Below, in pieces: positions 1 through 63,993 of a DNA stretch of 63,993 nucleotides. The notes beneath the pieces are model-generated. The model saw only the letters and a program-made list of their open reading frames with translations. It was not told the DNA's origin and ran no database searches. Location: the IMG/VR virus record IMGVR_UViG_3300027770_000036; one strand, 5' to 3'. The position numbers were made by a program, and so were the translations under genes. The stretch is from an uncultured virus (IMG/VR IMGVR_UViG_3300027770_000036) (taxonomy: Duplodnaviria; Heunggongvirae; Uroviricota; Caudoviricetes). Each line of letters starts with the position of its first letter. Positions within the stretch are counted from its first letter, which is position 1.

Positions 1-3000
1 CTGGGTCGCCTATACCTGTAACAGCCTTAAATGAATCGTAGAGAGCCAGCCTGTGATCTCCTATATCGGAGAATGACTTAGAGGCTTCTTTCATTTCATT
101 GTTAGTGTCTATTAGTTCTTTGTATAGATAGTTAGCATCAGCAATCATTGGAAGGCCACTACCGCCCATTAAGCTTACTGGCCTAAACAGTGGCGGAATA
201 ACTGGTACTTTGTTCATCATCCAATCTGATGGGTGTATCTTTAGCTCTTTAGATGACTTGAGGTATCCTAGCTTTCTTACAGCAGCATCTCTATAGGACT
301 TCTTTCCAGATGCTATATCAGCCCGGGCCTTAAGAAGCTCTCGATCAACATTTATTGATCCTAGTGCGCTCTTTATAGCCGCCGGGCCTGACGCTCCATT
401 AAGCTGCTCCTTGCCAGATAGGACTGCCCTAAACTTATCCTCTGTTAAACCTAGCACCCGCCTAATAGGGTCTTCCATTACTGGATTAGGCATTGCCTCA
501 TGAAGCTTTATATGACTCCAGTCTGTGCCTCCGTGGCCTCCAGTAAGTCTAACGTCAAATAAGCCACCACCAGCAGGCTCAAGCCCTTTGTCCCAGTCTA
601 CTGTGTCTGATCTCTGAATCTCTCTATTACCTGATAGGGAGTCTACGTCCTTATCGGTCATAGCCATTAACTGCGTTCTGGAGCCGTTCCTTACAGGGTT
701 AATTCCTGAGGCCTGCAGCTGCGCCATAAACTTTCTATAGGTAAGCGGCACCCTCGGAATAGGCATAGCCTTTCCAGTCATAAATGCTGCCCAGTAATCT
801 TCATTCTTTTGGCCTCTGATAGCGCCCGCATCTCTGGCAACTTCATGGGCTCCGTGAGAAAGAAGGGCATTAATATCCATCAAGGATACTCTCTTACTTC
901 CCTCTTCCCCGCCTCTAGCTGGAGTGTCTTCGGCAGTATAGCCGCCTGCACCTGCACCCCTACCCTGCCCCTTTGACTCAGATGTATGGTGTAGCTTCAT
1001 AAAGAAGCGGCTGCCGGTGAAAATTCCCTTTATCTTTTTACCTGTCTCGGGGTCTTCTATGTCTTCCATGTCGCTTAAGTTATTCTTCTTAAGCTCATTA
1101 ATAGCGAACTCTGTAAGATCATTGATATTTTCGAAGTCCTTTACGGCGTACCTTTTACCTGTCTTCTCGGCTATCTTGCCTAGGGCCGTCTCTATCATTT
1201 GACTAGGGTTTGTTCTTGTTATAACGCCGAGAGGGTTTAGTAGTACTTCAAAAGGTCTACCATTAGCATCTCTAGGCATTTTATCGTCTGGCACAATTGT
1301 AGATATAACGCCCTTATCGCCGTACCTTCCAGAAAGCTTATCGCCTTCTTTCATAGCGCTTAGGCTCTTTACAGTTACAGCTGTTCCTTTACCGGTTTTA
1401 GACACATCAGTAACTACACCATCGTTTTCGTGGTCCCAGGTTACAGAGTTATTACTAAACCCAGACCTAGACCTTCCAACTTGGTTATGTGACCTGGAGA
1501 GTATCTTAGACTGAACTATAAGTGGCTCTCCCTTTTTGACTACAGCCCCAGGCTGAATTACGCCATCATCGTCGAGCCTGTCTAGTACTTGTCTGGTATA
1601 CTCTGATGGAAATAAAGTTGTGAATGAGTTCTTACCCTGCTTAGTGTCCGCTCCATACTCTGCTTCATGCTGATACATGTGCTCAGAAGTAAGACGCTTA
1701 GCTGCAGCCTCTGAAATTACTATGGCATCCTCAAAGTTATGTCCCTTGTAGGGTATATAAGCCGTTCTAAGGTTCATACCTAAAGCGGTAGCGCCTTTAT
1801 CGTCAGTGTAGTTTGACTTGGCAAGAAGAGCCCCCTTGTTTATAACGTCTCCTACCTTTACAACTGGAGTGTTGTGTAAAAAGGTCTTTCTATTAAAAGG
1901 AAGATTATTATAGATCTCTTGCTTATACAACTTTCCGTCTCTACCTCTTATGTGTACTTCATCTCCGTCTACTTTAATAACCTGCCCTTCTACCTCTGAG
2001 TGAATGGCCCCCATATGCTTTCCATAGGCCTCTTCATATGACTTGTCTGCCTCTTCTGGTATTCCGGACTGTACTAGGGGGGACTCTGCATTTTGAAGGG
2101 GTAGTGCCTGGGTTAACATACGTGAGCCCATCATTACTCTCTGCCCTTTAGACGCACTCTTAAGTGGTATAAGATTAGCTAAGTGATTAAATGCGTTCTC
2201 CATCTTTGGCAGTTCGTAGTTAACACTAGCCCTATCGACATACTTAATCTTTCCGCCTACAAGGGCGGCTACCTTAGCCTTAGTCTTATCTGCCAGCTCT
2301 CCAGGAAATGCTATTATAGACCCAGACAGCTCCTGAGGGGTCTTCCAGCTATCCTTACCTGTTTTAACATCTCTGAAGTTAGAGTAAAGCTTTCCGTCTA
2401 GACCCTTTCTGCTGTTAATAGCAATTCTGCTATCCACGCCTACTTTAAGTGACTCAGGTGTAAGTAGCGGATCTATAAACCCTAGATGAGACGGTTGAAC
2501 ATTCCTAGCCTCTTCAGGTACTGCCTGCAAGGATGGAATACCCCCCTCTCCTAGTCGACTTACTCTTGTTACTTGATTAAGAAGATCTGCTGGATTCACC
2601 TCTTCAAGAGGCTGACCAAGTCCGCTTGATGTAATAGCACTATTCAAGTGAGAAGTAAGAAACCCAGGAGAGAAGGAGCTAAGATTCTTCTTAAAGCTAG
2701 ACCTCCATAGAAGAGGCCTCATTATTCTATGAGCTGCCTTAGCTCTCTCTGAGAATAAGTCCTCAGGCCCGTACATGTTTTGATATGCCATAGAATCTCT
2801 ATCATCTGGATCAGAGGACAGATTGTGTACTGCTAGGATTCTCTTAGTTGCGGCTAATATAGAGTCTGAAGATACATTCTTAAACGGATGGCCTAGGGTA
2901 GCCTTCGTGACCTCTGGATCCATCTCCATCTTTGACATAGCTTCGAATATAGCCTTCCTTCTGCTCTCGTCGTTAGGAATATCACCAGGCTTGGTCTTGC

Positions 3001-3772
3001 ATATCTTATCGTAGATCTTATTAAGATGCTGAGGGTCATCTAGGAGAGCGTTAGACGCGTATATATCATTTCCCCAGGCTTCTCTTATACTTTTATCGTT
3101 CGCTCCCATAGCTTTTAAGATTGGCATAAGAGGAACACTGGACTGTCCAAAGGAAATATTGAATGTTCCCTTTTCTGGGTTAAGTGAGTATCTGTGCGAA
3201 GGGCCTTTGCCTGGCATAACGTTGACGTGGCTTTCTACATCACCACTATTAGTTATTCTAGTGAACACCCCTGGCCTAAGTCTCATCTGGTTAGCTAGAG
3301 TGTACTCAGTACCGTTTAGAATGTAGGTTCCCCTATCTGTAAGATAAGGAATTTTTGCTATCGTAGTTCTTCTACTCTCTAAAACCTCACCAGTTGCATT
3401 ATCAGTAAGGTGCATAGTACCTTGAAGGCCTCGGCTTAAAGTAGTTCCTTTAAGTATGGCTTCTTTTTGTTTCTTTATAGACTTGGTCTCGTCTCTGTCC
3501 GCCCAGCCTACGTCAGAGATGGATAAGGTGTGTCTTTGATTAGTTAAAGGCGGTAGTGAGGACATAGCTGCCTGCACTCCTCCAAAGATGGCTGTCCTAG
3601 TCGACTTTATATCGTCGAACTTTCTCATAGTCGGGTTTGCAATTGCAGGGGGCGGTAGAGATACAGTTACGGGAGCAGCAGGGCCAGAAGGCACTAAGCC
3701 GATTGGCTTTACGCTGATCGGCTTAGATCCCAAAACTCCTAGTTCATCTTCGTCTGAGAATATTCCAGCCAT
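1..3772 (-). CDS. Multisubunit DNA-directed RNA polymerase, beta fused to beta' (partial, runs off left edge)
   Basis: Not in the ORF track because it is open at the edge. Manual translation from ATG 3772 (SD GGAG) gives beta motifs KIPYLTDRGTYILNGTEY, GHNFEDAIVISE, EGDKLSGRYGDKGVIS, LNPLGVITRTN and FFMKLHH. The same frame continues into beta'-like GGGLFDVRLTG, WSHIKL and VPVIPPLFRP...DANYLY. Confidence 0.9.
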   Translation of the reverse strand, partial: MAGIFSDEDELGVLGSKPISVKPIGLVPSGPAAPVTVSLPPPAIANPTMRKFDDIKSTRTAIFGGVQAAMSSLPPLTNQRHTLSISDVGWADRDETKSIKKQKEAILKGTTLSRGLQGTMHLTDNATGEVLESRRTTIAKIPYLTDRGTYILNGTEYTLANQMRLRPGVFTRITNSGDVESHVNVMPGKGPSHRYSLNPEKGTFNISFGQSSVPLMPILKAMGANDKSIREAWGNDIYASNALLDDPQHLNKIYDKICKTKPGDIPNDESRRKAIFEAMSKMEMDPEVTKATLGHPFKNVSSDSILAATKRILAVHNLSSDPDDRDSMAYQNMYGPEDLFSERAKAAHRIMRPLLWRSSFKKNLSSFSPGFLTSHLNSAITSSGLGQPLEEVNPADLLNQVTRVSRLGEGGIPSLQAVPEEARNVQPSHLGFIDPLLTPESLKVGVDSRIAINSRKGLDGKLYSNFRDVKTGKDSWKTPQELSGSIIAFPGELADKTKAKVAALVGGKIKYVDRASVNYELPKMENAFNHLANLIPLKSASKGQRVMMGSRMLTQALPLQNAESPLVQSGIPEEADKSYEEAYGKHMGAIHSEVEGQVIKVDGDEVHIRGRDGKLYKQEIYNNLPFNRKTFLHNTPVVKVGDVINKGALLAKSNYTDDKGATALGMNLRTAYIPYKGHNFEDAIVISEAAAKRLTSEHMYQHEAEYGADTKQGKNSFTTLFPSEYTRQVLDRLDDDGVIQPGAVVKKGEPLIVQSKILSRSHNQVGRSRSGFSNNSVTWDHENDGVVTDVSKTGKGTAVTVKSLSAMKEGDKLSGRYGDKGVISTIVPDDKMPRDANGRPFEVLLNPLGVITRTNPSQMIETALGKIAEKTGKRYAVKDFENINDLTEFAINELKKNNLSDMEDIEDPETGKKIKGIFTGSRFFMKLHHTSESKGQGRGAGAGGYTAEDTPARGGEEGSKRVSLMDINALLSHGAHEVARDAGAIRGQKNEDYWAAFMTGKAMPIPRVPLTYRKFMAQLQASGINPVRNGSRTQLMAMTDKDVDSLSGNREIQRSDTVDWDKGLEPAGGGLFDVRLTGGHGGTDWSHIKLHEAMPNPVMEDPIRRVLGLTEDKFRAVLSGKEQLNGASGPAAIKSALGSINVDRELLKARADIASGKKSYRDAAVRKLGYLKSSKELKIHPSDWMMNKVPVIPPLFRPVSLMGGSGLPMIADANYLYKELIDTNNEMKEASKSFSDIGDHRLALYDSFKAVTGIGDP

Positions 3773-3783
3773 TTATACTTCTC

Positions 3784-5043
3784 CTAGCCCATAGAGTACC
3801 AGGGCTTCTTGACTTTAGGGGCTACAGGTTCTGGCATTACGTTTATAGGAGTGCCCTCTTCCTGCTGCCGTCTTAAGAATTCTGAAAGGTACTTGTAGGA
3901 CTCTTCTGTATCCTTGTCTTCGTTTTTAGCGGCTCTGGCTCCGTAGTAAGTTCCGGCTCCCCCAGCAAGAAGTCCTCCAGCTAGCATTGCGCCGTTTACT
4001 CCTGTTAGGGCCTTGCCACCGTAGCGCTTAAGAAAGTTCCACGAGTCATCGATTGCACCTGGAACGGCCTTGGCGGCGTCAATAGCGGCGACCGTTGCCC
4101 CGGGAACACCACCGAAAATGTGCTGGAGGGGGTTGTTAGGGGCCTGGCCGGGGCTGCCGTATACAGCCTCTGACATAAGGTTCCATGCACCTCCTGCCCT
4201 CTGCAAGTTTTCTAGGCCGTTTGGAATTAAGCCAGCGATAGGGTCTATGACATATTTATTGAGCCAACTAGCTCTCTTTTCATTATCATCTAAAGCAACA
4301 CTGGCAAGCTTTTCTAGATTCTCATACAACTCATCAATATCTCTATTGCCGGATCCAGCCTTTATAACCTGCCTAACTGGGCTGTTTTCCTGTGCTTGCA
4401 TCAAAGCTTTTGAGAACTCTAACTTAGCCTCATCAGTATCATCTTTCTTGTCGGCATAATCTCTTTTTCTAATTAGACTTTTAGACAACATATTTCCGGC
4501 TATCATAGGTACAGCCCCGGCTACTACAGCTCCTGGCAAAAAGTAAGGATTTGTAGTAATGTGTTCTAAAGTGTCTTTACCAAAACTGCCTCCACTCGAG
4601 CCAGCAGCGGCACGTATGCCGCTGACAAGGTCGTTATTCCAGAGGTAACTAAGTAGTTTAGTAACATCGCTTGATCTTTTTTCTACTACTTCTGTAGTAA
4701 AGGATCTTTCAGATAATAGGCTATGAGGCCTCACACTTAAAGCGCCAGATTTTACAACTTTAGCAATATCAAAGTTCTTTAATTCTTTTACGGATTTTGA
4801 TTTCTTTTTTTTAGTGGGAAGCTCGTAGTACGGTGCAGCCGCGGACATTGATGATTCCGGCACAGGAATAGAGGCGTAAGCACCTCCGGAGGTGGGAAGC
4901 ATTAGAGGGTGTTCTGGTCTATAAAGTTCTCGTAAAAGAGGCACGCCAGCGCCAAAAGCTAAAGAGGCTAAAGCTATGTTCTTTAGAGTATTAGACATTT
5001 CAGGGGTGTAGCCTAAGATCGCTCTCTTATTAAAATCAGCCAT
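3784..5043 (-). CDS. Probable virion protein with Gly/Ala-rich hydrophobic segments
   Basis: 419 aa ORF with KRA/KSG/KLA-type motifs and glycine-zipper-like segments (AGGLLAGGAGTYYG). Confidence 0.5.
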   Translation of the reverse strand: MADFNKRAILGYTPEMSNTLKNIALASLAFGAGVPLLRELYRPEHPLMLPTSGGAYASIPVPESSMSAAAPYYELPTKKKKSKSVKELKNFDIAKVVKSGALSVRPHSLLSERSFTTEVVEKRSSDVTKLLSYLWNNDLVSGIRAAAGSSGGSFGKDTLEHITTNPYFLPGAVVAGAVPMIAGNMLSKSLIRKRDYADKKDDTDEAKLEFSKALMQAQENSPVRQVIKAGSGNRDIDELYENLEKLASVALDDNEKRASWLNKYVIDPIAGLIPNGLENLQRAGGAWNLMSEAVYGSPGQAPNNPLQHIFGGVPGATVAAIDAAKAVPGAIDDSWNFLKRYGGKALTGVNGAMLAGGLLAGGAGTYYGARAAKNEDKDTEESYKYLSEFLRRQQEEGTPINVMPEPVAPKVKKPWYSMG

Positions 5044-5405
5044 TACGGTCTCCTATTACTATTCGGAATTAGCTTTCCTCTTACTTCCGCCCACTCCATG
5101 TGGACAGATATCTTTTTATTATCCTCTGATATCAACTTGGTTCTATCAAGCTGAATACAGGCTTTGTTAGCTATCTGGTCCCTTACATTAGTGTACTCTT
5201 TAAGGTCCACCTCGTTATTAAGATCAAACAGTCTAACCTTAACGTCAAGCTGAAGAGGTATGTTTTCGTACTCTTCTTGAGTAAGGTTAGGAGCTGAGGG
5301 CCCGTCTAATATGGGAAAGCCCTGTGCGGTTGTTCCGCTAGTCTGCCTATACTTTACTCCTACTCCGCCTAGACCAAACTGGTTTAATATACCTAAGTCT
5401 CTCAT
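5043..5405 (-). CDS. Hypothetical protein
   Basis: 120 aa ORF tightly coupled to its neighbours. Confidence 0.7.
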   Translation of the reverse strand: MRDLGILNQFGLGGVGVKYRQTSGTTAQGFPILDGPSAPNLTQEEYENIPLQLDVKVRLFDLNNEVDLKEYTNVRDQIANKACIQLDRTKLISEDNKKISVHMEWAEVRGKLIPNSNRRP

Positions 5406-5415
5406 AGTAGCCTTT

Positions 5416-6522
5416 CTAGTATCTGGTTACGCCAGAAATACCTTTACTTCTTTCTTTTCTACGCTTAGCTAGCTCGGACTGCTGCTTTAATTGTCTAGTC
5501 TGTTTCTCGTACTCGTTTAGCAACTCTTCCTGCATCATTTCTTCCCTTGAAGGAAGATTAGGTTTAAGCAGCGTGTTGTAAGCCGCAGGCCCGCCTATGT
5601 AGTACCCTGCAGCTAGGGGAGCCCCTATTGCTGTAGCGCCGGCCAGCCAAGGAAGGGTAGAGAGTAGACCACCGGCCGCGGTGCCCGCTGCGCCTATGCC
5701 AGCCACGGTAAGATCTTTACCGGCAACAAGCGTGTTACCTATTCCGGTACCCGCTGCAGAGGCTCCCCACCCCAGACCTGCCATGATCTTATCGGCCACT
5801 TCTCCTAATAGGGCTTTTTTCTCATACATAGCCCTCTTCTCAGAGAAGTAAAGAGCTTGCTTAGCTCTTTCGCATATCTGCTCCATAGTTAAACCGTCTT
5901 CTATACACTTGGACAGAAATGCCAATTTAAACAGTTGTTTACCTGTCATGTTGTGGCTACCTTTCTTTTGGGGAAAGTTTGATGTGGCGTATGTTCCGCC
6001 TGTTGCAGGCTTAGGAGTAGCAGTAACAGCAGGAGTAGCAGTAACAGCAGGAGTAGCAGTAACAGCAGGAGCTGGTGTAGCTCCGGGAGGAGCACCTGTC
6101 ATAGGGGCTGGAGAAGGAGTAGGAGCAGCTAGCGAAGGAGGGGCAGTATATCCAGGTGACCCTTCCATTAGATCATTTTTGTTTGGGGCCCACGCCCCTG
6201 TGGCTCTGTTAAACCCTATGTTATCGTCTAACGTTTTTAATTTTTGTGGCACGTTTGCAAGAGTTTTAAACTGATTAGCAGCGTTAACAAACCTCATATC
6301 GTTAGGGTTTTTCATAGAGCTAGCCATTTGGGTCCTAAGCACCTTAGCGCTGTAGCTATTTGGGTCATCCCACAGCCCTTGGTTTAGACCCATTCCCGTT
6401 ACTCTCTTCTGCATCGCGGGATTCATCTCTCCCCAGTAGCTCTGCCCCATTAAGGGGTCTTTTTGGTTTGCTGATGTTACGTAGGCATCTACTCTGTTTG
6501 GAGGATTTACTGGTGGTGGCAT
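5416..6522 (-). CDS. Probable virion protein with Pro/Thr linker, glycine zipper and coiled coil
   Basis: 368 aa; PAVTAT repeats, FKLAF/EKRA/EKKA motifs, long Gly/Ala hydrophobic stretch. Confidence 0.55.
   Translation of the reverse strand: MPPPVNPPNRVDAYVTSANQKDPLMGQSYWGEMNPAMQKRVTGMGLNQGLWDDPNSYSAKVLRTQMASSMKNPNDMRFVNAANQFKTLANVPQKLKTLDDNIGFNRATGAWAPNKNDLMEGSPGYTAPPSLAAPTPSPAPMTGAPPGATPAPAVTATPAVTATPAVTATPKPATGGTYATSNFPQKKGSHNMTGKQLFKLAFLSKCIEDGLTMEQICERAKQALYFSEKRAMYEKKALLGEVADKIMAGLGWGASAAGTGIGNTLVAGKDLTVAGIGAAGTAAGGLLSTLPWLAGATAIGAPLAAGYYIGGPAAYNTLLKPNLPSREEMMQEELLNEYEKQTRQLKQQSELAKRRKERSKGISGVTRY
6013..6071. repeat. 18-bp tandem repeat (about 3 copies) encoding PAVTAT
   Basis: aggagtagcagtaacagc repeated three times. 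Confidence 0.9.
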
Positions 6523-6526
6523 GATG

Positions 6527-6931
6527 TTATCCTAATACGATTCCTGATTTAGTTACTTTATTACTTGGTACACTGGCGCCAGTGGACCAGATCTTTCTAT
6601 TGTCGTGAGCTAGCTCTTTAGCTGCTCTAGGGTCTGTAGGATCTCCCTGCTCTCTAGCCTCTTGTATGCACAGCATTATATCTCTAGCTGCACCAATAAG
6701 GGCTCTCTTCTCATCAGCGTAAGTAGCTCTAGAGGCTTCCTCAAAGAGGGCTTTGGCTCTAGGCCTCATAGCTGCAGAGGTCTCCGCCTTCTGGGAGCCA
6801 TCTCTTTCGTCGTTAATTTGAATAAGACCATCCTCTGCCCAGAACTCAATCTGGTTATACTTATAGATGTTCTTAGTCTTCAAGTTAGGAGAGTCCATTC
6901 TATCCCTTTCCATAATAAAATAATAATACAC
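6527..6931 (-). CDS. Hypothetical protein
   Basis: 134 aa ORF in operon context; true start may be a downstream Met. Confidence 0.65.
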   Translation of the reverse strand: MYYYFIMERDRMDSPNLKTKNIYKYNQIEFWAEDGLIQINDERDGSQKAETSAAMRPRAKALFEEASRATYADEKRALIGAARDIMLCIQEAREQGDPTDPRAAKELAHDNRKIWSTGASVPSNKVTKSGIVLG

Positions 6932-6966
6932 TAATAAAAAAGATTTGTCATCTACTTTGCTAACTA

Positions 6967-8280
6967 CTATCCCCCGAATAATCCAGGTATAATACTCTTC
7001 ACTGCTCCGGCCACTATGCCAGCAGTTTGCAATGTTCTTTGGGCCTCTGGAGTAAGCCCGGCTAAAGCGCCTAAGATTTTACCCCCTATCGCGGCCTGAA
7101 CGTATCCGGCCCCCATACCCATGCCCACTCTAGCTATGTCCATAGGTGACACAAATCTAGAGGGCCCTCCTATGTTGCTAGCAGCATTGATAAGACCAAG
7201 TGTAGCATACTGCATAGGGGTAGGCGTAAAGGGATCATTAAGCACTAATCTGTTAAATGCGTCAACTGGAATAGGCTCTAGGCTTATAGATTGACCCATT
7301 CCAGTAAATCCATCGGCAGCCTTCTGCATGCTCTCAGTTATCTCTGGTTGTATAGCAGCTAAGGCTTCGGCTGCTTGCTTTATAGGGCTTACAGTCTTTG
7401 GGCTACCAAAGAGAACATTAGGAGTTGTGAAAGCCCTCCATGAACTCTTGTTTCTATCTGGATTGAGAGGGCTGTCCCAAGTACCAGCTCCTAGTGCAGC
7501 TAGGCTCGCGCCAGGTAGGGTGCCTGCAACTCCGCCTAAAATAGCTAAGTTCTTTCTAAGTCTACCCTTCTCAAACACTGATGGAGCTAAGCTCTCTGCT
7601 ATAGTTCCGGCTCCATATCCTAGTCCAGCTGATAATGCTCCGCCTGCAAGCATAGAGGCTAAAGGAGTAGCGCCTCCTATTGCGTCTGAAAATCTAGAAG
7701 GCCTGAGCATCATGGCCTTAGCGATAGGGCCAAAGAAATCGGATGCCAACATATCTCTGGCGCACTTGACAAGTATCCATGGAGGACCCTCAGATAAGTT
7801 ATCCGCAGGTTGGCACACATCGTGGGCTATAGCTTCCTTCTCAAGAGAAATGGAGGCGTCTCCATCTTTCTCTACTACGACTCTATTATCATAGGGGTTA
7901 ACCCAGGCGTAAGTACCTGGCAGTAAAGCATTTGCAACTTTATTATACGTAGCTCTTACAGCATTAGCGTACAGCACTACCTGCTCTGGTACGTCTTCCC
8001 ACAATAAATTACTAGAAGATTTCATCATAGGGGGTTGTCGCTTTATAGCATCCGGAATAATATTACTAGGTACATGTATCTTAAAATTAGTTGGAACGTG
8101 AGTTATGCCAGAGAACCTGCTATTTAATGTTGAGTCTATGACAAACTCTTCAGGGCTCTTATTTAATAGTTCCCTTAATATACGGTTCTTTTCTCCGTAA
8201 TCTTTTACGTCAGAGTATTTCTTTGCCTGTAGCAGTCGATAAAGACTTGTTTCAGGATTGATCTGCGGTTGTGCTTGCAT
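6967..8280 (-). CDS. Probable virion protein with glycine-zipper membrane segments
   Basis: 437 aa; KEA/KQAA/QKAA motifs and GxxxG-rich helices. Confidence 0.55.
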   Translation of the reverse strand: MQAQPQINPETSLYRLLQAKKYSDVKDYGEKNRILRELLNKSPEEFVIDSTLNSRFSGITHVPTNFKIHVPSNIIPDAIKRQPPMMKSSSNLLWEDVPEQVVLYANAVRATYNKVANALLPGTYAWVNPYDNRVVVEKDGDASISLEKEAIAHDVCQPADNLSEGPPWILVKCARDMLASDFFGPIAKAMMLRPSRFSDAIGGATPLASMLAGGALSAGLGYGAGTIAESLAPSVFEKGRLRKNLAILGGVAGTLPGASLAALGAGTWDSPLNPDRNKSSWRAFTTPNVLFGSPKTVSPIKQAAEALAAIQPEITESMQKAADGFTGMGQSISLEPIPVDAFNRLVLNDPFTPTPMQYATLGLINAASNIGGPSRFVSPMDIARVGMGMGAGYVQAAIGGKILGALAGLTPEAQRTLQTAGIVAGAVKSIIPGLFGG

Positions 8281-8380
8281 ATATATTAGCCCTCATAACA
8301 ATAATACCAATTCTAGGATACATGATCCATAGTATGTTCGTTGTTAAACCGTTTTACACCTAACTCTGAGGTTACGCCAT

Positions 8381-10645
8381 ATGGTTTCTAATGTTAAAAA
8401 ACTTGTAGTATGTGCCCTTAACTTAAAGAAAGTTAAAAAAAGGGACGGCAGTCTAGACAGCTTCGACTCACATAAGATCTCTCTAGCCATAGAAAGATGC
8501 TTTAAAAACGGCATTGGTAGTAGTGACGAAGAAGCCCAAGCGGCTAGCGTCAAGGTTACCAAGGCTGTAGTAAATATATTCACCAAAAAGGATGAAGTCG
8601 AGATAGAAGTGGAGAGTATTCAAAAGGTTATTATTCAGCAGCTATGGGCCCTAGGATACTTTGACGCAGCTGAGCAGTACACCTTATTTAAAGAGAAGAG
8701 ACGCCAAGAAAGGGTTAATCACCCTGTCGATCCTGCATTGCATCAGATGGTCGAAGAAGACCGTAAGTACTTTCCTACAGCGTTGCAGTATTATCAGTTC
8801 ATTAGTAAGTTTTCTAAGTGGAATGAAGGGCTAGGCCGCAGAGAGACTTGGGGCGAATGTGTAGACAGAGTTATGAACTTCTTCTCCAGTAAGGAATCCT
8901 ACGGAAAGCTGTCGGAGGAGGATAAGAGGGACTTAAGAGAGTACCTTCACCGAATGGACGCCACGCCTGCTATGAGAGTCATTCAGATGGCTGGCCCGGC
9001 TTTAGAGAGGTGTGAGGTAGGAGTTTATAACTGTAGCTACCTTCCTATCTGCGACACAAAGTCTTTTAGTGAACTGCTTTACATTCTTATGCAAGGCACG
9101 GGCGCGGGGTTCTCTGTGGAACGCCAATACGTCAATCTTATTCCTCCAGTGATCAGACAGACTGGTAAAGCTCCCAAGAAGATTACAGTAGTGGACGATA
9201 CAGAGGGATGGTGTGATGCCTTAGACGCAGGACTTAACGCTTGGGTATCAGGAAAGGATGTAGAGTTTGACTACTCAAACATACGCGCGTCTGGAACTAG
9301 GCTAAAGACAAAAGGAGGAAGAGCTAGTGGACCTGGTCCATTGATGGAGCTTATGTCCTTTGCAAGAAACCTTATATTGGCTAAGCAGGGTGAGTCCCTT
9401 AGTGATATCGACTGTCATGACCTAGCTTGCAAGGTAGGCAAGATCGTTCAAGTGGGTGGAGTCAGAAGAGCCAGTGAGATATCACTTAGTGACTTAAACT
9501 CTACTGAGATGCGAGACGCTAAATCAGGCCAATGGTGGAAGAATAACTTACAAAGGACCATGGCTAACAACTCTGCCGTGTATGTAAAGAAGCCTTCTGA
9601 TATTGAGTTCATGGAAGAGTGGGCAGCTCTAGCTAAGAGCGGCTCAGGAGAAAGAGGCATCTTCAATAGAGAAGGAGTTAACGCCTCTTTGCCTAAGAGA
9701 AGGAAACCTAATACCTTTGGGACCAATCCTTGCGCAGAGATTATTCTTAGACCATACCAGTTCTGTAACTTATCTATAGTAGTGGCAAGGGAAAATGACA
9801 CCCCTGAAACGCTAGCTAAGAAGGTTAGAATAGCTACCATCTTTGGTACCATGCAGAGCTGCCTTACTAACTTTAAGTATATTAGAAAGGAGTGGAAAGA
9901 TAACTGCGAAGAAGAAAGGCTCTTAGGAGTGGATATCACAGGGCAGATGGATTGCCCCTTACTTAGACCTAGCAACCCTGACAGAGATAAGCTTTTAGCT
10001 AGACTTAAGAATATCGTCAGTAAGACTAATGAGGAGTACGCAAAGAAGTTTGGTATTCCTAGATCAGCAGCAGATACCTGTATTAAGCCCTCTGGTGATA
10101 GTGCTGTAATGTTTGGATGCTCGTCAGGAATCCATGCACGTTTTTCTGACTACTATATTCGTAGGGTTAGAGAGAAGTCTGATAGTCCTGTAGCTCATAT
10201 GCTTATCGACGCAGGTGTTCCTTGGATTCCTGCTTCAGAGGACCCAGCCCTATTAGCGTTTGAGTTTCCTTGCGCTTCTCCAAAGGGGGCTATTATAAAG
10301 ACTCAACAGACTGTTATAGACCAGCTAGACAATTGGCTTACATGGAAGCGCCACTGGGCTGAGCACTCTGTGTCGGCGACCATTTACGTGGAGCCAGGAG
10401 AATGGTTATTAGCTTGTCAGTGGGTATATAAAAACTTTGACGAGGTCTCTGGCATCAGCTTTCTTCCTAGGGACAATGGTACCTACACTAGTACCCCTTA
10501 TGAAGAGATTGATGAAGCCGAGTACAAGCGAAGAGTGGAGGCGTTTCCACAAGTTGACTGGGCTAAGCTCTCTAGGTATGAGAAGACAGACCAGACAGAG
10601 TCGGCTCAGACGTATGCCTGCACTAGCGGTGTATGCGAATTGTAA
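8381..10645 (+). CDS. nrdJ: Class II (adenosylcobalamin-dependent) ribonucleotide reductase with N-terminal ATP cone
   Basis: ATP cone (VKKRDG...FD..KI), RRETW, YNCSY, GTGAGFSVE, GGVRRA, TNPCAEI, TCIKPSG and C-terminal CTSGVCEL; no NrdB nearby. Confidence 0.9.
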   Translation: MVSNVKKLVVCALNLKKVKKRDGSLDSFDSHKISLAIERCFKNGIGSSDEEAQAASVKVTKAVVNIFTKKDEVEIEVESIQKVIIQQLWALGYFDAAEQYTLFKEKRRQERVNHPVDPALHQMVEEDRKYFPTALQYYQFISKFSKWNEGLGRRETWGECVDRVMNFFSSKESYGKLSEEDKRDLREYLHRMDATPAMRVIQMAGPALERCEVGVYNCSYLPICDTKSFSELLYILMQGTGAGFSVERQYVNLIPPVIRQTGKAPKKITVVDDTEGWCDALDAGLNAWVSGKDVEFDYSNIRASGTRLKTKGGRASGPGPLMELMSFARNLILAKQGESLSDIDCHDLACKVGKIVQVGGVRRASEISLSDLNSTEMRDAKSGQWWKNNLQRTMANNSAVYVKKPSDIEFMEEWAALAKSGSGERGIFNREGVNASLPKRRKPNTFGTNPCAEIILRPYQFCNLSIVVARENDTPETLAKKVRIATIFGTMQSCLTNFKYIRKEWKDNCEEERLLGVDITGQMDCPLLRPSNPDRDKLLARLKNIVSKTNEEYAKKFGIPRSAADTCIKPSGDSAVMFGCSSGIHARFSDYYIRRVREKSDSPVAHMLIDAGVPWIPASEDPALLAFEFPCASPKGAIIKTQQTVIDQLDNWLTWKRHWAEHSVSATIYVEPGEWLLACQWVYKNFDEVSGISFLPRDNGTYTSTPYEEIDEAEYKRRVEAFPQVDWAKLSRYEKTDQTESAQTYACTSGVCEL

Positions 10646-10650
10646 TGTCT

Positions 10651-10697
10651 GATAGCTAAAAAAAATCACCTCCAAACCCCTAAGGGCTGGAGGTGAT
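10651..10697 (-). terminator. Intrinsic terminator, family A (near-identical copies at about 11221 and 11504)
   Basis: Hairpin atcacctcc...ggaggtgat adjoining an A8 tract (U-tract on minus). Confidence 0.85.
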
Positions 10698-10703
10698 TTG
10701 GTT

Positions 10704-11108
10704 TTACTTAGTGGAGTAATGCTTTTCTAAAACCTCACACCACTTATACTGGTCCAATAACCTGTGAAGCTGAGCCACAGGGTCTTTTACTTCATTGTCC
10801 GCAAAAGCGAATATGAAATTCTCAAAAGCTTCTGGAGACATCTTTGCTGCTGCAGCTTTGCGAACCCTTTCCAGGGTAGCACCATGCCGCTCATTAGCGG
10901 CATGTGTCTTGAGGCGTTGGCCCTGCAACGCCTCTTCAGCCAGACGAGTTGCCTCAAACCTTTCATCATACAGGTCCTCTATCCTCTGGTTGGCGCGGGT
11001 AAGATACGACCTTAGCCCCGCTACTTCGTCCTTCCACATCAGGACTCCGATTAGGGCTACAGCTAGCCAGCCACAGTTTATAAGAGCCACCATCTTCTTG
11101 CTGTACAT
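10704..11108 (-). CDS. Small membrane-anchored coiled-coil protein (cassette gene)
   Basis: SD GGAG precedes ATG 11108; N-terminal TM helix; ends HYSTK. Confidence 0.7.
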   Translation of the reverse strand: MYSKKMVALINCGWLAVALIGVLMWKDEVAGLRSYLTRANQRIEDLYDERFEATRLAEEALQGQRLKTHAANERHGATLERVRKAAAAKMSPEAFENFIFAFADNEVKDPVAQLHRLLDQYKWCEVLEKHYSTK

Positions 11109-11270
11109 GATACTTACTCCCAACGCGCCTTAATGTAGTTAACAACCTAAAGGGTTGTTTGAATGCTACGGCGTCATCATTGTATTATGACTCATATATG
11201 GGTCGAATTAAGGAATGGGTAATAGCTAAAAAAAAATCACCTCCAAACCCCTAAGGGCTGGAGGTAATGT

Positions 11271-11399
11271 TTACATCCCTAAAGCTATTTCGATAGCTTT
11301 AGAGAATGTCATTGCCAATAACGCTCCTACTGCCAGTATCGGCAGTACGGAACATGCGGCACCAAAGATAACATATCCAAAACTCATTTCTTCGTTCAC
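11271..11399 (-). CDS. 42-aa hydrophobic peptide (cassette gene)
   Basis: AAGGAGG SD with GTG start; MNEEMSFGYVIFGAACSVLPILAVGALLAMTFSKAIEIALGM; fills the cassette exactly. Confidence 0.7.
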   Translation of the reverse strand: MNEEMSFGYVIFGAACSVLPILAVGALLAMTFSKAIEIALGM

Positions 11400-11418
11400 G
11401 GTAACCTCCTTAACTTAT

Positions 11419-11460
11419 AGGATTAGGTGCCATCTACTAGATGACTGAGACCTATCCTTT
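11419..11460 (-). promoter_or_regulatory. Conserved 5'-leader RNA hairpin (copies near 11751, 37888, 38367, 39829, 41668, 42199, 42570, 44381)
   Basis: Minus strand AAGGATAGG-N-AGTCATCT-N3-AGATGGCACCTAATCCT begins just downstream of the -10 box; the inner stem covaries (CATCT/AGATG versus CACCT/AGGTG). Confidence 0.8.
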
Positions 11461-11557
11461 CATATCATTATGACACGATTATGGGTCGAATTAAGGAATG
11501 GGTAATAGCTAAAAAAAAATCACCTCCAAACCCCTAAGGGCTGGAGGTGATCTCGTT

Positions 11558-11731
11558 TTACTTAGTAGAGTAATGACTCCTAAGGAAATCTACCCATCTT
11601 TCCTCCATCTCAACCGCCTTGGCGGCCTTGGCTGCCAAGACGGTTGACCTCAATACGAGTCCGCCTATCACAGCCCCTAGGGCTATGAAGGTGCCTGCAA
11701 CAATAATTAGATGGCCGTACTTCTTCAACAT
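11558..11731 (-). CDS. 57-aa single-TM protein (cassette gene)
   Basis: GAAAGGA SD; MLKKYGHLIIVAGTFIALGAVIGGLVL...HYSTK. Confidence 0.75.
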   Translation of the reverse strand: MLKKYGHLIIVAGTFIALGAVIGGLVLRSTVLAAKAAKAVEMEERWVDFLRSHYSTK

Positions 11732-11886
11732 GTTATTATCCTTTCGATACAGGATTAGGTGCCATCTACTAGATGACTGATAACCTATCCTTTCATATCA
11801 TTATGACTCAAATACCCCTCCAATTAAGTGGTGCGTAATAGCTAAAAAAAAGCAGCCATATGGATAACCATACGACTGCTCTTTGT

Positions 11887-12276
11887 TTAGTTATTCTTTA
11901 AGGCCTCCCTAACGGCCTTCAGCAATACAGTTCTCCTAAAGGAGGAGAACGTCTTAAACTCAAGAGTCGAGTTTAAGATTTTAGCGGCAACCGCCATTGT
12001 TGCCGACCAGGCTCCGAGCTGGTCCTTGGTTAGGATAGCCACCAGTACCGGGCCTTTGCCCTGATACTGAGAAAGGGCCGCCTTGACCCAGTTCTTACCA
12101 GCTACCTCACAGAACAGAAAGTCCCTAGTTGAAGAGTACTTCTTCCAGTTCTTCCTCTGGGCCACAAGGCCCAGCTTCTCCATTCCTTGGGGAGAGAGAC
12201 TAGCAATCTCCTCCTCAAAGGCCCCGTGGGCGAAGTCCCACTCTGAGGACGGGGCTAAACTTAACTTGGCTGCCAT
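11887..12276 (-). CDS. Hypothetical protein (cassette gene)
   Basis: AGGAGG SD, 129 aa, lies between promoter and terminator. Confidence 0.75.
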   Translation of the reverse strand: MAAKLSLAPSSEWDFAHGAFEEEIASLSPQGMEKLGLVAQRKNWKKYSSTRDFLFCEVAGKNWVKAALSQYQGKGPVLVAILTKDQLGAWSATMAVAAKILNSTLEFKTFSSFRRTVLLKAVREALKNN

Positions 12277-12390
12277 ATGGCCTCCTATTCTTCCAGCGTG
12301 TGGATGCTACGATTAGTCGTATGCTACGATTAGTCGTAGTAGTTAAATGCCACGTGGATTCATAGGATTATGACGCGAAATGTGCTCTGA

Positions 12391-13161
12391 TTAAGCCTTC
12401 TTATGTGCGAGGTAATTATCGCATATAAAGGTGAATGAGTACTTCTTCATCTTGTCTCTTATAGTGGTTACGTTGAGGCCCATCTTTTTAGCCCACTTGG
12501 GAAGCGTAAGCTCCTCTCCGTTATAGCTGTATAGCTTAGGCTTCTTTACCTCAACTGCCTCAGGCGCAGCTGCTATCTCATCTCCGGTCATTCCTAGCAC
12601 ATATAAGTTGCAGGCCTTATCAAAGTTTAGTTTCATTTTCTTACATAACGTCATTAGTCGCATTATCTCGCCCTTGTATATCACCTCTCCAGATAGCTTT
12701 GGAGGATCTTCAGATATGGCGTCGGCAAATGTCATGCCCCTTCTAAGTCTGGTAGTTATAGTTGAGTAATTAAGTCCTAGATCCTTACACCACACAGATA
12801 AAGGAAACTTCTTACCGTCGTGCTCTATTATCTTATTCGTAGTCTTATTGATAGCCTGCATATGGGAGATGAGCCATTTCATATTACCAGTAACGTAACC
12901 CTTATCATTGTCTATGCGCTCTATAGTGTACTTCTCTTTTGGGGACGGGCACTCTCCTACTTCGTTAAGGAAGTTAAGAAAACTGTACCTATAGAAGTCC
13001 TCTATTACAAAACCCCTACCTCCATAATTAGAGTATCTGGCGTGCATTGGATTATGGCACTTACCTATAGTTCGCTGCCAGGTCTTGTACTCTTTATAGT
13101 ACCTTCCGTACACCATTGATGAGCCTGCTACGTCTTCTGGTTTAAAGGCAAAGTTAGGCAC
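12391..13161 (-). CDS. HNH-like homing endonuclease with repeated C-terminal DNA-binding modules
   Basis: YSNYGGRG...TIERIDNDKGY..GN.KW, followed by repeats like GKKFPLSVWCKDLGLNYSTI and GEELTLPKWAKKMGLNVTTI. Confidence 0.7.
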   Translation of the reverse strand: MPNFAFKPEDVAGSSMVYGRYYKEYKTWQRTIGKCHNPMHARYSNYGGRGFVIEDFYRYSFLNFLNEVGECPSPKEKYTIERIDNDKGYVTGNMKWLISHMQAINKTTNKIIEHDGKKFPLSVWCKDLGLNYSTITTRLRRGMTFADAISEDPPKLSGEVIYKGEIMRLMTLCKKMKLNFDKACNLYVLGMTGDEIAAAPEAVEVKKPKLYSYNGEELTLPKWAKKMGLNVTTIRDKMKKYSFTFICDNYLAHKKA

Positions 13162-13181
13162 TGGTATCTCCGAGTAAGAGT

Positions 13182-13619
13182 CTAGTATAAATCAGGTCTA
13201 GAAGTTAATACTGCTAGACCTCTATTGCCTATGAACTCCGTAGTAACTCTATAAGAGTCACTATCAAAGTGCTGAGTAGAGAACTCAGTTATCTTTGCTG
13301 GAGTGAGGCCAAAGAATTGGTGAATTATCCCTGGAAGGACATGCCAAGCCTGTCCTTCCTCTAGCACTATCTGAGCGTACTCAGGAGCATATGCCAGGGC
13401 TTCTTGATCTGACAAGACGGGGCTCTTTGAATACACAAACAGAACCCTACCCTCAGTTACCATAAGCACCTCGTCTTTAAGGAGATGATAATGGTAACTG
13501 CAGTATCCGTCTTTTTTAATGTTTAGGATCTTGCCGCAGTACTTCTCACTGTTGGCTATCCAAATCTCACTACCCCAAGTCTTAGGAGCGTAGGTCATCT
13601 TGTCTAAAAAGCCTGGCAT
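13182..13619 (-). CDS. Cupin-fold sugar isomerase-like protein
   Basis: KTWGSEIW, CSYHYHLLKDE, PGIIHQF, EFST. Confidence 0.75.
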   Translation of the reverse strand: MPGFLDKMTYAPKTWGSEIWIANSEKYCGKILNIKKDGYCSYHYHLLKDEVLMVTEGRVLFVYSKSPVLSDQEALAYAPEYAQIVLEEGQAWHVLPGIIHQFFGLTPAKITEFSTQHFDSDSYRVTTEFIGNRGLAVLTSRPDLY

Positions 13620-13634
13620 ACTATCTCCCTTATA

Positions 13635-14300
13635 TTAAGTGCTAGACCCCTTGCTGCTTTCTTCCGTAACCTTAAGGGCTCGCATTATAGCAGCTAACGA
13701 AGGATGACGCACTATCATGCTTTCGTCGAACTTAACATACCCAATACAGCCTAAGGCTTCAAGTGCTTTACAAAACTTATGCAAAACATTGTGTCCTCTT
13801 AGGTCACTCTGGCTAGGGTCTCCGCATATTAAAAGCTTTCCCCCTTTACCTAATCTAGTTATGAAAGCCTTAAGCTGCTCCCATGTGCAGTTCTGTGCTT
13901 CATCAAGAATGGCAACGCAGTCATCAAAGGTTCTACCTCTGATCATAGCTAGTGGAACTATCTCCATTTTCTTTATGATCTCCTGAGGAGGTACTGTTGT
14001 TATTCTTCTTAGGACGTCTTCGACAGGCGCTATCCATGGAGCCATTTTTTCATTCACGTCGCCAGGCAGAAAGCCTAGCTTCTCGCCGCACTCTACAGTG
14101 GGGCGAGTAAGAATGATTCGACGGCATTTGTGATTTAAGAATGAAGTGATAGCTAGCTTTACGGCTTGATGTGTCTTGCCTGTGCCTGCGGGTCCTATGA
14201 GAAATAGCACATCCTTTTTATGAAATAGTAAGTCAGATTCCTTTTGTGCAGCATTAAGAGGTAAGAGTACGGGATTAAGGTCCTTTGGCGTCTTAGCCAT
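13635..14300 (-). CDS. phoH: PhoH-like ATPase
   Basis: GPAGTGKT, LGFLPGDVNEKMAPW, IRGRTF, DEAQN, GDPSQSD. Confidence 0.95.
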   Translation of the reverse strand: MAKTPKDLNPVLLPLNAAQKESDLLFHKKDVLFLIGPAGTGKTHQAVKLAITSFLNHKCRRIILTRPTVECGEKLGFLPGDVNEKMAPWIAPVEDVLRRITTVPPQEIIKKMEIVPLAMIRGRTFDDCVAILDEAQNCTWEQLKAFITRLGKGGKLLICGDPSQSDLRGHNVLHKFCKALEALGCIGYVKFDESMIVRHPSLAAIMRALKVTEESSKGSST

Positions 14301-14353
14301 TATTACTCCGACCGGGTATTAACCCGGCTATGGGTTACACCGAACTACCAACA

Positions 14354-14369
14354 GTGGAGACGTCTCCAC
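14354..14369. repeat. 16-bp palindrome GTGGAGACGTCTCCAC (dispersed family, about 12 copies)
   Basis: Perfect copies at 14354, 37967 and 60915; variants at 7850, 23284, 26824, 34919, 36207, 39418, 40523, 45460 and 52890. Confidence 0.9.
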
Positions 14370-14381
14370 TATTTTTTATAC

Positions 14382-15437
14382 TTATTTTTTTTTCCCTGTA
14401 AACTTAGGGGGTTTAGCGGGTTTAACGGGTGTTTTAACTGGGGGTGGCTTGCGTACCAGAGGAGCAACAGGAGTACCTCCCTTGGGCCCTCTTTCCTTAT
14501 CTTGCTGTGCCTGTACAGCCTTGGCTAGATTGCTAGCTGCCTTCGCCTCTCGTTCAGACTTCTCCTTCAGCCCATCGGCGACCTTATTTTTTTCGCCTTG
14601 TTCTTTAGCTAGAACGTTTCTTAGATCTGCTAGCTGTGCGGCATTAAGTGTGCCTAAACCACCATTAGCCATACCAGGAAGTCCGCCACCAATAGCTGCT
14701 GAAACAGCCGCGGATGCAGCTGAAACATCATTTTTGATTATGGTACCGTCGCTATAATTAATTTTGTAAGAAGGATCCTCGCTAGCTAGGGCTGCCCTAG
14801 CTACGGCGTCCGCGTTTAATACTGATTCGTATTGTGTTTCTAGTTGTTTTAATTTCGCAATCCAGCCTGAGTAAAGGTTATAGAGCGCCACAACGTTGTT
14901 GGGCGACCCATTCAGTCTTTTACCCATCTCCTTTGTTCTAGCTTCTTCTTTTAGTTCTTGTTCTGCACCGAAGTAAGTCAGTCTCTGCCTCCTAGCACCA
15001 CTGACTAGATCTTCTTGTTCTTTAATCGCCCGCTTAAGTACATCTGCTGCTAGTTGGCGTAGAGACGCGGGGTCGTTACCCTCACGTAAGTCTTTTGCTT
15101 TTTGTACTTCGTACGTGTATGTGCCACTATCTATAGGGTCGAGGCGGGAGCCAACATATATTTGCCCGAGTACTTTATTTAGTAGAATTTCTTTTGTATC
15201 TTGTATCCTTTTATCATCATCGCGCTTTGCATTAAATGTGGCGAGGCCCTCTGCGTCTTTTACCAGCTTTTGTTGATACTCATTCCACTTTGCAGCGCCG
15301 AAAGCCTTTATGTAGTCTCTTTTTATCCTTGCTGCTTCGTTTTGTTTCCACTCAAAATCTTGATTTTCACGATACAATCTTTGTGCCTCTGTTTCAGGGA
15401 AAGCTCCCATTGGTACACTGTACGGCGAGTTTGCCAT
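14382..15437 (-). CDS. Helical protein with Pro/Lys-rich C-terminal tail
   Basis: 351 aa; ends KPPPVKTPVKPAKPPKFTGKKK. Confidence 0.7.
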   Translation of the reverse strand: MANSPYSVPMGAFPETEAQRLYRENQDFEWKQNEAARIKRDYIKAFGAAKWNEYQQKLVKDAEGLATFNAKRDDDKRIQDTKEILLNKVLGQIYVGSRLDPIDSGTYTYEVQKAKDLREGNDPASLRQLAADVLKRAIKEQEDLVSGARRQRLTYFGAEQELKEEARTKEMGKRLNGSPNNVVALYNLYSGWIAKLKQLETQYESVLNADAVARAALASEDPSYKINYSDGTIIKNDVSAASAAVSAAIGGGLPGMANGGLGTLNAAQLADLRNVLAKEQGEKNKVADGLKEKSEREAKAASNLAKAVQAQQDKERGPKGGTPVAPLVRKPPPVKTPVKPAKPPKFTGKKK

Positions 15438-15439
15438 GC

Positions 15440-16021
15440 TTACTCTCCTGTTTTTGTTGGTTTGTCTTCAAATAATATCATAGAGATAGCCGCTACAATA
15501 GCCTCGGTTACAGGCTTAGTATCCTTCCATACTACAAGGCCGAACCTTCTAAACAACCTTCCGGCCTTATTACTATCATACCATCTAGAGTCTAGCTCTT
15601 TCCAGGGTATATATCCCCTACAGTCATCTAAGGCTGGATCTTCAAAGTATACGTTTTCTTTATCGTAATCGATGGCTATTACATAATGCCCGCTATCACC
15701 TTTAAGCTCTGCAGGAGTAGCCCATGCCTGTATAGTTACTATGACAGGCCTTCCTATGTTTAGATGTCTTCTGAGTTCTGCGTTGGTCATTCGCTCGCGC
15801 CACATAGTATGGAATCCCCTACTCATGGCCGCGTAGTTAAGTCGGTCAGGACTAGTGCCGTCTGTAGGGTCTGATTTGAGTTCTTCAGCTAGGTCTTCCT
15901 CTCTAACGTGTTCTCCCCAATAGCTAAATATAGCACTCAACACAGCTGGGCCACAGGTGTGATCCAGCTTCTGCCGAGTGTCGGGTAGAGGTATTCTGTT
16001 TCCTAGTAGAGCTCGAGGCAT
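15440..16021 (-). CDS. C39-family cysteine peptidase
   Basis: QKLDHTCGPAVL (Gln/Cys), GHYVIA (His), EDPA; GGAGG SD precedes ATG 16021. Confidence 0.85.
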   Translation of the reverse strand: MPRALLGNRIPLPDTRQKLDHTCGPAVLSAIFSYWGEHVREEDLAEELKSDPTDGTSPDRLNYAAMSRGFHTMWRERMTNAELRRHLNIGRPVIVTIQAWATPAELKGDSGHYVIAIDYDKENVYFEDPALDDCRGYIPWKELDSRWYDSNKAGRLFRRFGLVVWKDTKPVTEAIVAAISMILFEDKPTKTGE

Positions 16022-16161
16022 TATAGGCCTCCTGCAAGACGTAGGTGTAAGGATGTAACGACCTACCACTATGGTACCCTATTAATGTAGGCCTACAAAC
16101 CATTTAGGTAAGATTTGATTTAAGTCGTTACGATATAAGGCTTTACACTTCTATAATAAGG

Positions 16162-18084
16162 TTATCTTCCGCGGTTAAAAGTAGGCTGAGTATGGTTCTG
16201 AGTGCCATAAGCCTGCTGGTTGTACCCTTGAGACATGTTGCTCTCTACAGGGTTGCCTTCGTCACCTTGTTCTTCTTCGCCACCTCTATTAAACATCTTG
16301 TTTAAGGCATATCCACCTAAGGCTAATCCCCCAGCGCCTAGCATATACTTAGCCCAAGGGTTGGCTCGCATCCAGTTAGCATAAGGCAAAGTATACCCTG
16401 CAGCCATGCGCCTACCTTCACTGTTAGCTGCGTACTCCTTAGCTTTATCAAAGGTGTTAGATACTGAGTTAGAAACGGAGGTGCCAAAGTTATTAAGGTT
16501 TTTACCGATAGCTCCTACCCTATCTTCAAAGCCCTTGGCAAGTTCTCCACGACGCTGTATCTCTTTCAAGCCTCCTAGGCCGTCAGCGTTTGTTATGCTT
16601 GGGGCAACTACCCACTGGCCCACATAGTTCCTAACCATACCTGGAATTGCATTACTAGCCCCTTGCACCGCTGTTCCTATGCCTCCAAAGTTTTTAAATT
16701 GTTTTAAGTAGTCGCCTACCTGCCCCATAGATTTAGATATTTCAGTATAGTTAGGCCTGTTGGAGTCTTCAACTACTCGCTGATAAGCTTCGTCGTCACC
16801 TATAGCTCCTTTAAAAGCGTCCCATGCTCCAGATGTTCCCCCGCTAAAGGCGGAATACGGCATGTTAGGGGGAGCCCCAGGTGCCGTCATGGTTTTGCTT
16901 TGGGGTGTATTCTGGTTAATCCAGGCAGCCCCATTTTCTCCTTGAGGAGTAGGAGTAGGAGTAGGAGTAGGAGTAGGAGTAGGAGTAGGAGTAGGGTTCC
17001 CGTTGCCCGAGTTAATGTAGGCACTAATTCCAGCCCTGGCTACCTGGTCCACATATGGTCTTGCCCCATTTGCCACTTCTCCTACTGCGCCTTTAGTGGC
17101 ATCTACAAGCCCGTTTCCTATACCTTTAAACGTGGTGGAGGCGTCGTTTAAAAATGACTTACCTTGGTCTATTGCGTCTGTGAGTTTTTTTCCTCTTCCT
17201 TCGTAATACTTTACCGGGCTAAATGTGTCTCCCCAAGTTTGCGGGGGTACGCTCATGACCCATTTTTTGCCTAAACCTTCCATTATTTTACCGGCATCAA
17301 ATGGCTGCGTTTTATTTGAGTTGTTAGTCTGCCTGGTATTACCGCCTTCTATCTGTTTAGCTCGCGCCTGCTGGTTATATCTCCAGTCATTTTTATGGGG
17401 GTCAAAGCTTTTATAACTTTGTGGCCCTTCAGACATTTTGTTAAAGGCTCTACCTCCAGTAGGGTTAGTACCGAAGGTCTTATTAGTAGCGTTTATGAGA
17501 GCCTTCCTTGCCAGGTAAGGCTTAGGCTTTTCTCTTACAGAAGTTAGGCTAGATGCGGGGCCTTTCTTAGGCTCCTTGTGTACGGCCTTAGAGATACCTT
17601 CAGAGGAGTCAAAGTTTACAACTCCTTCGTCCTCATCCCCTAATCCTCTTCCTGCGCCGGTAATAACCTCTGCCAGCTTAGAGATCTTGGCAGGCAAAGA
17701 CCATAATCTTGCTACCTTACGCATAGCAGCTTCTTTGCTGTCTTTAACCTTATTGAGCTTTTTGTAGTAGTCCTTATCTTGAGTAAGGTGATCTGTGGCC
17801 AGCTCCGTAGCTATGTCAGGATCGCTGGTATGTATTTTTTCTTCTTCATACATGCCCTTAAGATCGTCCTCAGGAAAGTCTGAAGGCTTATGCTTATCAC
17901 CTATTCCGCCTGGAAGCTTGTTGGTGTACTTTAACGCCTTCTTCTCTTCTTGCTCCTTAACATGCTCAGGGAGTTTCTTCTTGCCAGTAGCTACAGACCA
18001 CTCATCACAATCCCATGAGCCGGCTTGGCCTTTACCCTTGAGAAGGTAGCATAGTTTACGTTGGGCGTCTGATTTGAATGGCAT
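16162..18084 (-). CDS. Modular probable virion protein with a DUF5661-like domain
   Basis: MPFKSDAQRK start; EEEKIHTSDPDIATELATDHLTQDKDYYKKL resembles the DUF5661 pattern; KEAA/SKLA linkers, PT repeat, C-terminal TM segment. Confidence 0.55.
   Translation of the reverse strand: MPFKSDAQRKLCYLLKGKGQAGSWDCDEWSVATGKKKLPEHVKEQEEKKALKYTNKLPGGIGDKHKPSDFPEDDLKGMYEEEKIHTSDPDIATELATDHLTQDKDYYKKLNKVKDSKEAAMRKVARLWSLPAKISKLAEVITGAGRGLGDEDEGVVNFDSSEGISKAVHKEPKKGPASSLTSVREKPKPYLARKALINATNKTFGTNPTGGRAFNKMSEGPQSYKSFDPHKNDWRYNQQARAKQIEGGNTRQTNNSNKTQPFDAGKIMEGLGKKWVMSVPPQTWGDTFSPVKYYEGRGKKLTDAIDQGKSFLNDASTTFKGIGNGLVDATKGAVGEVANGARPYVDQVARAGISAYINSGNGNPTPTPTPTPTPTPTPTPQGENGAAWINQNTPQSKTMTAPGAPPNMPYSAFSGGTSGAWDAFKGAIGDDEAYQRVVEDSNRPNYTEISKSMGQVGDYLKQFKNFGGIGTAVQGASNAIPGMVRNYVGQWVVAPSITNADGLGGLKEIQRRGELAKGFEDRVGAIGKNLNNFGTSVSNSVSNTFDKAKEYAANSEGRRMAAGYTLPYANWMRANPWAKYMLGAGGLALGGYALNKMFNRGGEEEQGDEGNPVESNMSQGYNQQAYGTQNHTQPTFNRGR
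16945..16994. repeat. Hexamer tandem repeat (aggagt, about 8 copies) encoding a Pro-Thr linker
   Basis: Directly visible in the sequence. Confidence 0.95.
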
Positions 18085-18263
18085 CGTTATCTCCTAGTTT
18101 GAACGTATAAGTATTATAGTTTAACAGGAGACTTTAACTAAAGCTATATGTTCGTGCACGGCCTTATGGTACTTAGGGGTAGCCGACTAATATCACTATA
18201 GGTACTATATACACACTTATTTAGGCACAGTAATAATAATCAAAATATTACGGAGATGGTTGC

Positions 18264-18938
18264 ATGGAGTACAACGACTACTTTATTAAGCGGATTAATA
18301 GGTATCAGTATGCTATTAATACGTACCCTGACACTATGAACGACGAGAGAATGGAAGCCGTAATTAGGCTGGACCTATTTGAAGGATGTAAGTCCTTGGA
18401 CCTAGGTAACAGCGGCCTAATGGGCTTTACTAACATAGACTTTGAATTCAAGGAGCTACCTTTCGAAGACAAGTCATTTGACCGAGTTGTGATCATGGCC
18501 GTCCTGCACCATATCTCAGTAGAGAACAGGGAAGTGCTATACAAGGAGTGCATGAGAGTACTTAAGCCAGGCGGCAAGCTAGTAGTATCTGATGTGGTTA
18601 AGGGCTCTAAGCAAGATTACTGGCTTAACACCGTAGTAGACAAGTACAACAGCCTAGGACACAAAGGATGGTTCTTTGATAAGTCAGATGAGGAGCTATT
18701 TAGGAGTGCAGGGTTTGATGTGCGTAGCGAAGTAGCCTCTTACTTCTGGTACTTCAACAACAAGGCTGAGTTAGAGGACTTTATAACTAATCTGTTTGGA
18801 ATAGACTCTGCAGACAACGTGTATGATCTAGTTGATGAATTTCTTGGGATTAGTCCCCACGGACAAGAAGGGTTTAAGTTTGAATGGCAGCTCATCTACT
18901 TTATAGCCACTTGTCCCCTAGTTCCCTCTCAAGATTGA
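18264..18938 (+). CDS. Class I SAM-dependent methyltransferase-like protein
   Basis: LPFEDKSFDRVV..AVLHH, RVLKPGGKL; motif I is degenerate (LDLGNSG). Confidence 0.75.
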   Translation: MEYNDYFIKRINRYQYAINTYPDTMNDERMEAVIRLDLFEGCKSLDLGNSGLMGFTNIDFEFKELPFEDKSFDRVVIMAVLHHISVENREVLYKECMRVLKPGGKLVVSDVVKGSKQDYWLNTVVDKYNSLGHKGWFFDKSDEELFRSAGFDVRSEVASYFWYFNNKAELEDFITNLFGIDSADNVYDLVDEFLGISPHGQEGFKFEWQLIYFIATCPLVPSQD

Positions 18939-19662
18939 TGTTGCCGGGGAATGCAGTGTGTCCCCCTGCGGGGGTAAACGTGTACTCGCTAAAGTATATC
19001 TTGTCTGGGGACAGGTAAAAGTCCATGCGGACAAACTCAAACGGAGCTGATAACTTTGCTGCGTACTCTAGGATCTTATCTAGGTCATGCGGCTTATCAA
19101 TAGTTAGAGGTATCTTATACTTCGCGTTATTTGGGTATTCGCGCCACTCTAGGTCATAGTTATTCTGATAGCCGCCTATTTTAATTCCTATACTAATAGG
19201 CACGCCGTCTATACACCTAACCATGTAGACTAAGGCTCTGCCTGTCTTACCGAGAAGCCTATCTTGAATCTTCTCTTCTATAAAGAATCTAGTCTCTATA
19301 AAGGAGTAATGCTTTTCAATTGAAGCTTTCTTGTACTTCTTATTCCAATACATAAGTCTTTTATTTATTATTCTTAAGTTTGAAACACTTTTAAGATCAT
19401 TGTTCCACTTAGAGCCGTGGGCAGACTTTAGAATATGGTTTGGGTTTATATCGCCTCTTCTGAAGTCATTATGATCAGCAAGAATACGAACTACTCTAGG
19501 AATCTCTATCTCAGGGCACTGTTCTTTAGCTAGCTCCTTTGCAGTGAGCTTATCTGCGTACCTCGCGTGCTCCGCTGTAAGTGTTGCGGCATATAGCTTT
19601 ATCTTCTCGCAAAATAAGAGTGAAGCCCAGTTATCGGGCTTCACCATGCGCTCTATGGTCAC
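18901..19662 (-). CDS. TupA-like ATP-grasp protein
   Basis: ADKLTAKE, ILKSAHGS, FFIEEKI, FEFVRMDFY, IYFSEYTFTPAGG. Confidence 0.8.
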   Translation of the reverse strand: MTIERMVKPDNWASLLFCEKIKLYAATLTAEHARYADKLTAKELAKEQCPEIEIPRVVRILADHNDFRRGDINPNHILKSAHGSKWNNDLKSVSNLRIINKRLMYWNKKYKKASIEKHYSFIETRFFIEEKIQDRLLGKTGRALVYMVRCIDGVPISIGIKIGGYQNNYDLEWREYPNNAKYKIPLTIDKPHDLDKILEYAAKLSAPFEFVRMDFYLSPDKIYFSEYTFTPAGGHTAFPGNINLERELGDKWL

Positions 19663-19663
19663 G

Positions 19664-20428
19664 CTACACTCCTCCTACTGAAGCTATATACTCATGCAGG
19701 GTTTTGTACTTAGGGCGCTTAACTGCTATGCCTTGCTTCTTGCACTCAGCTAGGGCTTTCTTTAGGTAGGTGCCGTCCATGTATTCTTTTGGTTGAAACT
19801 TTACACAGTCGAGGGGAATCTTTCCTGAAGTTAGTATATCCCAGCCTAATATCACCGCATAGTGCTTAGACTTGGTGTAAGTGGACCAATAATATTTTCC
19901 TTTTATTCCCATAATCCATCTGAATTTATCCTTAGCTATTACTACATTCTTGTATTTAGATTTGCCCCAGCCTCCCCTGTTAGTTGAATTCTGCGAAGCG
20001 GTAGCTAATCTTAAATTCTCTATGCTATTATTTAGTTGATCCCTGTCGATGTGGTCTACTCGGTAATCATCTATATGCGCCCCTTTATTGCTTAACATCC
20101 AGACCGCATGAGCCACTGGTATTTTATATTCTACGCCTTTTATGCTAACTGAAATAATGTAAGGGCCTACATTGTTATTACGCCAACCGGCCTCTTTTTC
20201 TCTTTTAAACTTTAGATTAAGTTTAGAGTTGGTCCAGCTAAGCCCAGTTCTTGACGTTCGGTCTACCACAAACTTTTCCTCTAAAACTTTTAAAGCATCA
20301 TCAGGGTACACAACCCTAACCCAAGAACCCTCCACCTTATGCTTGATGTTAAGTTTTCTATGCAGTGATACTTTTTTTCTATATTTTTTGTTATATGCAG
20401 CCCGTGCAACTGTATATTTTCGTGGCAT
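19664..20428 (-). CDS. HNH homing endonuclease
   Basis: AHAVW...VDHIDRDQLNNSIENLRLATASQN followed by SKYKNV. Confidence 0.85.
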   Translation of the reverse strand: MPRKYTVARAAYNKKYRKKVSLHRKLNIKHKVEGSWVRVVYPDDALKVLEEKFVVDRTSRTGLSWTNSKLNLKFKREKEAGWRNNNVGPYIISVSIKGVEYKIPVAHAVWMLSNKGAHIDDYRVDHIDRDQLNNSIENLRLATASQNSTNRGGWGKSKYKNVVIAKDKFRWIMGIKGKYYWSTYTKSKHYAVILGWDILTSGKIPLDCVKFQPKEYMDGTYLKKALAECKKQGIAVKRPKYKTLHEYIASVGGV

Positions 20429-20459
20429 ATCACCCTACTTTCTATAAATGGTCTCGGGT

Positions 20460-21023
20460 TTAAATAATAACATGTGTCCAGTATTCAACTACTTCGTCCA
20501 TAGGGCCTGCAAACTTTTCATCGCTAACAAAGCCTTTATCTGCCATAGTTTGAATAACGTTACATATTTTATTACTAAACTTAGATTTGACAAGGCCCGA
20601 GCTCTGAAGTATTGGGTATCTAATTACAATTAGCCCACCAGGATTGCAGGACTCTATAGCTAGGTTTAAAAAGTCATTAGGATCCATGGCCTTATGTATG
20701 ATAGCTAAAGCTAATACAACATCAAACTTATCCTTATTACTAGTGTAGGCGTAGTTCATAAGGTTAGAGTGTATAAACTTAGCGGCAGGAAACTCCTTGC
20801 ACTCTTCTCTAGCGGCCTCAACATAATGCTCTATCATCTCTATTCCCGTAAGGGACGCAGCGCCTGCCTTAAGGAACTCCTTAGATATAAGCCCCTCTGC
20901 GCAACCTAAGTCTAATACTGATTTACCTTTAGACTTAACCAAAGCTTTTTCAAGCCCTAGCATTTGCTCCTCTAGAGATCTAAATCCACAATCATTCTTT
21001 TCTTTTTTAAACCATTGAGTCAT
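20460..21023 (-). CDS. Class I SAM-dependent methyltransferase
   Basis: VLDLGCAEG, FDVVLALAIIH, PGG. Confidence 0.85.
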   Translation of the reverse strand: MTQWFKKEKNDCGFRSLEEQMLGLEKALVKSKGKSVLDLGCAEGLISKEFLKAGAASLTGIEMIEHYVEAAREECKEFPAAKFIHSNLMNYAYTSNKDKFDVVLALAIIHKAMDPNDFLNLAIESCNPGGLIVIRYPILQSSGLVKSKFSNKICNVIQTMADKGFVSDEKFAGPMDEVVEYWTHVII

Positions 21024-21024
21024 G

Positions 21025-21726
21025 TTATATATCTCTCTTTAAAAGTACTACGTTTAATATCTGCCTGTGCAATATGGCAGCATCTAAGCTAGACTCTAGC
21101 CTAATCTGGGTAACTCCATGCCATCCTTTAGTTACGTTTTTAAATATCATTGACCTGTTGCCTACTACTGGTATCTCTATGCTGGACTCAAAGTCGCTAG
21201 GCTCAGGATTAGATTTTTCTGTCTTATTATTCTTATAGAACACTGTCTTTCCGCCAAACTCATCTTTCCACCCATTAGGCATAAAGTAGAAAAGGTGTGA
21301 GCCCAGCTTTCCAGCACTATCTACATGAGGAGAGGCATCAAGTCCGCTTCGGGCCCTATGCCAGTCCAACCTTATGTCGAAATCTTTAATACTAAGGGTT
21401 TTACTCACCCATTCTCTATACTCTTTTCCGTGAGCGATAGTCTCAACCATGCTCTGCCACACATCAGGCAGATTACTGGGAGATACTAGGTATTGGTGTA
21501 AATTCTTATACTTAGCGAATACTTTTTTATCGGCGTAGCACATAAGCCGCCGCCAATGAGGCCTTTGGTTATGCTTCCTATACTCTGGCTCTTCTGTCTT
21601 AAACAGCCCGTCAGAGGGGAACTCTAGCAAAAGCTTATCGAAAGCCTTAGGTTCTATGAAGTTTGAGTACTCCGCGTGAGGGCTGTATCCCTCATAGGTA
21701 AGCTCATTACTCGGATATATAAGCAT
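21025..21726 (-). CDS. 2OG-Fe(II) oxygenase
   Basis: PHVD, W...GG, GNRS, WHGV and a distal Arg. Confidence 0.8.
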   Translation of the reverse strand: MLIYPSNELTYEGYSPHAEYSNFIEPKAFDKLLLEFPSDGLFKTEEPEYRKHNQRPHWRRLMCYADKKVFAKYKNLHQYLVSPSNLPDVWQSMVETIAHGKEYREWVSKTLSIKDFDIRLDWHRARSGLDASPHVDSAGKLGSHLFYFMPNGWKDEFGGKTVFYKNNKTEKSNPEPSDFESSIEIPVVGNRSMIFKNVTKGWHGVTQIRLESSLDAAILHRQILNVVLLKRDI

Positions 21727-22493
21727 TAAGCTTTCTCCAGTACGTAGTTAGTTAGCTCAGGAGTAAGCTTAGCTGTCATGCTGTCTACTATCTTGAAACC
21801 TACGTTTAATAGGTCGGATAGCTCCTCTTCCTTGGCGGCCTCTACTAGGACTGAGTCTGCGTTTGATAGGGTCTTCAGGCCACCTCTTATGACCAGAGAC
21901 TCAAGCCCGTCTACATCTATCTTCACGTAATTGGGCTTACCTATGTAGCCAGAATTATTTAAGTAGTCCAGGTAGAAAACAACGCACCCCTGCGTTACTC
22001 CCTTTTTACTTGGTGCGTAAACCCTGGCCCCAGGTGGCGTCACGTCTGATAAATTAGCTACGGTATTAGAGGACTCTCCAGGAACAAAGTTGAACAGGCT
22101 TAGAGTGCCTACTCTATTGGCGTCACTAAGCCCTATGTTGTAGGCAATTATATTATCCTGAAAGTTGTTGAGGAATATGTTTGTACAAAGCTCAGCGTAG
22201 TTAAGCGCTTGGGGTTCAAATGCGTATACTTTATGCCCCAGAGACGCTGCGTATAAGCTATACACGCCTATGTTAGCTCCTACGTCTACCATAATGCTAT
22301 TGGGCTTAAAGTTACTTATCCACTCCAGAGTCTTGGGCTCTTTGGTAAAAAAAGTATCAGCCCTTTTCTTTATAATCCTACCATTGTCCCGTAGCTTAAT
22401 ACTTCCATGTGGAAGATCAATGACGTGATAGTCGAAGTGGCAATCCTCTCTAGGCTTACCATTCTTCATGCTGTAAATAACGTGCCTGCCCAT
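21726..22493 (-). CDS. FkbM-family methyltransferase
   Basis: DVGANIGVYSLYAA, VYAFEP, KIDVDGLE. Confidence 0.9.
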   Translation of the reverse strand: MGRHVIYSMKNGKPREDCHFDYHVIDLPHGSIKLRDNGRIIKKRADTFFTKEPKTLEWISNFKPNSIMVDVGANIGVYSLYAASLGHKVYAFEPQALNYAELCTNIFLNNFQDNIIAYNIGLSDANRVGTLSLFNFVPGESSNTVANLSDVTPPGARVYAPSKKGVTQGCVVFYLDYLNNSGYIGKPNYVKIDVDGLESLVIRGGLKTLSNADSVLVEAAKEEELSDLLNVGFKIVDSMTAKLTPELTNYVLEKA

Positions 22494-22503
22494 GTAAAAT
22501 CCT

Positions 22504-23259
22504 TTATTTAATACATTTAATAAGTTCTGAGGCTACCATATCTGGTGTTATAGCCTTCATGGCTGCCTGGCAGTGTGTGCACCTTATTCTGCTGCCACAA
22601 CCTATGCCGGGACCTATTGATAAGTGTCTATGTATATCATAACCGCTTACGTGCTGGGAAGTGAAGCCTCCGTAAATTACTACACCCTTTAGACCTACAG
22701 CAGCTGCCATATGGTGCAGCCCACCTTCATGTCCTACAAAGCTAGTCGCCTTTGTAAGAGCAGAAGCCGCCATTCTTGGAGACGTAGTCTTTATAAACCT
22801 TACACCAGGAAGAACCTTAGTGCCCTCTGGCCCTAGCTGAGCCCAGTTTAGATTTGGAAACATCTTGATCAAAGTAACAAAGTTATCCCAACCCCAGTCT
22901 CTGTTAACACTTTCAGGCTTTTTCTTTAGACCAGGCTCAATGACTACAAAGTCATCACTAAGACTAGATGCAAATTCTAACTCCTCGACAGAGAAGAAGA
23001 ATTCAGCTGGTATTGGCTTGTATTCCCGCCATACCCAGTTATCGGTTTTCTTCTCTTGTATGTAGCTTCTATGCCCAGGCCCGTTAATTACTGAAAACCT
23101 AGCCTTATCGCCTGGCCTTGCTATGTGAGGGTTGTTTTCCCATAGAGGGTGCCATCTACGTTTGCCGGTATGGTCTAATATAGCTACTCTGTGGCCTTTC
23201 TTTATTCTAGAAAGGCGCTGAGCCTCTCCAGCGGCCATTAGCTCGTCACCAAGACCCAT
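22504..23259 (-). CDS. Glycosyltransferase family 9-like (heptosyltransferase fold)
   Basis: GLGDELM, NNPHI, NRDW, FVGHEGGLHHMAAAVG, CMxxI-like tail. Confidence 0.8.
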   Translation of the reverse strand: MGLGDELMAAGEAQRLSRIKKGHRVAILDHTGKRRWHPLWENNPHIARPGDKARFSVINGPGHRSYIQEKKTDNWVWREYKPIPAEFFFSVEELEFASSLSDDFVVIEPGLKKKPESVNRDWGWDNFVTLIKMFPNLNWAQLGPEGTKVLPGVRFIKTTSPRMAASALTKATSFVGHEGGLHHMAAAVGLKGVVIYGGFTSQHVSGYDIHRHLSIGPGIGCGSRIRCTHCQAAMKAITPDMVASELIKCIK

Positions 23260-23302
23260 GTTGTCCTCTCTAACCCTTTAATTGTAGAGACGTCTCTACT
23301 AA

Positions 23303-24820
23303 TTACCCTCTAGGAACATTAGGTATGGTACCTGTCATAGGTCTGGTCTGTGGTTTCCCTACCGTATTGGTACCTGGTGCAGTCTGTGGTTCTCCTACCG
23401 TGCGGTTTCCTGGTGTGGTCTCTGGTTCTCCTGCCATACTGGTGCCTGATGTAGGGTGCGATCTTGGGCGGTGGTTATCTGCGTAGGCGGATAAGGGAGT
23501 CTGCGGGCCTCCTGCTCTAGTAAGGCTTTTAACCTCACTGAGGCCTTTATATTTAGCCGCCTCCATAGCGGCAGTTAATCCCCTTGATGCTAGTGTGGTT
23601 CCCGTGGCTCCCTCGGCCCCAGCAACAAGAGATTTGCCCAGCCCAGTAGGATCTGTATAAGGTAAAGAAGCCTTACCTATACCTGTTAAGTATTTTGCCG
23701 TACCCTCTCCTTTTGGGATAAAGGATTTAGCTAAGGCAGTGGCATCCGAAAAACCACCACCTAAACCGCCGCCGCCAGCGACGCTGGTAAGGCCTCCAGC
23801 GGCATAGCCTGTCCCCATGCTGGCTAGTCCCACCATTGCAGCGTTGTCTGGGGCAATGCTATGGTTGTGTTGGGGTGCTAGGTTAGGGGGCGCGTCTTGG
23901 CCGTATTTAGGTCCACCTCTTCGATACTCCCAGTCAGGAGTCTGGGCTCTATAATCTTGCTTCTCCTTCTCTTGCGCCTCCGAGATCCGGTGTGCCTCGT
24001 ACTCTCGATTCTCTTGGTGCTGCTCAGGCGTCCAGCTGGCTCGCCTCATCGCCTCAATGGAACCTTGCGGTATAGGCGGCGTGGGCTGTTTCATAAAAGG
24101 AGCCGGAGTACCTTTAGGGGGACCCCCAATCAGAGCTCCTAGTGGTCCTCTAGCCGGTGCCGTAGACATCGGGTCACGCGCCCCCATACTAGGCCCGCTA
24201 TTTCCTGGAAAGGTGCCTGCAGCAGGGGGATTATTTATTGGGGCGAACCTAGCAAATCCCTGTGTGGGGTCGAGGGAGACAGGATTTGGTCCATTCAAAT
24301 CTACATGGCGGTCGCCTGCAGAAAAATTAGACGGGGTTGCATATGCAGCCCTCTTGCCCATCATAGCTCCAAAGGCTGCTGCCTTTTTAAGTGACCCAGA
24401 TCTAGATCTCATACCCATCAATGATCTGTTAACAGCTTCCATAGGATTCCCCTCGGGCCCCCAATCATCAATAGGCCCTGGGGACTTAAGCCTTAAGGTC
24501 TCAAGAATGCCTGATCTAGGCTTGAGGGGATATTGTAGGCTGTAGTAATTTGGTAGATTTTCTACGTCATCAAGATCTTTGTCATTGGGCGCAGCAGATA
24601 TACGCTTAATAGCTTCCTCAGGAGTGAACATATCTCGCATGTCCCTGTCTGCGTGAAAAAGCAACTGGGCTTTGCGCCTAGCCGCTTCAGCGGTGAATAA
24701 GCGAGTTAGGTCTATCATCTTTTGCTTATTCAAGCCCCAGGCTGGACCACCATCTGCCCATCTATCATATTCGCCATACTCATCATCGCCGCCGTAAGCT
24801 GCTTTTTCAAATCTGTTCAT
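23303..24820 (-). CDS. MNRxEKAA-family probable virion cargo protein
   Basis: MNRFEKAA start; internal LKKAAAFGAMMGKRAA; low-complexity C-terminus. Confidence 0.65.
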   Translation of the reverse strand: MNRFEKAAYGGDDEYGEYDRWADGGPAWGLNKQKMIDLTRLFTAEAARRKAQLLFHADRDMRDMFTPEEAIKRISAAPNDKDLDDVENLPNYYSLQYPLKPRSGILETLRLKSPGPIDDWGPEGNPMEAVNRSLMGMRSRSGSLKKAAAFGAMMGKRAAYATPSNFSAGDRHVDLNGPNPVSLDPTQGFARFAPINNPPAAGTFPGNSGPSMGARDPMSTAPARGPLGALIGGPPKGTPAPFMKQPTPPIPQGSIEAMRRASWTPEQHQENREYEAHRISEAQEKEKQDYRAQTPDWEYRRGGPKYGQDAPPNLAPQHNHSIAPDNAAMVGLASMGTGYAAGGLTSVAGGGGLGGGFSDATALAKSFIPKGEGTAKYLTGIGKASLPYTDPTGLGKSLVAGAEGATGTTLASRGLTAAMEAAKYKGLSEVKSLTRAGGPQTPLSAYADNHRPRSHPTSGTSMAGEPETTPGNRTVGEPQTAPGTNTVGKPQTRPMTGTIPNVPRG

Positions 24821-24904
24821 TTTAATGTCCTGTAAAAGTAATGATGCTGGAATTTACTGCATATCATGGCAGAAGTCAAACCTATACGAAGCTAAGAGTT
24901 AAAG

Positions 24905-27298
24905 CTAGGCTTCGGGCTGTATTGTCGGAGATCTATTAGTGTCGCTTCCAGCATACGGCGTATTAGCGATGTCAGTTCCGCCCCGCGGTATTGTTTTTGG
25001 TCCTATTGCAGAGTTCATTGCGCCCTTAGCCTTGTTCCAGGCATTACCTACAGCGGAGGATACATTACTTGCCTGGTGTCCTACTTCGTGTACCACTTTT
25101 GCCCCGAGCCATGCAGGAGCACTCTTAATACTTGTGGGAGTGGTGGCGTACGCTGCGGGCAGCAGCGACTCGGCACCTAAGTGGCCAGCTACGTGAGCCG
25201 CCTCATGAGCAGCAGGAGCGGCCCATCTAGCAAAGGCTGGAGCTATTTTAGGAATTACGTATCCTCCAATAGCTTTTGCGCCGGCTCCTAAGACCTTACC
25301 TATAGGGCCTGCCAAAGCTGTCGACGCTACAAACTGAGGTATTGCTCCTGCGGTCTCATCCGATACCCTTTGTTGTTCAGACCTATTAAACGCTACGCTA
25401 CCTGGTTTAAGGTTCTGCCTGTCAGTGTAGGCTTGCTCGGTATAGTGCTTCATATTAGCCATCTCTTGATTCTTAGCACTTAGCGGAGGCCCACTAGGTT
25501 TGAAGGGGCTATTTGCGTTAGGGTCAACCTTACCTGCAAGCTGATCTGAAGCTATTTGCTCATTAGATGGGCGGCTTTGCCTATCGTATAGCATCTTCTC
25601 CCCTGGGTTCATCTGCTCTACCTGCTGCCAGGTCATTTTTTTGTTTGCTAAGTCAGCCTGTCGGGCCCAGTAAGTCATCTCTTCATTAGTCTTATAGCGG
25701 GTAGAGCCTCCTTGAACAGGGGCTGGGTACTGCACGTTAGCAGTGCTGGGATTGTTCTTTTGAAAGTTGGCATATCCCTTAAGCAAGGAGTCTTGCAACC
25801 CTTGGTCAAACTTAGGGCGACCACCAGATAGATCCATACCCCCGCCATTACCGCCAAGGCCGCTTGGTGGAGTAGAGTTTAGTGATGGCCCCTTAGGAGC
25901 AGCAGCGGGCTTGCCACCAGGAGTACCCATTTGCTGGCCAGTGCCGGCTCGCTTTAAAAGCCTAGCAAGCTTACTTACGCCACCAATATCATCAGTCCAA
26001 TCATCTTCTATACCGCCGCCGTGCTTTAATGCAAATGCCCTAGCTTCGTCTTTGGTTATAGCATGACCTGCCAGGCCTAAAGCTGCTTGAATCTTCTTTG
26101 GCTTCTTTAAGTTGCTGCCCCCTGCTAGGTAGTCATTACTAAAGGTAACTCCTCTATCTTTAAATATGTCTTCCCACCCTTTTCTGCGAGCGTAGAACTT
26201 ATCTACAGGAGCGGACGCCCCTATTAGAGGAAGGTTGAGTCCAAGCTTCTGAGCTAGTATCATCTGGGCTGCGTATGCAGAGTCGCCTAGCTCCTCTTTG
26301 AAGTTAGGCCAATCCATATTCTTTACAGACTCACCTAGCTCACCTAACTCTCCGGTTAGGTATGACAGGGGATACTTTCTTCCGTTAAGTAGGTCTCTGC
26401 TAACATCTTTAGACCAATACACGCTTTGCTTTAAAAGACCAGCCAGCTTACTTACGGGTAGCTCTTCAAGTGTTGTGTGCTCGTACGGGTTATCTAGCAA
26501 ATTTAGCTGTTTAATAGCCGCACTCAGTCTGTATATAGCAGGCTCACCTTTTGGCTCTCTTCCAGCTTTCCACTTTGGTTGTGGTGTGCCAAATTCATAT
26601 GGCTCTTCTAAGTCATCATCGGTCCATGGCTTGCCCGTAGCTTCGTGAAATCTAGCCATAATTTTGGCAGTCTCTAGGTCAGGTGTTACGTAGCTGCCCT
26701 TATATAAGCTTTGTAGGTCTCCTTTAGGGGAGCCGTGGTAAAACACTCCTGCAAGCTTACTTACCTTATTATCTTCAGTAACTTTTTTCTTCTTACACCC
26801 TACTGGAATGTAGAACCCCAATTGTGGAGACGTCTCCAATCCGTAGCTTCTCCTAATATCTTCTAAGTCGTTACTCTTAATAGAGATAGCCCATAATTTA
26901 TCATAGTCACCTGTTGCAGGTAGCTCGACTATAGGGCCAAGAGTATAGTGGTAAGAATGACCTCGTTCAGTGATATGGCTAGTGCCGCCTAGCTTGTCTA
27001 CTTCTTCCTTAGTCATAACTTTAATAGCAGACTCAGTCCTATTGTTGCGTACTACGAACTCAGCCCCCGGCTCATCAAGGGCGTCAAAGACACCTTTGAT
27101 AAGAGAAGAGGGCACTGTCAGTTCTAAGTTGCCACTAGGGCCCGCTTGAAGCCTACCTGCTAGAGCGTGTACAGATGTGTGCTCTGCATTCTTGTTCATA
27201 AGACCATGAGCCTGCCCAAACGAGAACATCTCAGCGTTGCGAGCTTTGAGCCACTCAGCGCCTTTGATAAGTCCTAATGATATCGGTGGTATGGTCAT
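24905..27298 (-). CDS. Multidomain protein: degenerate 2H-phosphoesterase-like, ART-like, MazG-like and low-complexity domains joined by VSKLA linkers
   Basis: FYHGS..SYVT (ART-like); GELGELGE...KEELGD (MazG-like); three VSKLA linkers. Confidence 0.55.
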   Translation of the reverse strand: MTIPPISLGLIKGAEWLKARNAEMFSFGQAHGLMNKNAEHTSVHALAGRLQAGPSGNLELTVPSSLIKGVFDALDEPGAEFVVRNNRTESAIKVMTKEEVDKLGGTSHITERGHSYHYTLGPIVELPATGDYDKLWAISIKSNDLEDIRRSYGLETSPQLGFYIPVGCKKKKVTEDNKVSKLAGVFYHGSPKGDLQSLYKGSYVTPDLETAKIMARFHEATGKPWTDDDLEEPYEFGTPQPKWKAGREPKGEPAIYRLSAAIKQLNLLDNPYEHTTLEELPVSKLAGLLKQSVYWSKDVSRDLLNGRKYPLSYLTGELGELGESVKNMDWPNFKEELGDSAYAAQMILAQKLGLNLPLIGASAPVDKFYARRKGWEDIFKDRGVTFSNDYLAGGSNLKKPKKIQAALGLAGHAITKDEARAFALKHGGGIEDDWTDDIGGVSKLARLLKRAGTGQQMGTPGGKPAAAPKGPSLNSTPPSGLGGNGGGMDLSGGRPKFDQGLQDSLLKGYANFQKNNPSTANVQYPAPVQGGSTRYKTNEEMTYWARQADLANKKMTWQQVEQMNPGEKMLYDRQSRPSNEQIASDQLAGKVDPNANSPFKPSGPPLSAKNQEMANMKHYTEQAYTDRQNLKPGSVAFNRSEQQRVSDETAGAIPQFVASTALAGPIGKVLGAGAKAIGGYVIPKIAPAFARWAAPAAHEAAHVAGHLGAESLLPAAYATTPTSIKSAPAWLGAKVVHEVGHQASNVSSAVGNAWNKAKGAMNSAIGPKTIPRGGTDIANTPYAGSDTNRSPTIQPEA

Positions 27299-27930
27299 AA
27301 GTTAACCTTAAAAAGTTCATTTAAGTCTTTTGGATTCTTTGTATCATACTCAACTGTTCCAGGTATTCTACCATATCTGTTTACAAGTCTGTAGTTGCTG
27401 TCGTATAACTTCTGGCCAGTACTATACTTGCGTGCCTCTATTGCTTCGTCCCACGGTTTACCCTTGTCTATGTTTTTTCTTTTAACCCTCTCGAGACGCT
27501 GCCTTAGTAAATCCTGCAAAGGAGTAGTAACCAAGACCCTGTTAGGATACTTTGCAAGCTGACTTCTACCTAGCAAAGATAACTGAGTCCCCTCAACAAC
27601 TGCGCCGTCCTTAGCTGAATCAAGCATCTCCGTAGCCAGTCCCCTAGCTGCGTTTAGATACCTTCTTCGCTCTGGAGATCCTGCTATAGTATGACGGAGT
27701 TCTGGGTCACTATCCATCATAGGTTTCCATTTAGGGTGATCATCAATAGACAATATCGGAAGCTTTAACGTCTCGCCAAGGCTCTTAGCAACCGTAGACT
27801 TACCCGCACCGCTATGACCGCTAACAAGAAACACCCTACGTCCTGCATCATCTACAGGGTCTAAGCCTAGAGCTACTGCCCTCTTCCCCATCATAGCCCC
27901 AAAGGCTTCTGCTTTTTCTAGTCTGTTCAT
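27295..27930 (-). CDS. P-loop nucleotide kinase-like protein with MNRLEKAEAFGAMMGKRA leader
   Basis: GHSGAGKSTVA, SIDD, VVEG. Confidence 0.7.
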   Translation of the reverse strand: MNRLEKAEAFGAMMGKRAVALGLDPVDDAGRRVFLVSGHSGAGKSTVAKSLGETLKLPILSIDDHPKWKPMMDSDPELRHTIAGSPERRRYLNAARGLATEMLDSAKDGAVVEGTQLSLLGRSQLAKYPNRVLVTTPLQDLLRQRLERVKRKNIDKGKPWDEAIEARKYSTGQKLYDSNYRLVNRYGRIPGTVEYDTKNPKDLNELFKVNL

Positions 27931-29699
27931 TAAAATAACCTTCTAGGTGTCTTACTCTCTATAACAGGAGAGCTTGCAGGCGGAACAGGCTGCATGCCTC
28001 TAGGCACCGGTGGTGTGTTAATCTGACCCCCTGCGCCAGGTAAAGGTCTTTGGCTCTGCTGCCCTTCTTGTCGAGTAAACGTTGCACCCGGTTGTATGAC
28101 TCCGTCTTTCATGGTACCTCTAGAAGTACCATACGCTCCGTTACCTCCGGCGGCATCTCTAACCATCTGACCTTTACGCTGTAGCTCCATACGAGCGTTA
28201 TGAATCTGAATATCTCTAGCGCTTGGCTGAGGAGCTACAGGAGCTTCACCAGCAGCCATCTTCCCCATCATAGCCCCGAAGGCAGCTGCCTTAGCGATAG
28301 TCCCCTTTTTGCTAGGCTTCGCTGACGGAGCTAAGTCTAGATAAGGATAGTACTCATCAAACAGCTTCTGCCTGTTAGTCGGGTCATTATACTCAGGGAA
28401 TGTTGACTGCTCAAATAGCGAATGCACAACATCAGGTTCTGTATTCATTTTCCATGGTAGATTTTTATCCACCATATCTGTGTAGTTAGGTGGATAGTCT
28501 TTTATATCTTCAGGTTTTCTATATGGATTTTTTACTACACCGTAGTTCCTGTCCAAGTAATGGTTCAGGATATTATTAACGCCTTCTCTTGTATGGTCAT
28601 CGCGCAAGGCCATCTCTTTTTTCCAATCGTTTGCGTCCCACTCCTCTTCGTTATCACTGCGTAGGTACTCAGCGTCTCTAGCCTTATCGATCATGCCTTG
28701 GGTGCGAAATGGAAACCAGCTTGGCCCAAAGGCTGCTGCCTTTTTAAGGCCGGGCTTGGCACGGTAGACGGCGTTTTCAAAGATATCTTCGCCGCCAATA
28801 GGACTGTCTCCCTCTTGTTTGTACCGATCTGGATACCATCGGGGCAGCATATAAGAGGCAAGCATAGCCCTACCTTCTGGAGTTGCCAATGCTTGATTCG
28901 CTGGGGAGTCTCGATCTTCTCCGTACTCCTCGTTAAGCTTAATGGCTGAAAACATATGATCGTAGTCTTTTCTCGGGGAGGAGAACAGCCTAGTTAGAAG
29001 TCTAGGCGACATTGTTCTCTCAGCGTCTAGTCTCATAGAGGTGGCGCCGTCGTCAGGTCCAAACAGAGACTTAATACCAACAGGCTTATCTAGTTTCTTC
29101 CAGAACAGACCTGCGCTCTTACCCATCTTTATATCTTCTATTTTAATGCCTCCGCCCTTTAACTTCGGGTTTAAAATTTCAGGATGAGTTATCTGCTTCC
29201 AATCTTCGGGAAAAGGCATTCCATGGCTCTTCATGTGTCCTTGAAGTCCCTTATAGTAAGGTGTTCTAGTGTCTTCAAATACGTCTTCATTACCTAGTGG
29301 CGCGTCTGTACCATACGAATAACGGTCTGCTAACATTAAGGGCAGAAAATCAGACGCCCAGATTGCTCTACCGATAGGTGACTCCAGGCCGACACCTCCT
29401 TTGCCTGGGTCAGGATCTCTATCAACTACTGACTGCATTCCTGCTAGCATATTTTTATAGTCTTTACTTGGAGACGAGAACAGCCTAGTTAAAAGCCTAG
29501 GCTCCATTGTCCTGTATGCTCCTAATCTGGCGTGAACAGTTGGCCTATCAAAGTCTACAGGATCATGTGAGTCTGCTGGGTCGTCCTCATTACCCCATAT
29601 AGCCTTAATACCAACAGGCTTATCTAGTTTCTTCCAGAATAAGCCTGCAAGCTTACCCATAGCCGAATCAAAAGATGCTGCTTGTTCAAATCTGTTCAT
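27930..29699 (-). CDS. MNRxE-family protein with an internally duplicated domain
   Basis: AAGGAG SD before ATG 29699 (MNRFEQAASF); GLFWKKLDKPVGIK...PRLLTRLFSSP occurs twice; repeated KAAAFG linkers. Confidence 0.7.
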   Translation of the reverse strand: MNRFEQAASFDSAMGKLAGLFWKKLDKPVGIKAIWGNEDDPADSHDPVDFDRPTVHARLGAYRTMEPRLLTRLFSSPSKDYKNMLAGMQSVVDRDPDPGKGGVGLESPIGRAIWASDFLPLMLADRYSYGTDAPLGNEDVFEDTRTPYYKGLQGHMKSHGMPFPEDWKQITHPEILNPKLKGGGIKIEDIKMGKSAGLFWKKLDKPVGIKSLFGPDDGATSMRLDAERTMSPRLLTRLFSSPRKDYDHMFSAIKLNEEYGEDRDSPANQALATPEGRAMLASYMLPRWYPDRYKQEGDSPIGGEDIFENAVYRAKPGLKKAAAFGPSWFPFRTQGMIDKARDAEYLRSDNEEEWDANDWKKEMALRDDHTREGVNNILNHYLDRNYGVVKNPYRKPEDIKDYPPNYTDMVDKNLPWKMNTEPDVVHSLFEQSTFPEYNDPTNRQKLFDEYYPYLDLAPSAKPSKKGTIAKAAAFGAMMGKMAAGEAPVAPQPSARDIQIHNARMELQRKGQMVRDAAGGNGAYGTSRGTMKDGVIQPGATFTRQEGQQSQRPLPGAGGQINTPPVPRGMQPVPPASSPVIESKTPRRLF

Positions 29700-29721
29700 A
29701 TTAAGCTCCTTATGCTGCATC

Positions 29722-31263
29722 TTATCTGAACTTCTTACCTGCGAGGTATGGAAGTACTTGGGCCGCATTACTGTTCTGCTGATTACTAATCGCTATGCGC
29801 TGAGCAGGTACTCCATTAGGATCCTTAGGAGGATTAGCCCTATTCATGTTAGCCATCTCGTTATAGTGCTTTTCGTTTTGGATAGAATCTACCTTGTCAG
29901 AGACAGGTTTCGGTCTCCATGAGTCTGCAGGAGTAGTGTCAATACGGGGGCTCTTCATGCTCCCGTCCCTGTTGTAGCCAGCCTTGGGGTTATTATCACG
30001 GGAAATACCTGTGGAGCCATGCTGGGTAAACCCTATTGGCTCCCTAAGGCCAAATAGCTGACTATTTGCCTCTCCGTAACTATTGCGCATTCGTGCGTCT
30101 TCGGAAGGGCTGTTAGCCTCATGATTAATCCCAGGGACGCCATATAGCTGGCTACCTCCTTGGGCTCCAGGGTCTGCAGCCATCTTGCCCATCATAGCTC
30201 TGAAGGATGCTGACTTGGGTGAAAAGCTTCCAATCATGCCTCCGCCTAGGACTCCTAGTAAACCACCAGCTAAACCGTGTAATACAGACCCTCCTAGTAC
30301 TCCTCTACGCTTCATCATTACATTACCTTTATCGTCAACGTAATAATGCTTTTCATTGCCTTTATCATCTACATAGCTTCTTCTATGCTCCTCTGGTCCA
30401 GTTGTCTCAAGAGCGTCTAGGCCACTAGATTCATAGTTTAAATGACCAGGACGAATAGCGCCGTAAAGAGCTCCGCCCAGGGCTCCTAGACCGCCCCCTA
30501 CAAGCGCCCCTCTGCCGGCTCCCTCTAGATTATTAATATTGCCAGCCATTATCATAACTCTTGCACTCTTTCCCATACTATTACCCATCATGGCTTCACT
30601 AGAAGTCCTTAGTAGATTTAATTTTTTTTTATGTGGGTCTTGTGCACTAGTAGGAAGCCAGTTAATAATCTTGTCGTAATCCTCTAAATCTTTTTCTTGG
30701 ATATCATATTTAGGGTCGTTGCTGGGAGTTCTTAAGGCCTCCTCTCTGTTTAATTGTTTTGCGTGGTCCATGATGGCGTCTTCAAAGTCCTTCATGTGTT
30801 CTTCACCCCACGTCAAAGAGAAACGTGCGTTACTGCCTGGCTCATAGCGTTCCTTGTCTGAATACAAATAGGATCCCTTCCCGAGATCTACTACTCCACC
30901 AGCCATCTTACCCATCATTGCTCCGAACGCTGCTGCTTTATCTAAATTGTTCATAGCCTGCTCCTTATTAGTGCTTCCTACTACGGCTGGAATAGGTAAG
31001 ACGCTAGCCATAGACGGATATCCCGCTGTCTCTCTAAACCTTTTGAGTCTAGTCTCTAGTAGCTCCTTTTGTTGCTGGCTCTTTAACCAGGCGCTAGCTA
31101 TTAAAGACAGATCTGTCATTTCTTTATCTATATTCTGCTGAGACTTTATAGCCTCCTGGGCGTCTGCTAAGTGCTTTGGTAGCGCTGCTAAAAGGTGGCC
31201 TCTCTCGCTCCACTTTGGAGCCAAGGCCGTCAGGTCATTAGAAGTCTTTTCAAACCTGTTCAT
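29722..31263 (-). CDS. MNRxEK-family protein with glycine zippers
   Basis: MNRFEKTS start; internal MNNLDKAAAFGAMMGKMA and KSASFRAMMGKMAA; GGGLGALGGALYG helices. Confidence 0.7.
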   Translation of the reverse strand: MNRFEKTSNDLTALAPKWSERGHLLAALPKHLADAQEAIKSQQNIDKEMTDLSLIASAWLKSQQQKELLETRLKRFRETAGYPSMASVLPIPAVVGSTNKEQAMNNLDKAAAFGAMMGKMAGGVVDLGKGSYLYSDKERYEPGSNARFSLTWGEEHMKDFEDAIMDHAKQLNREEALRTPSNDPKYDIQEKDLEDYDKIINWLPTSAQDPHKKKLNLLRTSSEAMMGNSMGKSARVMIMAGNINNLEGAGRGALVGGGLGALGGALYGAIRPGHLNYESSGLDALETTGPEEHRRSYVDDKGNEKHYYVDDKGNVMMKRRGVLGGSVLHGLAGGLLGVLGGGMIGSFSPKSASFRAMMGKMAADPGAQGGSQLYGVPGINHEANSPSEDARMRNSYGEANSQLFGLREPIGFTQHGSTGISRDNNPKAGYNRDGSMKSPRIDTTPADSWRPKPVSDKVDSIQNEKHYNEMANMNRANPPKDPNGVPAQRIAISNQQNSNAAQVLPYLAGKKFR

Positions 31264-31273
31264 GGTTTGTTCC

Positions 31274-31696
31274 TTACGCCGCGTCTTGGTTAGAAACTAT
31301 ACTTAAGCCGCCGTTGTCTAGTCTACGCCTTAAAGACCTAAGCTCATCCTCTAATTGAATGACCTTTGTTCTTAGCTCATCGTTCTCTTTACGGCAGTTA
31401 CGCCTGTCGTTGTAGAGTTCTTCTATATCCTTCTTCAGGTTCTTCATCTCTTCCCTTAAGAAGGTTTGCATATCTTTAGACGACTCCACGATGAGTCTGT
31501 ATTCACTGAATAAAGAGTCATTCTCATGGTGGTCTAGCCGCTGCTGCTTAAGGATTATCTCTTTGGTCTTTATATCAGAGGCTTTTTCTGACTTAAGCTT
31601 GTTTACATAAATAACAGAAATAGCTCCCGCAAGGGAGCCCACTGCGCCAAATAGAATACTTATCGCAGATAGTATGACGTCTAGCTTTAAGTCCAT
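31274..31696 (-). CDS. N-terminal TM plus coiled-coil protein (possible lysis or membrane accessory)
   Basis: Hydrophobic residues about 7-31, then a heptad-rich helix. Confidence 0.6.
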   Translation of the reverse strand: MDLKLDVILSAISILFGAVGSLAGAISVIYVNKLKSEKASDIKTKEIILKQQRLDHHENDSLFSEYRLIVESSKDMQTFLREEMKNLKKDIEELYNDRRNCRKENDELRTKVIQLEDELRSLRRRLDNGGLSIVSNQDAA

Positions 31697-31712
31697 GGTT
31701 AGTTACCTTAGG

Positions 31713-32573
31713 TTATTGAAGGTCTGAGGTAGGAGTGGTGGGCATAGTAAACGGAGGTCGAGCTAAATGCTTATACTGATAACGGTCACCAAAAGGCAAC
31801 TCAGGGCGAGCCTGTGAAGGAGGTATAGGCCAACCTTTAGATTCTAGGCCAGGATGCAAGTTTATTTTTCCTTTTGGATCTCCCGTACCTAAAAACTGTT
31901 GCACATGGCCTTTAAATCCTACGGGGTCTGGAACTCTATACCCGAGGGGATCAGAAAAATTAATGTTATCCTCCAGTTGCTTTGACCTAGAAGCCTGTGC
32001 TTGCTGCTCATCATACGGGCCTGGCTTTGGAGGTTGCCAAGGCTTAGGGGTTGGGGCGTAGTTTAACGGAGTCCTAAGTGCTCCTGAGTCTGAGGGAGCA
32101 CTATGTCGTTCCCTAGGCGGGCCGTAATCAGCAGGGACAGGAAACTGCTCCATTCCAGGAGTATACAGAATTGAGTTAGAACCAGAGTTAGGTAGCTTAG
32201 GCTTATAAACTTGTTCAGGTGCTTTACGCTGAGCTGGTGCTGGCACAGGAGGCACAGGCCCTTCAGCCATCTTAAATAATAAGCTACGAAGACTAGCAAT
32301 CTTATTAGGCATAGGGTCTGAAGACATTCTTCTAATTACCTCTCCCACTCCTGCTCCGGTAGCCATACCTAAGCCGGAGCCCGCAATGGCTCTCAGTACT
32401 CTGTCCTTTTTAGTGCCTTTACGTAAGTCATAGCCGATTGTTCCTAACCCACCTATAAGGGCACCATATAATCCGCCAATAAGGTGTCTATCATCTAAGC
32501 TATCTGAGGAAGGCCACAACGCAGCCTTACCCATCATAGCCCCAAAGGCCGCTGCTTTCTCAAGCCTGTTCAT
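31713..32573 (-). CDS. MNRLEKAAAFGAMMGKAA-family protein
   Basis: Canonical leader, glycine zipper, Pro-rich tail. Confidence 0.7.
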   Translation of the reverse strand: MNRLEKAAAFGAMMGKAALWPSSDSLDDRHLIGGLYGALIGGLGTIGYDLRKGTKKDRVLRAIAGSGLGMATGAGVGEVIRRMSSDPMPNKIASLRSLLFKMAEGPVPPVPAPAQRKAPEQVYKPKLPNSGSNSILYTPGMEQFPVPADYGPPRERHSAPSDSGALRTPLNYAPTPKPWQPPKPGPYDEQQAQASRSKQLEDNINFSDPLGYRVPDPVGFKGHVQQFLGTGDPKGKINLHPGLESKGWPIPPSQARPELPFGDRYQYKHLARPPFTMPTTPTSDLQ

Positions 32574-32594
32574 TGTTGTACCCTTGGTTAAAGA

Positions 32595-33197
32595 TTAGAA
32601 ATCGTATGAAAGAGTTGGCGCTAGCGTAGGCCTCATATAAGGATTATTCATGCCGCTGTGCCTAGCGTACTCCCTCATTGCATTGTCCTGGTTATACACA
32701 GGGTCTGATAAAAGGTCTCTCTTAGTTATCTCTCCAGGTCCAAGCCTAGCCATCATATCTTTCAAACCCTCGTTAGTGGATTTTCTTTGGAAGTAAGTGG
32801 TAAGAGCCCCTAAGCCTCCTAGAGCAGTACCTCCAGCCAAAGCGCCTGCTAGTGATCCAACTAACGGCTCTTTCATAGAGCGACCAAGATTAAAGCCCAT
32901 TGCACCACCACCAAGAGCGCCAATCGCCCCAAGACCAAGACCGCCCACTATAGCTCCTTTAAGAGGGCTACTTAACATCTCGTGTACTGGAGTTCCATAG
33001 GATTCAAAAATCCTGGGCAACCACCTACTCTCTCCTTTTTCTACTTTTTTAAGCTCATCTGGAGTAAGCCCTTCCCTTCTATTAGCCACGGGAAGATGGG
33101 TCTGAAGGGACAAAGCGTTGTCTATAGCTTTGCTAGAGTTGGCGGACTTATGTATCAAGTACATTAACTTAGATGCTGCTTTCTCACGTCTGTTCAT
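32595..33197 (-). CDS. MNRxEKAA-family glycine-zipper protein
   Basis: MNRREKAAS...HKSA; two GxxxG-rich helices. Confidence 0.7.
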   Translation of the reverse strand: MNRREKAASKLMYLIHKSANSSKAIDNALSLQTHLPVANRREGLTPDELKKVEKGESRWLPRIFESYGTPVHEMLSSPLKGAIVGGLGLGAIGALGGGAMGFNLGRSMKEPLVGSLAGALAGGTALGGLGALTTYFQRKSTNEGLKDMMARLGPGEITKRDLLSDPVYNQDNAMREYARHSGMNNPYMRPTLAPTLSYDF

Positions 33198-33212
33198 TGC
33201 TATCTCCTTTGT

Positions 33213-33338
33213 TTATTTCTGGTAGAAGCTTTTTAAGTCGGACATTATACCGTTAACCTGTTGAGTACTCATAGAGGGCTTGGCTGGAGCGGGATTGTTT
33301 GAGCCAGCTGAGAGTATGATGTCTAGCTTAAAGTCCAT
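33213..33338 (-). CDS. 41-aa chimeric mini-ORF
   Basis: MDFKLDIILSA start matches MDLKLDVILSA of 31274..31696; AGGAG SD upstream. Confidence 0.5.
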   Translation of the reverse strand: MDFKLDIILSAGSNNPAPAKPSMSTQQVNGIMSDLKSFYQK

Positions 33339-33341
33339 GGC

Positions 33342-33842
33342 TTATTCTCCTGGTCTAACTATTTGGGCATTACGTACTGTTCTAGGTCCAGGGTGGGCGG
33401 TAGGAGAGTTATGATAAAAGTTGAGTGGATCTTGACCGGCTGGATCTATCTGAGCATTGCTGAAGGATCTGCCAGGGCCGGCAGGAGGTTGAGATAGCAT
33501 AGGGTTCTTAGGTGCTGTTTTTTGTGCAAAAGAGCTTGGTGAAGGTTTCTGCTGCTGTTTACCGCCAAACGCACTCTGCATGCCACTAATATCTTTATTG
33601 CTGAGTTGAGGTCTTGTCTGGGGGTTAGCTTGGAACGTAGGTTCATACCTATGTACGGCCCTTTCAGCCATTAGCGCTTTTTCATCAACCGGCTCTTTCA
33701 AGCCATTAAAGCCATTAATGATCTCATCAGCATCCTGCCTCTGGGCTGGTGTTAGGGTTCTGCGGCCTGTACCTACACCCTGTTCAGCTGCCGCCTTACC
33801 CATCATGCGTCCGAAGTATGCTGCTTTCTCAAGTCTGTTCAT
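33342..33842 (-). CDS. MNRLEKAAYFGRMMGKAA-family protein
   Basis: Canonical leader plus a disordered body; its SD/start (aggagatagcaatgaacag) is shared with 33197. Confidence 0.7.
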   Translation of the reverse strand: MNRLEKAAYFGRMMGKAAAEQGVGTGRRTLTPAQRQDADEIINGFNGLKEPVDEKALMAERAVHRYEPTFQANPQTRPQLSNKDISGMQSAFGGKQQQKPSPSSFAQKTAPKNPMLSQPPAGPGRSFSNAQIDPAGQDPLNFYHNSPTAHPGPRTVRNAQIVRPGE

Positions 33843-33927
33843 TGCTATCTCCTGGATTAAAAACTTAGTCTATGTGTATAAAATATAAACTAATCTACCT
33901 TCGTAGTACATAGTTAGTTATCTCTTA

Positions 33928-34905
33928 CTACTTTGCAGGCTTAGGGGGTTTGGGCCTAGCTGGTTTAGGCGGAGGCACAGGCTTAGGGGGTTTGGTCTTA
34001 GCTGGTTTAGGTGCAGGTGCAGGCTTAGGAGGTTTATTATTAGATGAAGGTGAATTAGCCACTACTGCCTTACCTTTGGAAGCCCGAGCTGCCTGACTTA
34101 AAAGGCCTTGAGCCTCTTGTAAGGATGCCCCCTTCTTAAGCTTCTTAGCTAAAGAGGATAACTCTGAATTGCCTAACCACTTACCATCAGGCATAGTATC
34201 AGCTAATAGACCAAGAGTAATCGTTGTCCACACTAATGCTCCAGCAGATATGCCCTGATTTATTAACTCTAACTTGGCTTCTGGGCTTAGATGACCTCCG
34301 GTATTAGGATTCGATTCGGTTGCAAGTCCAATCTGGTAAGCATTCTCACGGTTGGCTTCCGCGGTTGCTGCCGATAACAAGACATCGTTGTCTGCTCTAG
34401 CTTGGTTCAGAATAGCGGCTTGGGAGGCATCATAAGGAGGTAGACCAGTGCACATAATAGGGCCAGCATTAGTAAGGATCTGAGTATTTTTATTTATGTC
34501 CGCAGCGTACTTAGCCCTCTTAGCAGTGAAGTCAGGTGTAGCATCAAGAGGGCTACCAGTGTCACCCGTTGTACCACTAGCGAACTTTCCTCCGTTTGCT
34601 ATAACTATCTTGCCCCATTTACTTAGTTCAGGGTTAAGCTTACTTAGCTGTATTTGATTGGCTGCTATGGCATTTCTAACAGCTGGGTCTCTGCTTTGAG
34701 TGTTTAAAGTGTTTCCATAAGTTAGTACCTGAGCATAGGCCTCATGGGCGGCTTGGTAACTAGCTACTATAGAGTCTATTTCCGCTAGTTTTTTGTTAGC
34801 TATGTTATTTATATTGAAGGCTCTTACAAGAGCAGGAGAGGCACTCTCATATCCAGGAGTGACGACATCAACGTTAACGCCTTCGTATATAAAGGACATA
34901 AGCAT
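33928..34905 (-). CDS. Ala-rich protein with Pro/Lys-rich C-terminal tail
   Basis: 325 aa; ends KPPKPAPAPKPAKTKPPKPVPPPKPARPKPPKPAK. Confidence 0.7.
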   Translation of the reverse strand: MLMSFIYEGVNVDVVTPGYESASPALVRAFNINNIANKKLAEIDSIVASYQAAHEAYAQVLTYGNTLNTQSRDPAVRNAIAANQIQLSKLNPELSKWGKIVIANGGKFASGTTGDTGSPLDATPDFTAKRAKYAADINKNTQILTNAGPIMCTGLPPYDASQAAILNQARADNDVLLSAATAEANRENAYQIGLATESNPNTGGHLSPEAKLELINQGISAGALVWTTITLGLLADTMPDGKWLGNSELSSLAKKLKKGASLQEAQGLLSQAARASKGKAVVANSPSSNNKPPKPAPAPKPAKTKPPKPVPPPKPARPKPPKPAK

Positions 34906-34938
34906 ACACCTCGTATAAGTGGAGACGTCTCCAAAAGT

Positions 34939-34972
34939 AAAAAAGCCCTAGAGTTAGTTTAACACTAGGGCC
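34939..34972 (-). terminator. Intrinsic terminator
   Basis: gccctag...ctagggc hairpin adjoining an A-tract. Confidence 0.65.
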
Positions 34973-34996
34973 TGAGTAGTTGAAGTAGTAATATGA

Positions 34997-35176
34997 TTAA
35001 TCCCCGGATTTAGTGGCTGCTTCAGCCCTGAGAGCATCTACTTCATCTAGAAGCTTCTCTATGGCGCACCCTATGTGGTCTTTCCAGCATCCTAGGTAGT
35101 GCCCGCCTAAGTCCTCTCCAGAGTACTTATCCCTTAAGTAGGTAGTGTCTTCAAGTCTCATTCTGTCTTCGCTCAT
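34997..35176 (-). CDS. 59-aa hypothetical protein
   Basis: GAAAGGA SD; MSEDRMRLEDTTYLRDKYSG...HYLGCWKDHIGCAIEKLL. Confidence 0.65.
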   Translation of the reverse strand: MSEDRMRLEDTTYLRDKYSGEDLGGHYLGCWKDHIGCAIEKLLDEVDALRAEAATKSGD

Positions 35177-35191
35177 GCTATTCCTTTCTTA

Positions 35192-35410
35192 GTATTAGGT
35201 GTGTTGATCTAATACCCCTTCGGATCCCCTTCCCGAAGACCTACGGCTCTATGAGCAGAGGGCAGAAAGTATAGGTGTACTCTGCCCATCCCACCTGCCG
35301 CACCTTAAAGCTTTCGCCATGATGCGGGTTCCTTGACGGCTTAATGTGGCATCCATGCCACACCGCCCCTAACCAGCCGACACCTTCGGCTAAGTCTTAG
35401 ACCAACACCG
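35192..35410 (-). ncRNA. Candidate structured RNA or cis-regulatory leader (~215 nt)
   Basis: Closing stem 35397-35408 with 35201-35212, several internal hairpins, no ORF in the track. Confidence 0.45.
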
Positions 35411-35434
35411 CATTATTCTATAGTATTGTCAGAA

Positions 35435-36136
35435 CTAGTCCATATCATCTGAGTCATCATCTTCTATATCTTCTACGTCTTCTATGTTTGCAAATAGGAA
35501 CTTAATCTCTTTAACGATCTCTAGCTTAGTCAAATTAGGAAATAGAAGCCTGATAGCATCCTTAACGTCTTTGGGGCTTGAAGTTATCTGGCACTCTTCT
35601 GGGTCGTTATTGCCTATATGCACAGATATCTGAAGAAATGGTCCGCCTGACTTATCATACTTAGTCTCGTACTCATCACTGTTGTCCTCCTCTTCTATGG
35701 AGGAGTCGCTGCCTGAGTCGCTGTCTGCGTACTTATATCCAAAGGGAAGATCCTCCTCCTCGTAAGAGTCCGAGTCTGAAGAGCTATCCTCTGACCAAGC
35801 TTCATCATCTGATGTAAATACGTCGTCTACTTCGTCGTCGTGCTCTACGTTGCTGACCTTCTTTATCTTAGCGGACTGCATGAACATGGGCCCTAGCCCG
35901 CTTCCCCTGGTCTCCTTAACTAGCTTTATAAAGTACTCGTTTAGTTCCTTCTTAGAGGTAAAGCCTAGGCGGGATATAACGTCTATTAGAATGAACGTGT
36001 CGTATACAGGAATGAACTCATCACTAGGGGCGGTTACTACGCCTACGAAGGCTTCGTCATACCCTTCTATGAGGCATATGCCAGGGTATAGGCCCTTTAG
36101 CTCTTTGGCCGTTAGTTTATTATTGCTCTGGAACAT
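35435..36136 (-). CDS. Highly acidic hypothetical protein
   Basis: 233 aa with long D/E/S tracts. Confidence 0.75.
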   Translation of the reverse strand: MFQSNNKLTAKELKGLYPGICLIEGYDEAFVGVVTAPSDEFIPVYDTFILIDVISRLGFTSKKELNEYFIKLVKETRGSGLGPMFMQSAKIKKVSNVEHDDEVDDVFTSDDEAWSEDSSSDSDSYEEEDLPFGYKYADSDSGSDSSIEEEDNSDEYETKYDKSGGPFLQISVHIGNNDPEECQITSSPKDVKDAIRLLFPNLTKLEIVKEIKFLFANIEDVEDIEDDDSDDMD

Positions 36137-36302
36137 GAGTAGCCTCCTGTGATAGTCCGTCTAGGCTTAACTGTACTACTTATAACAACTTAAATAAAAT
36201 TAACAAGTGGAGACGCCTCCATTATGTTAGTGGGAAGGATTGAGGTTTGTCTTTGTAAGTAGAATTGGCGTAAGGACTTACGTCGATAGTGTGTTTATCT
36301 TT

Positions 36303-36563
36303 TTACATATTAACCGTATTAATTGGTTGTTGCAAGCTATTATTATTCAAATAAACATTATTAGTTTTATCCCCTAACTGCTTCTGGCGCATAGGGTTAG
36401 ATGAAATGTCATTACTATTAATAGCAGAGGGCTTTAACTTTTTTTGATTCGAGCCAATATTACCTAGGGTGGAGATGGCAGCCTCCTTAATACAGTCCCT
36501 GCAATCACATGATTCAGTGGATAGTAGGCCTGCCATCTTCCTTATAGCATCTAATTTTCTCAT
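36303..36563 (-). CDS. Hypothetical protein with KMA/KEAA motifs
   Basis: 86 aa ORF in operon context. Confidence 0.6.
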   Translation of the reverse strand: MRKLDAIRKMAGLLSTESCDCRDCIKEAAISTLGNIGSNQKKLKPSAINSNDISSNPMRQKQLGDKTNNVYLNNNSLQQPINTVNM

Positions 36564-36567
36564 AATA

Positions 36568-36810
36568 TCACCTAGAGTTAACTAAGGGAGTCATCTTACC
36601 GTTGTCTAATACTATCTTATCAGACGCCGTAGCCTCACAGAACGATATAAACAAGTCAAAGTAGTTCTTAACAGTAATCCTATCTACAGAAGACAGGCCC
36701 TTATCTGCTTTTAAAGCAGTATGCAAGAACTCATCTACAAGGCCTTCAAGGAAGGAGTCAGCATCTTCACCAGTAAACAGCTTAAGATTGGTTTTACTAT
36801 TGGGTTTCAT
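36568..36810 (-). CDS. Hypothetical protein
   Basis: 80 aa, translationally coupled to its neighbour. Confidence 0.65.
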   Translation of the reverse strand: MKPNSKTNLKLFTGEDADSFLEGLVDEFLHTALKADKGLSSVDRITVKNYFDLFISFCEATASDKIVLDNGKMTPLVNSR

Positions 36811-37190
36811 TATCGTCTCTCCCCAGTGATAGGTATAGAGGCCTCAGGTTGAGGATAAGTCCTAGGTGAGGCCATATTAGAAGATGCACCCATGATATTA
36901 ATCGATGAGGATACTTCCTTTATGGTACTAGACTTATTAAAAGGTATCTTTTCGCCTGTTGATAGGACTACAGCGATACCATTATCGATGTATTCCATAG
37001 CAATAACAGGCCTCTGGCTGATAAGGCTCCTAGAAAACTCAACAAACTTAGATGCAGCTTCTTCTGTAGCTGCATCTGGCTTAGTACTTTCCTTCCACTG
37101 AGCGTGTAGCCAAGTAAGAAGGTCAGGATCTTCTTGAGTGTAGACACTAAAGCCTACTTTGTTCTTCCAATAGTCTGTAGTATTCGCCAT
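36810..37190 (-). CDS. Hypothetical protein
   Basis: 126 aa ORF in operon context. Confidence 0.65.
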   Translation of the reverse strand: MANTTDYWKNKVGFSVYTQEDPDLLTWLHAQWKESTKPDAATEEAASKFVEFSRSLISQRPVIAMEYIDNGIAVVLSTGEKIPFNKSSTIKEVSSSINIMGASSNMASPRTYPQPEASIPITGERR

Positions 37191-37208
37191 TTTACTAGCC
37201 TTTCTGTA

Positions 37209-37538
37209 TTACTTCATATTTAGTTTCATGATCACTAGTCCTGCAGCGACTATAAGTGACCCTAACACTACATACTTATTAACATTTAGTCCAAAGAAAA
37301 CAAGAGGTATTACATAATCTACAAATATAACAGCAAACGCCCAGCATAGGCTAAAGAAAAAGATGCGCTCTTTGTTGTCTAAAACTCTTACACCAGTTAC
37401 CCACATGGAGGATATACACAGACCTATTAGTATGGAGACTACTGGATAATACCAGGAGTTTCTAGTCTCAGAGTTATAACATAGCATTACAGATGTGGAG
37501 TAAAGGGTCATGACAGCAAGAATGATTGCACATTCCAT
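37209..37538 (-). CDS. Small four-TM membrane protein (SMR/DMT-like size)
   Basis: 109 aa with four hydrophobic helices. Confidence 0.6.
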   Translation of the reverse strand: MECAIILAVMTLYSTSVMLCYNSETRNSWYYPVVSILIGLCISSMWVTGVRVLDNKERIFFFSLCWAFAVIFVDYVIPLVFFGLNVNKYVVLGSLIVAAGLVIMKLNMK

Positions 37539-37648
37539 ATCATTGGCACCTCATTAAAGTAGTTACTTAAATGATAACCTAGGATAGGAGTGTCTGATAG
37601 CTAAAAAAGATCATTGGAGTACGGGAGGTTAGTCCCGTACTCTAATGA

Positions 37649-37861
37649 TCAATAGGAGCATCTCCTATTATGCCCTTCTAAGGGGTCGTACTCTTCCCCT
37701 AGGTAATAGTTTAACATCTTCTCGTTAATCTCTATCTCTTCCAACTCGTCCAGCTCGGCGGTCAGCCGGCGGATGTCCTTTTCTACCTTCCAACTGCGCC
37801 GCTGCTTGGTAAGTAGATCGAGACTCTCGAGTATTTGTTCTCTTCTGTCTTCAATTTTAAT
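37649..37861 (-). CDS. 70-aa coiled-coil protein, probable ATT start
   Basis: AAGGAG-TAGTGCC-ATT, then an open frame IKIEDRREQILESLDLL...DIRRLTAELDELEEIE that fills the cassette. Confidence 0.55.
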   Translation of the reverse strand: MKIEDRREQILESLDLLTKQRRSWKVEKDIRRLTAELDELEEIEINEKMLNYYLGEEYDPLEGHNRRCSY

Positions 37862-37938
37862 GGCACTACTCCTTAAAATACCTACCTAGGATTAGGCGCC
37901 ACCTTTTAGGTGACTAATAAACCTATCCTTTACATACT

Positions 37939-37967
37939 ATTATGACGCAATTATGGATTGGATTAAG
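37939..37967 (-). promoter_or_regulatory. Cassette promoter, consensus CTTAAT-N17-CATAAT with GCGT before the -10 box (18 copies)
   Basis: Plus-strand attatgac(g/a/t)c-N-attaa(g) near 11184, 11467, 11800, 12368, 37939, 38416, 38805, 39390, 39879, 40495, 41421, 41720, 42247, 42619, 43245, 43962, 44430 and 55485. Confidence 0.85.
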
Positions 37968-38043
37968 TGGAGACGTCTCCACTATGTGATAGCTAAAAAA
38001 AAGAAACACACCATACCCGAAGGCATGATGTGCTTTGCTTGGA

Positions 38044-38337
38044 TTAGGATAACTTATCCTTAATCCAAGCCGACACCACAACCCAGCTAGTGCTGGATAT
38101 GGCGTCGTTATATAGGTCGCAGGATGCTACGTATCCCCACTCTGCATCCCACTCATTTAGTAGGACAGCCTCGAACAAACCTTCTAGGGTGTCTATAGAC
38201 ACCGCTATACCCGGCTTACCCCTACTCGGGACAAGCTCTGCAAGGTTTGAGGTATAGCTCCTAACCTTCCCAACATTTAACTGTCTGACCGCGTCAGCCA
38301 GCTTTGCCGTGGGGAGCAAATGCGACTTGTTGTTAAT
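38044..38337 (-). CDS. Hypothetical protein (cassette gene), probable ATT start
   Basis: AAGGAGG-ATATC-ATT is in frame with the ORF-track frame 38044..38319. Confidence 0.65.
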   Translation of the reverse strand: MNNKSHLLPTAKLADAVRQLNVGKVRSYTSNLAELVPSRGKPGIAVSIDTLEGLFEAVLLNEWDAEWGYVASCDLYNDAISSTSWVVVSAWIKDKLS

Positions 38338-38475
38338 GATATCCTCCTTGTAACAACAACCTCTATAGGATTAGGAGCCACCTTTTAGGTGACTAATACC
38401 TATCCTTTCCATAATATTATGACGCACTTATAGATTGGATTAAGGAATGGGTGATAGCTAAAAAAAACCCAACCG

Positions 38476-38595
38476 CTACTTGTAGTAGCGGCTAGGTGAG
38501 GTATTGTGGCTCAAAGAGCACACAATACCTATTAGTAGCATAAGGACGCATGGCCATGCGTCCAACAAATAAACAGGGGAAACTACAATCTCCAT
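38476..38595 (-). CDS. 39-aa hydrophobic peptide
   Basis: GAGGAG SD; MEIVVSPVYLLDAWPCVLMLLIGIVCSLSHNTSPSRYYK; its end overlaps the terminator. Confidence 0.5.
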   Translation of the reverse strand: MEIVVSPVYLLDAWPCVLMLLIGIVCSLSHNTSPSRYYK

Positions 38596-38855
38596 AACAA
38601 TCTCCTCGTTAAGACTGTTCATTAAAGTAAATTTGAAAAGAGGTAAGAATGCGCCTTAAAGGTGGAAGGTCTATTCCCTTACATAGGGGAATAGAAGCAC
38701 GTATGATTGGCATACCTGTGCGAATTCCCTATCCTGTAGTCCCGCCGAACTACCCTTAGTTTGCTCCATAGCTCTGCGCATCTTACCCCTACCGGTACCA
38801 CTCTATTATGACGCACTTATGGATTGGATTAAGGAATGGGTGATAGCTAAAAAAA

Positions 38856-39385
38856 GACACATGAGACCGGGGTTTAACCCGGTAACCTCATGTATCCCTC
38901 TTTGTGGAAGTTTCATCCACACCCGTACCCGGCCGGTAGCCGCCCGTCTGTTGAGTCAGCGGGAACCTGCAGTTTAACGTCATGCATGGACGCCAGCTTT
39001 AATTGAAGCAGCTTAACGTCCTGCTGATGACGGCCCTTCCCTCCAGGTGCGCAGCAGTATCGCTGATACTGCTTAGAATCTCCCGTGGGTATAGGGAGAA
39101 GCGTGGAAGTCTCATCCACACCCCATTTTAGCCACAGTGGGTTACTGCTTGTTGTTCCGTCACCGGGTAGCAGCATCTACTGATGCCGCCCCACAACCAC
39201 AAGTCAACTAGGTGACTTTGTATGCCCCCTGCTAGTGGAGTACATACACCTTGTGGAAGGGCCAGAGTTTTCGTTATCTCTGGAACGCTCCTGGGGCGGT
39301 ATTACCAACCTGATAGAAGAATCAGTTGGGCTTACGAGTACTTTTAACGCCACTGTCTCGAGGGGGCGGATACCTATCGGTATCA
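38856..39385 (-). ncRNA. Candidate modular ncRNA A (pseudoknot and T-loop modules)
   Basis: Own promoter and terminator, no SD-led ORF, structural modules shared with 43372-43956. Confidence 0.65.
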
Positions 39386-39496
39386 CTATATTATGACGCA
39401 CTTATAGGCTGAATTAAGTGAAGGCGTCTCCACTATGTGATAGCTAAAAAAAAAGCGCACCATACCCGAAGGCATGATGTGCTTTTTAAAGGAACA

Positions 39497-39802
39497 CTAG
39501 TACTCTAGGTACAGCGTTCCTCTATCTTTGTACTTCTCCGTTAACCGGAGATTGGCGGCCTTTATGGCCTCCATACCCTGAAAGCGAAGGTTCCAAGTTA
39601 CCGCGGCTGCTTCTTCAAGCAAGCCTACCGCGGGCCTCTTTCCGGAGGCCTTCCTGAAGGACTCTCGAAAGTCCTCCTTGAAAGTTTGCCGGAATTCTTC
39701 AAAGGCCCAGTTCATCCTGGGCGCCTCCAGTGGAGGCCCCTCGTCCGCATATACTGGGGGCTGAATAACCCCAGCAGCTAAGAACATTAACAGAGTAAAA
39801 AT
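39497..39802 (-). CDS. Hypothetical protein with hydrophobic N-terminus, probable ATT start
   Basis: AAGGAG-TAGTGCC-ATT lies 15 nt upstream of, and in frame with, ORF 39497..39787. Confidence 0.65.
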   Translation of the reverse strand: MFTLLMFLAAGVIQPPVYADEGPPLEAPRMNWAFEEFRQTFKEDFRESFRKASGKRPAVGLLEEAAAVTWNLRFQGMEAIKAANLRLTEKYKDRGTLYLEY

Positions 39803-39929
39803 GGCACTACTCCTTAAAATAACTACCTAGGATTAGGCGTCATCTAATAGATGACTGATAAACCTATCCTTCCATACTATTATGACGCACTTATAGATTG
39901 GATTAAGGAATGAGTGATAGCTAAAAAAA

Positions 39930-39956
39930 GAGCAGTTTAACGTCCTGCTCAGGACG
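39930..39956 (-). terminator. H-type pseudoknot directly before the U-tract (also at 40558, 41483, 42669, 43372, 44014)
   Basis: Minus strand CGTCC-TGAGCA-GGACG-TTAAAC-TGCTC-TTTTTTT; stem 1 CGTCC/GGACG, stem 2 GAGCA/TGCTC. Confidence 0.7.
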
Positions 39957-39967
39957 GGGTTTAAACA

Positions 39968-40402
39968 CTATTTTGGGTTAGGTCTAGTTCGAAAATCTGG
40001 GCATGTCATCCAAGCTCGCACGCTTTTTAATGTGTGCGTTCTGTCAAACTTTTCCAATTTTCTTTGACCGACCGCCACAGGGTCTGCGCAATCCATCGCC
40101 GGGCTCCCCGAAAGCATCGGGCCAATTTTTGCCCATCCTCTTGCTAGCCTAAACTCTTCTTCTACATGTCTGGGCCACGCTTCTTCGAGGGCTAGACATA
40201 ACTTTTCAGCTGCTGCATCCCCAGACTTTTCCCGGAGGTATTCAACGCAGCAGAAGAATGAATTATACCCGTGTGCCGTGGCATACCGCCACGACTCCCC
40301 TAAATGGGCAACTAGGACATTTCCCAGAGTCTCCCTACCCCTATGATCATAGGGGGACATAGTGTATTCATTAACCGAATTAGAAACATTTTCAATACTC
40401 AT
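39968..40402 (-). CDS. Hypothetical protein (cassette gene)
   Basis: AAGGAG SD, 144 aa. Confidence 0.75.
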   Translation of the reverse strand: MSIENVSNSVNEYTMSPYDHRGRETLGNVLVAHLGESWRYATAHGYNSFFCCVEYLREKSGDAAAEKLCLALEEAWPRHVEEEFRLARGWAKIGPMLSGSPAMDCADPVAVGQRKLEKFDRTHTLKSVRAWMTCPDFRTRPNPK

Positions 40403-40588
40403 AACACTATCTCCTTAAAAGGTAAACCAAAACAACCCACGAAAAAGCTCGCAGGATTGTTCCTGTAGTAGTTATAGCTACAGGTGATCACTGTATTATG
40501 ACGCATATGTGGGGTGGATTAAGTGGAGACGTTTCCACTATGTGATAGCTAAAAAAAGAGCAGTTTAACGTCCTGCTCAGGACGGGGT

Positions 40589-41344
40589 TTATTTCTTCTT
40601 TGTAGGAGTCGTTGGCTCCGGCTCCGGCTCGGGTTCTGGTTTTAAGTTACCGAACTTACCCTTCAGCAGTTCAATCAAATGACCCCTTTCAGAGTCCAGT
40701 GACCCAGGGAAAGAACGGCCACCATCCAAGTTCCTAGGACTGCACAGTGCTGCCATCGTCGTATACAACGACTCTAACCCGTAGAGCTTCAGGTTCTTGG
40801 CTGCTATTAATAGCCTGCGGGTAGAGAGCTGGAATTGGAACCTAAGGTCATTACTATTTATCCTCCTCCTCACATTCGTAGCTATATCGACTAGCTTACG
40901 AGCGTAGGCTGGGCTGACGTCGGTTTTAACGACTATCAGAGCTGCCTCCTGCTCCTCTGATAGATAATAAAGCTCGATAACATGGTGAAAGATATCTTTC
41001 ACCCTTACGGGAAGGACCACAAATCCGTCGCTGCTTGTATCAACAACGAATACCACCACGGCCTTCTTTTTTCTAAAGGACTTGAGGGCTTCAATGACGT
41101 CCTCGTCCAATAGGTCGGCACGAATGGCTACCGCCATCCTATCCTTTACCAGCCCACCCCTTATTAGTTCCACAGAGTTGGAGGTCATGACCCTCTCTAC
41201 GCTCCGGCCAGTCCTTTCGGACCAAGCATCTAACATGGCATTCTTTCCGCATCCTGTAGGGCCTGAGACGAGTATAAGTCTCGTCTCTTCGGTGTTGGTA
41301 ACCTTTAGAAGGCATTCCAACTGAGGAGTCATAATATATTCCAT
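40589..41344 (-). CDS. MoxR/CbbQ-like AAA+ ATPase, partly degenerate
   Basis: GPTGCGKN Walker A, YLSEEQEAALI, LSTRRLL sensor-2 region; Walker B is unclear. Confidence 0.65.
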   Translation of the reverse strand: MEYIMTPQLECLLKVTNTEETRLILVSGPTGCGKNAMLDAWSERTGRSVERVMTSNSVELIRGGLVKDRMAVAIRADLLDEDVIEALKSFRKKKAVVVFVVDTSSDGFVVLPVRVKDIFHHVIELYYLSEEQEAALIVVKTDVSPAYARKLVDIATNVRRRINSNDLRFQFQLSTRRLLIAAKNLKLYGLESLYTTMAALCSPRNLDGGRSFPGSLDSERGHLIELLKGKFGNLKPEPEPEPEPTTPTKKK

Positions 41345-41802
41345 GTGATTCCTTTAACATAGACGTCAAAGAATAGCTCTCTGACCAGCCCCCGTTTTTA
41401 CAGGTACGGGTAACCAATAGATTATGACGCGTTTATAAGTCCAATTAACGTAATGAGATAGGATGTGTGATAGCTAAAAAAAGAGCAGTTTAACGTCCTG
41501 CTCAGGACGGATGGTTAGACCCCACCGGCGCACCCACACCTGCAACTGCAAGTGTGGCCTTTGTTGGGGAGGAGTCAACAACCTCCCCCTCCGCCTTTTC
41601 TTCCACCTTCTCTAGATGCCGCCATGGTATTTTCCTTTCGTCAAAAAAGGGGGCATACCTGCCCATGCAGAAATAGGTGCCATCCACTATAGATGACTAA
41701 AGACTATTCCTTACAACTCATTATGACGCGTTTATAAGCCCAATTAACATAACGAGATATGATGTGTGATAGCTAAAAAAAAGCAGGATGATCCTGCTCG
41801 GG

Positions 41803-42180
41803 TTACCCCTCTTGACCCACGACCCCCCACAGGCTGAACGGAGCTATCTCCTTCCAGTCGGTGATGTCGTTTGACCGCATGGGCTTCCACCCATTGGCGC
41901 GGTCCAAGCACATTGTAATGTGCTTGCGGGCGTTCCGACTAGGAACGCCCGTATCGACTTCAACGGCCATTACGCCGTCGAGCCGACCGACACTAACTAC
42001 TTTTAGTTCGTGTCGTTGACCATTGAGATCCTGTGCCATACTGTTACATATGGGAAGAAGGTCAACGGTCATATGGTGGCATATGACCTCGAAGTGTTTG
42101 GGCACTTCGAGGTTTGCGTGCATCCACGCCACCAAGATGGATACACTGTCCTTTTCAAGGACGCAAGCCGTGTAGGCCAT
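41803..42180 (-). CDS. 2H phosphoesterase (cyclic phosphodiesterase fold)
   Basis: Two HxT motifs (HHMTV, KHITM) and KPMRSNDI; AGGAG SD before ATG 42180. Confidence 0.75.
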   Translation of the reverse strand: MAYTACVLEKDSVSILVAWMHANLEVPKHFEVICHHMTVDLLPICNSMAQDLNGQRHELKVVSVGRLDGVMAVEVDTGVPSRNARKHITMCLDRANGWKPMRSNDITDWKEIAPFSLWGVVGQEG

Positions 42181-42338
42181 TTTTAGTCTCCTAAAAATAA
42201 GACGAGGCGCCATCTATTTGATGACTGGTACCTATACTTGCACCTTATTATGACGCACTTGTTGTATGAATTAAGGCAGTGTCTTTGCTACCTAATAGCT
42301 AAAAAAAACACACCATACCCGAAGGCATGGTGCGTGTT

Positions 42339-42551
42339 TTATAAATCAACATAGACAAGGCTAAGCAATCCCTTGTCTATAAGTGATGTTAAGTGGGCAT
42401 TGGTAACCCCCTCAATCGTTTTGGCAGCATCCACAAGGGCTATGTGAGCCTTCTTACGGTTGCTGTGCCCTGCCGTCAGGACAAAGAGGTTTCCGCCTCT
42501 TCGGAGCCTGGCTATCCAGGCGAACCCCAGAGGGGTTGATGGGTTTATCAT
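42339..42551 (-). CDS. 70-aa hypothetical protein (cassette gene)
   Basis: GGAGG SD before ATG 42551; the ORF-track start lies inside the leader hairpin. Confidence 0.7.
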   Translation of the reverse strand: MINPSTPLGFAWIARLRRGGNLFVLTAGHSNRKKAHIALVDAAKTIEGVTNAHLTSLIDKGLLSLVYVDL

Positions 42552-42701
42552 GGTAACCTCCGTTAACTGAGGATTAGGTGCCATCGGCTAGATGACTGAT
42601 AACCTATCCTTTCATACTATTATGACGCGCTTATAGGTCGGGTTAAGGAGGAGTGATAGCTAAAAAAAGAGCAGTTTAAAGTCCTGCTCCAGGACTCTAA
42701 A

Positions 42702-43196
42702 CTACTCTAGGTGTAGAGCTTCGTACAGCTCCCTTCTATCGAGCTCCCTCTGAGTTGTCTTTTCCAAGTCTACCTCGCACCACGTAAATATTGACCCTGC
42801 AACCCAGATGTCAAAACCACCAAAATATTCAACCTTTACGTTGCCCACTTTACGATCATCAGGCAACTTTAGCTTCCAAGTATCTGGAAGCATAAAGCAT
42901 GCGAGCCACTCATCTCCTCCGGCGGGTCCGGTAGAGTCGACCCACATTATACAGGCAGGGGCCACCCCGGGCTCACCCTTCAAGTGCAGCTCCAGCTCAC
43001 CCTGCAGGTGCAGCTCCCCCTGCAGGTGCATCTTATCTCGTAGCTCAGTAGCTACGAAGTCTATAACGTCCCTGGCGTCCGCCTCCCCCTTCAAGGTAGG
43101 AAAGAATATAGCATTGGCCTTTTCAAGGGCCAATTTCAATTCCTTCTCCTTTGCGGAGCAAACAGCTGCTCCATCAACCGCCGTAAACTCAAACAT
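42702..43196 (-). CDS. Hypothetical protein (cassette gene)
   Basis: AAGGAG SD; internal HLQGEL repeat. Confidence 0.75.
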   Translation of the reverse strand: MFEFTAVDGAAVCSAKEKELKLALEKANAIFFPTLKGEADARDVIDFVATELRDKMHLQGELHLQGELELHLKGEPGVAPACIMWVDSTGPAGGDEWLACFMLPDTWKLKLPDDRKVGNVKVEYFGGFDIWVAGSIFTWCEVDLEKTTQRELDRRELYEALHLE

Positions 43197-43371
43197 AGAT
43201 TCTCCTTGGTGTTAAAGAAAGTCTTTTGCAACCGATATCACTATATTATGACACGCTTACGATCTGAATTAAGCTGCGACAAAAACACGTCGCTGGCGAC
43301 GAGAGTGTGACGTAATGTGACCGTCACATTATGTTACTTGACAATGAGCTGGTTACTGATAGCTAAAAAAA

Positions 43372-43956
43372 GAGCAGCTTAACGTCCTGCTCAGGACGGC
43401 ACCTTCCCTCAAGGTGCGAGGAATATCTCCCGTGGGTATAGGGAGATATATGGAAGTTTCATCCATACCCCATTTATGGTAGGCGGGTTACCTTAAAAGA
43501 AGAAGGGGTTTCCACCCTATTCCCCGGCTCTCACCGGGTGTCCCACATATTTTAAGAGTGTGGCGTTCTCTAAGCAGTTTATAGTCCTACTCAGGACGCG
43601 CACCTCACTAAGGTGCCGCTAGTGTTACGTCCGTAGTTACTGGACGTTTGTGGAACTTTCATCCACACCCACTTACCTACGGTTGGTTACCGCCCACTGT
43701 TCTTAGGCCGTGGGGCCTTCAGTCCGTAAAAATGTAGACGCAGGACCTAAACCTCACCACAAGGCATTACACTGTAAAGTGCTGGTCCCGCTTAGGTGTG
43801 TGGCTTAATATCCTACAGGTGTGCGCCACATAACTACTTGCGTAGAATTATCAGCGCGCACACCAGGTTAACCTAGATATTAAGTCGAATTCCTCCAAGC
43901 GGCCGTGTCAGATCGGCAGGGCTGAAGGCCTTCGTCCTTAATATCTAGGCGGTATC
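43372..43956 (-). ncRNA. Candidate modular ncRNA B (~585 nt)
   Basis: No ORF of 60 aa or more; own promoter and terminator; 13-bp stem 43872-43884/43937-43949; two tandem pseudoknot/T-loop modules. Confidence 0.75.
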
Positions 43957-44044
43957 ACTCTATTATGACACGATTATGCTCTGAATTAAGGGGGTGCATA
44001 ATAGCTAAAAAAAGAGCAGTTTAACGTCCTGCTCAGGACGGTGG

Positions 44045-44341
44045 TTAGGGCTTTAACTCGAATTCCTTCAAGTCCCCTAATACCACACACTGCAGCCGGT
44101 ACCAGGTATTCCTGGCATCCTCTGAGTGTGAGAACTTAAGTCCACCTTGGCAGATGGAAAGAAAGTCTTTCCATTTGCTTATAGTGATCTTCTTCCCCAT
44201 GGTGTGGCCACCGTAGGGCGTCCAATACTCCGGCATATGCCGGAGTATTTTCTGCTCTAGCTCCCGGGCGTCGGCAGCCTCCTTGTCCATCAACTGGACA
44301 AGGTCTTTTACAAAAACCAAATTTTGTTCTAAAGTGGTCAT
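44045..44341 (-). CDS. Hypothetical protein (cassette gene)
   Basis: GAAAGGA SD before ATG 44341 (MTTLEQ). Confidence 0.7.
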   Translation of the reverse strand: MTTLEQNLVFVKDLVQLMDKEAADARELEQKILRHMPEYWTPYGGHTMGKKITISKWKDFLSICQGGLKFSHSEDARNTWYRLQCVVLGDLKEFELKP

Positions 44342-44453
44342 GGTATTTTCCTTTCTTAAAAGGGGGCATACCTGCCCTACAGGATTAGGCGTCATCTAAT
44401 AGATGACTGATAACCTATCCTTCCATACTATTATGACGCACTTATGGATTGGA

Positions 44454-44819
44454 TTAAGGCTTGATGCCGCCTATGTCTGTACGCACAATATCGTGCTCAG
44501 ATAGCTCAGACCAATATATCTCCAAAGCTTCAGTCTCTTCTATAGCTTCGAACTTATGGTTTAAGCCAGGAGGTATCTTAATGCACTCGGTAGGCCTAAG
44601 CATGATGCTGCTCTTTATAGTGCCATCTGAGTTGTAGCAGCTGATCATTAGCTTGCCTGAGACTATATAGAATTGATTCCACTTATGCTGGTGAAAGTGA
44701 TTAGAGCAGTATCCGCCTTTGAGAATATGTATGTGGCATATCTGAAAGGAGTTGTCCAAATGAATGATATGGTTGCGGCCCCATAGCTTCTCTTCTTGTC
44801 TTACAGCTAGTACGTCCAT
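44454..44819 (-). CDS. Cupin-domain protein
   Basis: KLWG, CSNHFHQHKWNQF, IPPGLNHKF. Confidence 0.8.
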   Translation of the reverse strand: MDVLAVRQEEKLWGRNHIIHLDNSFQICHIHILKGGYCSNHFHQHKWNQFYIVSGKLMISCYNSDGTIKSSIMLRPTECIKIPPGLNHKFEAIEETEALEIYWSELSEHDIVRTDIGGIKP

Positions 44820-44822
44820 GAG

Positions 44823-45863
44823 TTAGCCCTCTATGATCTTCTTCCATTGTGAGTAAAACATGCTTCTAACTGATCTTCTGCCTACTTTGGTATTCTTATT
44901 AAGATCCAGTATTCTTTCGTTTATGGCATTCGCTGCTACAGTTATAAACTCAGAAGGATTAGGCTCAGCATACATTACTCCGCCCTTAGAACCTCCCGAG
45001 TCACACGAAACCAACATACCGTTAACGCCATTTGTAATTATATTTGACATCGGTGGTATATCATAGGCCACTACTGGTGTTCCCATGTATATAGACTCTA
45101 TTCCTACTAGGCCAAACCCTTCTATCTCTGCTGGCCACAATACTATATCGCTATGCCCATATAGAAGAAGGGAGCTAGTACAAGTGGTTTCGTCTATGAC
45201 GATTTTTATGTTTCGATTGCCTTTTACATACCTAGCTAGGGCTCTCTTCACTTCCCATGGAGATCCTTTAGAGCTATATGAAACAGTTATATCGGCTTGA
45301 GGGCACTTGTCTTGAACTCCGGAGATTATCTGGAATAAAGACTCCAAGTCACATCTAAGCCCCTGGCTGGAGTGAAGTGGTATTAGAACCTTAGGTCTTG
45401 AAGCATCTGTGTCTCCGATGTCCTTTCTAGTCATAGGTATAGAGCTGTCCCATTCAATTGTGGAGACGTCTCTAATATTAGACTCTTTACGCACAATGGC
45501 TGAGTTCTCTAAGCAAGGAGTTACTACATGGGCACAAAACTTAAGTGATCCCTTTATGTACCCAGGAAGACAATCCCATGGAGCTAGAGCTATCGTAACT
45601 ATTGATTTGCCAACCCTTTGCACTACATCCTTACTAGGAGGAACTGGCCACACTACATGGCTGAGCCCCTTTAACCACTTATCATAAGGCATGTCATTAG
45701 GGGTTACTACTAGGTTATCCCAATTGCACCCATAGATATGGTTAGGGGCCTTGCTGCTGAATAGAGTTGTGTCGTAGCCTAAGAACCTAAACGAATCAGA
45801 CAACCTTAACGCCGCATACACGGCATCATGAGGTTTATACTGTACATCAAAGCCTATCTTCAT
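44823..45863 (-). CDS. GT-B glycosyltransferase (family 4-like)
   Basis: WPAEIEGFGLVGIESIYMGTPVVAYDIPPM..I..GVNG. Confidence 0.85.
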   Translation of the reverse strand: MKIGFDVQYKPHDAVYAALRLSDSFRFLGYDTTLFSSKAPNHIYGCNWDNLVVTPNDMPYDKWLKGLSHVVWPVPPSKDVVQRVGKSIVTIALAPWDCLPGYIKGSLKFCAHVVTPCLENSAIVRKESNIRDVSTIEWDSSIPMTRKDIGDTDASRPKVLIPLHSSQGLRCDLESLFQIISGVQDKCPQADITVSYSSKGSPWEVKRALARYVKGNRNIKIVIDETTCTSSLLLYGHSDIVLWPAEIEGFGLVGIESIYMGTPVVAYDIPPMSNIITNGVNGMLVSCDSGGSKGGVMYAEPNPSEFITVAANAINERILDLNKNTKVGRRSVRSMFYSQWKKIIEG

Positions 45864-45865
45864 GT

Positions 45866-46486
45866 TCAGTTGTGTGTAAATATATAACCATCAACTTTAG
45901 AGGGCTTAAAGTCAGGTTTATTTTTAAGTTTATTAATATACTCCCAGTCAGCTGAAAAGCTATTGCTATTCCACTTAGTATCGCCCACAAGGCTAGTATG
46001 AGCTATCCAGTTGCCTGCGTCTATAGCTCCTCTCTTGAGGTCCGACTTCATAGGTTTCCATAACTTGTGGCTGTGAACCATGTTACAGTAAATAAAGTTG
46101 GATTTATTTTCATGGGCTGAGCCTAGCATCCACTCTAAATAAACGGGAGCATACCAGCAATCAGCGTTCATAGTGCATAGCCAGTTGCACTTGTCAGCCG
46201 TGCCCATATCAAACCCTACCTGTCTAAGGTGATGCCCGAACTTAGCCTCTCTTGTAGGACTATTTAACTTAACGAATCTATGGTCACTGCCGACTGCGTT
46301 TAAGTAATGGGTGGAGGCTTCATTAGACCAAGGACCATCATGTAATATATATGCTTTGAAGTCTTTAAATGTTTGGGCTCTAAGGGCATGTATGAGAGAT
46401 GATAAGCAGTTAGTTTGATTATACGTAACTACAGATATGCATACTTTAGACCCAGGTGTAATGCTCTTGGCTTTCCAGTACCTCAT
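45866..46486 (-). CDS. GT-A glycosyltransferase (family 2-like)
   Basis: ISVVTYNQ, ILHDG, NADCWY, ADW. Confidence 0.8.
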   Translation of the reverse strand: MRYWKAKSITPGSKVCISVVTYNQTNCLSSLIHALRAQTFKDFKAYILHDGPWSNEASTHYLNAVGSDHRFVKLNSPTREAKFGHHLRQVGFDMGTADKCNWLCTMNADCWYAPVYLEWMLGSAHENKSNFIYCNMVHSHKLWKPMKSDLKRGAIDAGNWIAHTSLVGDTKWNSNSFSADWEYINKLKNKPDFKPSKVDGYIFTHN

Positions 46487-47208
46487 TACTTAATCCTTAG
46501 ATTACCTGTGCCGGCTTTCTTTCCTGAGGGGTTTCTCGTTACCCCCCTATAATGAAAGACGAAGCTAGACAGGGCTATACGACTTGATAGGCCTAGCTTC
46601 TTCCATCTTCCCATCAACTCGTCCTCATTACGGATCATCTTGAATTTGGGATTAAAGAACTGGTTGTTTCCTAGACTATGGGCGCCTGTGATCCACGTCT
46701 TAGCTAGAGCAGCCAAGCAGAACCCATTAAGAGGGCCAGACTCCGTGGTGCCTGCCCTTTCCTTTAATAGGCGGGCAGACACCTGGGCGAGATTAAGGTC
46801 AGAATCGCTAACAGTATATCCTTTTACATACTTGAGTACTTGCTGCTTAGCTCTGTGGCCCGGAGCGTTCGTCAGAGGGCCCACTACGCCTGCGCCTTCT
46901 TCTAGAGCCTCCACTATTCCCTTGCTCCAATTCGGGGGAAACTTCAGGTCGGAGTTCCCCGCCACTATTACTTTGGCACGGTGTTCCAAGGCCAAGAGGA
47001 TTCCCTGGTTCCACGATCTGGTTAGGTTCTTGTCGTTCTTCGGGAACCGATGCAGCAGAAACTGGCTCTTCGGATACTTCTCCCAATCCGCAAGGTTCCA
47101 TTGAGGACTCCCGTCGTCCACAAGAATCACTAGGCAATTCGCAGTGTTCTTCAGGCAGCTTTCCACAGCTATCTTGGCATAATCGAATTGGTTGTACGTC
47201 GGTATCAC
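46486..47208 (-). CDS. GT2 glycosyltransferase domain (5' end probably joined to the upstream ORF by a frameshift)
   Basis: (LIAVV)IPTYNQ, VDDGS, NSDL, VFHYRG. Confidence 0.8.
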   Translation of the reverse strand: MIPTYNQFDYAKIAVESCLKNTANCLVILVDDGSPQWNLADWEKYPKSQFLLHRFPKNDKNLTRSWNQGILLALEHRAKVIVAGNSDLKFPPNWSKGIVEALEEGAGVVGPLTNAPGHRAKQQVLKYVKGYTVSDSDLNLAQVSARLLKERAGTTESGPLNGFCLAALAKTWITGAHSLGNNQFFNPKFKMIRNEDELMGRWKKLGLSSRIALSSFVFHYRGVTRNPSGKKAGTGNLRIK

Positions 47209-48109
47209 AACCGCTATCAGCGGGGGGAAACGTAATGTCAGCCACTGGGCTGACCACCTCCGTCTTAGCTTGCTTACTTACGTGTTCTTGAAAGGCTTTT
47301 TCTACATTAGCTAAGGCTAGAGCTTGGTACGCTGGAGCCAAGTTACACTCAGGCCAAGTAATGGAGGTATCTACAGGCGAGTCATCAATAAATGTAGCCT
47401 GAGGAATAAACTCTTGTGGCTCTGGCTCAGCGGTAGGGCAAGCTTCGTTGAGTAGCTTAGCTCCAAAGCCTAAGAGGGTAGAAGGTGTCAGCTGGGCAGC
47501 GCATCTAAGAGACAGCATCCTTATGCTTAATTTATTGTCCCCAACAACATCTACAGGATTAAGCTCTTCTATCTTTATTCCATGTTCCTTTAGCATAGTA
47601 AAGCATTTGGAAATAAAAGCACATCCTTTGTCATACACGCCAGGGTAGTAATCGTCTAAAAGAATGTGTGTGTTGGAGCTGCAGCAATTAAGAATATTCT
47701 CAAGATCACTTGCTATAGTTTCAAGTGTGTGCCCGCCATCAAGGAATACAACGTTAGCAGTAGGAATATCTTTAACAGCTTGAGGCATGGAGAGCTTAGT
47801 ATCGCCTTTTATTAACTGAACCTTGGCTGCGCCCGCTGCAAGTATTAGCTTTCTAGCGGCATCTCGGCTCATAGCCAAAGCTGGCTTTCCGAACTCAATG
47901 GAGTTAACATTTGGAGTCATGTCTTCAAATAGGTCAAAGCCATAGTACTCTATGTTCGTTCTTCCTAGCTTCTTAGCAAGCTTTACCATCATTACAGCTC
48001 TGACAGCATGATGTACACCGATCTCTACGATGCGGTAAGGCTTGTTATTCTTGCTATCCTTTACTGTAGCGGTTACAGCCGCATTAAGGTTGTCGTATCT
48101 GCTTGGCAT
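46847..48109 (-). CDS. Class I SAM methyltransferase; the C-terminal ~125 aa are probably out-of-frame readthrough
   Basis: VEIGV, YGFDLFE, LIKGDT, FLDGGH, LLDDY. Confidence 0.75.
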   Translation of the reverse strand: MPSRYDNLNAAVTATVKDSKNNKPYRIVEIGVHHAVRAVMMVKLAKKLGRTNIEYYGFDLFEDMTPNVNSIEFGKPALAMSRDAARKLILAAGAAKVQLIKGDTKLSMPQAVKDIPTANVVFLDGGHTLETIASDLENILNCCSSNTHILLDDYYPGVYDKGCAFISKCFTMLKEHGIKIEELNPVDVVGDNKLSIRMLSLRCAAQLTPSTLLGFGAKLLNEACPTAEPEPQEFIPQATFIDDSPVDTSITWPECNLAPAYQALALANVEKAFQEHVSKQAKTEVVSPVADITFPPADSGCDTDVQPIRLCQDSCGKLPEEHCELPSDSCGRRESSMEPCGLGEVSEEPVSAASVPEERQEPNQIVEPGNPLGLGTPCQSNSGGELRPEVSPELEQGNSGGSRRRRRRSGPSDERSGPQS

Positions 48110-48123
48110 CGTAATGCTCCTAA

Positions 48124-48837
48124 CTAAGGTTTATCTATGCTATCTCTGGTATACCCAGAGGTGTCTTTTGGAGCAGGCAACGGAGCCAGCCCAAACTCAT
48201 CTCTTAACTGAATGTAATCAGCATCATGTATAGACCCACCACACCCTAAGAGAGGTGAAATAGATAATACAGGAATTCTTGCCTTTTCTCTAGCCAGTTT
48301 TCTAGCTTTATAAGTCCATTCCCTATATTCACTATACACGTCTTTCGGCGCAAGGCCATGAAACCTTACGTGCTGCTTGTGAGAGTGATGATCTCCTCCA
48401 ACGTCTGACATGTCAACCCCTACTAGAAATATAGCTCTAGCCCCCATTCTACAAGCCAGGTCTATAGCTGTCTGCTGCACACCTCTGCCTATGAATAGGG
48501 TTTCTTTGTCTTTACCTAAAAAGCTAGACCACTCGGGGCTAGTATTAAACACATACCTTTCAGGATCGTCAAATGGCAGTCGGGTTGGTGACTTATGCTT
48601 TACTACCCATCTAGTCTTTAGCCTGGGGTTAGATTTAATGAGCACGCTATGTTCCATCTCCAGCTCAGGGTGAACTGTTATAGAGTAACTAACATTAAAG
48701 CTCTTGTAGGCTTGGTTAAGCCCTATGGTGATTCTGTCTACAAACATATCCTTTGGAAGAACTCTAGCCGTTGGGCCAGTGCCGACTATATATATGTCAC
48801 AGTCTCTATGAATGTTGTATAGCTTATCTATACGCAT
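48124..48837 (-). CDS. MptE/DUF115 (Maf-like) Rossmann-fold transferase
   Basis: IYIVGTGPT, IGLN, AIDLACRMGARAIFLVGVD. Confidence 0.7.
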   Translation of the reverse strand: MRIDKLYNIHRDCDIYIVGTGPTARVLPKDMFVDRITIGLNQAYKSFNVSYSITVHPELEMEHSVLIKSNPRLKTRWVVKHKSPTRLPFDDPERYVFNTSPEWSSFLGKDKETLFIGRGVQQTAIDLACRMGARAIFLVGVDMSDVGGDHHSHKQHVRFHGLAPKDVYSEYREWTYKARKLAREKARIPVLSISPLLGCGGSIHDADYIQLRDEFGLAPLPAPKDTSGYTRDSIDKP

Positions 48838-49601
48838 TAGAACTTTCCTAGATAAGTCTTGTAGTACGGATTAAGGCCTTGGCTTAACCTCTTATCCAAC
48901 TTAGGTTTATGCCAAAGGTCTAAAGCAAATTGGAAGTCAGATTTTGATACTGCTTTAGCTGCTATTGCCTTTGCAAGCTCCGCTTCCCAGAAATGGGATA
49001 AGGGATGCTCTGGCTTATACCAAGGCTGCTCGGGCTCTTTGGTGTAATGTAGAAGCCTAGTAGTTGCGTCCTCATAGACATTAAGGCTATTCCAGAAATT
49101 AGGTATCTTAAGCGGGAGATTAGGCCTAAACGTTAAGTGCATGAAGTCGCTATACTTATATCCCCTTCTAAGTGTGTCCCACATGTCTACGGGGTTCCAA
49201 CCAACTTTAGCACAATCTATAACCATTACAGAGCTTTGAGGCCATGGCTGCTTATTGAACTTATCGGGTTGGTAAGTACAGGCTACTGCCTCATCTTTAA
49301 GGATGTCTGCATATCCCCAGAGCTCGGATATGTCCCCGAAGACTAGCTGATCAGCGTCAAGGTAGATAGCGTGTCCTTCATAGTTGCAAAAATGAGGTAT
49401 CATGAATCTTCTAAGGCTAAACCCTGTGCCCTGATGAAGGCCTTTTGGTACTTCCCATTCTGGACCCATCATAGGAATTATAACAACATTGCTGCTAGTA
49501 TTTCTTTTAATGGAATGGGAAAGCACGTCCAAGGCTATCTTGGTTTTAAGTTCAGTACCAACAAAAATCTTTATAGGTCCCTTCGGCATAGTATTCTCCA
49601 A
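48837..49601 (-). CDS. GT-A glycosyltransferase (GT8-like phage family)
   Basis: TGFSLRRFMIP, AIYLDADQLVFGDISELW, SSVMVIDC, WNSL, LLHYT..QPW. Confidence 0.85.
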   Translation of the reverse strand: MENTMPKGPIKIFVGTELKTKIALDVLSHSIKRNTSSNVVIIPMMGPEWEVPKGLHQGTGFSLRRFMIPHFCNYEGHAIYLDADQLVFGDISELWGYADILKDEAVACTYQPDKFNKQPWPQSSVMVIDCAKVGWNPVDMWDTLRRGYKYSDFMHLTFRPNLPLKIPNFWNSLNVYEDATTRLLHYTKEPEQPWYKPEHPLSHFWEAELAKAIAAKAVSKSDFQFALDLWHKPKLDKRLSQGLNPYYKTYLGKF

Positions 49602-49654
49602 TATTAACGAGGCATGGTAACTGATTTATAAACAAATAGCGATGTTTATTTTAA

Positions 49655-50260
49655 TTACATAGGGCTTATAACTAATCCATACTTCTTCTTCGTGAAATTA
49701 AACTCTGAAAATTGGTCATTAAATGATGACCTTCCATTACAGAGAAGATCACTCTTGTTAAACTCATCATGATAACTGGTGCCGCCGTCAATGCCTATGG
49801 TATTAACTAGTCTGACCCCAGCCATAGCTAGTAAGTTCATTACAGCCACCGCCCCGAATAGTTTAACCCTTACCTCTGGGCCTCCTCGCCTCATGCTTAC
49901 TTTTCTTGTCCTGCTGCTGTTGTAGTATAGTACATCTTTGTGCCCTATTCTGTTAGCGGCATCCAAATCTACTAAGCTCTTGTTTCCTGGCTTAAAGCCT
50001 ATGTGCGGCTCCCATGGAGTTACTAAATGTCGGCAAAGAAACTTATTATCCGACTTATTGTAAACCTCAGAATCTATAGCATGCCCTAAAAGACACGGTA
50101 TTTTAAACATAACATGGTTTAGGCCTACTACTAAGTAGTCTTCAAGGTTTATACTGCTTACCTTACTAAAGCTTGGGCCTTTACCTACGACCAACCAGGG
50201 CTTTGTAGATGATAAGGTCTTGAACCACTCGAAGAATGGGGTCATATTTGCTTTAGACAT
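49655..50260 (-). CDS. Sialyltransferase/MptE-like Rossmann-fold protein
   Basis: VVGKGPSF, VGLN, MAGV..V..IGIDG. Confidence 0.55.
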   Translation of the reverse strand: MSKANMTPFFEWFKTLSSTKPWLVVGKGPSFSKVSSINLEDYLVVGLNHVMFKIPCLLGHAIDSEVYNKSDNKFLCRHLVTPWEPHIGFKPGNKSLVDLDAANRIGHKDVLYYNSSRTRKVSMRRGGPEVRVKLFGAVAVMNLLAMAGVRLVNTIGIDGGTSYHDEFNKSDLLCNGRSSFNDQFSEFNFTKKKYGLVISPM

Positions 50261-50271
50261 GATGTGTCTTT

Positions 50272-50808
50272 CTAAAGATCCACTATGCTGTCTGACATCT
50301 TTACAATAGGGGCATTGCGCGCGCCCTTACAGGTGCTGTATATAGCACACCAATAGTAATTACCATCATGAGGGCCTAGTACTCTGCCCACGCCGAATCT
50401 ATCGTACTTACCTAATATAATAACTCTATGACTTTCAGACAGGAACCAGGCCTTCATCAAGTCCTTTACATCAGACCCTATAGAGTAAGAGATGCATTCG
50501 CCTATGCTCTCCGGCTCCTTACCTACTATAGCCATACGCTGAACAGGGCCAAAGAAGCTGAATCCCATGTGGGATACATTTTGAGAGTTTGACATCCATA
50601 TAGCATGAGACCTAGCAACCAAGGAGCAGTCATCATCTACCACTAAAGGTGGAAGGTTATATACGTTTCTTGTCTTGTTATTCAAGGTAAGAAGTTCTGT
50701 AACTTCATCGCTAGTAAGCATGGCTGCGTCCTCGGGGTGATCCGTGGCCGGACCGCTGTCCATAATCATTTTAAAGAAGTTGCTTATAGTGCTCATAATA
50801 AGTTCCAT
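50272..50808 (-). CDS. CAP/SCP-domain protein
   Basis: NKTR...LPPL, ARSHAIWM, SH, GE, WFLSESHR..IL, GVG, YW. Confidence 0.85.
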   Translation of the reverse strand: MELIMSTISNFFKMIMDSGPATDHPEDAAMLTSDEVTELLTLNNKTRNVYNLPPLVVDDDCSLVARSHAIWMSNSQNVSHMGFSFFGPVQRMAIVGKEPESIGECISYSIGSDVKDLMKAWFLSESHRVIILGKYDRFGVGRVLGPHDGNYYWCAIYSTCKGARNAPIVKMSDSIVDL

Positions 50809-50814
50809 AGCCTT

Positions 50815-52767
50815 CTACTGTACGCCGTATTGTTGTTGTAGCATCATTCTAGCTCCCTGTGTCTGGGCCTGCTGTCTAATGTTACCTATGGTCTGTTTAA
50901 CCAAGCTATGAATAACCGGATCTTGGGATTTAAGCTTAGTCATCTCAGACTGTCTTTGAGACTCAGGCATAGCTAGCAGTTGATCCGCTAATGCCTGTGC
51001 CTTTGCCTGCATGTCCTGAGGAGTTACCTTCTGGTTAGGCCCAGTAGGAGTAGATAGCGACAGACCTTGGGCTGCCATACCTGCAGCTCCCTGAGGGGGA
51101 GGGGCGCCTTGGCCTTGAGGTGCGCTCTGAGCAGGTCCCGGAGGCGGCTGAGCTCCTTGTGGTGCAGGGGCTCCGCCTGGTTGAGGAGGCTGTCCTCCCT
51201 GCTGCATAGACTGCATGAACTGCCCAGTTACAGATGGAGCCATTTGCTCCATAATAGAAGAGTCTTCCATACTCTTCTGAAGCTTGGCTTGCTCCTCTTG
51301 AACAAATCTTTGCTCGTCGAGAATCTGCCTTTGCTCTTCTTTGAAGTCCATACCCATACTTCTAAGCACGCCAGTCTGGCTGACCTGCTGGGCCTGCATA
51401 AGCTGCATCTTGGACATGATAAGCTGAACATCGTCAAGCATAGAGGGCTTGATAAGTCTGCAAGTAGCTGGCTCCCAGCCAAATGCGTCCCCTACTGACT
51501 TTACGGTCTCAGCTAGGAAGCTATTAAGGCAGTGAACAAGGTACTGCCAGCTGGACTCAAAGAGTCTAATAGCTGGAAGAGCAGCCTGAAGACTAAGGGT
51601 GCCTCTGTATAGTTCAGCTGGCATACCAAAGCCGTTAAGTAAGTTAGTTATACCTGCCTCTAGCAGATCTGTAGGCGCTAAGTTTCTAGCCTCTCCGCCA
51701 AGCATCTGGTACTTAATAGGAGTGCTAAGGAAGTTCCATGATGCTGGATCTCTTCTTCGCTTTCTGAGCATGGCTTGGACTTGGCCTCTGAGGCCACCTA
51801 GGTCCATGTTCATAAGTGGATCACCCGCTTCTGGCATTGAGCTAGACTGCGGTTCTGGAGTTAGTACCCTAAACGGAATGACGTAGTCCAGTGCGATAGC
51901 CTCGTTGTATCGATGAAGCACCTGCACATACCAAGCGTGTCTAAAGTTAACTAGGGTTCTAGAGATGCCCCAACCTCTAGACCTTACTCCAGATAGAGTA
52001 GGCTCATACATATGATGTACAGCCTTCTTATCGAATAGAAGAAACCCATTAGCGGCCACGGCCTCGACTATCTCCCATGGTACAGTCTCTAGGATTTGGG
52101 GGTCACCTCTGCGTACTTGAAGCCTATAGTCTTCTGGTATACGCCACAGGTAATCTCGGTTATCCCTTACTGGGTCATGTCTTATTTCCATTTCTACGGC
52201 TGGCCAGCGCCTAATACGCACCTCTTCTGGTTCGTTAGTGCGCCTGTCTACTCGCTTCCAGTTACCAGTGAACTTACATTTAGGGCAAACAGCCTGAAAC
52301 TCAGGCATGGACCACTTGAATGCAAAGCTAGGATTATTAATCATGTTCTTTAGTGGAACATCAAGGCCGCACTTAGGGCAGTAGAGATACCTTCTAAATG
52401 GAACTACTAGAGTGGTAAAGCTATTGCCGTAGCAGAGAAAGTCTAGGCCTACTGAGTGCAGGATGGTCTTTATGTCTAGAGTCTCAGCCAGGAATGATAC
52501 ATACTTCTGGCGCTCGTCATCGCCTAAGTCTTTACCGTTTAAGCCTCTTATCTCTACGTCAGTGATAAAATAGCTTAAGACCCTTCTAGCCGCTTCTCTT
52601 ATCATTGAGTTTGAATGAAAAATAAACTCGCAGTACCTTAGGCCATCCCTGATATTCTCAGGCATAACTGTAGAGGCATAATCCATAAATGGATCTGGAA
52701 ACGGTTCATCCCCTCGGCCGTTTAGTGCCCATCCGCGTCCTAGGGCTCCTTCTGAATAGTCGGGCAT
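50815..52767 (-). CDS. Probable portal protein with a zinc-ribbon insertion
   Basis: 650 aa; DFLCYGNSF portal-like segment, CPKC...CPKC, FGMPAEL, Q/P-rich tail. Confidence 0.5.
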   Translation of the reverse strand: MPDYSEGALGRGWALNGRGDEPFPDPFMDYASTVMPENIRDGLRYCEFIFHSNSMIREAARRVLSYFITDVEIRGLNGKDLGDDERQKYVSFLAETLDIKTILHSVGLDFLCYGNSFTTLVVPFRRYLYCPKCGLDVPLKNMINNPSFAFKWSMPEFQAVCPKCKFTGNWKRVDRRTNEPEEVRIRRWPAVEMEIRHDPVRDNRDYLWRIPEDYRLQVRRGDPQILETVPWEIVEAVAANGFLLFDKKAVHHMYEPTLSGVRSRGWGISRTLVNFRHAWYVQVLHRYNEAIALDYVIPFRVLTPEPQSSSMPEAGDPLMNMDLGGLRGQVQAMLRKRRRDPASWNFLSTPIKYQMLGGEARNLAPTDLLEAGITNLLNGFGMPAELYRGTLSLQAALPAIRLFESSWQYLVHCLNSFLAETVKSVGDAFGWEPATCRLIKPSMLDDVQLIMSKMQLMQAQQVSQTGVLRSMGMDFKEEQRQILDEQRFVQEEQAKLQKSMEDSSIMEQMAPSVTGQFMQSMQQGGQPPQPGGAPAPQGAQPPPGPAQSAPQGQGAPPPQGAAGMAAQGLSLSTPTGPNQKVTPQDMQAKAQALADQLLAMPESQRQSEMTKLKSQDPVIHSLVKQTIGNIRQQAQTQGARMMLQQQYGVQ

Positions 52768-52815
52768 TAAACCAGTCTCCTAAGGCTTATGTGATACCGA
52801 TCTTATGTCTTTATA

Positions 52816-53583
52816 TTAAAGTACACCGATATCGTCGCTAGATTTTTTATCATATTCCTCATAACCAACTTTATCATCATACTCTGTTTGTGGAGACGCC
52901 TCCACTTCTTTATCCTTATCAACGTTCTTCTTAATCTCTTCTGGAAGCTCTTTTTCTTGGCTGATAGGTACAAGGCAGTGCTCGTAAGGTCCGAACTTAT
53001 GAGTAATAGCTGGAGGTCTGATGAGAAATAGGCTATCTATGCCCTCTACCATAACTCCAATGTATGCCGAAGACTCGTTAGCTAGCTTACTAGTAAATGG
53101 GTAAAACTCGCCTGGGCCTGCATACCGCATATCCGTCGTGAGGACAAGGTACCCAGGTACTAAGGCTGCTCCATGATACTTAGAGTTAAGAGTAGCCAGC
53201 CCTGGCATATCGAAATAAACCCTTACAGACGGTGGAGTTACGGCTGAACCGGGTAACATTGCAGACGGGTTAGCGTGATTACCCCCATCAATAGTAGCGG
53301 ACACTGTACCTAGGTTGGGGGGAGACTCCTGAGTTACGTCCCTAGACATCTTTCTAAGATTGTCGGATATTAACTTTGACCTATCCACACCGTTGAGGGA
53401 CCTAAGATCAGCCTGCTTATCGGGCCACTTTACTGCATGAGGATTAGCTGCCGACTTCATAGCACTTATGTCTATAGTGAATGAGTCCAGCTCATGAGGA
53501 TCTACGATTATTTTGGTTGTCTTCCTATTTGGATCTATGTTTGATCCATCCGTTACAGACCTTAGACCGTTATATCCGTTCAT
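52816..53583 (-). CDS. Hypothetical protein
   Basis: 255 aa with GAAAGGA SD. Confidence 0.7.
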   Translation of the reverse strand: MNGYNGLRSVTDGSNIDPNRKTTKIIVDPHELDSFTIDISAMKSAANPHAVKWPDKQADLRSLNGVDRSKLISDNLRKMSRDVTQESPPNLGTVSATIDGGNHANPSAMLPGSAVTPPSVRVYFDMPGLATLNSKYHGAALVPGYLVLTTDMRYAGPGEFYPFTSKLANESSAYIGVMVEGIDSLFLIRPPAITHKFGPYEHCLVPISQEKELPEEIKKNVDKDKEVEASPQTEYDDKVGYEEYDKKSSDDIGVL

Positions 53584-53657
53584 GATTATCCTTTCGAGTA
53601 TATTGAAGCAATAACTTATACTATAACTTTCTACTGTTTATTGGAGCAATAAGCAAC

Positions 53658-53816
53658 ATGAGATTAGAAGATCGGATAGTATGGATTGCAGATAATATAG
53701 GATACTTCGTAGCTGGCAATCCCTACTATCATGTGATTTTAATTATGTCCTCCATATATATGGTGGGATACGGTATCCCTCTAGTACTAGAAGTAATCCT
53801 AGGTAACGATATCTAA
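53658..53816 (+). CDS. 52-aa membrane peptide
   Basis: GGAG SD; MRLEDRIVWIADNIGYFVAGNPYYHVILIMSSIYMVGYGIPLVLEVILGNDI. Confidence 0.5.
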   Translation: MRLEDRIVWIADNIGYFVAGNPYYHVILIMSSIYMVGYGIPLVLEVILGNDI

Positions 53817-53865
53817 TAGCTAAAAAAAAATCACAGAAGCCGTTTAAGGCTCCTGTGATTTAGGT

Positions 53866-54045
53866 CTAGTTAATTAGGTATACCTTTACGTATACCACGT
53901 CTACGCTACCTCCCGAGGTAGCCGTCAAAACCCGAAAATCTCCGGGTCCGTGCCTTTCGGCACTTTTCAATGCGGCCAACACACACTGTCTTTCGACAGC
54001 GGCATCGACCCGCCACTCCCCAATAACTTCTGCTTCATATAACAT
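53866..54045 (-). CDS. 59-aa hypothetical protein
   Basis: AGGAGG SD; MLYEAEVIGEWRVDAAVERQCVLAALKSAERHGPGDF... Confidence 0.6.
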   Translation of the reverse strand: MLYEAEVIGEWRVDAAVERQCVLAALKSAERHGPGDFRVLTATSGGSVDVVYVKVYLIN

Positions 54046-54420
54046 CTTACTTACCCTCCTGGCTAATGTTAAATGACAGCCCCATTGCTGAGGCTGTCGA
54101 AGTTAAACTGCCCCCCGCTCAAACCAGTCTTCAGAACCGGGAGCACCGGTATTGGACTGTTGTTCACCCGGTTAAGGGTTAGCCGAACAGGGGCCTGGAA
54201 TACTACTTAGGAGTTACCATTTGTGCCCCTAAGCTTCTCTACCCATTGAAGGGCAGCTCTTACTGCAGCGCATACTACACCCTAGCCGTCTAAGCTAAAT
54301 AGCGGTAGTGGCTAGCCACTACGTCTATCTCACTTGTTGACTGGCATCAGGAATTATAAGCGCTACCGCAGGTCCTGCAAAGCTATGGAGAGAACGCCAT
54401 AGCCCTATCCGAGGAAAGGC

Positions 54421-55152
54421 TTACGCCCTTCCTCGGGTATTCTTCTCCCGCCTACGGATTCCTCCGATGGCGGCGCCATAACCAAGCCCGTGCTTGGTTA
54501 AGGCAGTCTGGTAAACCATTTGGGGAATTGGCTCCCTGAAATGGTCTATCAGACCTGAAAGGTCTAGCAACGAAGGCTGGTCTATACCCCGAACATAGCT
54601 GTCCGGTAAGACCGCCTCGGGGATAAAGCTCATACCCCCTATTTTCTTGGCCTTTAGGGCCTCGAATGCTGCCTCCATCTTTGCTGGGTCGTTAGACCTA
54701 GCAAGAGAGGCGAGGTACTTCTGATTGCATTCCGAGACGTCAAACGTCTCCAGGTCTGCATCCTTGAAGCCTACTACCCTCTTAGGCAATGTAAGGTGGT
54801 CAAGGAACCCATCGTTGGGTGTTACTCCCAATAGACCCTCAGCGTATGCTGAGGCTATGGGAATATTCTTATTCTTGCCAAACCCCCACTTAGCGGGGAC
54901 AAAGACGCACATAGGCGTCATCTGACCGTCAATACTCTTCCATACGGAAACGTTCTTGTTTCCGTAGCGAACGAGGGCTATCACCCTCTCCTCTGTGAAT
55001 AAGTCCCCACCTTTAAAGGTGGTCGACTGCCCGTCATCAGGCAGCCATAGGACCCAGGCGTTACTATCGTAAGCGCCACCAAATAAGGCCTCTAAGGCCG
55101 CTTTGGTTAAACCAGAAACACCACCACCTACCACTCCATTAGCTGATAACAT
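54421..55152 (-). CDS. Hypothetical protein
   Basis: AGGAG SD, 243 aa. Confidence 0.75.
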   Translation of the reverse strand: MLSANGVVGGGVSGLTKAALEALFGGAYDSNAWVLWLPDDGQSTTFKGGDLFTEERVIALVRYGNKNVSVWKSIDGQMTPMCVFVPAKWGFGKNKNIPIASAYAEGLLGVTPNDGFLDHLTLPKRVVGFKDADLETFDVSECNQKYLASLARSNDPAKMEAAFEALKAKKIGGMSFIPEAVLPDSYVRGIDQPSLLDLSGLIDHFREPIPQMVYQTALTKHGLGYGAAIGGIRRREKNTRGRA

Positions 55153-55177
55153 CGTGTTATCTCCTGTTATAAAGAGG

Positions 55178-55438
55178 TTACCTTTTAGGTAACCAGGTTA
55201 TATCGTTCCCTTCCGCAGGAACGATTACTCGGGCCCGAGGGCAGCCCTTCTCCAAAGGCTTCACCGTGCACACCACGGATCGGCCGCTTCTTTTCCGATG
55301 GACAACTTCCCTGAGTTGGCCATCCAGAAGTACGTAAGGCCTCATGGACACTACGCCTTCTGGCTGCTTCTTGCCTTTGCGTGACGAGCACGCCCAGACA
55401 AGAAATATGACAAGGGATAGGAGAACAATGATCTCCAT
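55178..55438 (-). CDS. Small membrane-anchored protein
   Basis: GGGAGG SD; N-terminal hydrophobic helix ending WAC (lipobox-like). Confidence 0.7.
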   Translation of the reverse strand: MEIIVLLSLVIFLVWACSSRKGKKQPEGVVSMRPYVLLDGQLREVVHRKRSGRSVVCTVKPLEKGCPRARVIVPAEGNDITWLPKR

Positions 55439-55528
55439 ATCTACACCCTCCCTTTCAGTTGACGGCGGGTAGCCGTAACATATGATTATGACGCGTTTTT
55501 TAGCTGAATTTAGGAGATAGATATGCCG

Positions 55529-55873
55529 CTAAACTTCGAATTCATCCTCGTCGTCGACTACAGCTGGGTCTTCAAAAAGATACCCTTCTAAGTCTATGTC
55601 TATTGAGTCTGGATTGTGAGATAGGTCAGCCTCTATAGATCCGTCTGGAGAAATAAGCTTGCGAGGAGGTAAAGATATGTGCCAGCGCTGCCCTTCAAAT
55701 ACATGACAAGATACCCTTTTCTTAGACAGGGATCTTAATTCGGAAACAAGGTCGTCTTTCGATATAAACTCCTTGCATTCCGGCTTACCATGAGCGGGTA
55801 TGATCATAAGGTAGAACTTATTATCATTCCCGCCTTCATGGCCTGAATCAGACTCGTTCTGGCCATTGTTCAT
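55529..55873 (-). CDS. Hypothetical protein
   Basis: 114 aa ORF in operon context. Confidence 0.7.
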   Translation of the reverse strand: MNNGQNESDSGHEGGNDNKFYLMIIPAHGKPECKEFISKDDLVSELRSLSKKRVSCHVFEGQRWHISLPPRKLISPDGSIEADLSHNPDSIDIDLEGYLFEDPAVVDDEDEFEV

Positions 55874-56147
55874 TTATGCCGCCTTCATATATGATCGTCA
55901 AAGCAATCAGTACTGCCCTACTGGTCATGTCCTTGTCTAGCCACCTGCTGTTAATTCCAGGAGGAGATGTGCTTACAATAGTAACCCTTTCTTTAACAAC
56001 CCAGTTATTAACTGTATCGTCTAGAGGCTCTGTTACTTTAACTAAGCGCCAGTCATCTGGAGCTGCTCCTACGGGTCTCTCGTAGACTCTCTCTTCCACA
56101 AAGGTCTTAGTCTTTAAGAATCTTTTATCAGGGGTCAAGTCGCTCAT
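55848..56147 (-). CDS. Hypothetical protein
   Basis: 99 aa, short overlaps with neighbours. Confidence 0.65.
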   Translation of the reverse strand: MSDLTPDKRFLKTKTFVEERVYERPVGAAPDDWRLVKVTEPLDDTVNNWVVKERVTIVSTSPPGINSRWLDKDMTSRAVLIALTIIYEGGINEQWPERV

Positions 56148-56793
56148 TTTTAATGGCCCTCATAAGTCGTTTTGCTTCGTAGTTAGCTGGTTTCTTTATA
56201 AGCTGGGGTACTGGGTAGCCTGAACACTCCCAGCTACAGATCGATCCTCTCAGGTTCCATATATACGGCTCTATGAACATTTTAGGGTTCTTGGGGTCAG
56301 GTATCTTAACCTTAGCCAGCTCACAAAGAAACATGTAATCCTTACTTCGATTAAGAATAGTAAGTGATCCTATGGCTTTCTCTATTACGGGCCAGTGCTC
56401 TACAGTAGTGAAAGCTAGAAGGCTGTCATGCCCTCCGCTCTTATCTGGAAAGTCGAAGTTATTGAATATCTTCCTATTGAATACCATGTAGTTTACAGCG
56501 CTATCTTTACCGCACCATGCCTGATACTCCATGAGTGGGTCAAAGTCTAACCCTCCCTTTGAAAACAGCATAGTATGGTTAAAGAACACAAAGTCATTGG
56601 TAAGGCTTGATAGAGAGTCAGATAGCTCTACTCTTTTCAAGGCTGGCAGCTTTTTAAGCTCACTCATAGAGGGTGAGTCTATTTTGCCGTCAACTATGCC
56701 TTCGTCTACAGGAGCCCGCCCCACAAATTCGGTGTCCGGAGTTCCGCTTACTAGGATTTCAACTTCCTCATGTGATAGTCTTTTATCTGACAT
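56128..56793 (-). CDS. Hypothetical protein
   Basis: 221 aa with AAGGAG SD. Confidence 0.7.
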   Translation of the reverse strand: MSDKRLSHEEVEILVSGTPDTEFVGRAPVDEGIVDGKIDSPSMSELKKLPALKRVELSDSLSSLTNDFVFFNHTMLFSKGGLDFDPLMEYQAWCGKDSAVNYMVFNRKIFNNFDFPDKSGGHDSLLAFTTVEHWPVIEKAIGSLTILNRSKDYMFLCELAKVKIPDPKNPKMFIEPYIWNLRGSICSWECSGYPVPQLIKKPANYEAKRLMRAIKNERLDP

Positions 56794-56794
56794 G

Positions 56795-57754
56795 CTACTC
56801 CTTAGGTATAGTTAGGACTAGGTTGAAAGACTTATCCCTTAAGAACACACTCTTACCGTCAGATAGACATTCGTAATAGTTTGACTTTTCAATCATAGAT
56901 GTCATAGCGAAAGAGTCTTTTATCTTATCGTCAGATACAGCTTCTTGAAACGCTAACAATACTACGCCCCTAGCGCATGTGCTAAGACTGCAGCTATTGT
57001 AGCACATATGAGCCTTCCTAAGGTTGGAGTAAGCCTTATCAGAATAGCCATAGCCAAGGCTTAGGTCATCTACTATTAACACTTCAAGAGGCTTAAGCAT
57101 GCTTCCTATAGCTATCAAGCCTTTCATGCCTGAGTTATTCCTAGCCTTTAACTTTCCTTCCCAGTCTTCTGGTTTAAGTCTTTTGTAGTTCTTATTAAGC
57201 TTCTTGTTAAAGCTCTTGGAGCTTAAGTGCAAGCAACAGTTCTCGTTTATCTCACACCTATCTAGTATGTAAGAGATAACTAAGTCTAGGTCTTCTCTCT
57301 TACCTGTAAATAGGTTTGGTATGCTTGAAGTTATAAGCTCATCGTTGTTTAAGCCAGCGTCAAATCTCTGCATATACTTCTCCCTGTTATACAGGGGCTT
57401 GCATTTTTTTGAAGGTATTGAGCCAGAGCTTTTAGATTGCTTTTCAGAGGAGTCTGATAGGTACTTTGAAGCCTTACTACAGGCCTTGGATATTCTAAAG
57501 CTCTCTATGGGGTTTGACCTGGCCATATAGACCACGTCGCGCTTAAGCTTATCCACTGCCTCACTGCTAGCACCCATTGCTGATGCTTTAGCCTGTACGT
57601 CTGCCAAGGCTGCTGTCTCTAGCATCCTAGACAGCTTTAGGGCGTCCATAAAGTATAAACTTCCGGGGCCCTCTGCCTCATATAGCAGGGCTGACTTTAA
57701 AGGGTCTTTTGTAGCGTGAGCTACCTTACTGTTGTTAACGTGATTAACGTGCAT
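56795..57754 (-). CDS. Hypothetical protein, possibly a degenerate P-loop fold
   Basis: 319 aa; VLIVDDL is Walker-B-like, but there is no intact Walker A. Confidence 0.6.
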   Translation of the reverse strand: MHVNHVNNSKVAHATKDPLKSALLYEAEGPGSLYFMDALKLSRMLETAALADVQAKASAMGASSEAVDKLKRDVVYMARSNPIESFRISKACSKASKYLSDSSEKQSKSSGSIPSKKCKPLYNREKYMQRFDAGLNNDELITSSIPNLFTGKREDLDLVISYILDRCEINENCCLHLSSKSFNKKLNKNYKRLKPEDWEGKLKARNNSGMKGLIAIGSMLKPLEVLIVDDLSLGYGYSDKAYSNLRKAHMCYNSCSLSTCARGVVLLAFQEAVSDDKIKDSFAMTSMIEKSNYYECLSDGKSVFLRDKSFNLVLTIPKE

Positions 57755-58382
57755 CTAAAACCTCTTTCTGTTCTTTAAATCCTAATCCATAAGTTTCTAC
57801 CGCCAAAGCACATACGTACACGGAGTCTGCTATGTTGTCCACTCCGGAGCTCTCATAACCCTCATGGTCAAAGTCGAATCCAAACTCGCTGTTACAAGCC
57901 TTTATGATATCTACCTTATTTGCGTTACCTTTTCCAGTTGCCCTCTTCTTTATAGTACCGATAGGTATTCCAGAGCAAGGAACATTATTCTCTTCAGCCC
58001 AAGTACTTACTGTAGCCTTAAGGGCTCCGAACCATTCGCAAGCAGGGGCAGCTCTAGCTATAATAGCTCCTACACTCATAAAGCCCTGTCCTGATGGAGT
58101 ATACTTTACGTCTTCGTAGCATATAAGGTCAGGCTTTATAGCAGACAAGAACTGCCTAAGTCGTATAAATCTTATAGCTCCGGAATCGTAAGGGCCGGCT
58201 GATAGATCCAGCTGTCCGGCGTGTATTCTAGTCTTGCTTTCAATTTTGGTATTTATGAAGCAGTAAGAGTACCCGCAGTTAGTACCTAGGTCTAATCCTA
58301 GTACTGTCTTGGTGTTATCTACCCTGAGGGCAGATACCTTTTCTCCTAGGTCTTCAGGATATTTTTCTACGTTGAATTTCAT
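57744..58382 (-). CDS. RuvC-like Holliday junction resolvase
   Basis: VLGLDLGTNCG, ICYEDV, IKKRATGKGNANK, NIADS. Confidence 0.85.
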   Translation of the reverse strand: MKFNVEKYPEDLGEKVSALRVDNTKTVLGLDLGTNCGYSYCFINTKIESKTRIHAGQLDLSAGPYDSGAIRFIRLRQFLSAIKPDLICYEDVKYTPSGQGFMSVGAIIARAAPACEWFGALKATVSTWAEENNVPCSGIPIGTIKKRATGKGNANKVDIIKACNSEFGFDFDHEGYESSGVDNIADSVYVCALAVETYGLGFKEQKEVLDAR

Positions 58383-59161
58383 TTAATCTCTTTGATTATG
58401 GTTTGCTGGACTCTCTCGCACATCTCTCTGTACTCTTCAAAAAGATGGTGGGTTAATCTACAGTCAAAATCCGCCTCATGAGCACTACCACTCATACTAT
58501 GTTTGTTTACTAAATTATATTTATTTGAACAGTGCCTATCTAAAGAAGAATATATTCTTCCTCCCTCCTTTACAAGTCTTCCGGTAAAGCTCATCCAATC
58601 ATCCTCAGGATATGGCACTATCCTGCTGTACAATCCTCGCTCCATTGCCATAGTGTCAAAATAGCCAACTCCAATCTTTTCAAACTCAAAGGATTCATGC
58701 TCACCAAGAACCTGCTTTATATTGTTATTAAGAATGGGCTGGTCAAACTTAAGCCCGTTGTGGGCTATAAGGCTTAACTTATTAGCCTTACATATCTTTA
58801 TGATGTCCATAAAGTTTGTAAATGCTTCGGCAACTGGTACTCCCTCTGCCTTCATTCTATGAGTGCTGTGCTTATACATAGGCCCCTGTCCTTGGTTGCG
58901 GGACTCCATGCTATTTTTAGTCATCAGCATTCTGTTCTCCAGCCAGTTACAGAAGTGCTTGTCCTTTCCAGATGTCCAATCTGGTATGTAATGAGAGCAG
59001 TCTACTAGCTTCTTATTTATTACTACAGCGTATCCAAGCTGAACCACTAGATCGTTCTTAAGATCTAGTCCCGTCGATTCAACATCGAATACTAGGTAAT
59101 TAACTGGAAGGGGCCCAAGCTTAGATACAGCCTGTAGTAGCCAGATACTGCCATCATCCAT
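58379..59161 (-). CDS. DEDDh 3'-5' exonuclease (DnaQ-like)
   Basis: VFDVESTGL, AHNGLKFD, DT, AHEADFD. Confidence 0.9.
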   Translation of the reverse strand: MDDGSIWLLQAVSKLGPLPVNYLVFDVESTGLDLKNDLVVQLGYAVVINKKLVDCSHYIPDWTSGKDKHFCNWLENRMLMTKNSMESRNQGQGPMYKHSTHRMKAEGVPVAEAFTNFMDIIKICKANKLSLIAHNGLKFDQPILNNNIKQVLGEHESFEFEKIGVGYFDTMAMERGLYSRIVPYPEDDWMSFTGRLVKEGGRIYSSLDRHCSNKYNLVNKHSMSGSAHEADFDCRLTHHLFEEYREMCERVQQTIIKEIK

Positions 59162-59176
59162 GACTATCCAATCTAG

Positions 59177-59674
59177 TTAGAACCAGGACTTAATCTTCCT
59201 CAGAAAACGTCTGAAGAATGACTCGTTCCGTAGACAAAGTTTATCCATGGAGGCCTGAATAAGTTCTGCAAACCTTTTATCATTAAGAGGAGATGGTTCG
59301 TCTTCTAACAAAACATCCCTGATAGCTAAAAAGAAAGCAGCCAACATGGTCTCTCCGACCGCAGAGTATACTAGTAATCTAGCCTCTTCGCTACACCCAA
59401 ATAGACCACTTGCTTCTACTGTGTCCTTTGGATTGTCTGGGCACTTCTCTGGGTCATTGCATAAAGCCATAAAAGTGGCCAAACCCTTGGCCACTTTTAC
59501 TAGGTCTTCATTACTTATGTTGTACTTATCTATAACCTTTAACGCCCACGGTTCACCAGACCCAGATGTAATGCGATCTATGGCTGAGCGCATAATCCAC
59601 GGCCAGCAATAGGCTATATCCCTGCCTGGGTTGTATCTTCTCTTGTCTGGGTGTCCTATCATATTTACTGCCAT
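59177..59674 (-). CDS. Hypothetical protein
   Basis: 165 aa ORF in operon context. Confidence 0.7.
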   Translation of the reverse strand: MAVNMIGHPDKRRYNPGRDIAYCWPWIMRSAIDRITSGSGEPWALKVIDKYNISNEDLVKVAKGLATFMALCNDPEKCPDNPKDTVEASGLFGCSEEARLLVYSAVGETMLAAFFLAIRDVLLEDEPSPLNDKRFAELIQASMDKLCLRNESFFRRFLRKIKSWF

Positions 59675-59694
59675 GACTATCTTCTGCCTTTCTT

Positions 59695-60636
59695 CTATTC
59701 TTTAGGTACCGTAATTACGTGTAAGCTTACCGAGGAACTACAATTAATGCAAGAGTCAGACTTATAGGGATCTATCCAAGATAACTGCCCGCACGACTTA
59801 CAGTCACCCGATATGTATGACTTTCTTCTTACTGCTGCTTCGCACGCGTCTACGCCAGAAGGGCACTTGTGGCAGGGGGTTGAAACAGGTACAGAAGTCG
59901 GGCACTTAAAGTCCTCCTTAGTGTGTATAGACCTAAGCCTCTTCCTTAAAAGCTTCCTGTTTATATCTACTAGGTAGTCAGTGCACAAGAACTTAGTGTA
60001 TTCCGGCTTATCTCCTCTAAGGGCCATGTGATCAAAGTACCCTAAAAAGTATAAGCCAAATACATATGACTCATCTAAAAATGGATAGCCGCATACTGCT
60101 TTAGAGGTAGGGTTAGATGTAGGGTAACTAAACCCCATTCTATATTTAGCAAAGTTAAACATATCCAAAGACCAAAACTTCTTTAGCTTATACCCACTAG
60201 CAGGTCCTGAATGTATATCCAGGTCAAGCCACGCTCCTGACTGAGTTACTCCATCCTTGAACGTCCTTGTAGCCTTCTCTATTCCAAACACCTGGACTAA
60301 GCCCCATCCAGACCTTGACCTCCAGTCATTGTCATACATAGGGTTACCGGACATTATGTGCTCAAGGTTACCTGCAACCCTTGCACCTATAATCCTTACA
60401 TCCTTAGCTGTTACAGGTTGTCTAGTAAACTTTAACAGCATGTCCTGACTACAAGTTATGTTTATGCAGGACTTGGGAACACAAAATGAAAGAGCAGATG
60501 TAGCCCTATCAAACACGACGCCACAAAGAGTACTACCAATAAAAGGGCGAAGACAATCATGCACTCTTTTACGCACGTCTTGTATTTTACTGACAGACAC
60601 TTTAATCTTTTCATGCTCTATATCCTTTTTACGCAT
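59695..60636 (-). CDS. Hypothetical protein with Cys-rich (zinc-binding) C-terminus
   Basis: CP...CHKC...C and CKSC...CINC. Confidence 0.7.
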   Translation of the reverse strand: MRKKDIEHEKIKVSVSKIQDVRKRVHDCLRPFIGSTLCGVVFDRATSALSFCVPKSCINITCSQDMLLKFTRQPVTAKDVRIIGARVAGNLEHIMSGNPMYDNDWRSRSGWGLVQVFGIEKATRTFKDGVTQSGAWLDLDIHSGPASGYKLKKFWSLDMFNFAKYRMGFSYPTSNPTSKAVCGYPFLDESYVFGLYFLGYFDHMALRGDKPEYTKFLCTDYLVDINRKLLRKRLRSIHTKEDFKCPTSVPVSTPCHKCPSGVDACEAAVRRKSYISGDCKSCGQLSWIDPYKSDSCINCSSSVSLHVITVPKE

Positions 60637-60647
60637 TTTTACTCCAG

Positions 60648-61334
60648 CTAAATTGGGGGCTCATCATAACCTCTACGTTTTGATTGTGACTCTTTGCCCT
60701 CACTGTCAGAATTTATGCCTATACCAGTGTTATACCTTACCAGCTTTAACCCGGCGTGGCTCATAAGCTCTCCTAATAATACATCGCCTCCTCTGTGCTT
60801 TAGCATAGGATGAGGCCAATCGTATTTAGTTATTACCTCTGACTTAATAGTCCACCAGCCTCCAGTAGCAAAGCAGGCCTTACTTTTGTGGAGCTCAGGC
60901 TTAAACCAAGAACAGTGGAGACGTCTCCACTGTTGTTGTTTATGCGACACCGGCATGTAGTACAGGGACCCTATCATGTTGGCTTTGGTATTATCCATGA
61001 ACTCTTGAGTAGAGTTCAGCCAGCCGATAGGGTTTGTATCTTTTATAAAGCTGTCATCGTCGAACCACATAACCTTGTCAGTGGTTATAGGCTTAACGTT
61101 AAATAGCTCCCTCATAATAGGGTACTTGTATACCTGAGGGTTGTGCTTTATCACCGTTAGTCTTTCTGACGGTGGTAGTAGCTTGTTTATTAAGTCCTCT
61201 GTATCTTGGGATATCTCGTTGCACCCAAGCCTCACCTCTACCCCATTGTTATAAAGCTCGCTGATAGGCCTAAGGCACCTATCAGCGAGCTTTGCATAGT
61301 CACCATACAGTAAACAACAGATGGTTGTAGCCAT
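60648..61334 (-). CDS. GT-A-like glycosyltransferase
   Basis: MWFDDDS DxD motif, FATGGWW, GGDVLLG. Confidence 0.65.
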   Translation of the reverse strand: MATTICCLLYGDYAKLADRCLRPISELYNNGVEVRLGCNEISQDTEDLINKLLPPSERLTVIKHNPQVYKYPIMRELFNVKPITTDKVMWFDDDSFIKDTNPIGWLNSTQEFMDNTKANMIGSLYYMPVSHKQQQWRRLHCSWFKPELHKSKACFATGGWWTIKSEVITKYDWPHPMLKHRGGDVLLGELMSHAGLKLVRYNTGIGINSDSEGKESQSKRRGYDEPPI

Positions 61335-62254
61335 TACTTAGCTACCTTTGACTTTTTAGTGTCAGAGTCATCTCGCATGTCAGCTACCTTCTTTCTCTCG
61401 GCTACTGCACTACTGATCTTACCTGGGAACTTATCTATGAAGCTTTTTACCCTTCCTACCAGGTCAATAACTGCATCGAGGCTTAACTTTAGAGCTAAGG
61501 CTTTTTCTAGGTAGTGCTTAATGTCTTCAGACGACCCTGTCTCTACGGCTTCGTCAAAGTCACTAATCAAATCGTCGGCCTTACTCTTCAGCTTAACCGC
61601 GAACCTGGTATTGCCCCCATCCAGCTGCTTGAATAAGGACTTCACATTAGCTCTAGCTGTGTTGACCTTAGTAGCTGTGCTATTGCCATAGACCAGCTTA
61701 ACTTCAGCAGACAATGCTCTAACGGACATCTTATTTTCTACTGCAGTATCCAGCATTCTACGCCTGTCTTCATGTGGGTCAGACGAGCCTTCTGTTTCTG
61801 GAATGGAAAGGACGGCTACAAAGTGAGACCAAGTAAGAGTTACTCCTCTCTTGTCAGCATCAGTTAAGGTGCTTTCAAGATCAGCCTTAGTCGTATACAT
61901 ATTACTGAATCGCATTGTTTTATACATCGTAGACCTATCAAGTCCTAGAGCGACACTTAGTAGGTCAATTGCCGCAGTACCGTAATTGGGATTTCTATTT
62001 ACCTCTGCTGCTACGGTGCCTCTATCATAATTAAAACTTACGATGTCTCCTCTATGGTCTTTATAGGCGGCAACCTCCTGCTGATAAATGGCTAGAAGTT
62101 GCTCGTCCATACCGTCTATAGCTTTCTTTCTGAGCTCTAGCTCAGCTTTCGTTAGCTCCATCACGTCCCCACTAACCTTGTCTGCAGCTTCTACCTCATG
62201 AGTATTGCCTGCGGCTTTTGTAGTGTTATGAAGGGCCTCAAATTTATCGGTCAT
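61334..62254 (-). CDS. DUF1016/YhcG N-terminal-like (ParB-type HTH) DNA-binding protein
   Basis: YG..AIDLLS..LG..RSTMY..MRF..MY, LTWSHF..VL, R..L..AVEN.MSVRAL. Confidence 0.6.
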   Translation of the reverse strand: MTDKFEALHNTTKAAGNTHEVEAADKVSGDVMELTKAELELRKKAIDGMDEQLLAIYQQEVAAYKDHRGDIVSFNYDRGTVAAEVNRNPNYGTAAIDLLSVALGLDRSTMYKTMRFSNMYTTKADLESTLTDADKRGVTLTWSHFVAVLSIPETEGSSDPHEDRRRMLDTAVENKMSVRALSAEVKLVYGNSTATKVNTARANVKSLFKQLDGGNTRFAVKLKSKADDLISDFDEAVETGSSEDIKHYLEKALALKLSLDAVIDLVGRVKSFIDKFPGKISSAVAERKKVADMRDDSDTKKSKVAK

Positions 62255-62283
62255 GTTACACCTCAGTGTGAATAGAAAAAAAT

Positions 62284-63465
62284 TTACTCTCCGGCTGTTC
62301 CCGGAACGGATAATTTATTAAAGAACAAAGGCCAGGCTACCCTTTCGAGTTTGTCTTTTGAAAAAAAACTCAATAGGACCTGATCTCTGCACTCCTTGGT
62401 AATTACCTCAACCAAACACATAACGGACTTCTTAGGCCAGGTAGTAGACCTTTCCAGCATGGAAAATGTGCCTCTTTCCAAGTCAGATCCAGCTAACGTT
62501 TTTGATATACATTTCTTTGCAGTAATGTATGGCATACCGCACCTATCAGTGAGGAACTCTATTAGCTGTTTAAACCTTTCTTCATCCTCCCCTTCTCCCT
62601 TAAACCCTAAAGACTTAGCCTTATTACTTTCTACCCTGTCGTTTAGGCTATCTTTAGAGAATAAGTTATTTTTAAGTCTAGAAGATACTCCTGTAATAAG
62701 CTGTGAAAGCTTACCCAATAGATCTTTTCCTGAGTGGGCTACTCGTCCTAGCTTTCCAAAAGGAGCAGACATAACGCAGTCTTCACTGTTGGTAAGTATA
62801 GTAGTGGCCCGTATAGCTGCATCACCTATTTCGCTGTTACTCACTAGTAGTCCAGGAGTTAGGCTGCAGTCATCGTAGCCCTTCAAGGTATACGTAATAG
62901 ATATCTTTCTATCGTAGAGTACAGCAGACCTAAACTGTAATTCCAGATCCAGTGACTCTATAATGTTTGAAACAGCCGATAGAAATTCGCTATTAGATAT
63001 TCGCCTATACCTAGACCCAACAACAGCTTCTATTATCTTTGTCTCCGTATTTCTCACTGCCTGAAACCCGAAGAGTCTTCCAAACCTTTTCTTAAGGGCC
63101 AAGTTATAAAGAGCAGCAGCTTCTCCTACTGTGAAGTCATCATCAGGATCAGCCTTCATTCTAGCCGGCCCGTCCATTGACTCTGCTGCTCTTCGTAGGC
63201 CTATAAGATCAGATAAAGAAGAAGCCAGACCTGAAGATAGGTTCTTGCAGATCTGGCGTAAAGCCAACCAGGATATTCTATCGCCTCCAACAGTCTTTCC
63301 TTTTCTGGTTAGGGACAACTGAGACTCGTCGTCTATTAGCCAAGACTCAGTAATCCTTTCTTGATCAGATAGGAAGTCAACTAGCTTACCATATTGAGTG
63401 CTGTTGAACGTAAGTCCTTGCACCTCAACGGCTAAAGACTCCTGGTTGTAGTTAGGTACTGGCAT
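62284..63465 (-). CDS. DUF932-like protein
   Basis: AVVGSRYRRISNSEFL and GLLVSNSEIGDAAI. Confidence 0.6.
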   Translation of the reverse strand: MPVPNYNQESLAVEVQGLTFNSTQYGKLVDFLSDQERITESWLIDDESQLSLTRKGKTVGGDRISWLALRQICKNLSSGLASSLSDLIGLRRAAESMDGPARMKADPDDDFTVGEAAALYNLALKKRFGRLFGFQAVRNTETKIIEAVVGSRYRRISNSEFLSAVSNIIESLDLELQFRSAVLYDRKISITYTLKGYDDCSLTPGLLVSNSEIGDAAIRATTILTNSEDCVMSAPFGKLGRVAHSGKDLLGKLSQLITGVSSRLKNNLFSKDSLNDRVESNKAKSLGFKGEGEDEERFKQLIEFLTDRCGMPYITAKKCISKTLAGSDLERGTFSMLERSTTWPKKSVMCLVEVITKECRDQVLLSFFSKDKLERVAWPLFFNKLSVPGTAGE

Positions 63466-63466
63466 A

Positions 63467-63853
63467 CTATACGACCTTTACATCCCTAGAGTACTCTAGG
63501 GAGACGGTCTTGGTACAAAACTCATTGCGATCGGCTGATCCGCTTAGAGTTACAGTTATCTGCATAGTTCGTGGCATAACCGTATCAATGAACACCTTAG
63601 ACGCGTGGTCCACGGCTACAGCAAGATTATCAATGTTAGGGTTAAGATCTACAAGGATCTTAAACCAATCTCTGTCTGCACTTTCTCGGCTAGCACGGTC
63701 TTCCACAGATAACCCTGAACCACAGTCAGGAAGGTATAAGACTTGAACGTCTAGATACCTGTCTGAATTAACTACTGTAGTCTCTTCTACGCTCTTAGCT
63801 GTGCACGGAAGGTGCATAGACTTATAAAGAGTAACTGATAAATTAGTATTCAT
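63467..63853 (-). CDS. Hypothetical protein (weak T-fold/QueF-like resemblance)
   Basis: 128 aa; VLYLPD and FIDTVMPRTMQI are loosely QueF-like, with no intact catalytic motif. Confidence 0.55.
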   Translation of the reverse strand: MNTNLSVTLYKSMHLPCTAKSVEETTVVNSDRYLDVQVLYLPDCGSGLSVEDRASRESADRDWFKILVDLNPNIDNLAVAVDHASKVFIDTVMPRTMQITVTLSGSADRNEFCTKTVSLEYSRDVKVV

Positions 63854-63993
63854 TACTTCTCTTTCTGGTTATTTAGACCAAGATATACTCTCGAGAAACT
63901 GATCGAAAGGTTCGATCACAAAGGTCTCTCCAGTTGCTAACGATCTTACTATCTTTAAGCTTTCCCTGGACTTATCATTAGAAGCCACACTAT

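Follow-up and report, generated by a model that had tools for sequence, protein, structure and literature searches.

A covarying bulged hairpin in the predicted 5′ leaders of repeated gene cassettes of an uncultured lake phage

In the PeSL (promoter-early stem-loop) cassettes of phages of the T4 type, the stem-loops are terminators placed before the start site, either in front of the promoter boxes, inside them or right after them (PMC2839356, PMC4122927). The locus described here was found in a window of 63,993 nucleotides from an uncultured member of the Caudoviricetes (IMG/VR record IMGVR_UViG_3300027770_000036), and its overall organization is similar in that modules of terminator, promoter and SD sequence are repeated between small accessory ORFs and in that cargo is exchanged between relatives, as seen in unit 44424 between the relative L005 and the window. 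In contrast to the PeSL stem-loops, the hairpin at this locus is part of a transcribed leader and has no U-tract, the terminator of the unit being a separate element. The promoter also differs from that of the PeSLs in not resembling TTGACA. Nor is the phage itself of the T4 type, as its genome carries the genes of a multi-subunit RNA polymerase, which is 34.7% identical to gp206 of Salmonella phage Arash over 598 aa.

With the 5′-terminal mRNA stabilisers of the RppH/RNase E and RNase J pathways (PMC3997798), the hairpin shares a stable helix near the predicted 5′ end that is set apart from the SD sequence. Those stabilisers are generic and form no family, whereas in the present case many phage mRNAs carry one and the same shape, with its bulge on one side, and 2-4 bases are left unpaired. 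The put RNA of HK022 is likewise a structured RNA right behind an early phage promoter; it consists of two stem-loops of about 70 nt, binds the zinc-binding domain of beta-prime and serves long operons (PMC9378689). The single two-tier hairpin of 40-48 nt found here has neither the second stem-loop nor the length of about 70 nt, and it matches no Rfam family. Another hairpin with an asymmetric defect in a phage early RNA is the T7 R1.1 substrate of RNase III; compared with RNase III substrates, the helices here are shorter, the position is at the extreme 5′ end and the hairpin sequence is intact in RNA contigs. The archaeal bulge-helix-bulge motif has a 3-4-3 arrangement, a helix of 4 bp flanked by bulges of 3 nt each, and it was rejected as a counterpart since the two bulges here are of 4-6 nt and 1 nt, the latter being absent from two of the nine window copies and from most relatives.

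Pattern and model searches locate nine copies of the leader hairpin in the window, all on the minus strand (Table 1), and exactly the same nine are recovered across the 126-kb genome record with a model that also holds the relatives' sequences. A copy is thus present at every site of the original prediction, the coordinates of which are the low (3′) ends, although a literal pattern with a 2-nt gap has no match at up to three mismatches because the real bulge is longer. Relative to 200 dinucleotide shuffles each, the folding z-scores of the nine hairpins range from -2.1 to -4.0.

Table 1 Leader hairpins, cargo genes and arrays in the window. Units are named after the position of the predicted +1 G.
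Feature	Position	Strand	Promoter	Predicted +1	Cargo ORF	U-tract	RNA contig ends	Remark
Leader hairpin	11419..11458	-	11467-11494	G 11461			no contig cover	
Unit 11461 cargo	11271-11399				42 aa, GTG start	~11236		
Leader hairpin	11751..11791	-	11800-11827	G 11794			one contig extends to 11779	
Unit 11794 cargo	11558-11731				57 aa	~11519		
Leader hairpin	37888..37929	-	37939-37966	G 37933			37922, 37953	C-G variant
Unit 37933 cargo	37649-37861				70 aa, predicted AUU start	~37608		
Leader hairpin	38367..38406	-	38416-38443	G 38410			38399, 38403, 38429	C-G variant
Unit 38410 cargo	38044-38337				97 aa, predicted AUU start	~38002		
Leader hairpin	39829..39870	-	39879-39906	G 39873			39858 (repeat-limited), 39863	
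Unit 39873 cargo	39497-39802				101 aa, predicted AUU start	~39454		
Leader hairpin	41667..41714	-	41720-41747	G 41714				variant without bulged A
Unit 41714 cargo	41575-41625				16 aa	~41482		
Leader hairpin	42199..42239	-	42247-42274	G 42241			42220-42230	degenerate, weak lower stem
Unit 42241 cargo	41803-42180				125 aa	~41782		
Leader hairpin	42570..42610	-	42619-42646	G 42613				5-nt loop
Unit 42613 cargo	42339-42551				70 aa	~42308		
Leader hairpin	44381..44421	-	44430-44457	G 44424			44409-44410 (repeat-limited)	
Unit 44424 cargo	44045-44341				98 aa	~44013		
Main array	37608..44457	-						13 promoter-leader-cargo-terminator units, 7 with hairpin
Second array	10665..12394	-						4 such units, 2 with hairpin

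The promoter shared by the units reads TTAAYY-N14-GTCATAAT followed by N4-TG and occurs 18 times in the window; the -35 box TTAAYY and the -10 box GTCATAAT are held at a fixed spacing, and the promoter is not of the sigma70-like kind. The G of N4-TG behind the -10 box is weakly indicated as the start site. Counted from this G, the lower stem begins 2-4 nt downstream in eight of the nine copies and the start of the helix is predicted at +3 to +5, the start site itself being a prediction; a hairpin beginning at the predicted +1, as had been proposed for all copies, is seen only in unit 41714. In 37 whole records, all 22 model matches lie directly behind the promoter, most of them being training sequences or near copies. 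Among 50 leader clusters of this promoter class, a stable helix begins by +5 in 36, as compared with 499 of 1000 shuffles. The trinucleotide UAG near +7 to +12 is also present in 14 of the 40 leader clusters without the hairpin fold (genome background 13%), so that some of the conservation may be a property of the promoter's initial transcribed region.

The arrangement of the units bears on several functions that had been put forward for the hairpin. All nine hairpin units are single-gene units of 225-459 nt that end in a U-tract of their own, and the unit that follows each of them carries its own promoter, with which antitermination fits poorly. Selective translation is not backed by the anatomy, as the stem ends 6-30 nt before the SD sequence in the six window copies in which one could be placed, the gap being larger in the three copies with AUU starts. 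To call it a general tag of phage transcripts would claim too much, since nine of the 18 window units under the shared promoter have no hairpin. No U-tract was found behind the hairpin stem, the 8 nt downstream of it containing 1-3 U in eight of the nine window copies and five U at 42241. An intrinsic terminator and an SD-sequestering hairpin were both rejected, as no U-tract follows the stem and the SD sequence lies outside of it, and so was an SD/anti-SD switch in which the 3′ arm of the core family could pair with AGGA, since the other subfamilies lack that complementarity. In unit 44424 a second small hairpin precedes the SD sequence.

The hairpin is composed of a lower stem of 8-10 bp, a pyrimidine-rich bulge on the 5′ arm and an upper stem of 6-9 bp. 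What had been described as an asymmetric internal loop is in fact a bulge of 4-6 nt in the window copies, which faces no base in eight of the nine and two bases in 41714. The bulged A reported in the lower stem is present in seven copies and absent at 41714 and 42241; much of the lower stem is gone from the 42241 copy, which is also retained in a relative. Across 30 chosen examples the bulge varies between 2 and 7 nt in length and also in its letters, and the loop is free, while the bulge starts at +11 to +15 and the longest helix run measures 6-10 bp in every example. The bulge is found on the 5′ arm in ten and on the 3′ arm in one of 50 clusters (22 and 26 of 2000 shuffles, respectively), counts for which the criterion was set after the data were seen. 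The G-C pair beneath the bulge is kept in 15 of 15 sequences and U8-A9 is nearly invariant; in 29 of the 30 examples a U stands either at the first position of the bulge or at the closing pair of the lower stem, and in 21 an A stands either at the last position of the bulge or at the first pair of the upper stem. The 5′ arm of the upper stem, on the other hand, has a mean identity of only 34% among the 21 examples from outside the window.

Comparison with relatives supports the hairpin as a conserved RNA structure at the predicted 5′ end of the cassette transcripts. The compensatory change from U-A to C-G named in the original prediction does exist, but in only two of the nine copies (37933 and 38410) and probably as one event, and covariation is not significant from the window copies alone, whereas the fold is well supported once relatives are added. 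In a sequence-only alignment of the core family (20 distinct sequences) 96.3% is paired and four pairs have changed on both sides, one pair occurring as U-A, U-G and C-G; 12 variant pair types keep the pairing and six break it, two of the six stemming from one misaligned variant. In a wider family of 15 sequences, chosen for the hairpin fold and without a more distant group that MAFFT misregisters, 98.7% of the cells are paired and eight of ten pairs have changed on both sides, as have all seven pairs of the upper stem with 99% of cells paired. Sliding the structure along this alignment gives 31-52% paired, and RNAalifold recovered the same fold independently. The lower value of 78.4% paired in a 25-sequence alignment, in which eight of nine pairs have changed on both sides, is due to MAFFT misregistering the more distant group. 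Among the hairpin pairs, 26 cells are G-U and one is A-C, which indicates that the hairpin acts as RNA and not as a DNA operator. One weak match of a model built from the window copies alone (E 0.26-0.86) has a new upper stem and lies behind a degenerate promoter that was missed by the promoter pattern. The expectation that the hairpin belongs to no known RNA family was borne out, as Rfam 15 returned no match in the window at the gathering score; over 37400-44600 with E up to 10 there were seven sub-threshold matches, the best with E 0.52.

When the array was compared by blastn with 50,697 annotated phages, one 45-nt match of chance level was obtained, and both RNA models had no match in Arash, Vibrio phage D69 or the distant relatives G015-G035, many of which are fragments. 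In Arash and D69 the promoter pattern revealed no array, with one and two one-mismatch matches, respectively (control 0 and 4). The Sigma70_r2 search found nothing in five records, a tRNA scan returned none, and a host search in genome contigs produced one Clostridia match without N4-TG or hairpin that was judged to be chance. Of the eight in-frame cargo ORFs compared with PHROGs, a scan that left out the 11461 cargo, none could be named and one had a weak match of unknown function. Short hairpin motifs were not found in four supplements of Fremin 2023 (PMC10690425), the part of that work that was searched, and no description of the hairpin was found in the literature, most subscription papers lying outside the search.

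RNA contigs from lake metatranscriptomes, which as contigs cannot map ends, reach into the hairpin and mostly end short of the promoter, a weak hint in support of the start site. The tabulated 33 ends were taken from the listed pieces, with only those close to a promoter counted and fragments from the interior set aside; four, at 44410 and 39858, were excluded as branch points of repeats, 44409 being probably another, and 27 of the 29 others fall at +8 to +41. The contigs span the 3′ arm and the upper stem and extend as far as +8 to +16, with +8 as the closest approach to the predicted 5′ end, and do so in the same manner in hairpin-less units, several of which are likewise covered, while contig depth cannot rank the two kinds of unit. 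Most contigs stay within single units, repeats being known to break contigs, although two run X1 contigs extend 18-19 nt into a promoter, one of them behind a hairpin-less unit. Mini-circle joints were not seen in the RNA contigs.

Our preferred reading, held tentatively and with slightly less than even confidence, is that the hairpin is a putative 5′ mRNA stabiliser spread by a PeSL-like shuffling of cassettes. Placed at the very start of the transcript, it would protect the 5′ end from host decay that depends on that end: folding within the first 45 nt with 2-4 bases left free, it may slow the removal of pyrophosphate and make it harder for RNase E or RNase J to enter, and the bulge, by splitting a duplex of 13-19 bp into helices of at most 10 bp, would make it a poor substrate for RNase III. 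In Bacillus, mRNA is stabilised by 5′ secondary structure that blocks RppH and RNase E, and for the B. subtilis RppH two unpaired 5′ bases suffice while three or more are preferred (PMC3997798). If +1 is the G, seven of the nine copies have 3-4 unpaired 5′ bases, and the first step of decay would therefore not be fully blocked. Recombination or gene conversion among the terminator-promoter-leader modules may have multiplied the hairpin as in the PeSLs, and a newly captured ORF would gain promoter, stable leader and SD sequence in one step; by eye, about 17 different cargo N-termini stand behind 23 hairpins. Against a stabiliser speak the one-sided bulge, which a plain stabiliser does not need and which is more fixed than stability demands, the eroded lower stem of the 42241 copy together with its retention in a relative, and the half of the window units that have no hairpin, several of them also covered by RNA contigs.

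In the main rival reading the bulged junction is a putative site at which a protein of the phage, or the RNA polymerase that it encodes, would bind, and a bound tag would serve shut-off protection, promoter escape or translation. This is possible but appears doubtful: the bulge keeps its side and position as the sequence of the upper stem changes, the G-C pair, U8-A9 and the U and A at the edges of the bulge are conserved, and the phage has genes for beta and beta-prime subunits of its own, but the variable length and letters of the bulge, the free loop, the UAG in leaders without the fold and the hairpin-less half of the units all argue against it. In a more specific form, the bulged hairpin, which we take to be TAR-like in shape, could be a self-tag by which a phage protein or the two-chain polymerase tells chosen early mRNAs from host RNA, which we consider unlikely.

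The remaining explanations are less probable still. A processing site for RNase III in the style of the T7 early region, where a single cut at the bulge would mature or tune the mRNA, is suggested by a hairpin of 13-19 bp with a central asymmetric defect, and loops or bulges at the target site can limit RNase III to one strand (PMC3867540). It is nevertheless improbable, since no helix run exceeds 10 bp, the upper stem has 6-9 bp as compared with the 22 bp of the idealised substrate in the same source, RNA contigs cross the 3′ arm and upper stem as in hairpin-less units, and cutting a first hairpin yields no upstream product worth stabilising. The leader might also be a passenger, an ancestral sequence copied with the promoter module, homogenised by gene conversion and acting mainly as a recombination handle, in line with the repetition of the entire module, the cargo swapped behind near-identical leaders and the non-independence of the copies; copying, however, preserves sequence and not pairing, so that the turnover of the upper stem with its pairing retained and the excess of pairing-preserving variants in the core family leave this reading quite improbable. 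It is very improbable that the hairpin works like put, as a nascent RNA altering RNA polymerase so that terminators are read through: while its place immediately after an early-type promoter is like that of putL, every unit ends in a U-tract and two run X1 contigs enter a promoter, there is one hairpin without Rfam match in place of two stem-loops, the downstream units have their own promoters, and one of the two run-through cases follows a hairpin-less unit. A DNA operator or cruciform, in which the upper stem, a near-perfect inverted repeat 12-35 bp past the start site, would be bound as double-stranded DNA, is hardly credible given the 26 G-T against one A-C, the better folding of the sense strand in 30 of 31 cases (to which base composition contributes), and half-sites that are spaced by 5, 7 or 9 and not conserved in sequence among relatives.

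With this hairpin, a clade of lake phages that encode their own polymerase provides a well-covarying RNA motif with no entry in Rfam, and the PeSL idea is widened to a mobile module that carries a structured leader besides promoter, terminator and SD sequence. Its natural variants, which lack the bulged A, have a decayed lower stem or bear new upper stems, constitute a ready mutant series. If the hairpin is a plain stabiliser, its interest would be modest, with a possible use as a building block of expression vectors, whereas a recognised tag would represent a new layer of phage control, and, should the self-tag be true, the mobile cassette would enrol any captured gene at once.

All nine copies of the leader hairpin claimed in the original prediction are found on the minus strand of the window, with folding z-scores of -2.1 to -4.0, and the search for an Rfam match, which returned none, agrees with its not having been recognised there as a known family. 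No description of the hairpin was found in the literature searched, which covered the Fremin 2023 supplements in part. Each copy directly follows a promoter-like repeat, TTAAYY-N14-GTCATAAT, although in eight of the nine the first stem base is at +3 to +5 and not at +1 as had been proposed. The genome contains 18 such promoter sites, all inside the window, and one looser match elsewhere. Four free bases and then TG stand behind all 18, as well as behind 101 of the 112 distinct promoter matches at all loci fetched, and the G of this TG is the putative +1.

The nine hairpin units span 225-459 nt, each with one ORF of 16-125 codons and a U-tract at the end, while the remaining nine promoter-driven units have different leaders. 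In 30 chosen examples from the window and relatives, the lower stem has 6-10 bp, the first base of the 2-7-nt bulge (83 of 125 bases pyrimidine) falls at +11 to +15, and the upper stem has 6-9 bp, with a longest paired run of at most 10; the G-C pair beneath the bulge is invariant in all 15 representatives chosen for fold. The ribosome site (SD) lies downstream of the hairpin and outside the stem, and the leader sequences inspected have no U-tract behind the hairpin. In many leaders of the window and relatives, another short hairpin of 5-6 bp (GGGC...GCCC) separates the leader hairpin from the SD. Other elements of the region include a conserved AGCTAT box behind most U-tracts, in the window and relatives, and an element able to form a small pseudoknot, located directly before the U-tract in six units and once inside a long, probably non-coding unit. 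A near-palindromic box of the GGAGACGTCTCC type, present just upstream of several -35 boxes and also in a further two gaps between genes, is possibly a DNA operator or a second promoter element.

Comparison with relatives indicates that the motif is real and covarying. Pattern scans located the terminator-tail-plus-promoter unit in 15 viral-contig and 37 metagenome-contig stretches, and a promoter match in 17 of 35 records, several of these being single loose hits. The compensatory change noted earlier exists, but within the window it is the only two-sided one, shared by two copies and probably a single event. An RNA model built from the nine copies gave 33 matches (E < 1e-6; 58 sources). In the core family, comprising the 20 distinct full-length sequences among these matches in a sequence-only alignment, 96.3% of 300 cells are paired, a value for which relatedness inflates the shuffle control, and four pairs are changed on both sides with G-U intermediates. 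Further leaders behind the same promoter type have the same shape in different letters. The 15 representatives picked for fold are 98.7% paired with two-sided changes at 7/7 upper-stem pairs, and RNAalifold recovers the same structure from them; with ten more distant sequences added, pairing falls to 78.4% because of misalignment. In a blind test, a weak match of the window-only model was found behind a degenerate promoter missed by the promoter pattern, with a new, fully paired upper stem. A wider model gave 22 matches, distributed over 8 of 37 records and every one directly behind a promoter, and none in distant relatives or in Salmonella phage Arash and Vibrio phage D69.

Behind 23 hairpins, about 17 different cargo N-termini are found, and in the relative stretch L005 the first unit of the array holds a different gene. 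Cassette shuffling of this type has been described for the promoter-early stem-loop (PeSL) cassettes of T4-type phages (PMC2839356), which likewise carry shuffled cargo behind a repeated module; the PeSL stem-loop, however, differs from the leader hairpin in being a terminator that precedes the start site. The only cargo of one unit is a glycine-rich ORF of 16 codons with a C-terminal Cys (15 codons in L017). In three hairpin units a strong SD precedes ATT, from which a frame of 70-101 codons stays open. The L067 homologue of the 37861 ORF begins with ATG at the corresponding position, whereas the ATT of the 39802 ORF is conserved in L069; AUU initiation is possible in these units.

Coordinates of sequence features in the window and in relatives
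Feature	Window position	Strand	Relatives
Second small hairpin	44340-44376, 41630-41665	minus	
AGCTAT box (example)	44000-44013		
Pseudoknot-capable element, 26-27 nt	ends at 44039, 43597, 43397, 42695, 41508, 40583, 39955	minus	
Near-palindromic GGAGACGTCTCC-type box	about 40522-40540, 39417-39435, 37966-37984, 36205-36220, 34915-34932		
16-codon glycine-rich ORF	41575-41625	minus	L017 near 9075
ORFs with possible ATT start	37861, 38337, 39802	minus	L069 near 1594, L067 near 2003
Units without SD-led ORF of at least 30 codons	43371-43956, 38855-39384	minus	
Proteins with shared N-terminal peptide	23303-33842	minus	

The virus record comprises 125,993 bases (about 61% complete), the window being its second half. 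Its products include baseplate J, ribonucleotide reductase and PhoH proteins, and it also codes for beta and beta-prime domains of RNA polymerase. By polymerase, the closest annotated phage is Arash (34.7% over 598 aa), whose virions carry a sigma factor in addition to beta and beta-prime (PMC10585845); a description of tailed phages that encode a polymerase is given in PMC7481178. Several proteins without a Pfam family share an MNR(F/L)EKAA-like N-terminal peptide.

The region is present in lake-water RNA runs, and contigs of five runs, which map neither ends nor strand, were compared with it. They cover the units individually, with adjacent genes thin or bare in runs X1-X4. Apart from four repeat branch points among 33 contig ends near promoters, 27 of 29 fall between +8 and +41, with a median of +15, and two reach into the promoter by 18-19 nt. 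The RNA libraries thus contain the upper stem and 3′ arm, a weak hint against a start site downstream of the hairpin, which the original prediction had named as refuting it. Hairpin and hairpin-less units behave similarly, in keeping with a shared start site and with the terminal-base loss usual in such libraries. Two units of 585 and 529 nt lack an SD-led ORF of at least 30 codons and are probably abundant non-coding RNAs; they have contigs from all four runs, and contig depth, although a poor measure, peaks on them for the stretch (35-925). In L005, both sides of a pair are changed in the first helix of the 43956 unit. A module that includes GUGGAUGA occurs in four copies in the window and also in relatives.

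That the leader hairpin acts as a DNA operator is the least likely reading, since in the core family G-U cells outnumber A-C cells 26 to 1 (13 of the 26 at one shared pair) and the half-sites are spaced by 5, 7 or 9, both of which argue for RNA. Antitermination resembling that by put, the HK022 RNA, is also very unlikely, as put folds into two stems and acts on long operons (PMC9378689). A passenger role appears quite improbable and processing by RNase III unlikely, these four fitting less well than stabilisation of the 5′ end or a binding site. The bulge, which would mark the putative binding site, lies in the 5′ arm in 10 of 50 leader clusters and in the 3′ arm in one (101 leaders). The corresponding counts are 22 and 26 among 2000 shuffles, and 31 and 19 among 2000 windows drawn at random from the genome; the criterion was chosen after the data were seen. 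The bulge is more fixed than stability requires, which speaks for a binding site, a possible if less favoured explanation, and against a stabiliser.

The leader hairpin is tentatively regarded as a 5′-end stabiliser of the cassette mRNA, by analogy with Bacillus, where a 5′-proximal helix blocks access of RppH and RNase E and stabilises mRNA (PMC3997798), although 3-4 free 5′ bases are enough for B. subtilis RppH (PMC3997798). The bulge may hold the duplex below RNase III size, the idealised substrate being 22 bp (PMC3867540). Of 50 leader clusters, 36 have a helix that begins no later than +5, versus half of shuffles, so the leader hairpin is perhaps one of several ways to structure transcript ends.

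Follow-up and report, generated by a model that had tools for sequence, protein, structure and literature searches.

Unit A in an array of early cassettes

The stretch of DNA analysed here (63,993 nucleotides, referred to as the window) comes from an uncultured lake phage and makes up the second half of a virus record of 125,993 bases that is 61% complete. The genome contains phage genes for a myovirus baseplate, a sigma-like protein, and an RNA polymerase subunit; the best cultured match of this subunit, in phage Arash, was 23.5% identical, and the ribonucleotide reductase was less than 50% identical to those of phages of many hosts. On the minus strand, from ~37.6 to 44.4 kb, lies an array of cassettes, each composed of a common promoter-like motif, cargo, a terminator, and a conserved box. 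The motif heads 17-18 cassettes genome-wide, and it probably serves as a promoter from which the cassettes are transcribed. Given that the boundaries (promoter and terminator) are repeated and the cargo is exchangeable, the array is of the type described for PeSL cassettes.

Unit A (minus strand, as are all features of the array described below) is an ORF-less cassette of ~535 nt at 39386-38850, with its own promoter motif and terminator. The array-wide promoter-like motif lies at 39390-39417, the RNA is predicted to start near 39384-39386, and a 5'-terminal hairpin is predicted at 39369-39384; the same start was found in the related RNAs L112, L113, L114, and L139 (see below). The 5' body that follows (39275-39368, with a hairpin at 39305-39329) is common to the RNAs of relatives and is absent from B, the second modular unit of the array; its predicted fold is weak by itself (z -0.5). 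Four local hairpins, predicted only and mostly private to A, occupy 39170-39283 (39262-39283, 39220-39247, 39201-39218, and 39170-39189). Next come T module 1 (39101-39150), in which an H-type pseudoknot is joined through a 2-nt linker to a 5-bp stem with a 7-nt T-loop (39103-39119), and the K module (39035-39099), comprising a hairpin with a 9-nt loop (39079-39099), an inserted hairpin (39054-39072), and a second hairpin (39035-39049). Two coremin-like pseudoknots follow: copy 1 (39007-39032) has an 8-nt loop, and copy 2 (38968-38992), of which L113 and L114 contain identical copies, has a 7-nt loop and a different second stem. Downstream are a hairpin (38943-38963) with one pair exchanged on both sides in L113, T module 2 (38902-38945; T-loop hairpin 38904-38920), where two portions of an L113-type RNA appear to have crossed over, and the intrinsic terminator (38843-38896), consisting of a hairpin, a U-run, and the box that is conserved after all terminators of the array.

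The longest Shine-Dalgarno-led ORF comprises 5 codons in A and 3 codons in B. An 87-aa ORF (39176-38913) overlaps A; it has no Shine-Dalgarno sequence and its start codon lies within a predicted hairpin. A 65-aa ORF begins at 39401, within the promoter, and its first in-transcript start is likewise not preceded by a Shine-Dalgarno sequence. The initial annotation of this DNA, made from the letters and the ORF list, had stated that the short ORFs over A lack such sequences, and this was borne out for both. Neither ORF gave a PHROG or Pfam match.

The global folding z-score of A was -6.2 or -4.9 in two runs. We rejected this score as evidence for A, given that the neighbours scored equally well or better: ten cassettes near A, protein-coding ones included, ranged from -3.0 to -11.9. 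Because neighbouring cassettes fold as strongly, the case for structure in A rests on covariation. Strong folding is a property of the whole early array, mRNAs included (median z -3.2 over 23 folding windows, compared with -0.5 over 46 outside it). In the protein-coding early cassettes (37600-44400 and 11800-12000, minus strand), hairpins stand almost wall to wall, and z was as low as -11.9 in the cassettes at 44009-44423 and 41777-42240. In two further cassettes, 37989-38409 and 38454-38798, Shine-Dalgarno-led coding comprises 7 and 39 codons and z was -9.3 and -5.3, respectively; the former was represented by RNA contigs in all four runs placed (see below), and both are possibly further non-coding RNAs, unrelated to the modules of A and B. 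Other features were noted elsewhere in the window. A stretch without an ORF and with many hairpins (54060-54420, minus strand) follows the ORF at 55152-54421, and 8-10 ORFs within 24348-33853 have a common short N-terminal repeat, at the start or inside. Moreover, a third kind of small pseudoknot stands at the extreme start of a leader at ~41390-41416 (minus strand) and recurs in L110 (10954-10990) and L111 (10927-10960); by eye, one second-stem pair is changed on both sides in L110.

Parts of the region 37500-44500 were contained in 24 RNA runs, and the contigs of four of these (three from lake water, one freshwater) were placed. Contigs covered A in all four (38879-39370, 38886-39259, 39037-39369, and 38929-39372) and B in all four as well; assembled contigs give neither strand nor level, DNA may be present, and repeats break contigs. 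In three runs, the contig on the 5' side of A ends at 39369-39372, 12-17 bases inside the predicted start, and in three the contig on B reaches only to 43461-43469 and does not include the 3' module. Among the listed pieces of each run, A had the greatest contig depth (167.5, 135.6, 35.5, and 13.2), a quantity that cannot rank genes and hence is no measure of the abundance of A. None of the four runs had a contig on 44424-46500 or 42318-43019, and such holes prove nothing. Also, no joints were listed in the RNA contigs, which has no bearing on DNA mini-circles of the PeSL kind. One run (X2) has a loose contig end that matches a module found in the RNAs of L113 and L112; the RNA region of a relative is hence present in that library too. 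A is likely to be transcribed early.

Modules, covariation, and mosaic make-up

The pseudoknot of the T module has a stem of 3-5 bp, a 7-nt loop, an A-rich connector, and a second stem of 3-4 bp; after it come the 2-nt linker, the 5-bp stem, and the 7-nt loop, which we take, on the known consensus and the examples in PMC2615604, to be a T-loop. When 14 distinct copies were compared, 93.8% of cells were paired and 18 cells were changed on both sides. This pairing was reached by 0 of 500 shuffles, a count that is no probability since the copies are related, and slid controls gave 38-45%. One second-stem pair takes all four Watson-Crick forms, and invariant loop and stem positions lie beside fully covarying ones. 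The T-loop hairpin pattern matched the window four times, twice in A and twice in B (0.01 expected), and among 14 cassettes compared, A and B alone contained such hairpins. When 530 kb of loci were searched with a model of the T module, strong matches were confined to ORF-less units. A "T-loop module" had been proposed in the initial annotation; the T-loop hairpin is indeed present, but the second class of pseudoknot joined to it had been missed. The combined pseudoknot-plus-T-loop module is an uncatalogued fold. The T-module knot was also found without the T-loop hairpin at the extreme start of a leader (55439-55478, minus strand; 13.6 bits, E 0.096), where its second stem covers the Shine-Dalgarno sequence of the ORF at 55438-55178; as the knot descriptor alone gave 1-3 matches in shuffled genomes, this assignment is tentative.

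The K module consists of a conserved hairpin with a 9-nt loop, a variable linker, and a second hairpin, and lies ahead of a coremin-like knot; in L137 it occurs three times in tandem. Its first stem was 97.8% paired, with four of five pairs changed on both sides and no shuffle of 500 reaching this value. Two pieces of alignment did not enter the counts: A3, where the first stem was shifted out of register, and the second hairpin in A5, where the types were misaligned with each other. In the 11 listed copies and the third L137 copy, C at position five of the first loop goes with G at one position of the second loop, and A goes with U; this co-change, judged by eye and with two sequence types only, suggests a loop-loop contact within the module. 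A pattern scan for the K module returned no match, but the pattern would miss the known L112 copy, so that the scan is uninformative. Like the T-loop hairpin, the K module was found in ORF-less units only.

The coremin-like pseudoknot is built from a 4-bp first stem, a loop of 7-9 nt, a fixed spacer, and a second stem of 4-6 bp. It occurs nine times on the minus strand of the genome (0-1 in shuffled genomes), six copies being directly before a terminator U-run and three being internal, without U-runs. Outside A and B, five cassettes end in this knot, one of them at 39931-39956 and the others at 40559-40584, 41484-41509, 42670-42696, and 44015-44040. At these five positions and at 43373-43398 in B, the knot takes the usual place of the terminator hairpin, and it may act there as a pseudoknot terminator. 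One form of the knot was found in 99 viral stretches and in 41 stretches of bacterial genomes (Bacillota, Saccharibacteria, Deltaproteobacteria, Thermodesulfobacteriota, two Flavobacteriaceae, and others), and is near-invariant across phages of 25-59% GC and several phyla. The first pseudoknot is therefore not confined to RNAs of this family, as is apparent from its position before a U-run in six of nine genome copies and its wide distribution in unrelated phages and bacteria.

Among copies, the second stem of this knot varies and the first stem and spacer are constant, the first stem having three invariant pairs and a covarying fourth, outer pair. In 136 distinct contexts, the outer pair, which the search pattern left free on one side, was paired in 106 (shuffles: mean 68.5, maximum 88), and one second-stem pair was held in 132 (mean 120.9, maximum 126); at the next position outward, pairing was not enriched (56, compared with 63.9). 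A run of five U within ten bases downstream was present in 26 of the 136. The nine copies with an 8-nt loop from the RNAs gave a modest signal, with 92.2% paired overall (5 of 500 shuffles) and 90.7% in the second stem; copies with 7- and 9-nt loops have exchanged second stems. By blastn, the B-terminal knot gave eight weak partial matches, which were uninformative, and the knot pattern had no copy in phage Arash.

The knot was observed in several other settings. In L185-L187 (Firmicutes record), four copies each stand just 5' of a sequence resembling the core of a hammerhead ribozyme, so that the knot would be left at the 3' end of the upstream product. The knot lies directly before a DUF2800 RNA in L029 (2341-2525), and after a tRNA and before a manA RNA in L034 (2408-2916). 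In L191 (301-345), the knot, a U-run, and the same post-terminator box are present on a 2.5-kb contig that was binned with Bacteriovoracaceae; the contig is probably phage DNA, and the host hint is at most faint.

Relatives were sought with the cupin gene that borders the array. Of the eight loci recovered, three end at contig edges, and four (L107, L112, L113, and L114) contain an ORF-less modular cassette. In L114, another ORF-less cassette, of 257 nt and without known modules, stands directly after the modular RNA (11223-11480). One relative (L109; genome G001, 190 kb, 92% complete) has no T module anywhere, and its cassette slot is without a modular RNA; the modular RNA is accessory. Of 37 stretches obtained in a metagenome scan for the T hairpin, 31 had no promoter motif, knot, or module context and were set aside as chance matches. 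Two others, L118 and L119, share 98.5-100% identity with the window, and L126 is a repeat of L114; three were new, namely L137, L139, and L117, the last a different, distant phage in which two T modules lie within a tRNA cluster. A looser T-module scan of viral contigs gave 13 stretches, 10 of which were dropped as chance and three were known members of the clade. In total, nine RNAs of ~450-640 nt were compared, the ends of the L137 and L117 RNAs being set by eye. Together they contain 21 coremin-like knots and 16 T modules in varying number and order. The T module is present in all nine; in the L117 RNA it occurs twice, and no coremin-like knot accompanies it. Shine-Dalgarno-led ORFs of at least 30 codons numbered only two among the nine RNAs, and these are mutually unrelated.

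B (43365-43961, ~590 nt) has no ORF of 30 codons and contains two T modules (43648-43695 and 43448-43496), K modules, and two coremin-like knots (43573-43598 and 43373-43398), the latter directly before a U-run. Directly 5' of one T-module type, at ~43690-43720 and also in L107, L113, and L114, there is a candidate fourth knot, a 4-bp hairpin whose loop is able to pair 8 nt downstream; a related hairpin occurs twice in L137. A and B align from 39128-39007 and 43475-43373 (74.8% over 123 columns, E 1e-19), and the alignment runs on through the upstream module to 39150 and 43496. The homology asserted in the initial annotation was thus confirmed, as were the extra pseudoknot (38968-38992) and the extra T-loop module (38902-38945) and, by the covariation in T module, K module, and coremin-like knot, the claim that substitutions keep pairing. 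The description of A as a paralogue of B applies to ~125-145 nt, about a quarter of A; the 5' part of A aligns with relatives, not with B.

The 5' ~115 nt of A are 83.6% identical to L112 (116 columns) and 86% to L114. The block 39033-38903 matches one part of the L113 RNA (88.4%), and 38924-38850 matches a later part, the 3' end of A being identical to that of the L113 RNA at 75 of 75 bases. Judged from these alignments, A and B are mosaics drawn from one pool of modules. Because the overlaps between the blocks of A coincide with the knot core and the T-loop hairpin, shuffling has likely proceeded through recombination in conserved module cores. With nine ORF-less cassettes that have common modules in varying number and order, the earlier view of a structured RNA family of repeated domains is supported.

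A possible role and its rivals

As the best-supported, though still tentative, explanation, we propose that A is a protein-free early cassette RNA that functions in trans as a decay-resistant decoy, tying up a host RNA-degrading enzyme. By this proposal, relatives would exchange knot modules, likely by recombination in conserved cores, and the RNA would be abundant and resistant to decay. A 5'-3' exonuclease, most likely one similar to RNase J, would stall at the knots, leaving nested stable decay products, and would thereby be repressed. We infer stalling, nested products, and enzyme repression by A from analogy with viral RNAs. Watson-Crick pseudoknot variants of coremin are reported to resist Xrn1 (PMC10321173), and Xrn1 to be repressed in vitro through stalling on coremin RNA (PMC5869530); a flavivirus xrRNA is described as blocking bacterial RNase J1 as well (PMC5760640), and xrRNAs as being frequently serial (PMC8374639).

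Several observations count for the decoy. Both knot types stand at transcript ends, six of nine coremin-like copies being before a U-run and one T-type knot at a leader start. The slot that A occupies is an accessory one, shared with small accessory genes and without the RNA in G001, and RNA-library contigs lie on A and B in four of four runs. The multivalence of the nine RNAs, with their 21 knots and 16 T modules, fits a sponge, and strong folding of the whole early array would be expected if decay resistance were under selection. Other observations count against it. Both coremin-like loops of A break the published coremin loop rule, and the 5' hairpin predicted for A would hinder loading at the 5' end. 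In the 12 bases 5' of the 37 modules, A+U content was 0.48 (compared with 0.49) and the unpaired fraction 0.38 (compared with 0.36); these bases are not richer and give no indication of dedicated entry sites. Where it stands immediately ahead of a terminator, a 5'-3' block would shield hardly any RNA, and the knot may serve there as a 3' cap or a termination aid. Finally, two of the 41 bacterial matches are from Flavobacteriaceae, which are not known to have RNase J.

That the T module, and not the coremin-like knot, is common to all nine RNAs also counts against the decoy, and lends support to its main rival, a reading that we consider unlikely yet deserving of attention: the payload would be the T module, with the coremin-like knots serving only as armour. 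The RNA would then be a bait or aptamer for a host factor, such as a tRNA-elbow-reading protein, a defence nuclease that targets tRNA, or a small molecule used in signalling. The confinement of strong model matches to ORF-less units agrees with this, as do the invariant loop and stem positions next to fully covarying ones and the two T modules in the L117 tRNA cluster. Moreover, the arrangement of a 5-bp stem that ends in a T-loop and stacks on the helix of a pseudoknot resembles the T-loop PK domain (PMC2615604). However, no acceptor-stem or anticodon-like partner lies next to the T hairpin, ARAGORN and Rfam gave no tRNA-like or riboswitch match in the window, and the occurrence of the knot half alone in a leader suggests a generic cap. 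Scaffolds receive a lower estimate still: self-assembly like that of manA cages, or a precursor from which small RNAs with functions of their own are cut, appears improbable to us. Short phage RNAs are reported to form defined oligomers via kissing loops (bioRxiv 10.64898/2026.07.01.735769), and the K module has candidate kissing loops; yet these two loops are adjacent and might pair intramolecularly, no two relatives have the modules in the same number and order, a poor fit to a fixed geometry, and no manA match was obtained in the genome.

Two further readings we hold to be quite improbable, and to a like degree. One sees in A a mimic of type III antitoxins, of the pseudo-ToxI kind, whose H-type pseudoknots would neutralise ToxN-like host endoribonucleases. 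Type III antitoxins are H-type pseudoknots, and a phage with an expanded pseudo-ToxI array that escaped ToxIN has been described (PMC5086642); in A, two knots lie 40 nt apart, and the second stem varies among copies with first stem and spacer fixed. Against this, neither A nor B matched ToxI at E 10, tandem near-identical repeats are absent and unrelated modules intervene, and a knot that is near-invariant in several phyla and from 25 to 59% GC fits badly with the narrow specificity described for these antitoxins (PMC5086642). The other regards the RNA as a by-product, cassette-end elements that are transcribed and were piled up by boundary recombination, with no job in trans. The array is PeSL-like and shuffling (PMC2839356), both knot types also serve at mRNA ends, a near-complete relative is without the modular RNA, and neighbouring mRNAs fold as strongly. 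The confinement of the T-loop hairpin and K module to ORF-less units speaks against a by-product, as do covariation that spans all four Watson-Crick pairs at one position, internal knots without U-runs, and retention of the T module in the distant, tRNA-carrying phage L117. That A codes for an 87-aa or 65-aa protein is very improbable indeed. The near-identical record L118 has both ORFs intact but does not provide independent evidence; they are without Shine-Dalgarno sequences and PHROG or Pfam matches, no ORF is common to the nine RNAs, and B has none of 30 codons.

Beyond this locus, the decoy reading raises the possibility, which we regard as somewhat speculative, of a class of phage early genes in which nuclease-proof modules are recombined into custom RNA decoys against host RNA decay or RNA-sensing defences. 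With the same reserve, such a class might combine one module shared with plant-virus xrRNAs and one new pseudoknot-plus-T-loop fold, and correspond, at the level of RNA, to accessory anti-defence proteins. Should bacterial exonucleases stall at the knots, the xrRNA strategy of plant and animal RNA viruses would extend to DNA phages, and a phage would inhibit host RNA decay by RNA rather than by protein. The modules are 25-50 nt long, cleanly covarying, and synthesisable, and could be used as small caps that stabilise bacterial RNA; the pseudoknot-plus-T-loop module lends itself to structure determination. In addition, the family illustrates the evolution of non-coding RNA through module shuffling among close relatives.

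Comparison with known RNAs and systems

At gathering thresholds, Rfam models gave no match in the window; at E up to 10, the region 37500-44500 gave seven sub-threshold matches. Among these was a 3' UTR pseudoknot of plant viruses, placed on copy 2 (19.1 bits, E 4.4), which serves as a lead only. Covariance models ignore pseudoknot pairs and may miss short knots. No self-cleaving ribozyme or riboswitch of Rfam was among these seven or among 12 matches in six related loci, and ARAGORN found no tRNA or tmRNA in the window. At E 10, wcaG (RF01761) and manA (RF01745) gave no match in the genome, nor did Proteo-phage-1 (RF03044) and STAXI (RF01728) match; ToxI (RF02519), absent from A and B at this threshold, gave three weak matches elsewhere. 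The region 37500-44500 had no blastn match among cultured phages. Literature searches covering open papers in PubMed Central and the main texts of bioRxiv gave no description of an RNA of the A type or of the knot in phages; one could stand in the supplements of preprints or of large RNA screens. The GUCCY-hairpin (PMC2864571) was considered and rejected, the rows examined showing a different hairpin.

The closest likeness is to coremin. The knot has the same three invariant first-stem pairs and the same first six spacer bases as coremin/xrRNA-C, on the basis of the motif printed in PMC10520033; its loop pairs with the spacer end by Watson-Crick pairs as described for coremin/xrRNA-WCC (PMC10321173), and repeated copies in non-coding RNA are a further point of likeness to coremin and the BNYVV ncRNA3 that it produces (PMC5869530). 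In contrast to coremin, the knots here have 7-9 nt loops and a second stem of 4-6 bp, and occur in a DNA phage, also directly before terminators; their resistance is putative. The published xrRNA-C rule is a loop that starts with pyrimidine-G (for 4- and 6-nt loops, larger ones being less well defined), whereas copy 1 has A first, copy 2 has A second, and the common phage form has G third; nor do these loops show the xrRNA-WCC feature of G first in a 4-nt loop. In coremin as printed, a second hairpin directly follows the spacer; in A, a hairpin (38943-38963) starts 4 nt downstream of copy 2, whereas copy 1 has none and leads through a 14-nt linker into copy 2.

The wcaG RNA (RF01761; PMC2864571) is also a phage RNA of unknown function with small tandem modules. 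In a few alignment rows its first module begins like a coremin-type knot, and its slots seem exchangeable; however, it is described as a 5' UTR element of marine cyanophages and A is a stand-alone 535-nt unit, and no T-loop module was present in the wcaG rows examined. Flavivirus 3' UTRs and sfRNA (PMC8374639, PMC5760640) likewise contain independently folding knots in series; the folds differ, and sfRNA is a remnant of genome decay, whereas A has its own promoter and terminator and shuffled modules. Pseudo-ToxI of phage TE and type III antitoxins (PMC5086642, PMC3475682) are also non-coding RNAs with repeated small H-type pseudoknots, the former in a phage, but A has no ToxI match, no tandem unit repeats, and mixed module classes.

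The PeSL cassettes of T4-type phages (PMC2839356) show the same promoter-to-terminator early array with repeated boundaries and exchangeable cargo; unlike in the PeSL description, some cargo here is RNA only, and shuffling also takes place inside the RNA, at module cores. The T module resembles the T-loop PK domain of 23S rRNA and of the FMN and cobalamin aptamers (PMC2615604) in having a T-loop on a 5-bp stem directly after a pseudoknot helix; here, however, the second stem is of 3-4 bp and formed from a 7-nt hairpin loop, not a 2-bp helix formed from a UA-handle bulge. Because a defining feature failed in each case, we do not assign the A RNA to coremin, wcaG, or the type III antitoxins, although it may still work as a chain of xrRNAs. 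Taken together, these comparisons identify A as an uncatalogued modular phage non-coding RNA: viral non-coding RNA made from tandem knots was already known, and what is new here is the second knot class (the T module), the mosaic map, and the RNA-library cover.

What the first reader, a model, noticed from the sequence alone, without database searches (positions are those of the whole stretch)
43372..43956. ncRNA B: ~585-nt ORF-free transcript with tandem pseudoknot/T-loop modules
Seen: a full cassette with no ORF in the track. The 5' part has long stems (43872-43884/43937-43949 and 43818-43826/43856-43864). Two tandem modules follow, each with a putative pseudoknot, a GGA-UGAAA(G/C)-UUCC hairpin, two further hairpins and the GUCCUGAG pseudoknot. 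Across the four copies in A and B the first pseudoknot covaries (loop ACCC/ACCA/ACCG with downstream GGG/UGG/CGG). A further UGAGAG loop lies at about 43530. Established: UGARAG T-loops mediate tertiary contacts in FMN and TPP riboswitches, and phages encode large ncRNAs such as ROOL and GOLLD. Inference: a new large structured phage RNA acting as a decoy, scaffold or processed precursor.
Basis: partly seen in the sequence, partly recalled or inferred. Interest (0 to 1): 0.85.

Follow-up and report, generated by a model that had tools for sequence, protein, structure and literature searches.

The report
Shuffled-module knotted phage RNA
A lake phage makes a roughly 590-base RNA with no protein gene, built from small folded knots and loops that related phages carry in other orders and numbers; it matches no catalogued RNA family and most likely works as a nuclease-protected decoy, though its target is unknown.

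Summary
B (43956 to 43365, minus strand) is a promoter-to-terminator cassette in a phage early-gene array. Its longest ORF is 34 codons, and it has no meaningful Rfam match. It is held by 24 RNA runs; in the 4 laid, contigs span most of it and stop inside its ends.

It is not one ornate fold like ROOL or GOLLD. It is a string of autonomous modules that eight other ORF-free stretches carry in different order and number:
- a pseudoknot plus T-loop arm, whose third pseudoknot pair occurs in four Watson-Crick forms (14 of 14 paired);
- a two-hairpin kissing unit;
- a small knot resembling the plant-virus coremin xrRNA. This knot is widespread in phages and bacteria (119 of 128 pair outside the search pattern, shuffle mean 67). 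It fails coremin's membership tests and also ends five mRNAs of this phage, so it is more likely a 3' cap.

Best reading (0.4): a stabilised, multivalent decoy for a host protein. No partner is shown and the host is unknown. This scan noted a relative on another genome earlier (e1-6096936), which gave the coremin lead.

The parts
43962..43989 (-). Early-type promoter repeated in front of the array's cassettes (TTAATT, 16 nt, CATAAT); predicted start about 43956
   Evidence: Repeat family D2, 13 copies in the window; same pattern in 9 of 10 related virus records. Start site inferred; RNA contig 5' ends at 43941, 43934, 43941 and 43915
43365..43956 (-). ncRNA B, 592 nt, the whole predicted transcript
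   Evidence: Longest sense ORF 34 codons; no SD-ATG; MFE z -7.85; held by 24 RNA runs
43872..43949 (-). 5' domain: 13-bp stem with two internal arms
   Evidence: 13 of 13 pairs; only one homologue (L003), with 1 double-sided and 2 single-sided pair-keeping changes among 35 pairs
43818..43864 (-). Second domain: 9-bp stem carrying a GCAA-capped hairpin (43845-43834)
   Evidence: 9 of 9 pairs; the 17-nt hairpin core recurs in L037; replaced by another hairpin in L003
43720..43816 (-). Third, predicted-only domain and linker; 43790-43720 is absent from L003
   Evidence: MFE; alignment gap against L003; no covariation data
43694..43718 (-). Candidate compact H-type pseudoknot (PK-0)
   Evidence: Read from the sequence; its 12-nt core is also in L001, L003 and L007; no covariation, so predicted only
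43649..43692 (-). Module 1: pseudoknot (43692-43669) plus T-loop arm (43667-43649)
   Evidence: 14 copies: 94.5% of cells paired, 19 double-sided changes vs 5.9 shuffled, 0 of 500 shuffles as high
43600..43647 (-). Unit 1 hairpins H2 (9-nt loop) and H3, likely a loop-loop kiss
   Evidence: H2 stem 6-7 of 7 pairs in 11 of 11 copies; best loop-loop register 17 of 18 Watson-Crick cells over 6 distinct loop combinations, next best 13
43571..43598 (-). Internal coremin-like pseudoknot
   Evidence: Same first stem and spacer as the coremin query in PMC10520033; covariation in outside copies
43504..43563 (-). Middle block of three hairpins, two with T-loop-like loops (UGAGA-G at 43533-43528; UGGAA-AC in 43518-43504)
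   Evidence: Sequence and MFE; otherwise seen only in L003, so no covariation; chance-level Rfam match to the tymoviral tRNA-like T-arm (12.3 bits, cut-off 40)
43449..43493 (-). Module 2: pseudoknot (43493-43469) plus T-loop arm (43467-43449)
43399..43447 (-). Unit 2 hairpins H2 and H3, likely a loop-loop kiss (CCC with GGG)
43372..43398 (-). Terminal coremin-like pseudoknot; its second stem doubles as the terminator hairpin
   Evidence: The same element ends five ORF cassettes (44039, 42695, 41508, 40583, 39955)
43365..43371 (-). U7 tract of the intrinsic terminator, followed by the array's conserved AGCTAT tail
   Evidence: Sequence; repeat family D3
38845..39384 (-). Paralogue A: the same modules in another order, different 5' domain and terminator
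   Evidence: RNA contigs in 4 of 4 runs

Best explanation
B is an early, stand-alone non-coding RNA of an uncultured large lake phage, assembled from independently folding modules that recombination shuffles between cassettes and strains. Steps: (1) a phage early promoter drives a ~590-nt transcript that ends at an intrinsic terminator [cassette anatomy shown; presence in RNA libraries shown; exact ends inferred]. (2) Each module folds locally: pseudoknot plus T-loop arm, H2-H3 kissing pair, coremin-like knot [supported by covariation]. (3) The coremin-like knots cap the 3' end of the transcript and of each internal unit against exonucleases, as they do for this phage's mRNAs, so full-length and shortened forms persist [inferred]. 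(4) The repeated bodies, whose loop letters are fixed while their stems drift, are binding sites that titrate a host RNA-binding protein, most plausibly a nuclease or defence factor, during host takeover [inferred; no partner identified].
For: Real RNA: 24 RNA runs of 24 studies hold it, 13 with at least half the sampled words. In the 4 laid, contigs run 43941-43415, 43934-43416, 43941-43468 and 43915-43389 (two pieces); none of the listed pieces crosses the promoter or terminator. Modules are autonomous: order and copy number differ in all nine ORF-free stretches compared. L036 has three H2-H3-knot units in a row, two with no T-loop arm in front; A, L001 and L007 end on a T-loop arm with no H2-H3; L021 has only two T-loop modules, inside a tRNA array. 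Structure is selected. T-loop modules occur in 6 of 38 closed cassettes examined; five have ORFs of at most 46 codons, one (A) an 87-codon frame without SD, and five lack any SD-ATG. Accessory and strain-variable: present in 4 related records, absent from a 92%-complete relative. 3'-cap role: the knot ends five mRNAs directly before U7; in 236 outside copies a sense ORF ends within 60 nt upstream in 140 vs 64 in the antisense control, peaking at 6 nt; contigs of paralogue A stop at its first internal knot (39037, 39025) in 2 of 4 runs (weak hint). Precedent for repeated-pseudoknot phage decoys: pseudo-ToxI of phage PhiTE (PMC3475682, passages).
Against: No binding partner, host or phenotype was identified. 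No DNA run was laid as a control, so DNA carry-over in the RNA libraries is not excluded, and contigs give no strand, exact ends or level. Outside copies of the knot also precede sense ORFs (130 vs 34 control), which fits a 5' role equally well. B's contigs pass through its internal knot in all 4 runs, so no shortened form of B was seen. The T-loop letters were fixed by my search patterns, so their invariance is partly by construction, and 5 of 13 pairs never vary. The kissing covariation rests on three loop types. The 5' domain and middle block have one homologue only. ORF cassettes of the array fold as strongly (z to -12). The sample is small and related, so cell counts overstate independent events.
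Confidence: 0.4

Rival explanations
1. The pseudoknot plus T-loop module is a tRNA half-mimic: a coaxial stack of about 13 pairs ending in a T-loop. It is cut by RNase P or binds tRNA-handling or tRNA-sensing proteins, so B is a processed precursor or a tRNA decoy.
For: The loop UG(A/C)AA followed by CU has the same form as the T-arm in Rfam's tymoviral tRNA-like consensus shown. Two copies sit inside a tRNA array in L021.
Against: ARAGORN finds no tRNA in the window. The Rfam match is at chance level (12.3 bits, E 7.2) and falls on the middle block, not on the module. No D-arm, anticodon arm or conserved CCA. The pseudoknot lies 5' of the T-arm, the reverse of the order in that Rfam consensus. 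Contigs span the junctions.
Confidence: 0.17
2. B is a bacterial-virus counterpart of flaviviral sfRNA. The modules are road-blocks to a 5'-to-3' exoribonuclease (RNase J) and yield nested stable fragments that tie up the decay machinery.
For: First stem and spacer match coremin, a proven Xrn1 block (PMC10520033). A flaviviral xrRNA halts RNase J1 in vitro (PMC5760640, passages). Outside copies precede ORFs (130 vs 34) and tRNAs (12 of 128).
Against: The downstream hairpin that coremin needs is not enriched (76 vs 82 shuffled, of 236). Six copies in the window sit at transcript ends with nothing downstream to protect. 0 of 5 bacterial genomes carrying the knot had an RNase J over the family cut-off (completeness not given, so absence is not shown). 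The loop does not fit YGAD/YGNNAD.
Confidence: 0.12
3. The modules are aptamers, and the RNA is a sponge for a small molecule such as a nucleotide immune signal or a cofactor.
For: Pseudoknots, T-loops and kissing loops are the parts list of riboswitch aptamers (own knowledge). Repeated copies suit titration.
Against: No riboswitch family above chance: the best was a 22-nt piece of c-di-GMP-I-GGC at 12 bits, cut-off 59. No conserved multi-helix junction that could form a pocket was seen.
Confidence: 0.09
4. B self-assembles into an RNA-only oligomer or cage through intermolecular kissing loops and T-loop contacts, like ROOL and GOLLD.
For: Similar length to ROOL (average 581 nt, PMC5737381 passages). 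ROOL and GOLLD cages use kissing loops and lie near tRNA islands (bioRxiv 2024.12.08.627333 passages). H2-H3 could pair in trans.
Against: No ROOL or GOLLD match. Free shuffling of module order and number is hard to reconcile with a fixed cage geometry. No multistem scaffold.
Confidence: 0.08
5. The knots mimic type III antitoxin RNAs (ToxI, CptI, TenpI) and neutralise a host ToxN-type ribonuclease.
For: H-type pseudoknots of similar size, repeated, in a strain-variable early region; precedent in PMC3475682.
Against: The ToxI model gave no hit over cut-off in 5 related records, best E 0.99, none on the RNA cassettes. Antitoxins are near-identical tandem repeats (PMC5086642 passages), whereas B is heterogeneous. 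The knot is generic at gene boundaries in many phyla.
Confidence: 0.06
6. B is a by-product: mRNA end-protection elements and leader fragments piled up by recombination in a cassette that lost its gene, with no role in trans.
For: The knot is a cis element of mRNAs here. Recombination between cassettes is evident. A near-complete relative lacks the RNA.
Against: The T-loop module was in none of the other 32 of 38 cassettes. Compensatory changes occur within the non-coding copies. The module recurs in unrelated settings (L021, L035).
Confidence: 0.08

Closest known systems
Coremin motif (xrRNA-C) and its Watson-Crick variant xrRNA-WCC of plant, fungal and insect RNA viruses (PMC6546385, PMC10520033, PMC10321173)
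   Same: The same 4-bp first stem and A-rich spacer followed by a pyrimidine run; loop-to-spacer pseudoknot topology; tandem copies occur in both.
   Different: An 8-nt loop that makes a 5-6 bp Watson-Crick second stem. The loop fits neither YGAD/YGNNAD nor the G5 rule. No downstream hairpin. It occurs in DNA phages and bacterial genomes, often at 3' ends. It is one module of B, not the whole RNA.
ROOL and GOLLD large phage/prophage RNAs (PMC5737381; bioRxiv 2024.12.08.627333)
   Same: About 500-800 nt, ORF-free, phage-borne, with pseudoknots and kissing loops; one relative lies in a tRNA array.
   Different: No Rfam match; no conserved multistem scaffold; modules are shuffled in order and number; sits in an early promoter-cassette array.
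Pseudo-ToxI of phage PhiTE and type III antitoxins (PMC3475682, PMC5086642)
   Same: Phage non-coding RNA with repeated small H-type pseudoknots whose copy number varies by recombination; decoy logic.
   Different: No ToxI model match; heterogeneous modules instead of near-identical repeats; no cognate toxin known.
STAXI motif, RF01728 (PMC2864571)
   Same: Tandem pseudoknots in mobile-element DNA.
   Different: No match at E<=10 in 5 related records; different sequence; no UUCG repeats.
Tymo/Furovirus tRNA-like 3' element (RF00233) and upstream pseudoknot domain (RF01104)
   Same: T-arm loop of the same form; small upstream-type pseudoknots (weak matches).
   Different: Scores far below cut-off (12.3 vs 40; 19.1 vs 39); pseudoknot on the other side of the T-arm; no 3' CCA end.

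Membership tests
Coremin / xrRNA-C | 4-bp first hairpin followed by the conserved A-rich spacer | tested here: met
   Window copies against the query sequence printed in PMC10520033
Coremin / xrRNA-C | Loop consensus YGAD or YGNNAD | tested here: not met
   B's loops are 8 nt with U at the second position. The paper reports one resistant 8-nt loop, but it begins YG
Coremin / xrRNA-C | Second hairpin directly after the spacer | tested here: not met
   Terminal copy is followed by U7; internal copy by a hairpin that starts about 8 nt later; not enriched in outside copies (76 vs 82 of 236)
xrRNA-WCC | Watson-Crick loop-spacer stem | tested here: met
   119 of 128 and 87 of 128 Watson-Crick at two positions outside the pattern, shuffle means 66.9 and 64.7; 117 of 123 and 84 of 123 in bacterial genomes, means 61.6 and 72.7
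xrRNA-WCC | G at first loop position and a required last-loop G-C pair (PMC10321173) | tested here: not met
   First loop base is C in B; last loop base is G in B but in only 3 of 128 outside copies
Coremin / xrRNA | Stalls a 5'-3' exoribonuclease | not testable with these tools
   Needs an in vitro assay
ROOL / GOLLD | Match to the family covariance model | tested here: not met
   No hit in the window or in 25 loci
ROOL / GOLLD | Conserved multistem architecture with fixed domain order | tested here: not met
   Module order differs in all nine stretches
ROOL / GOLLD | RNA-only oligomeric cage | not testable with these tools
   Needs cryo-EM or mass photometry
Type III antitoxin / pseudo-ToxI | Match to ToxI model; tandem near-identical repeats | tested here: not met
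   0 of 5 records over cut-off; heterogeneous modules. CptI and TenpI models were not searched separately
STAXI | Match to RF01728 | tested here: not met
   0 of 5 records at E<=10
FMN, TPP, cobalamin and c-di-GMP riboswitches | Match to aptamer model; position upstream of a regulated gene | tested here: not met
   No hit near cut-off; the cassette ends at its own terminator with no ORF
Self-cleaving ribozymes (hammerhead, HDV-like, twister, pistol, hatchet) | Catalytic core matching the family model | tested here: not met
   No hit at E<=10; contigs span 43415-43941. Short or divergent members could escape the models
tRNA / tymoviral tRNA-like structure | D-, anticodon and T-arms, acceptor end with CCA | tested here: not met
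   ARAGORN 0 genes; RF00233 12.3 bits vs 40

The most novel reading that the evidence does not exclude
Phages keep a combinatorial RNA toolkit: small tertiary-structure modules, each a binding site for a different host factor and each capped by a coremin-type knot, are recombined into multivalent non-coding anti-defence RNAs in the early-gene array, much as small anti-defence proteins are swapped. On this reading the coremin knot of eukaryotic RNA viruses has a widespread, unrecognised prokaryotic counterpart that guards RNA ends.
Probability: 0.27. Interest if true: 0.9.

Novelty: new variant of a known kind. Interest (0 to 1): 0.7.

Why it matters
Only a handful of large phage RNAs are catalogued, and the ones compared here have one fixed fold. 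B is found in RNA libraries, its structure is supported by covariation, and it is built from exchangeable parts, which suggests a way for phages to evolve RNA decoys by shuffling. Its modules are 27-50 nt and can each be synthesised and assayed. It makes the question of whether bacteria and phages use xrRNA-type end protection directly testable.

Tried and rejected
Rfam: none at gathering score in the window; only chance-level hits at E<=10; among 25 loci only tRNA-derived hits in L021 and sub-cut-off matches. STAXI, recalled as a lead, not matched. ToxI not matched.

Cultured phages: blastn of B and of the T-loop module gave only short chance matches. Of 10 matches to the terminal knot, 2 were opened: an E. 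coli phage hit lies antisense inside a gene (chance), and a mycobacteriophage hit is a real intergenic copy.

Pattern scans, with the chance hits dropped. T-loop pattern in metagenomes: 27 loci, of which 7 carry the module (L021, L022, L023, L029, L035, L036, L037). L022 and L023 read as the window's own phage over the stretches shown, and L029 is the same contig as L007. L026 passes the structure filter but reads as coding and was set aside; 19 are chance. In viral contigs, 1 of 4, 4 of 5, 3 of 5 and 45 of 48 hits were chance (99/102); no new lineage was found.

A linker-to-H3 pseudoknot looked good in B (5 and 7 bp) but falls to 2-4 bp in 8 of 11 copies, so the H2-H3 kiss is preferred. A CsrA/RsmA sponge was rejected because the GGA lies in a stem whose outer pairs covary. 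The 'stop codon within 12 nt' count had no control and was replaced. The reversed-sequence control is unfair because the loci were selected by the T-loop pattern, and that scan required the pseudoknot pair, so it is not used as covariation evidence. The regex was faulty.

Expression: no contig covered 44423-46500 in the 4 runs, and B and A contigs were deeper than most ORF-cassette contigs in 3 of 4 runs. The tool warns that neither holes nor depth rank genes, so this is not counted as evidence. The two runs with a share under 0.2 and the 18 other unlaid runs were not examined.

Host not identified: no genome is held; the portal has only distant matches, 27-30% identity, in Vibrio and Salmonella phages; AAA homologues are unnamed.

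Literature: 10 searches found no description of this RNA or of a coremin-like knot in phages or bacteria. The supplement of PMC5737381 could not be read, and files 1, 2 and 4 of PMC10690425 were not searched; either could list a module. One file of PMC2864571 was cut when stored.

Full report
Setting. The window is part of a large uncultured phage; related records reach 190 kb at 91-92% estimated completeness. It has a portal-like gene with 27-30% identity to portals of Vibrio and Salmonella phages, a B12-type ribonucleotide reductase and glycosyltransferases. No genome or host is held. Between about 37,600 and 44,460 lies an array of 13 short cassettes on the minus strand, each with the same promoter (TTAATT, 16 nt, CATAAT) and a U-tract terminator. 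Most hold one small ORF with no Pfam family; by its layout I read this as an early host-takeover region (inference). B is the second cassette: promoter 43989-43962, predicted start about 43956, U7 at 43371-43365.

Observation check. The longest sense ORF is 34 codons, 36 if TAG or TGA is read as sense, and no SD-ATG pair is present. The RNA folds at z -7.85 against 100 shuffles. This alone is not diagnostic: three ORF cassettes of the array gave z of -12.0, -4.4 and -3.5. Rfam gives nothing at gathering score and only chance-level hits at E<=10.

Is it transcribed? 24 RNA runs from 24 studies, mostly lake water, hold the stretch, 13 with at least half the sampled words. I laid 4 of them. B is covered by single contigs 43941-43415, 43934-43416 and 43941-43468, and by two overlapping pieces 43915-43389. 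None of the listed pieces crosses its promoter or terminator, and two studies stop at the same 5' base. These are contigs, without strand or exact ends, and no DNA run was laid, so this is good but not final evidence. No joints were reported, and continuity through the internal junctions argues against complete self-cleavage.

Anatomy. Relatives show that B is a string of modules. Nine ORF-free stretches were compared: B, A, L001, L002, L003, L007, L036, L037 and L021. After its 5' part, B reads PK-0, T-loop module, H2, H3, knot, middle block, T-loop module, H2, H3, knot. A reads T-loop, H2, H3, knot, knot, T-loop. L007 reads knot, T-loop, H2, H3, knot, knot, PK-0, T-loop. L036 ends with three H2-H3-knot units in a row. 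L021 has two T-loop modules inside a tRNA array, and L035 is a short terminated RNA in an unrelated setting with one T-loop module followed by a knot-like hairpin. L003 is B with another second domain and without 43790-43720. T-loop modules were in 6 of 38 closed cassettes examined, all without a credible ORF. They are present in four related virus records and absent from a 92%-complete one; a more distant relative has an ORF-free cassette with a variant pseudoknot (L324).

Covariation. For the pseudoknot plus T-loop module, 14 copies give 94.5% paired cells and 19 double-sided changes against 5.9 shuffled; 0 of 500 shuffles reach either value, and slid registers pair only 37-45%. The third pseudoknot pair, which my patterns did not fix, occurs as C-G 7, A-U 4, G-C 2 and U-A 1. 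The measure 'further pair types' did not exceed the shuffles (333 of 500), 5 of 13 pairs never vary, and the T-loop letters were fixed by the search. For H2-H3, the H2 stem keeps 6-7 of 7 pairs in 11 of 11 copies while its letters change. One loop-loop register gives 17 of 18 Watson-Crick cells over 6 loop combinations against 13 for the next best; the competing linker pairing collapses in 8 of 11 copies. This rests on three loop types. The 5' stem has one homologue, with one double-sided and two single-sided pair-keeping changes. PK-0 and the middle block have no covariation data.

The knot. The GUCCUGAG element is not peculiar to B. It ends five mRNAs of the window directly before U7. Positions outside the pattern covary with the loop: 119 of 128 Watson-Crick against a shuffle mean of 66.9, and 117 of 123 against 61.6. 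The next pair gives 87 of 128 against 64.7 in viruses but only 84 of 123 against 72.7 (maximum 86) in genomes. The first stem and spacer equal those of the coremin query printed in PMC10520033 (parts 1-2 of 6 read). The loop, however, fits neither YGAD/YGNNAD nor the G5 rule of the Watson-Crick variant (PMC10321173, parts 1 and 3 of 6 read). The downstream hairpin that coremin needs (PMC6546385, passages) is not enriched (76 vs 82 of 236). So it is coremin-like, not a member. In 236 outside copies a sense ORF ends within 60 nt upstream in 140 (control 64, peak at 6 nt) and starts within 90 nt downstream in 130 (control 34). None of 5 carrier genomes tested had RNase J over cut-off (completeness unknown). 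With the terminal position in this phage, and contigs of A stopping at its first internal knot in 2 of 4 runs, a 3'-end cap fits best. A 5'-to-3' block remains possible, since a flaviviral xrRNA halts RNase J1 (PMC5760640, passages).

How it most likely works. An early promoter makes the RNA; the knots slow exonucleolytic decay; and the repeated bodies act as additive binding sites that titrate a host protein. Shown: cassette anatomy, lack of ORF, presence in RNA libraries, module folds, shuffling and patchy distribution. Inferred: exact ends, protection by the knot and any partner. Variable number and order of autonomous units is what sponges and decoys look like (own knowledge; pseudo-ToxI as precedent, PMC3475682 passages). 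I put the whole mechanism at 0.4, and the claim that B is a real structured non-coding RNA at about 0.9. Rivals: tRNA half-mimic or RNase P substrate 0.17 (T-loop of the same form as the tymoviral T-arm consensus; L021 context), nested xrRNA array 0.12, ligand sponge 0.09, RNA cage 0.08, by-product 0.08, type III antitoxin mimic 0.06.

Comparison with what is known. It is not ROOL or GOLLD: no model match and no fixed scaffold (PMC5737381 and bioRxiv 2024.12.08.627333, passages). It is not STAXI (PMC2864571, passages and two supplement searches). It is not ToxI (PMC5086642, passages). No riboswitch, ribozyme or tRNA matches. Ten literature searches found no description of this RNA; the 14 papers holding the word coremin concern eukaryotic viruses or are unrelated, judged from the listing. 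The supplement of PMC5737381 and three files of PMC10690425 (listing and supplement search only) could not be searched and might list a module. This scan has noted a relative of this RNA and the knot on other genomes; those notes are leads, not support.

Verdict. A real, apparently undescribed, modular phage RNA. The kind (large phage non-coding RNA, probable decoy) is known, but the shuffled-module design and the prokaryotic coremin-like knot are new as far as the searches reach. Function is unproven. Interest 0.7.

Noticed in passing
window 44039, 42695, 41508, 40583, 39955 (minus); L046-L176; L192-L315: The coremin-like knot ends five mRNAs here and is widespread at gene boundaries in phages and in bacterial chromosomes of many phyla. 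It sits at a sharp 6-nt distance after stop codons and just upstream of tRNA genes in 12 of 128 viral copies. It deserves study as an element of its own.
   Followed up: partly
window 38845-39384 (minus): Paralogue A: same modules in another order. RNA contigs stop at its first internal knot in 2 of 4 runs. It contains an 87-codon frame without SD.
   Followed up: partly
window 44005-44415 (minus): A protein-coding early cassette folds at z -12, as strongly as the non-coding RNAs; early mRNAs of this phage may be selected for heavy structure.
   Followed up: no
L021 reverse strand 795-1590: About 800 nt of ORF-poor, structured sequence between tRNA genes with two pseudoknot plus T-loop modules and a short tandem repeat; no Rfam match other than the tRNAs and hits lying on them.
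   Followed up: partly
L035 reverse strand 1120-1345: A small terminated RNA in an unrelated AT-rich contig with the T-loop module followed by a knot-like hairpin.
   Followed up: partly
L324 reverse strand 1168-1602: ORF-free cassette of about 430 nt in a more distant relative, with a variant of the pseudoknot and a different following hairpin.
   Followed up: partly
window 43834-43850 (minus): GCAA-capped hairpin shared with L037 (17 of 17). By recall only, it resembles the repeat handle of Cas12a guide RNAs; no Rfam CRISPR model matched.
   Followed up: no
window 38540-38830 (minus): A further cassette of about 330 nt with only a 48-codon ORF and several hairpins, covered by an RNA contig with an adaptor end at 38788 in 2 runs; possibly another non-coding RNA.
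   Followed up: no
window 24348-33861: At least eight copies of a 45-nt repeat near the starts of minus-strand ORFs (family D7), suggesting a shared N-terminal peptide on many proteins.
   Followed up: no
window 37975, 39426, 40531 and related loci: A perfect 14-bp palindrome (GTGGAGACGTCTCCAC-type) sits between terminator and promoter of several cassettes; possibly an operator or recombination site.
   Followed up: no
window 24905-27298 (minus); 40589-41344 (minus): A 797-aa ORF with a weak 2H phosphoesterase (Swiss Army Knife) match and a CbbQ/NirQ-type AAA ATPase in the early array, both near or below Pfam cut-offs in part.
   Followed up: no
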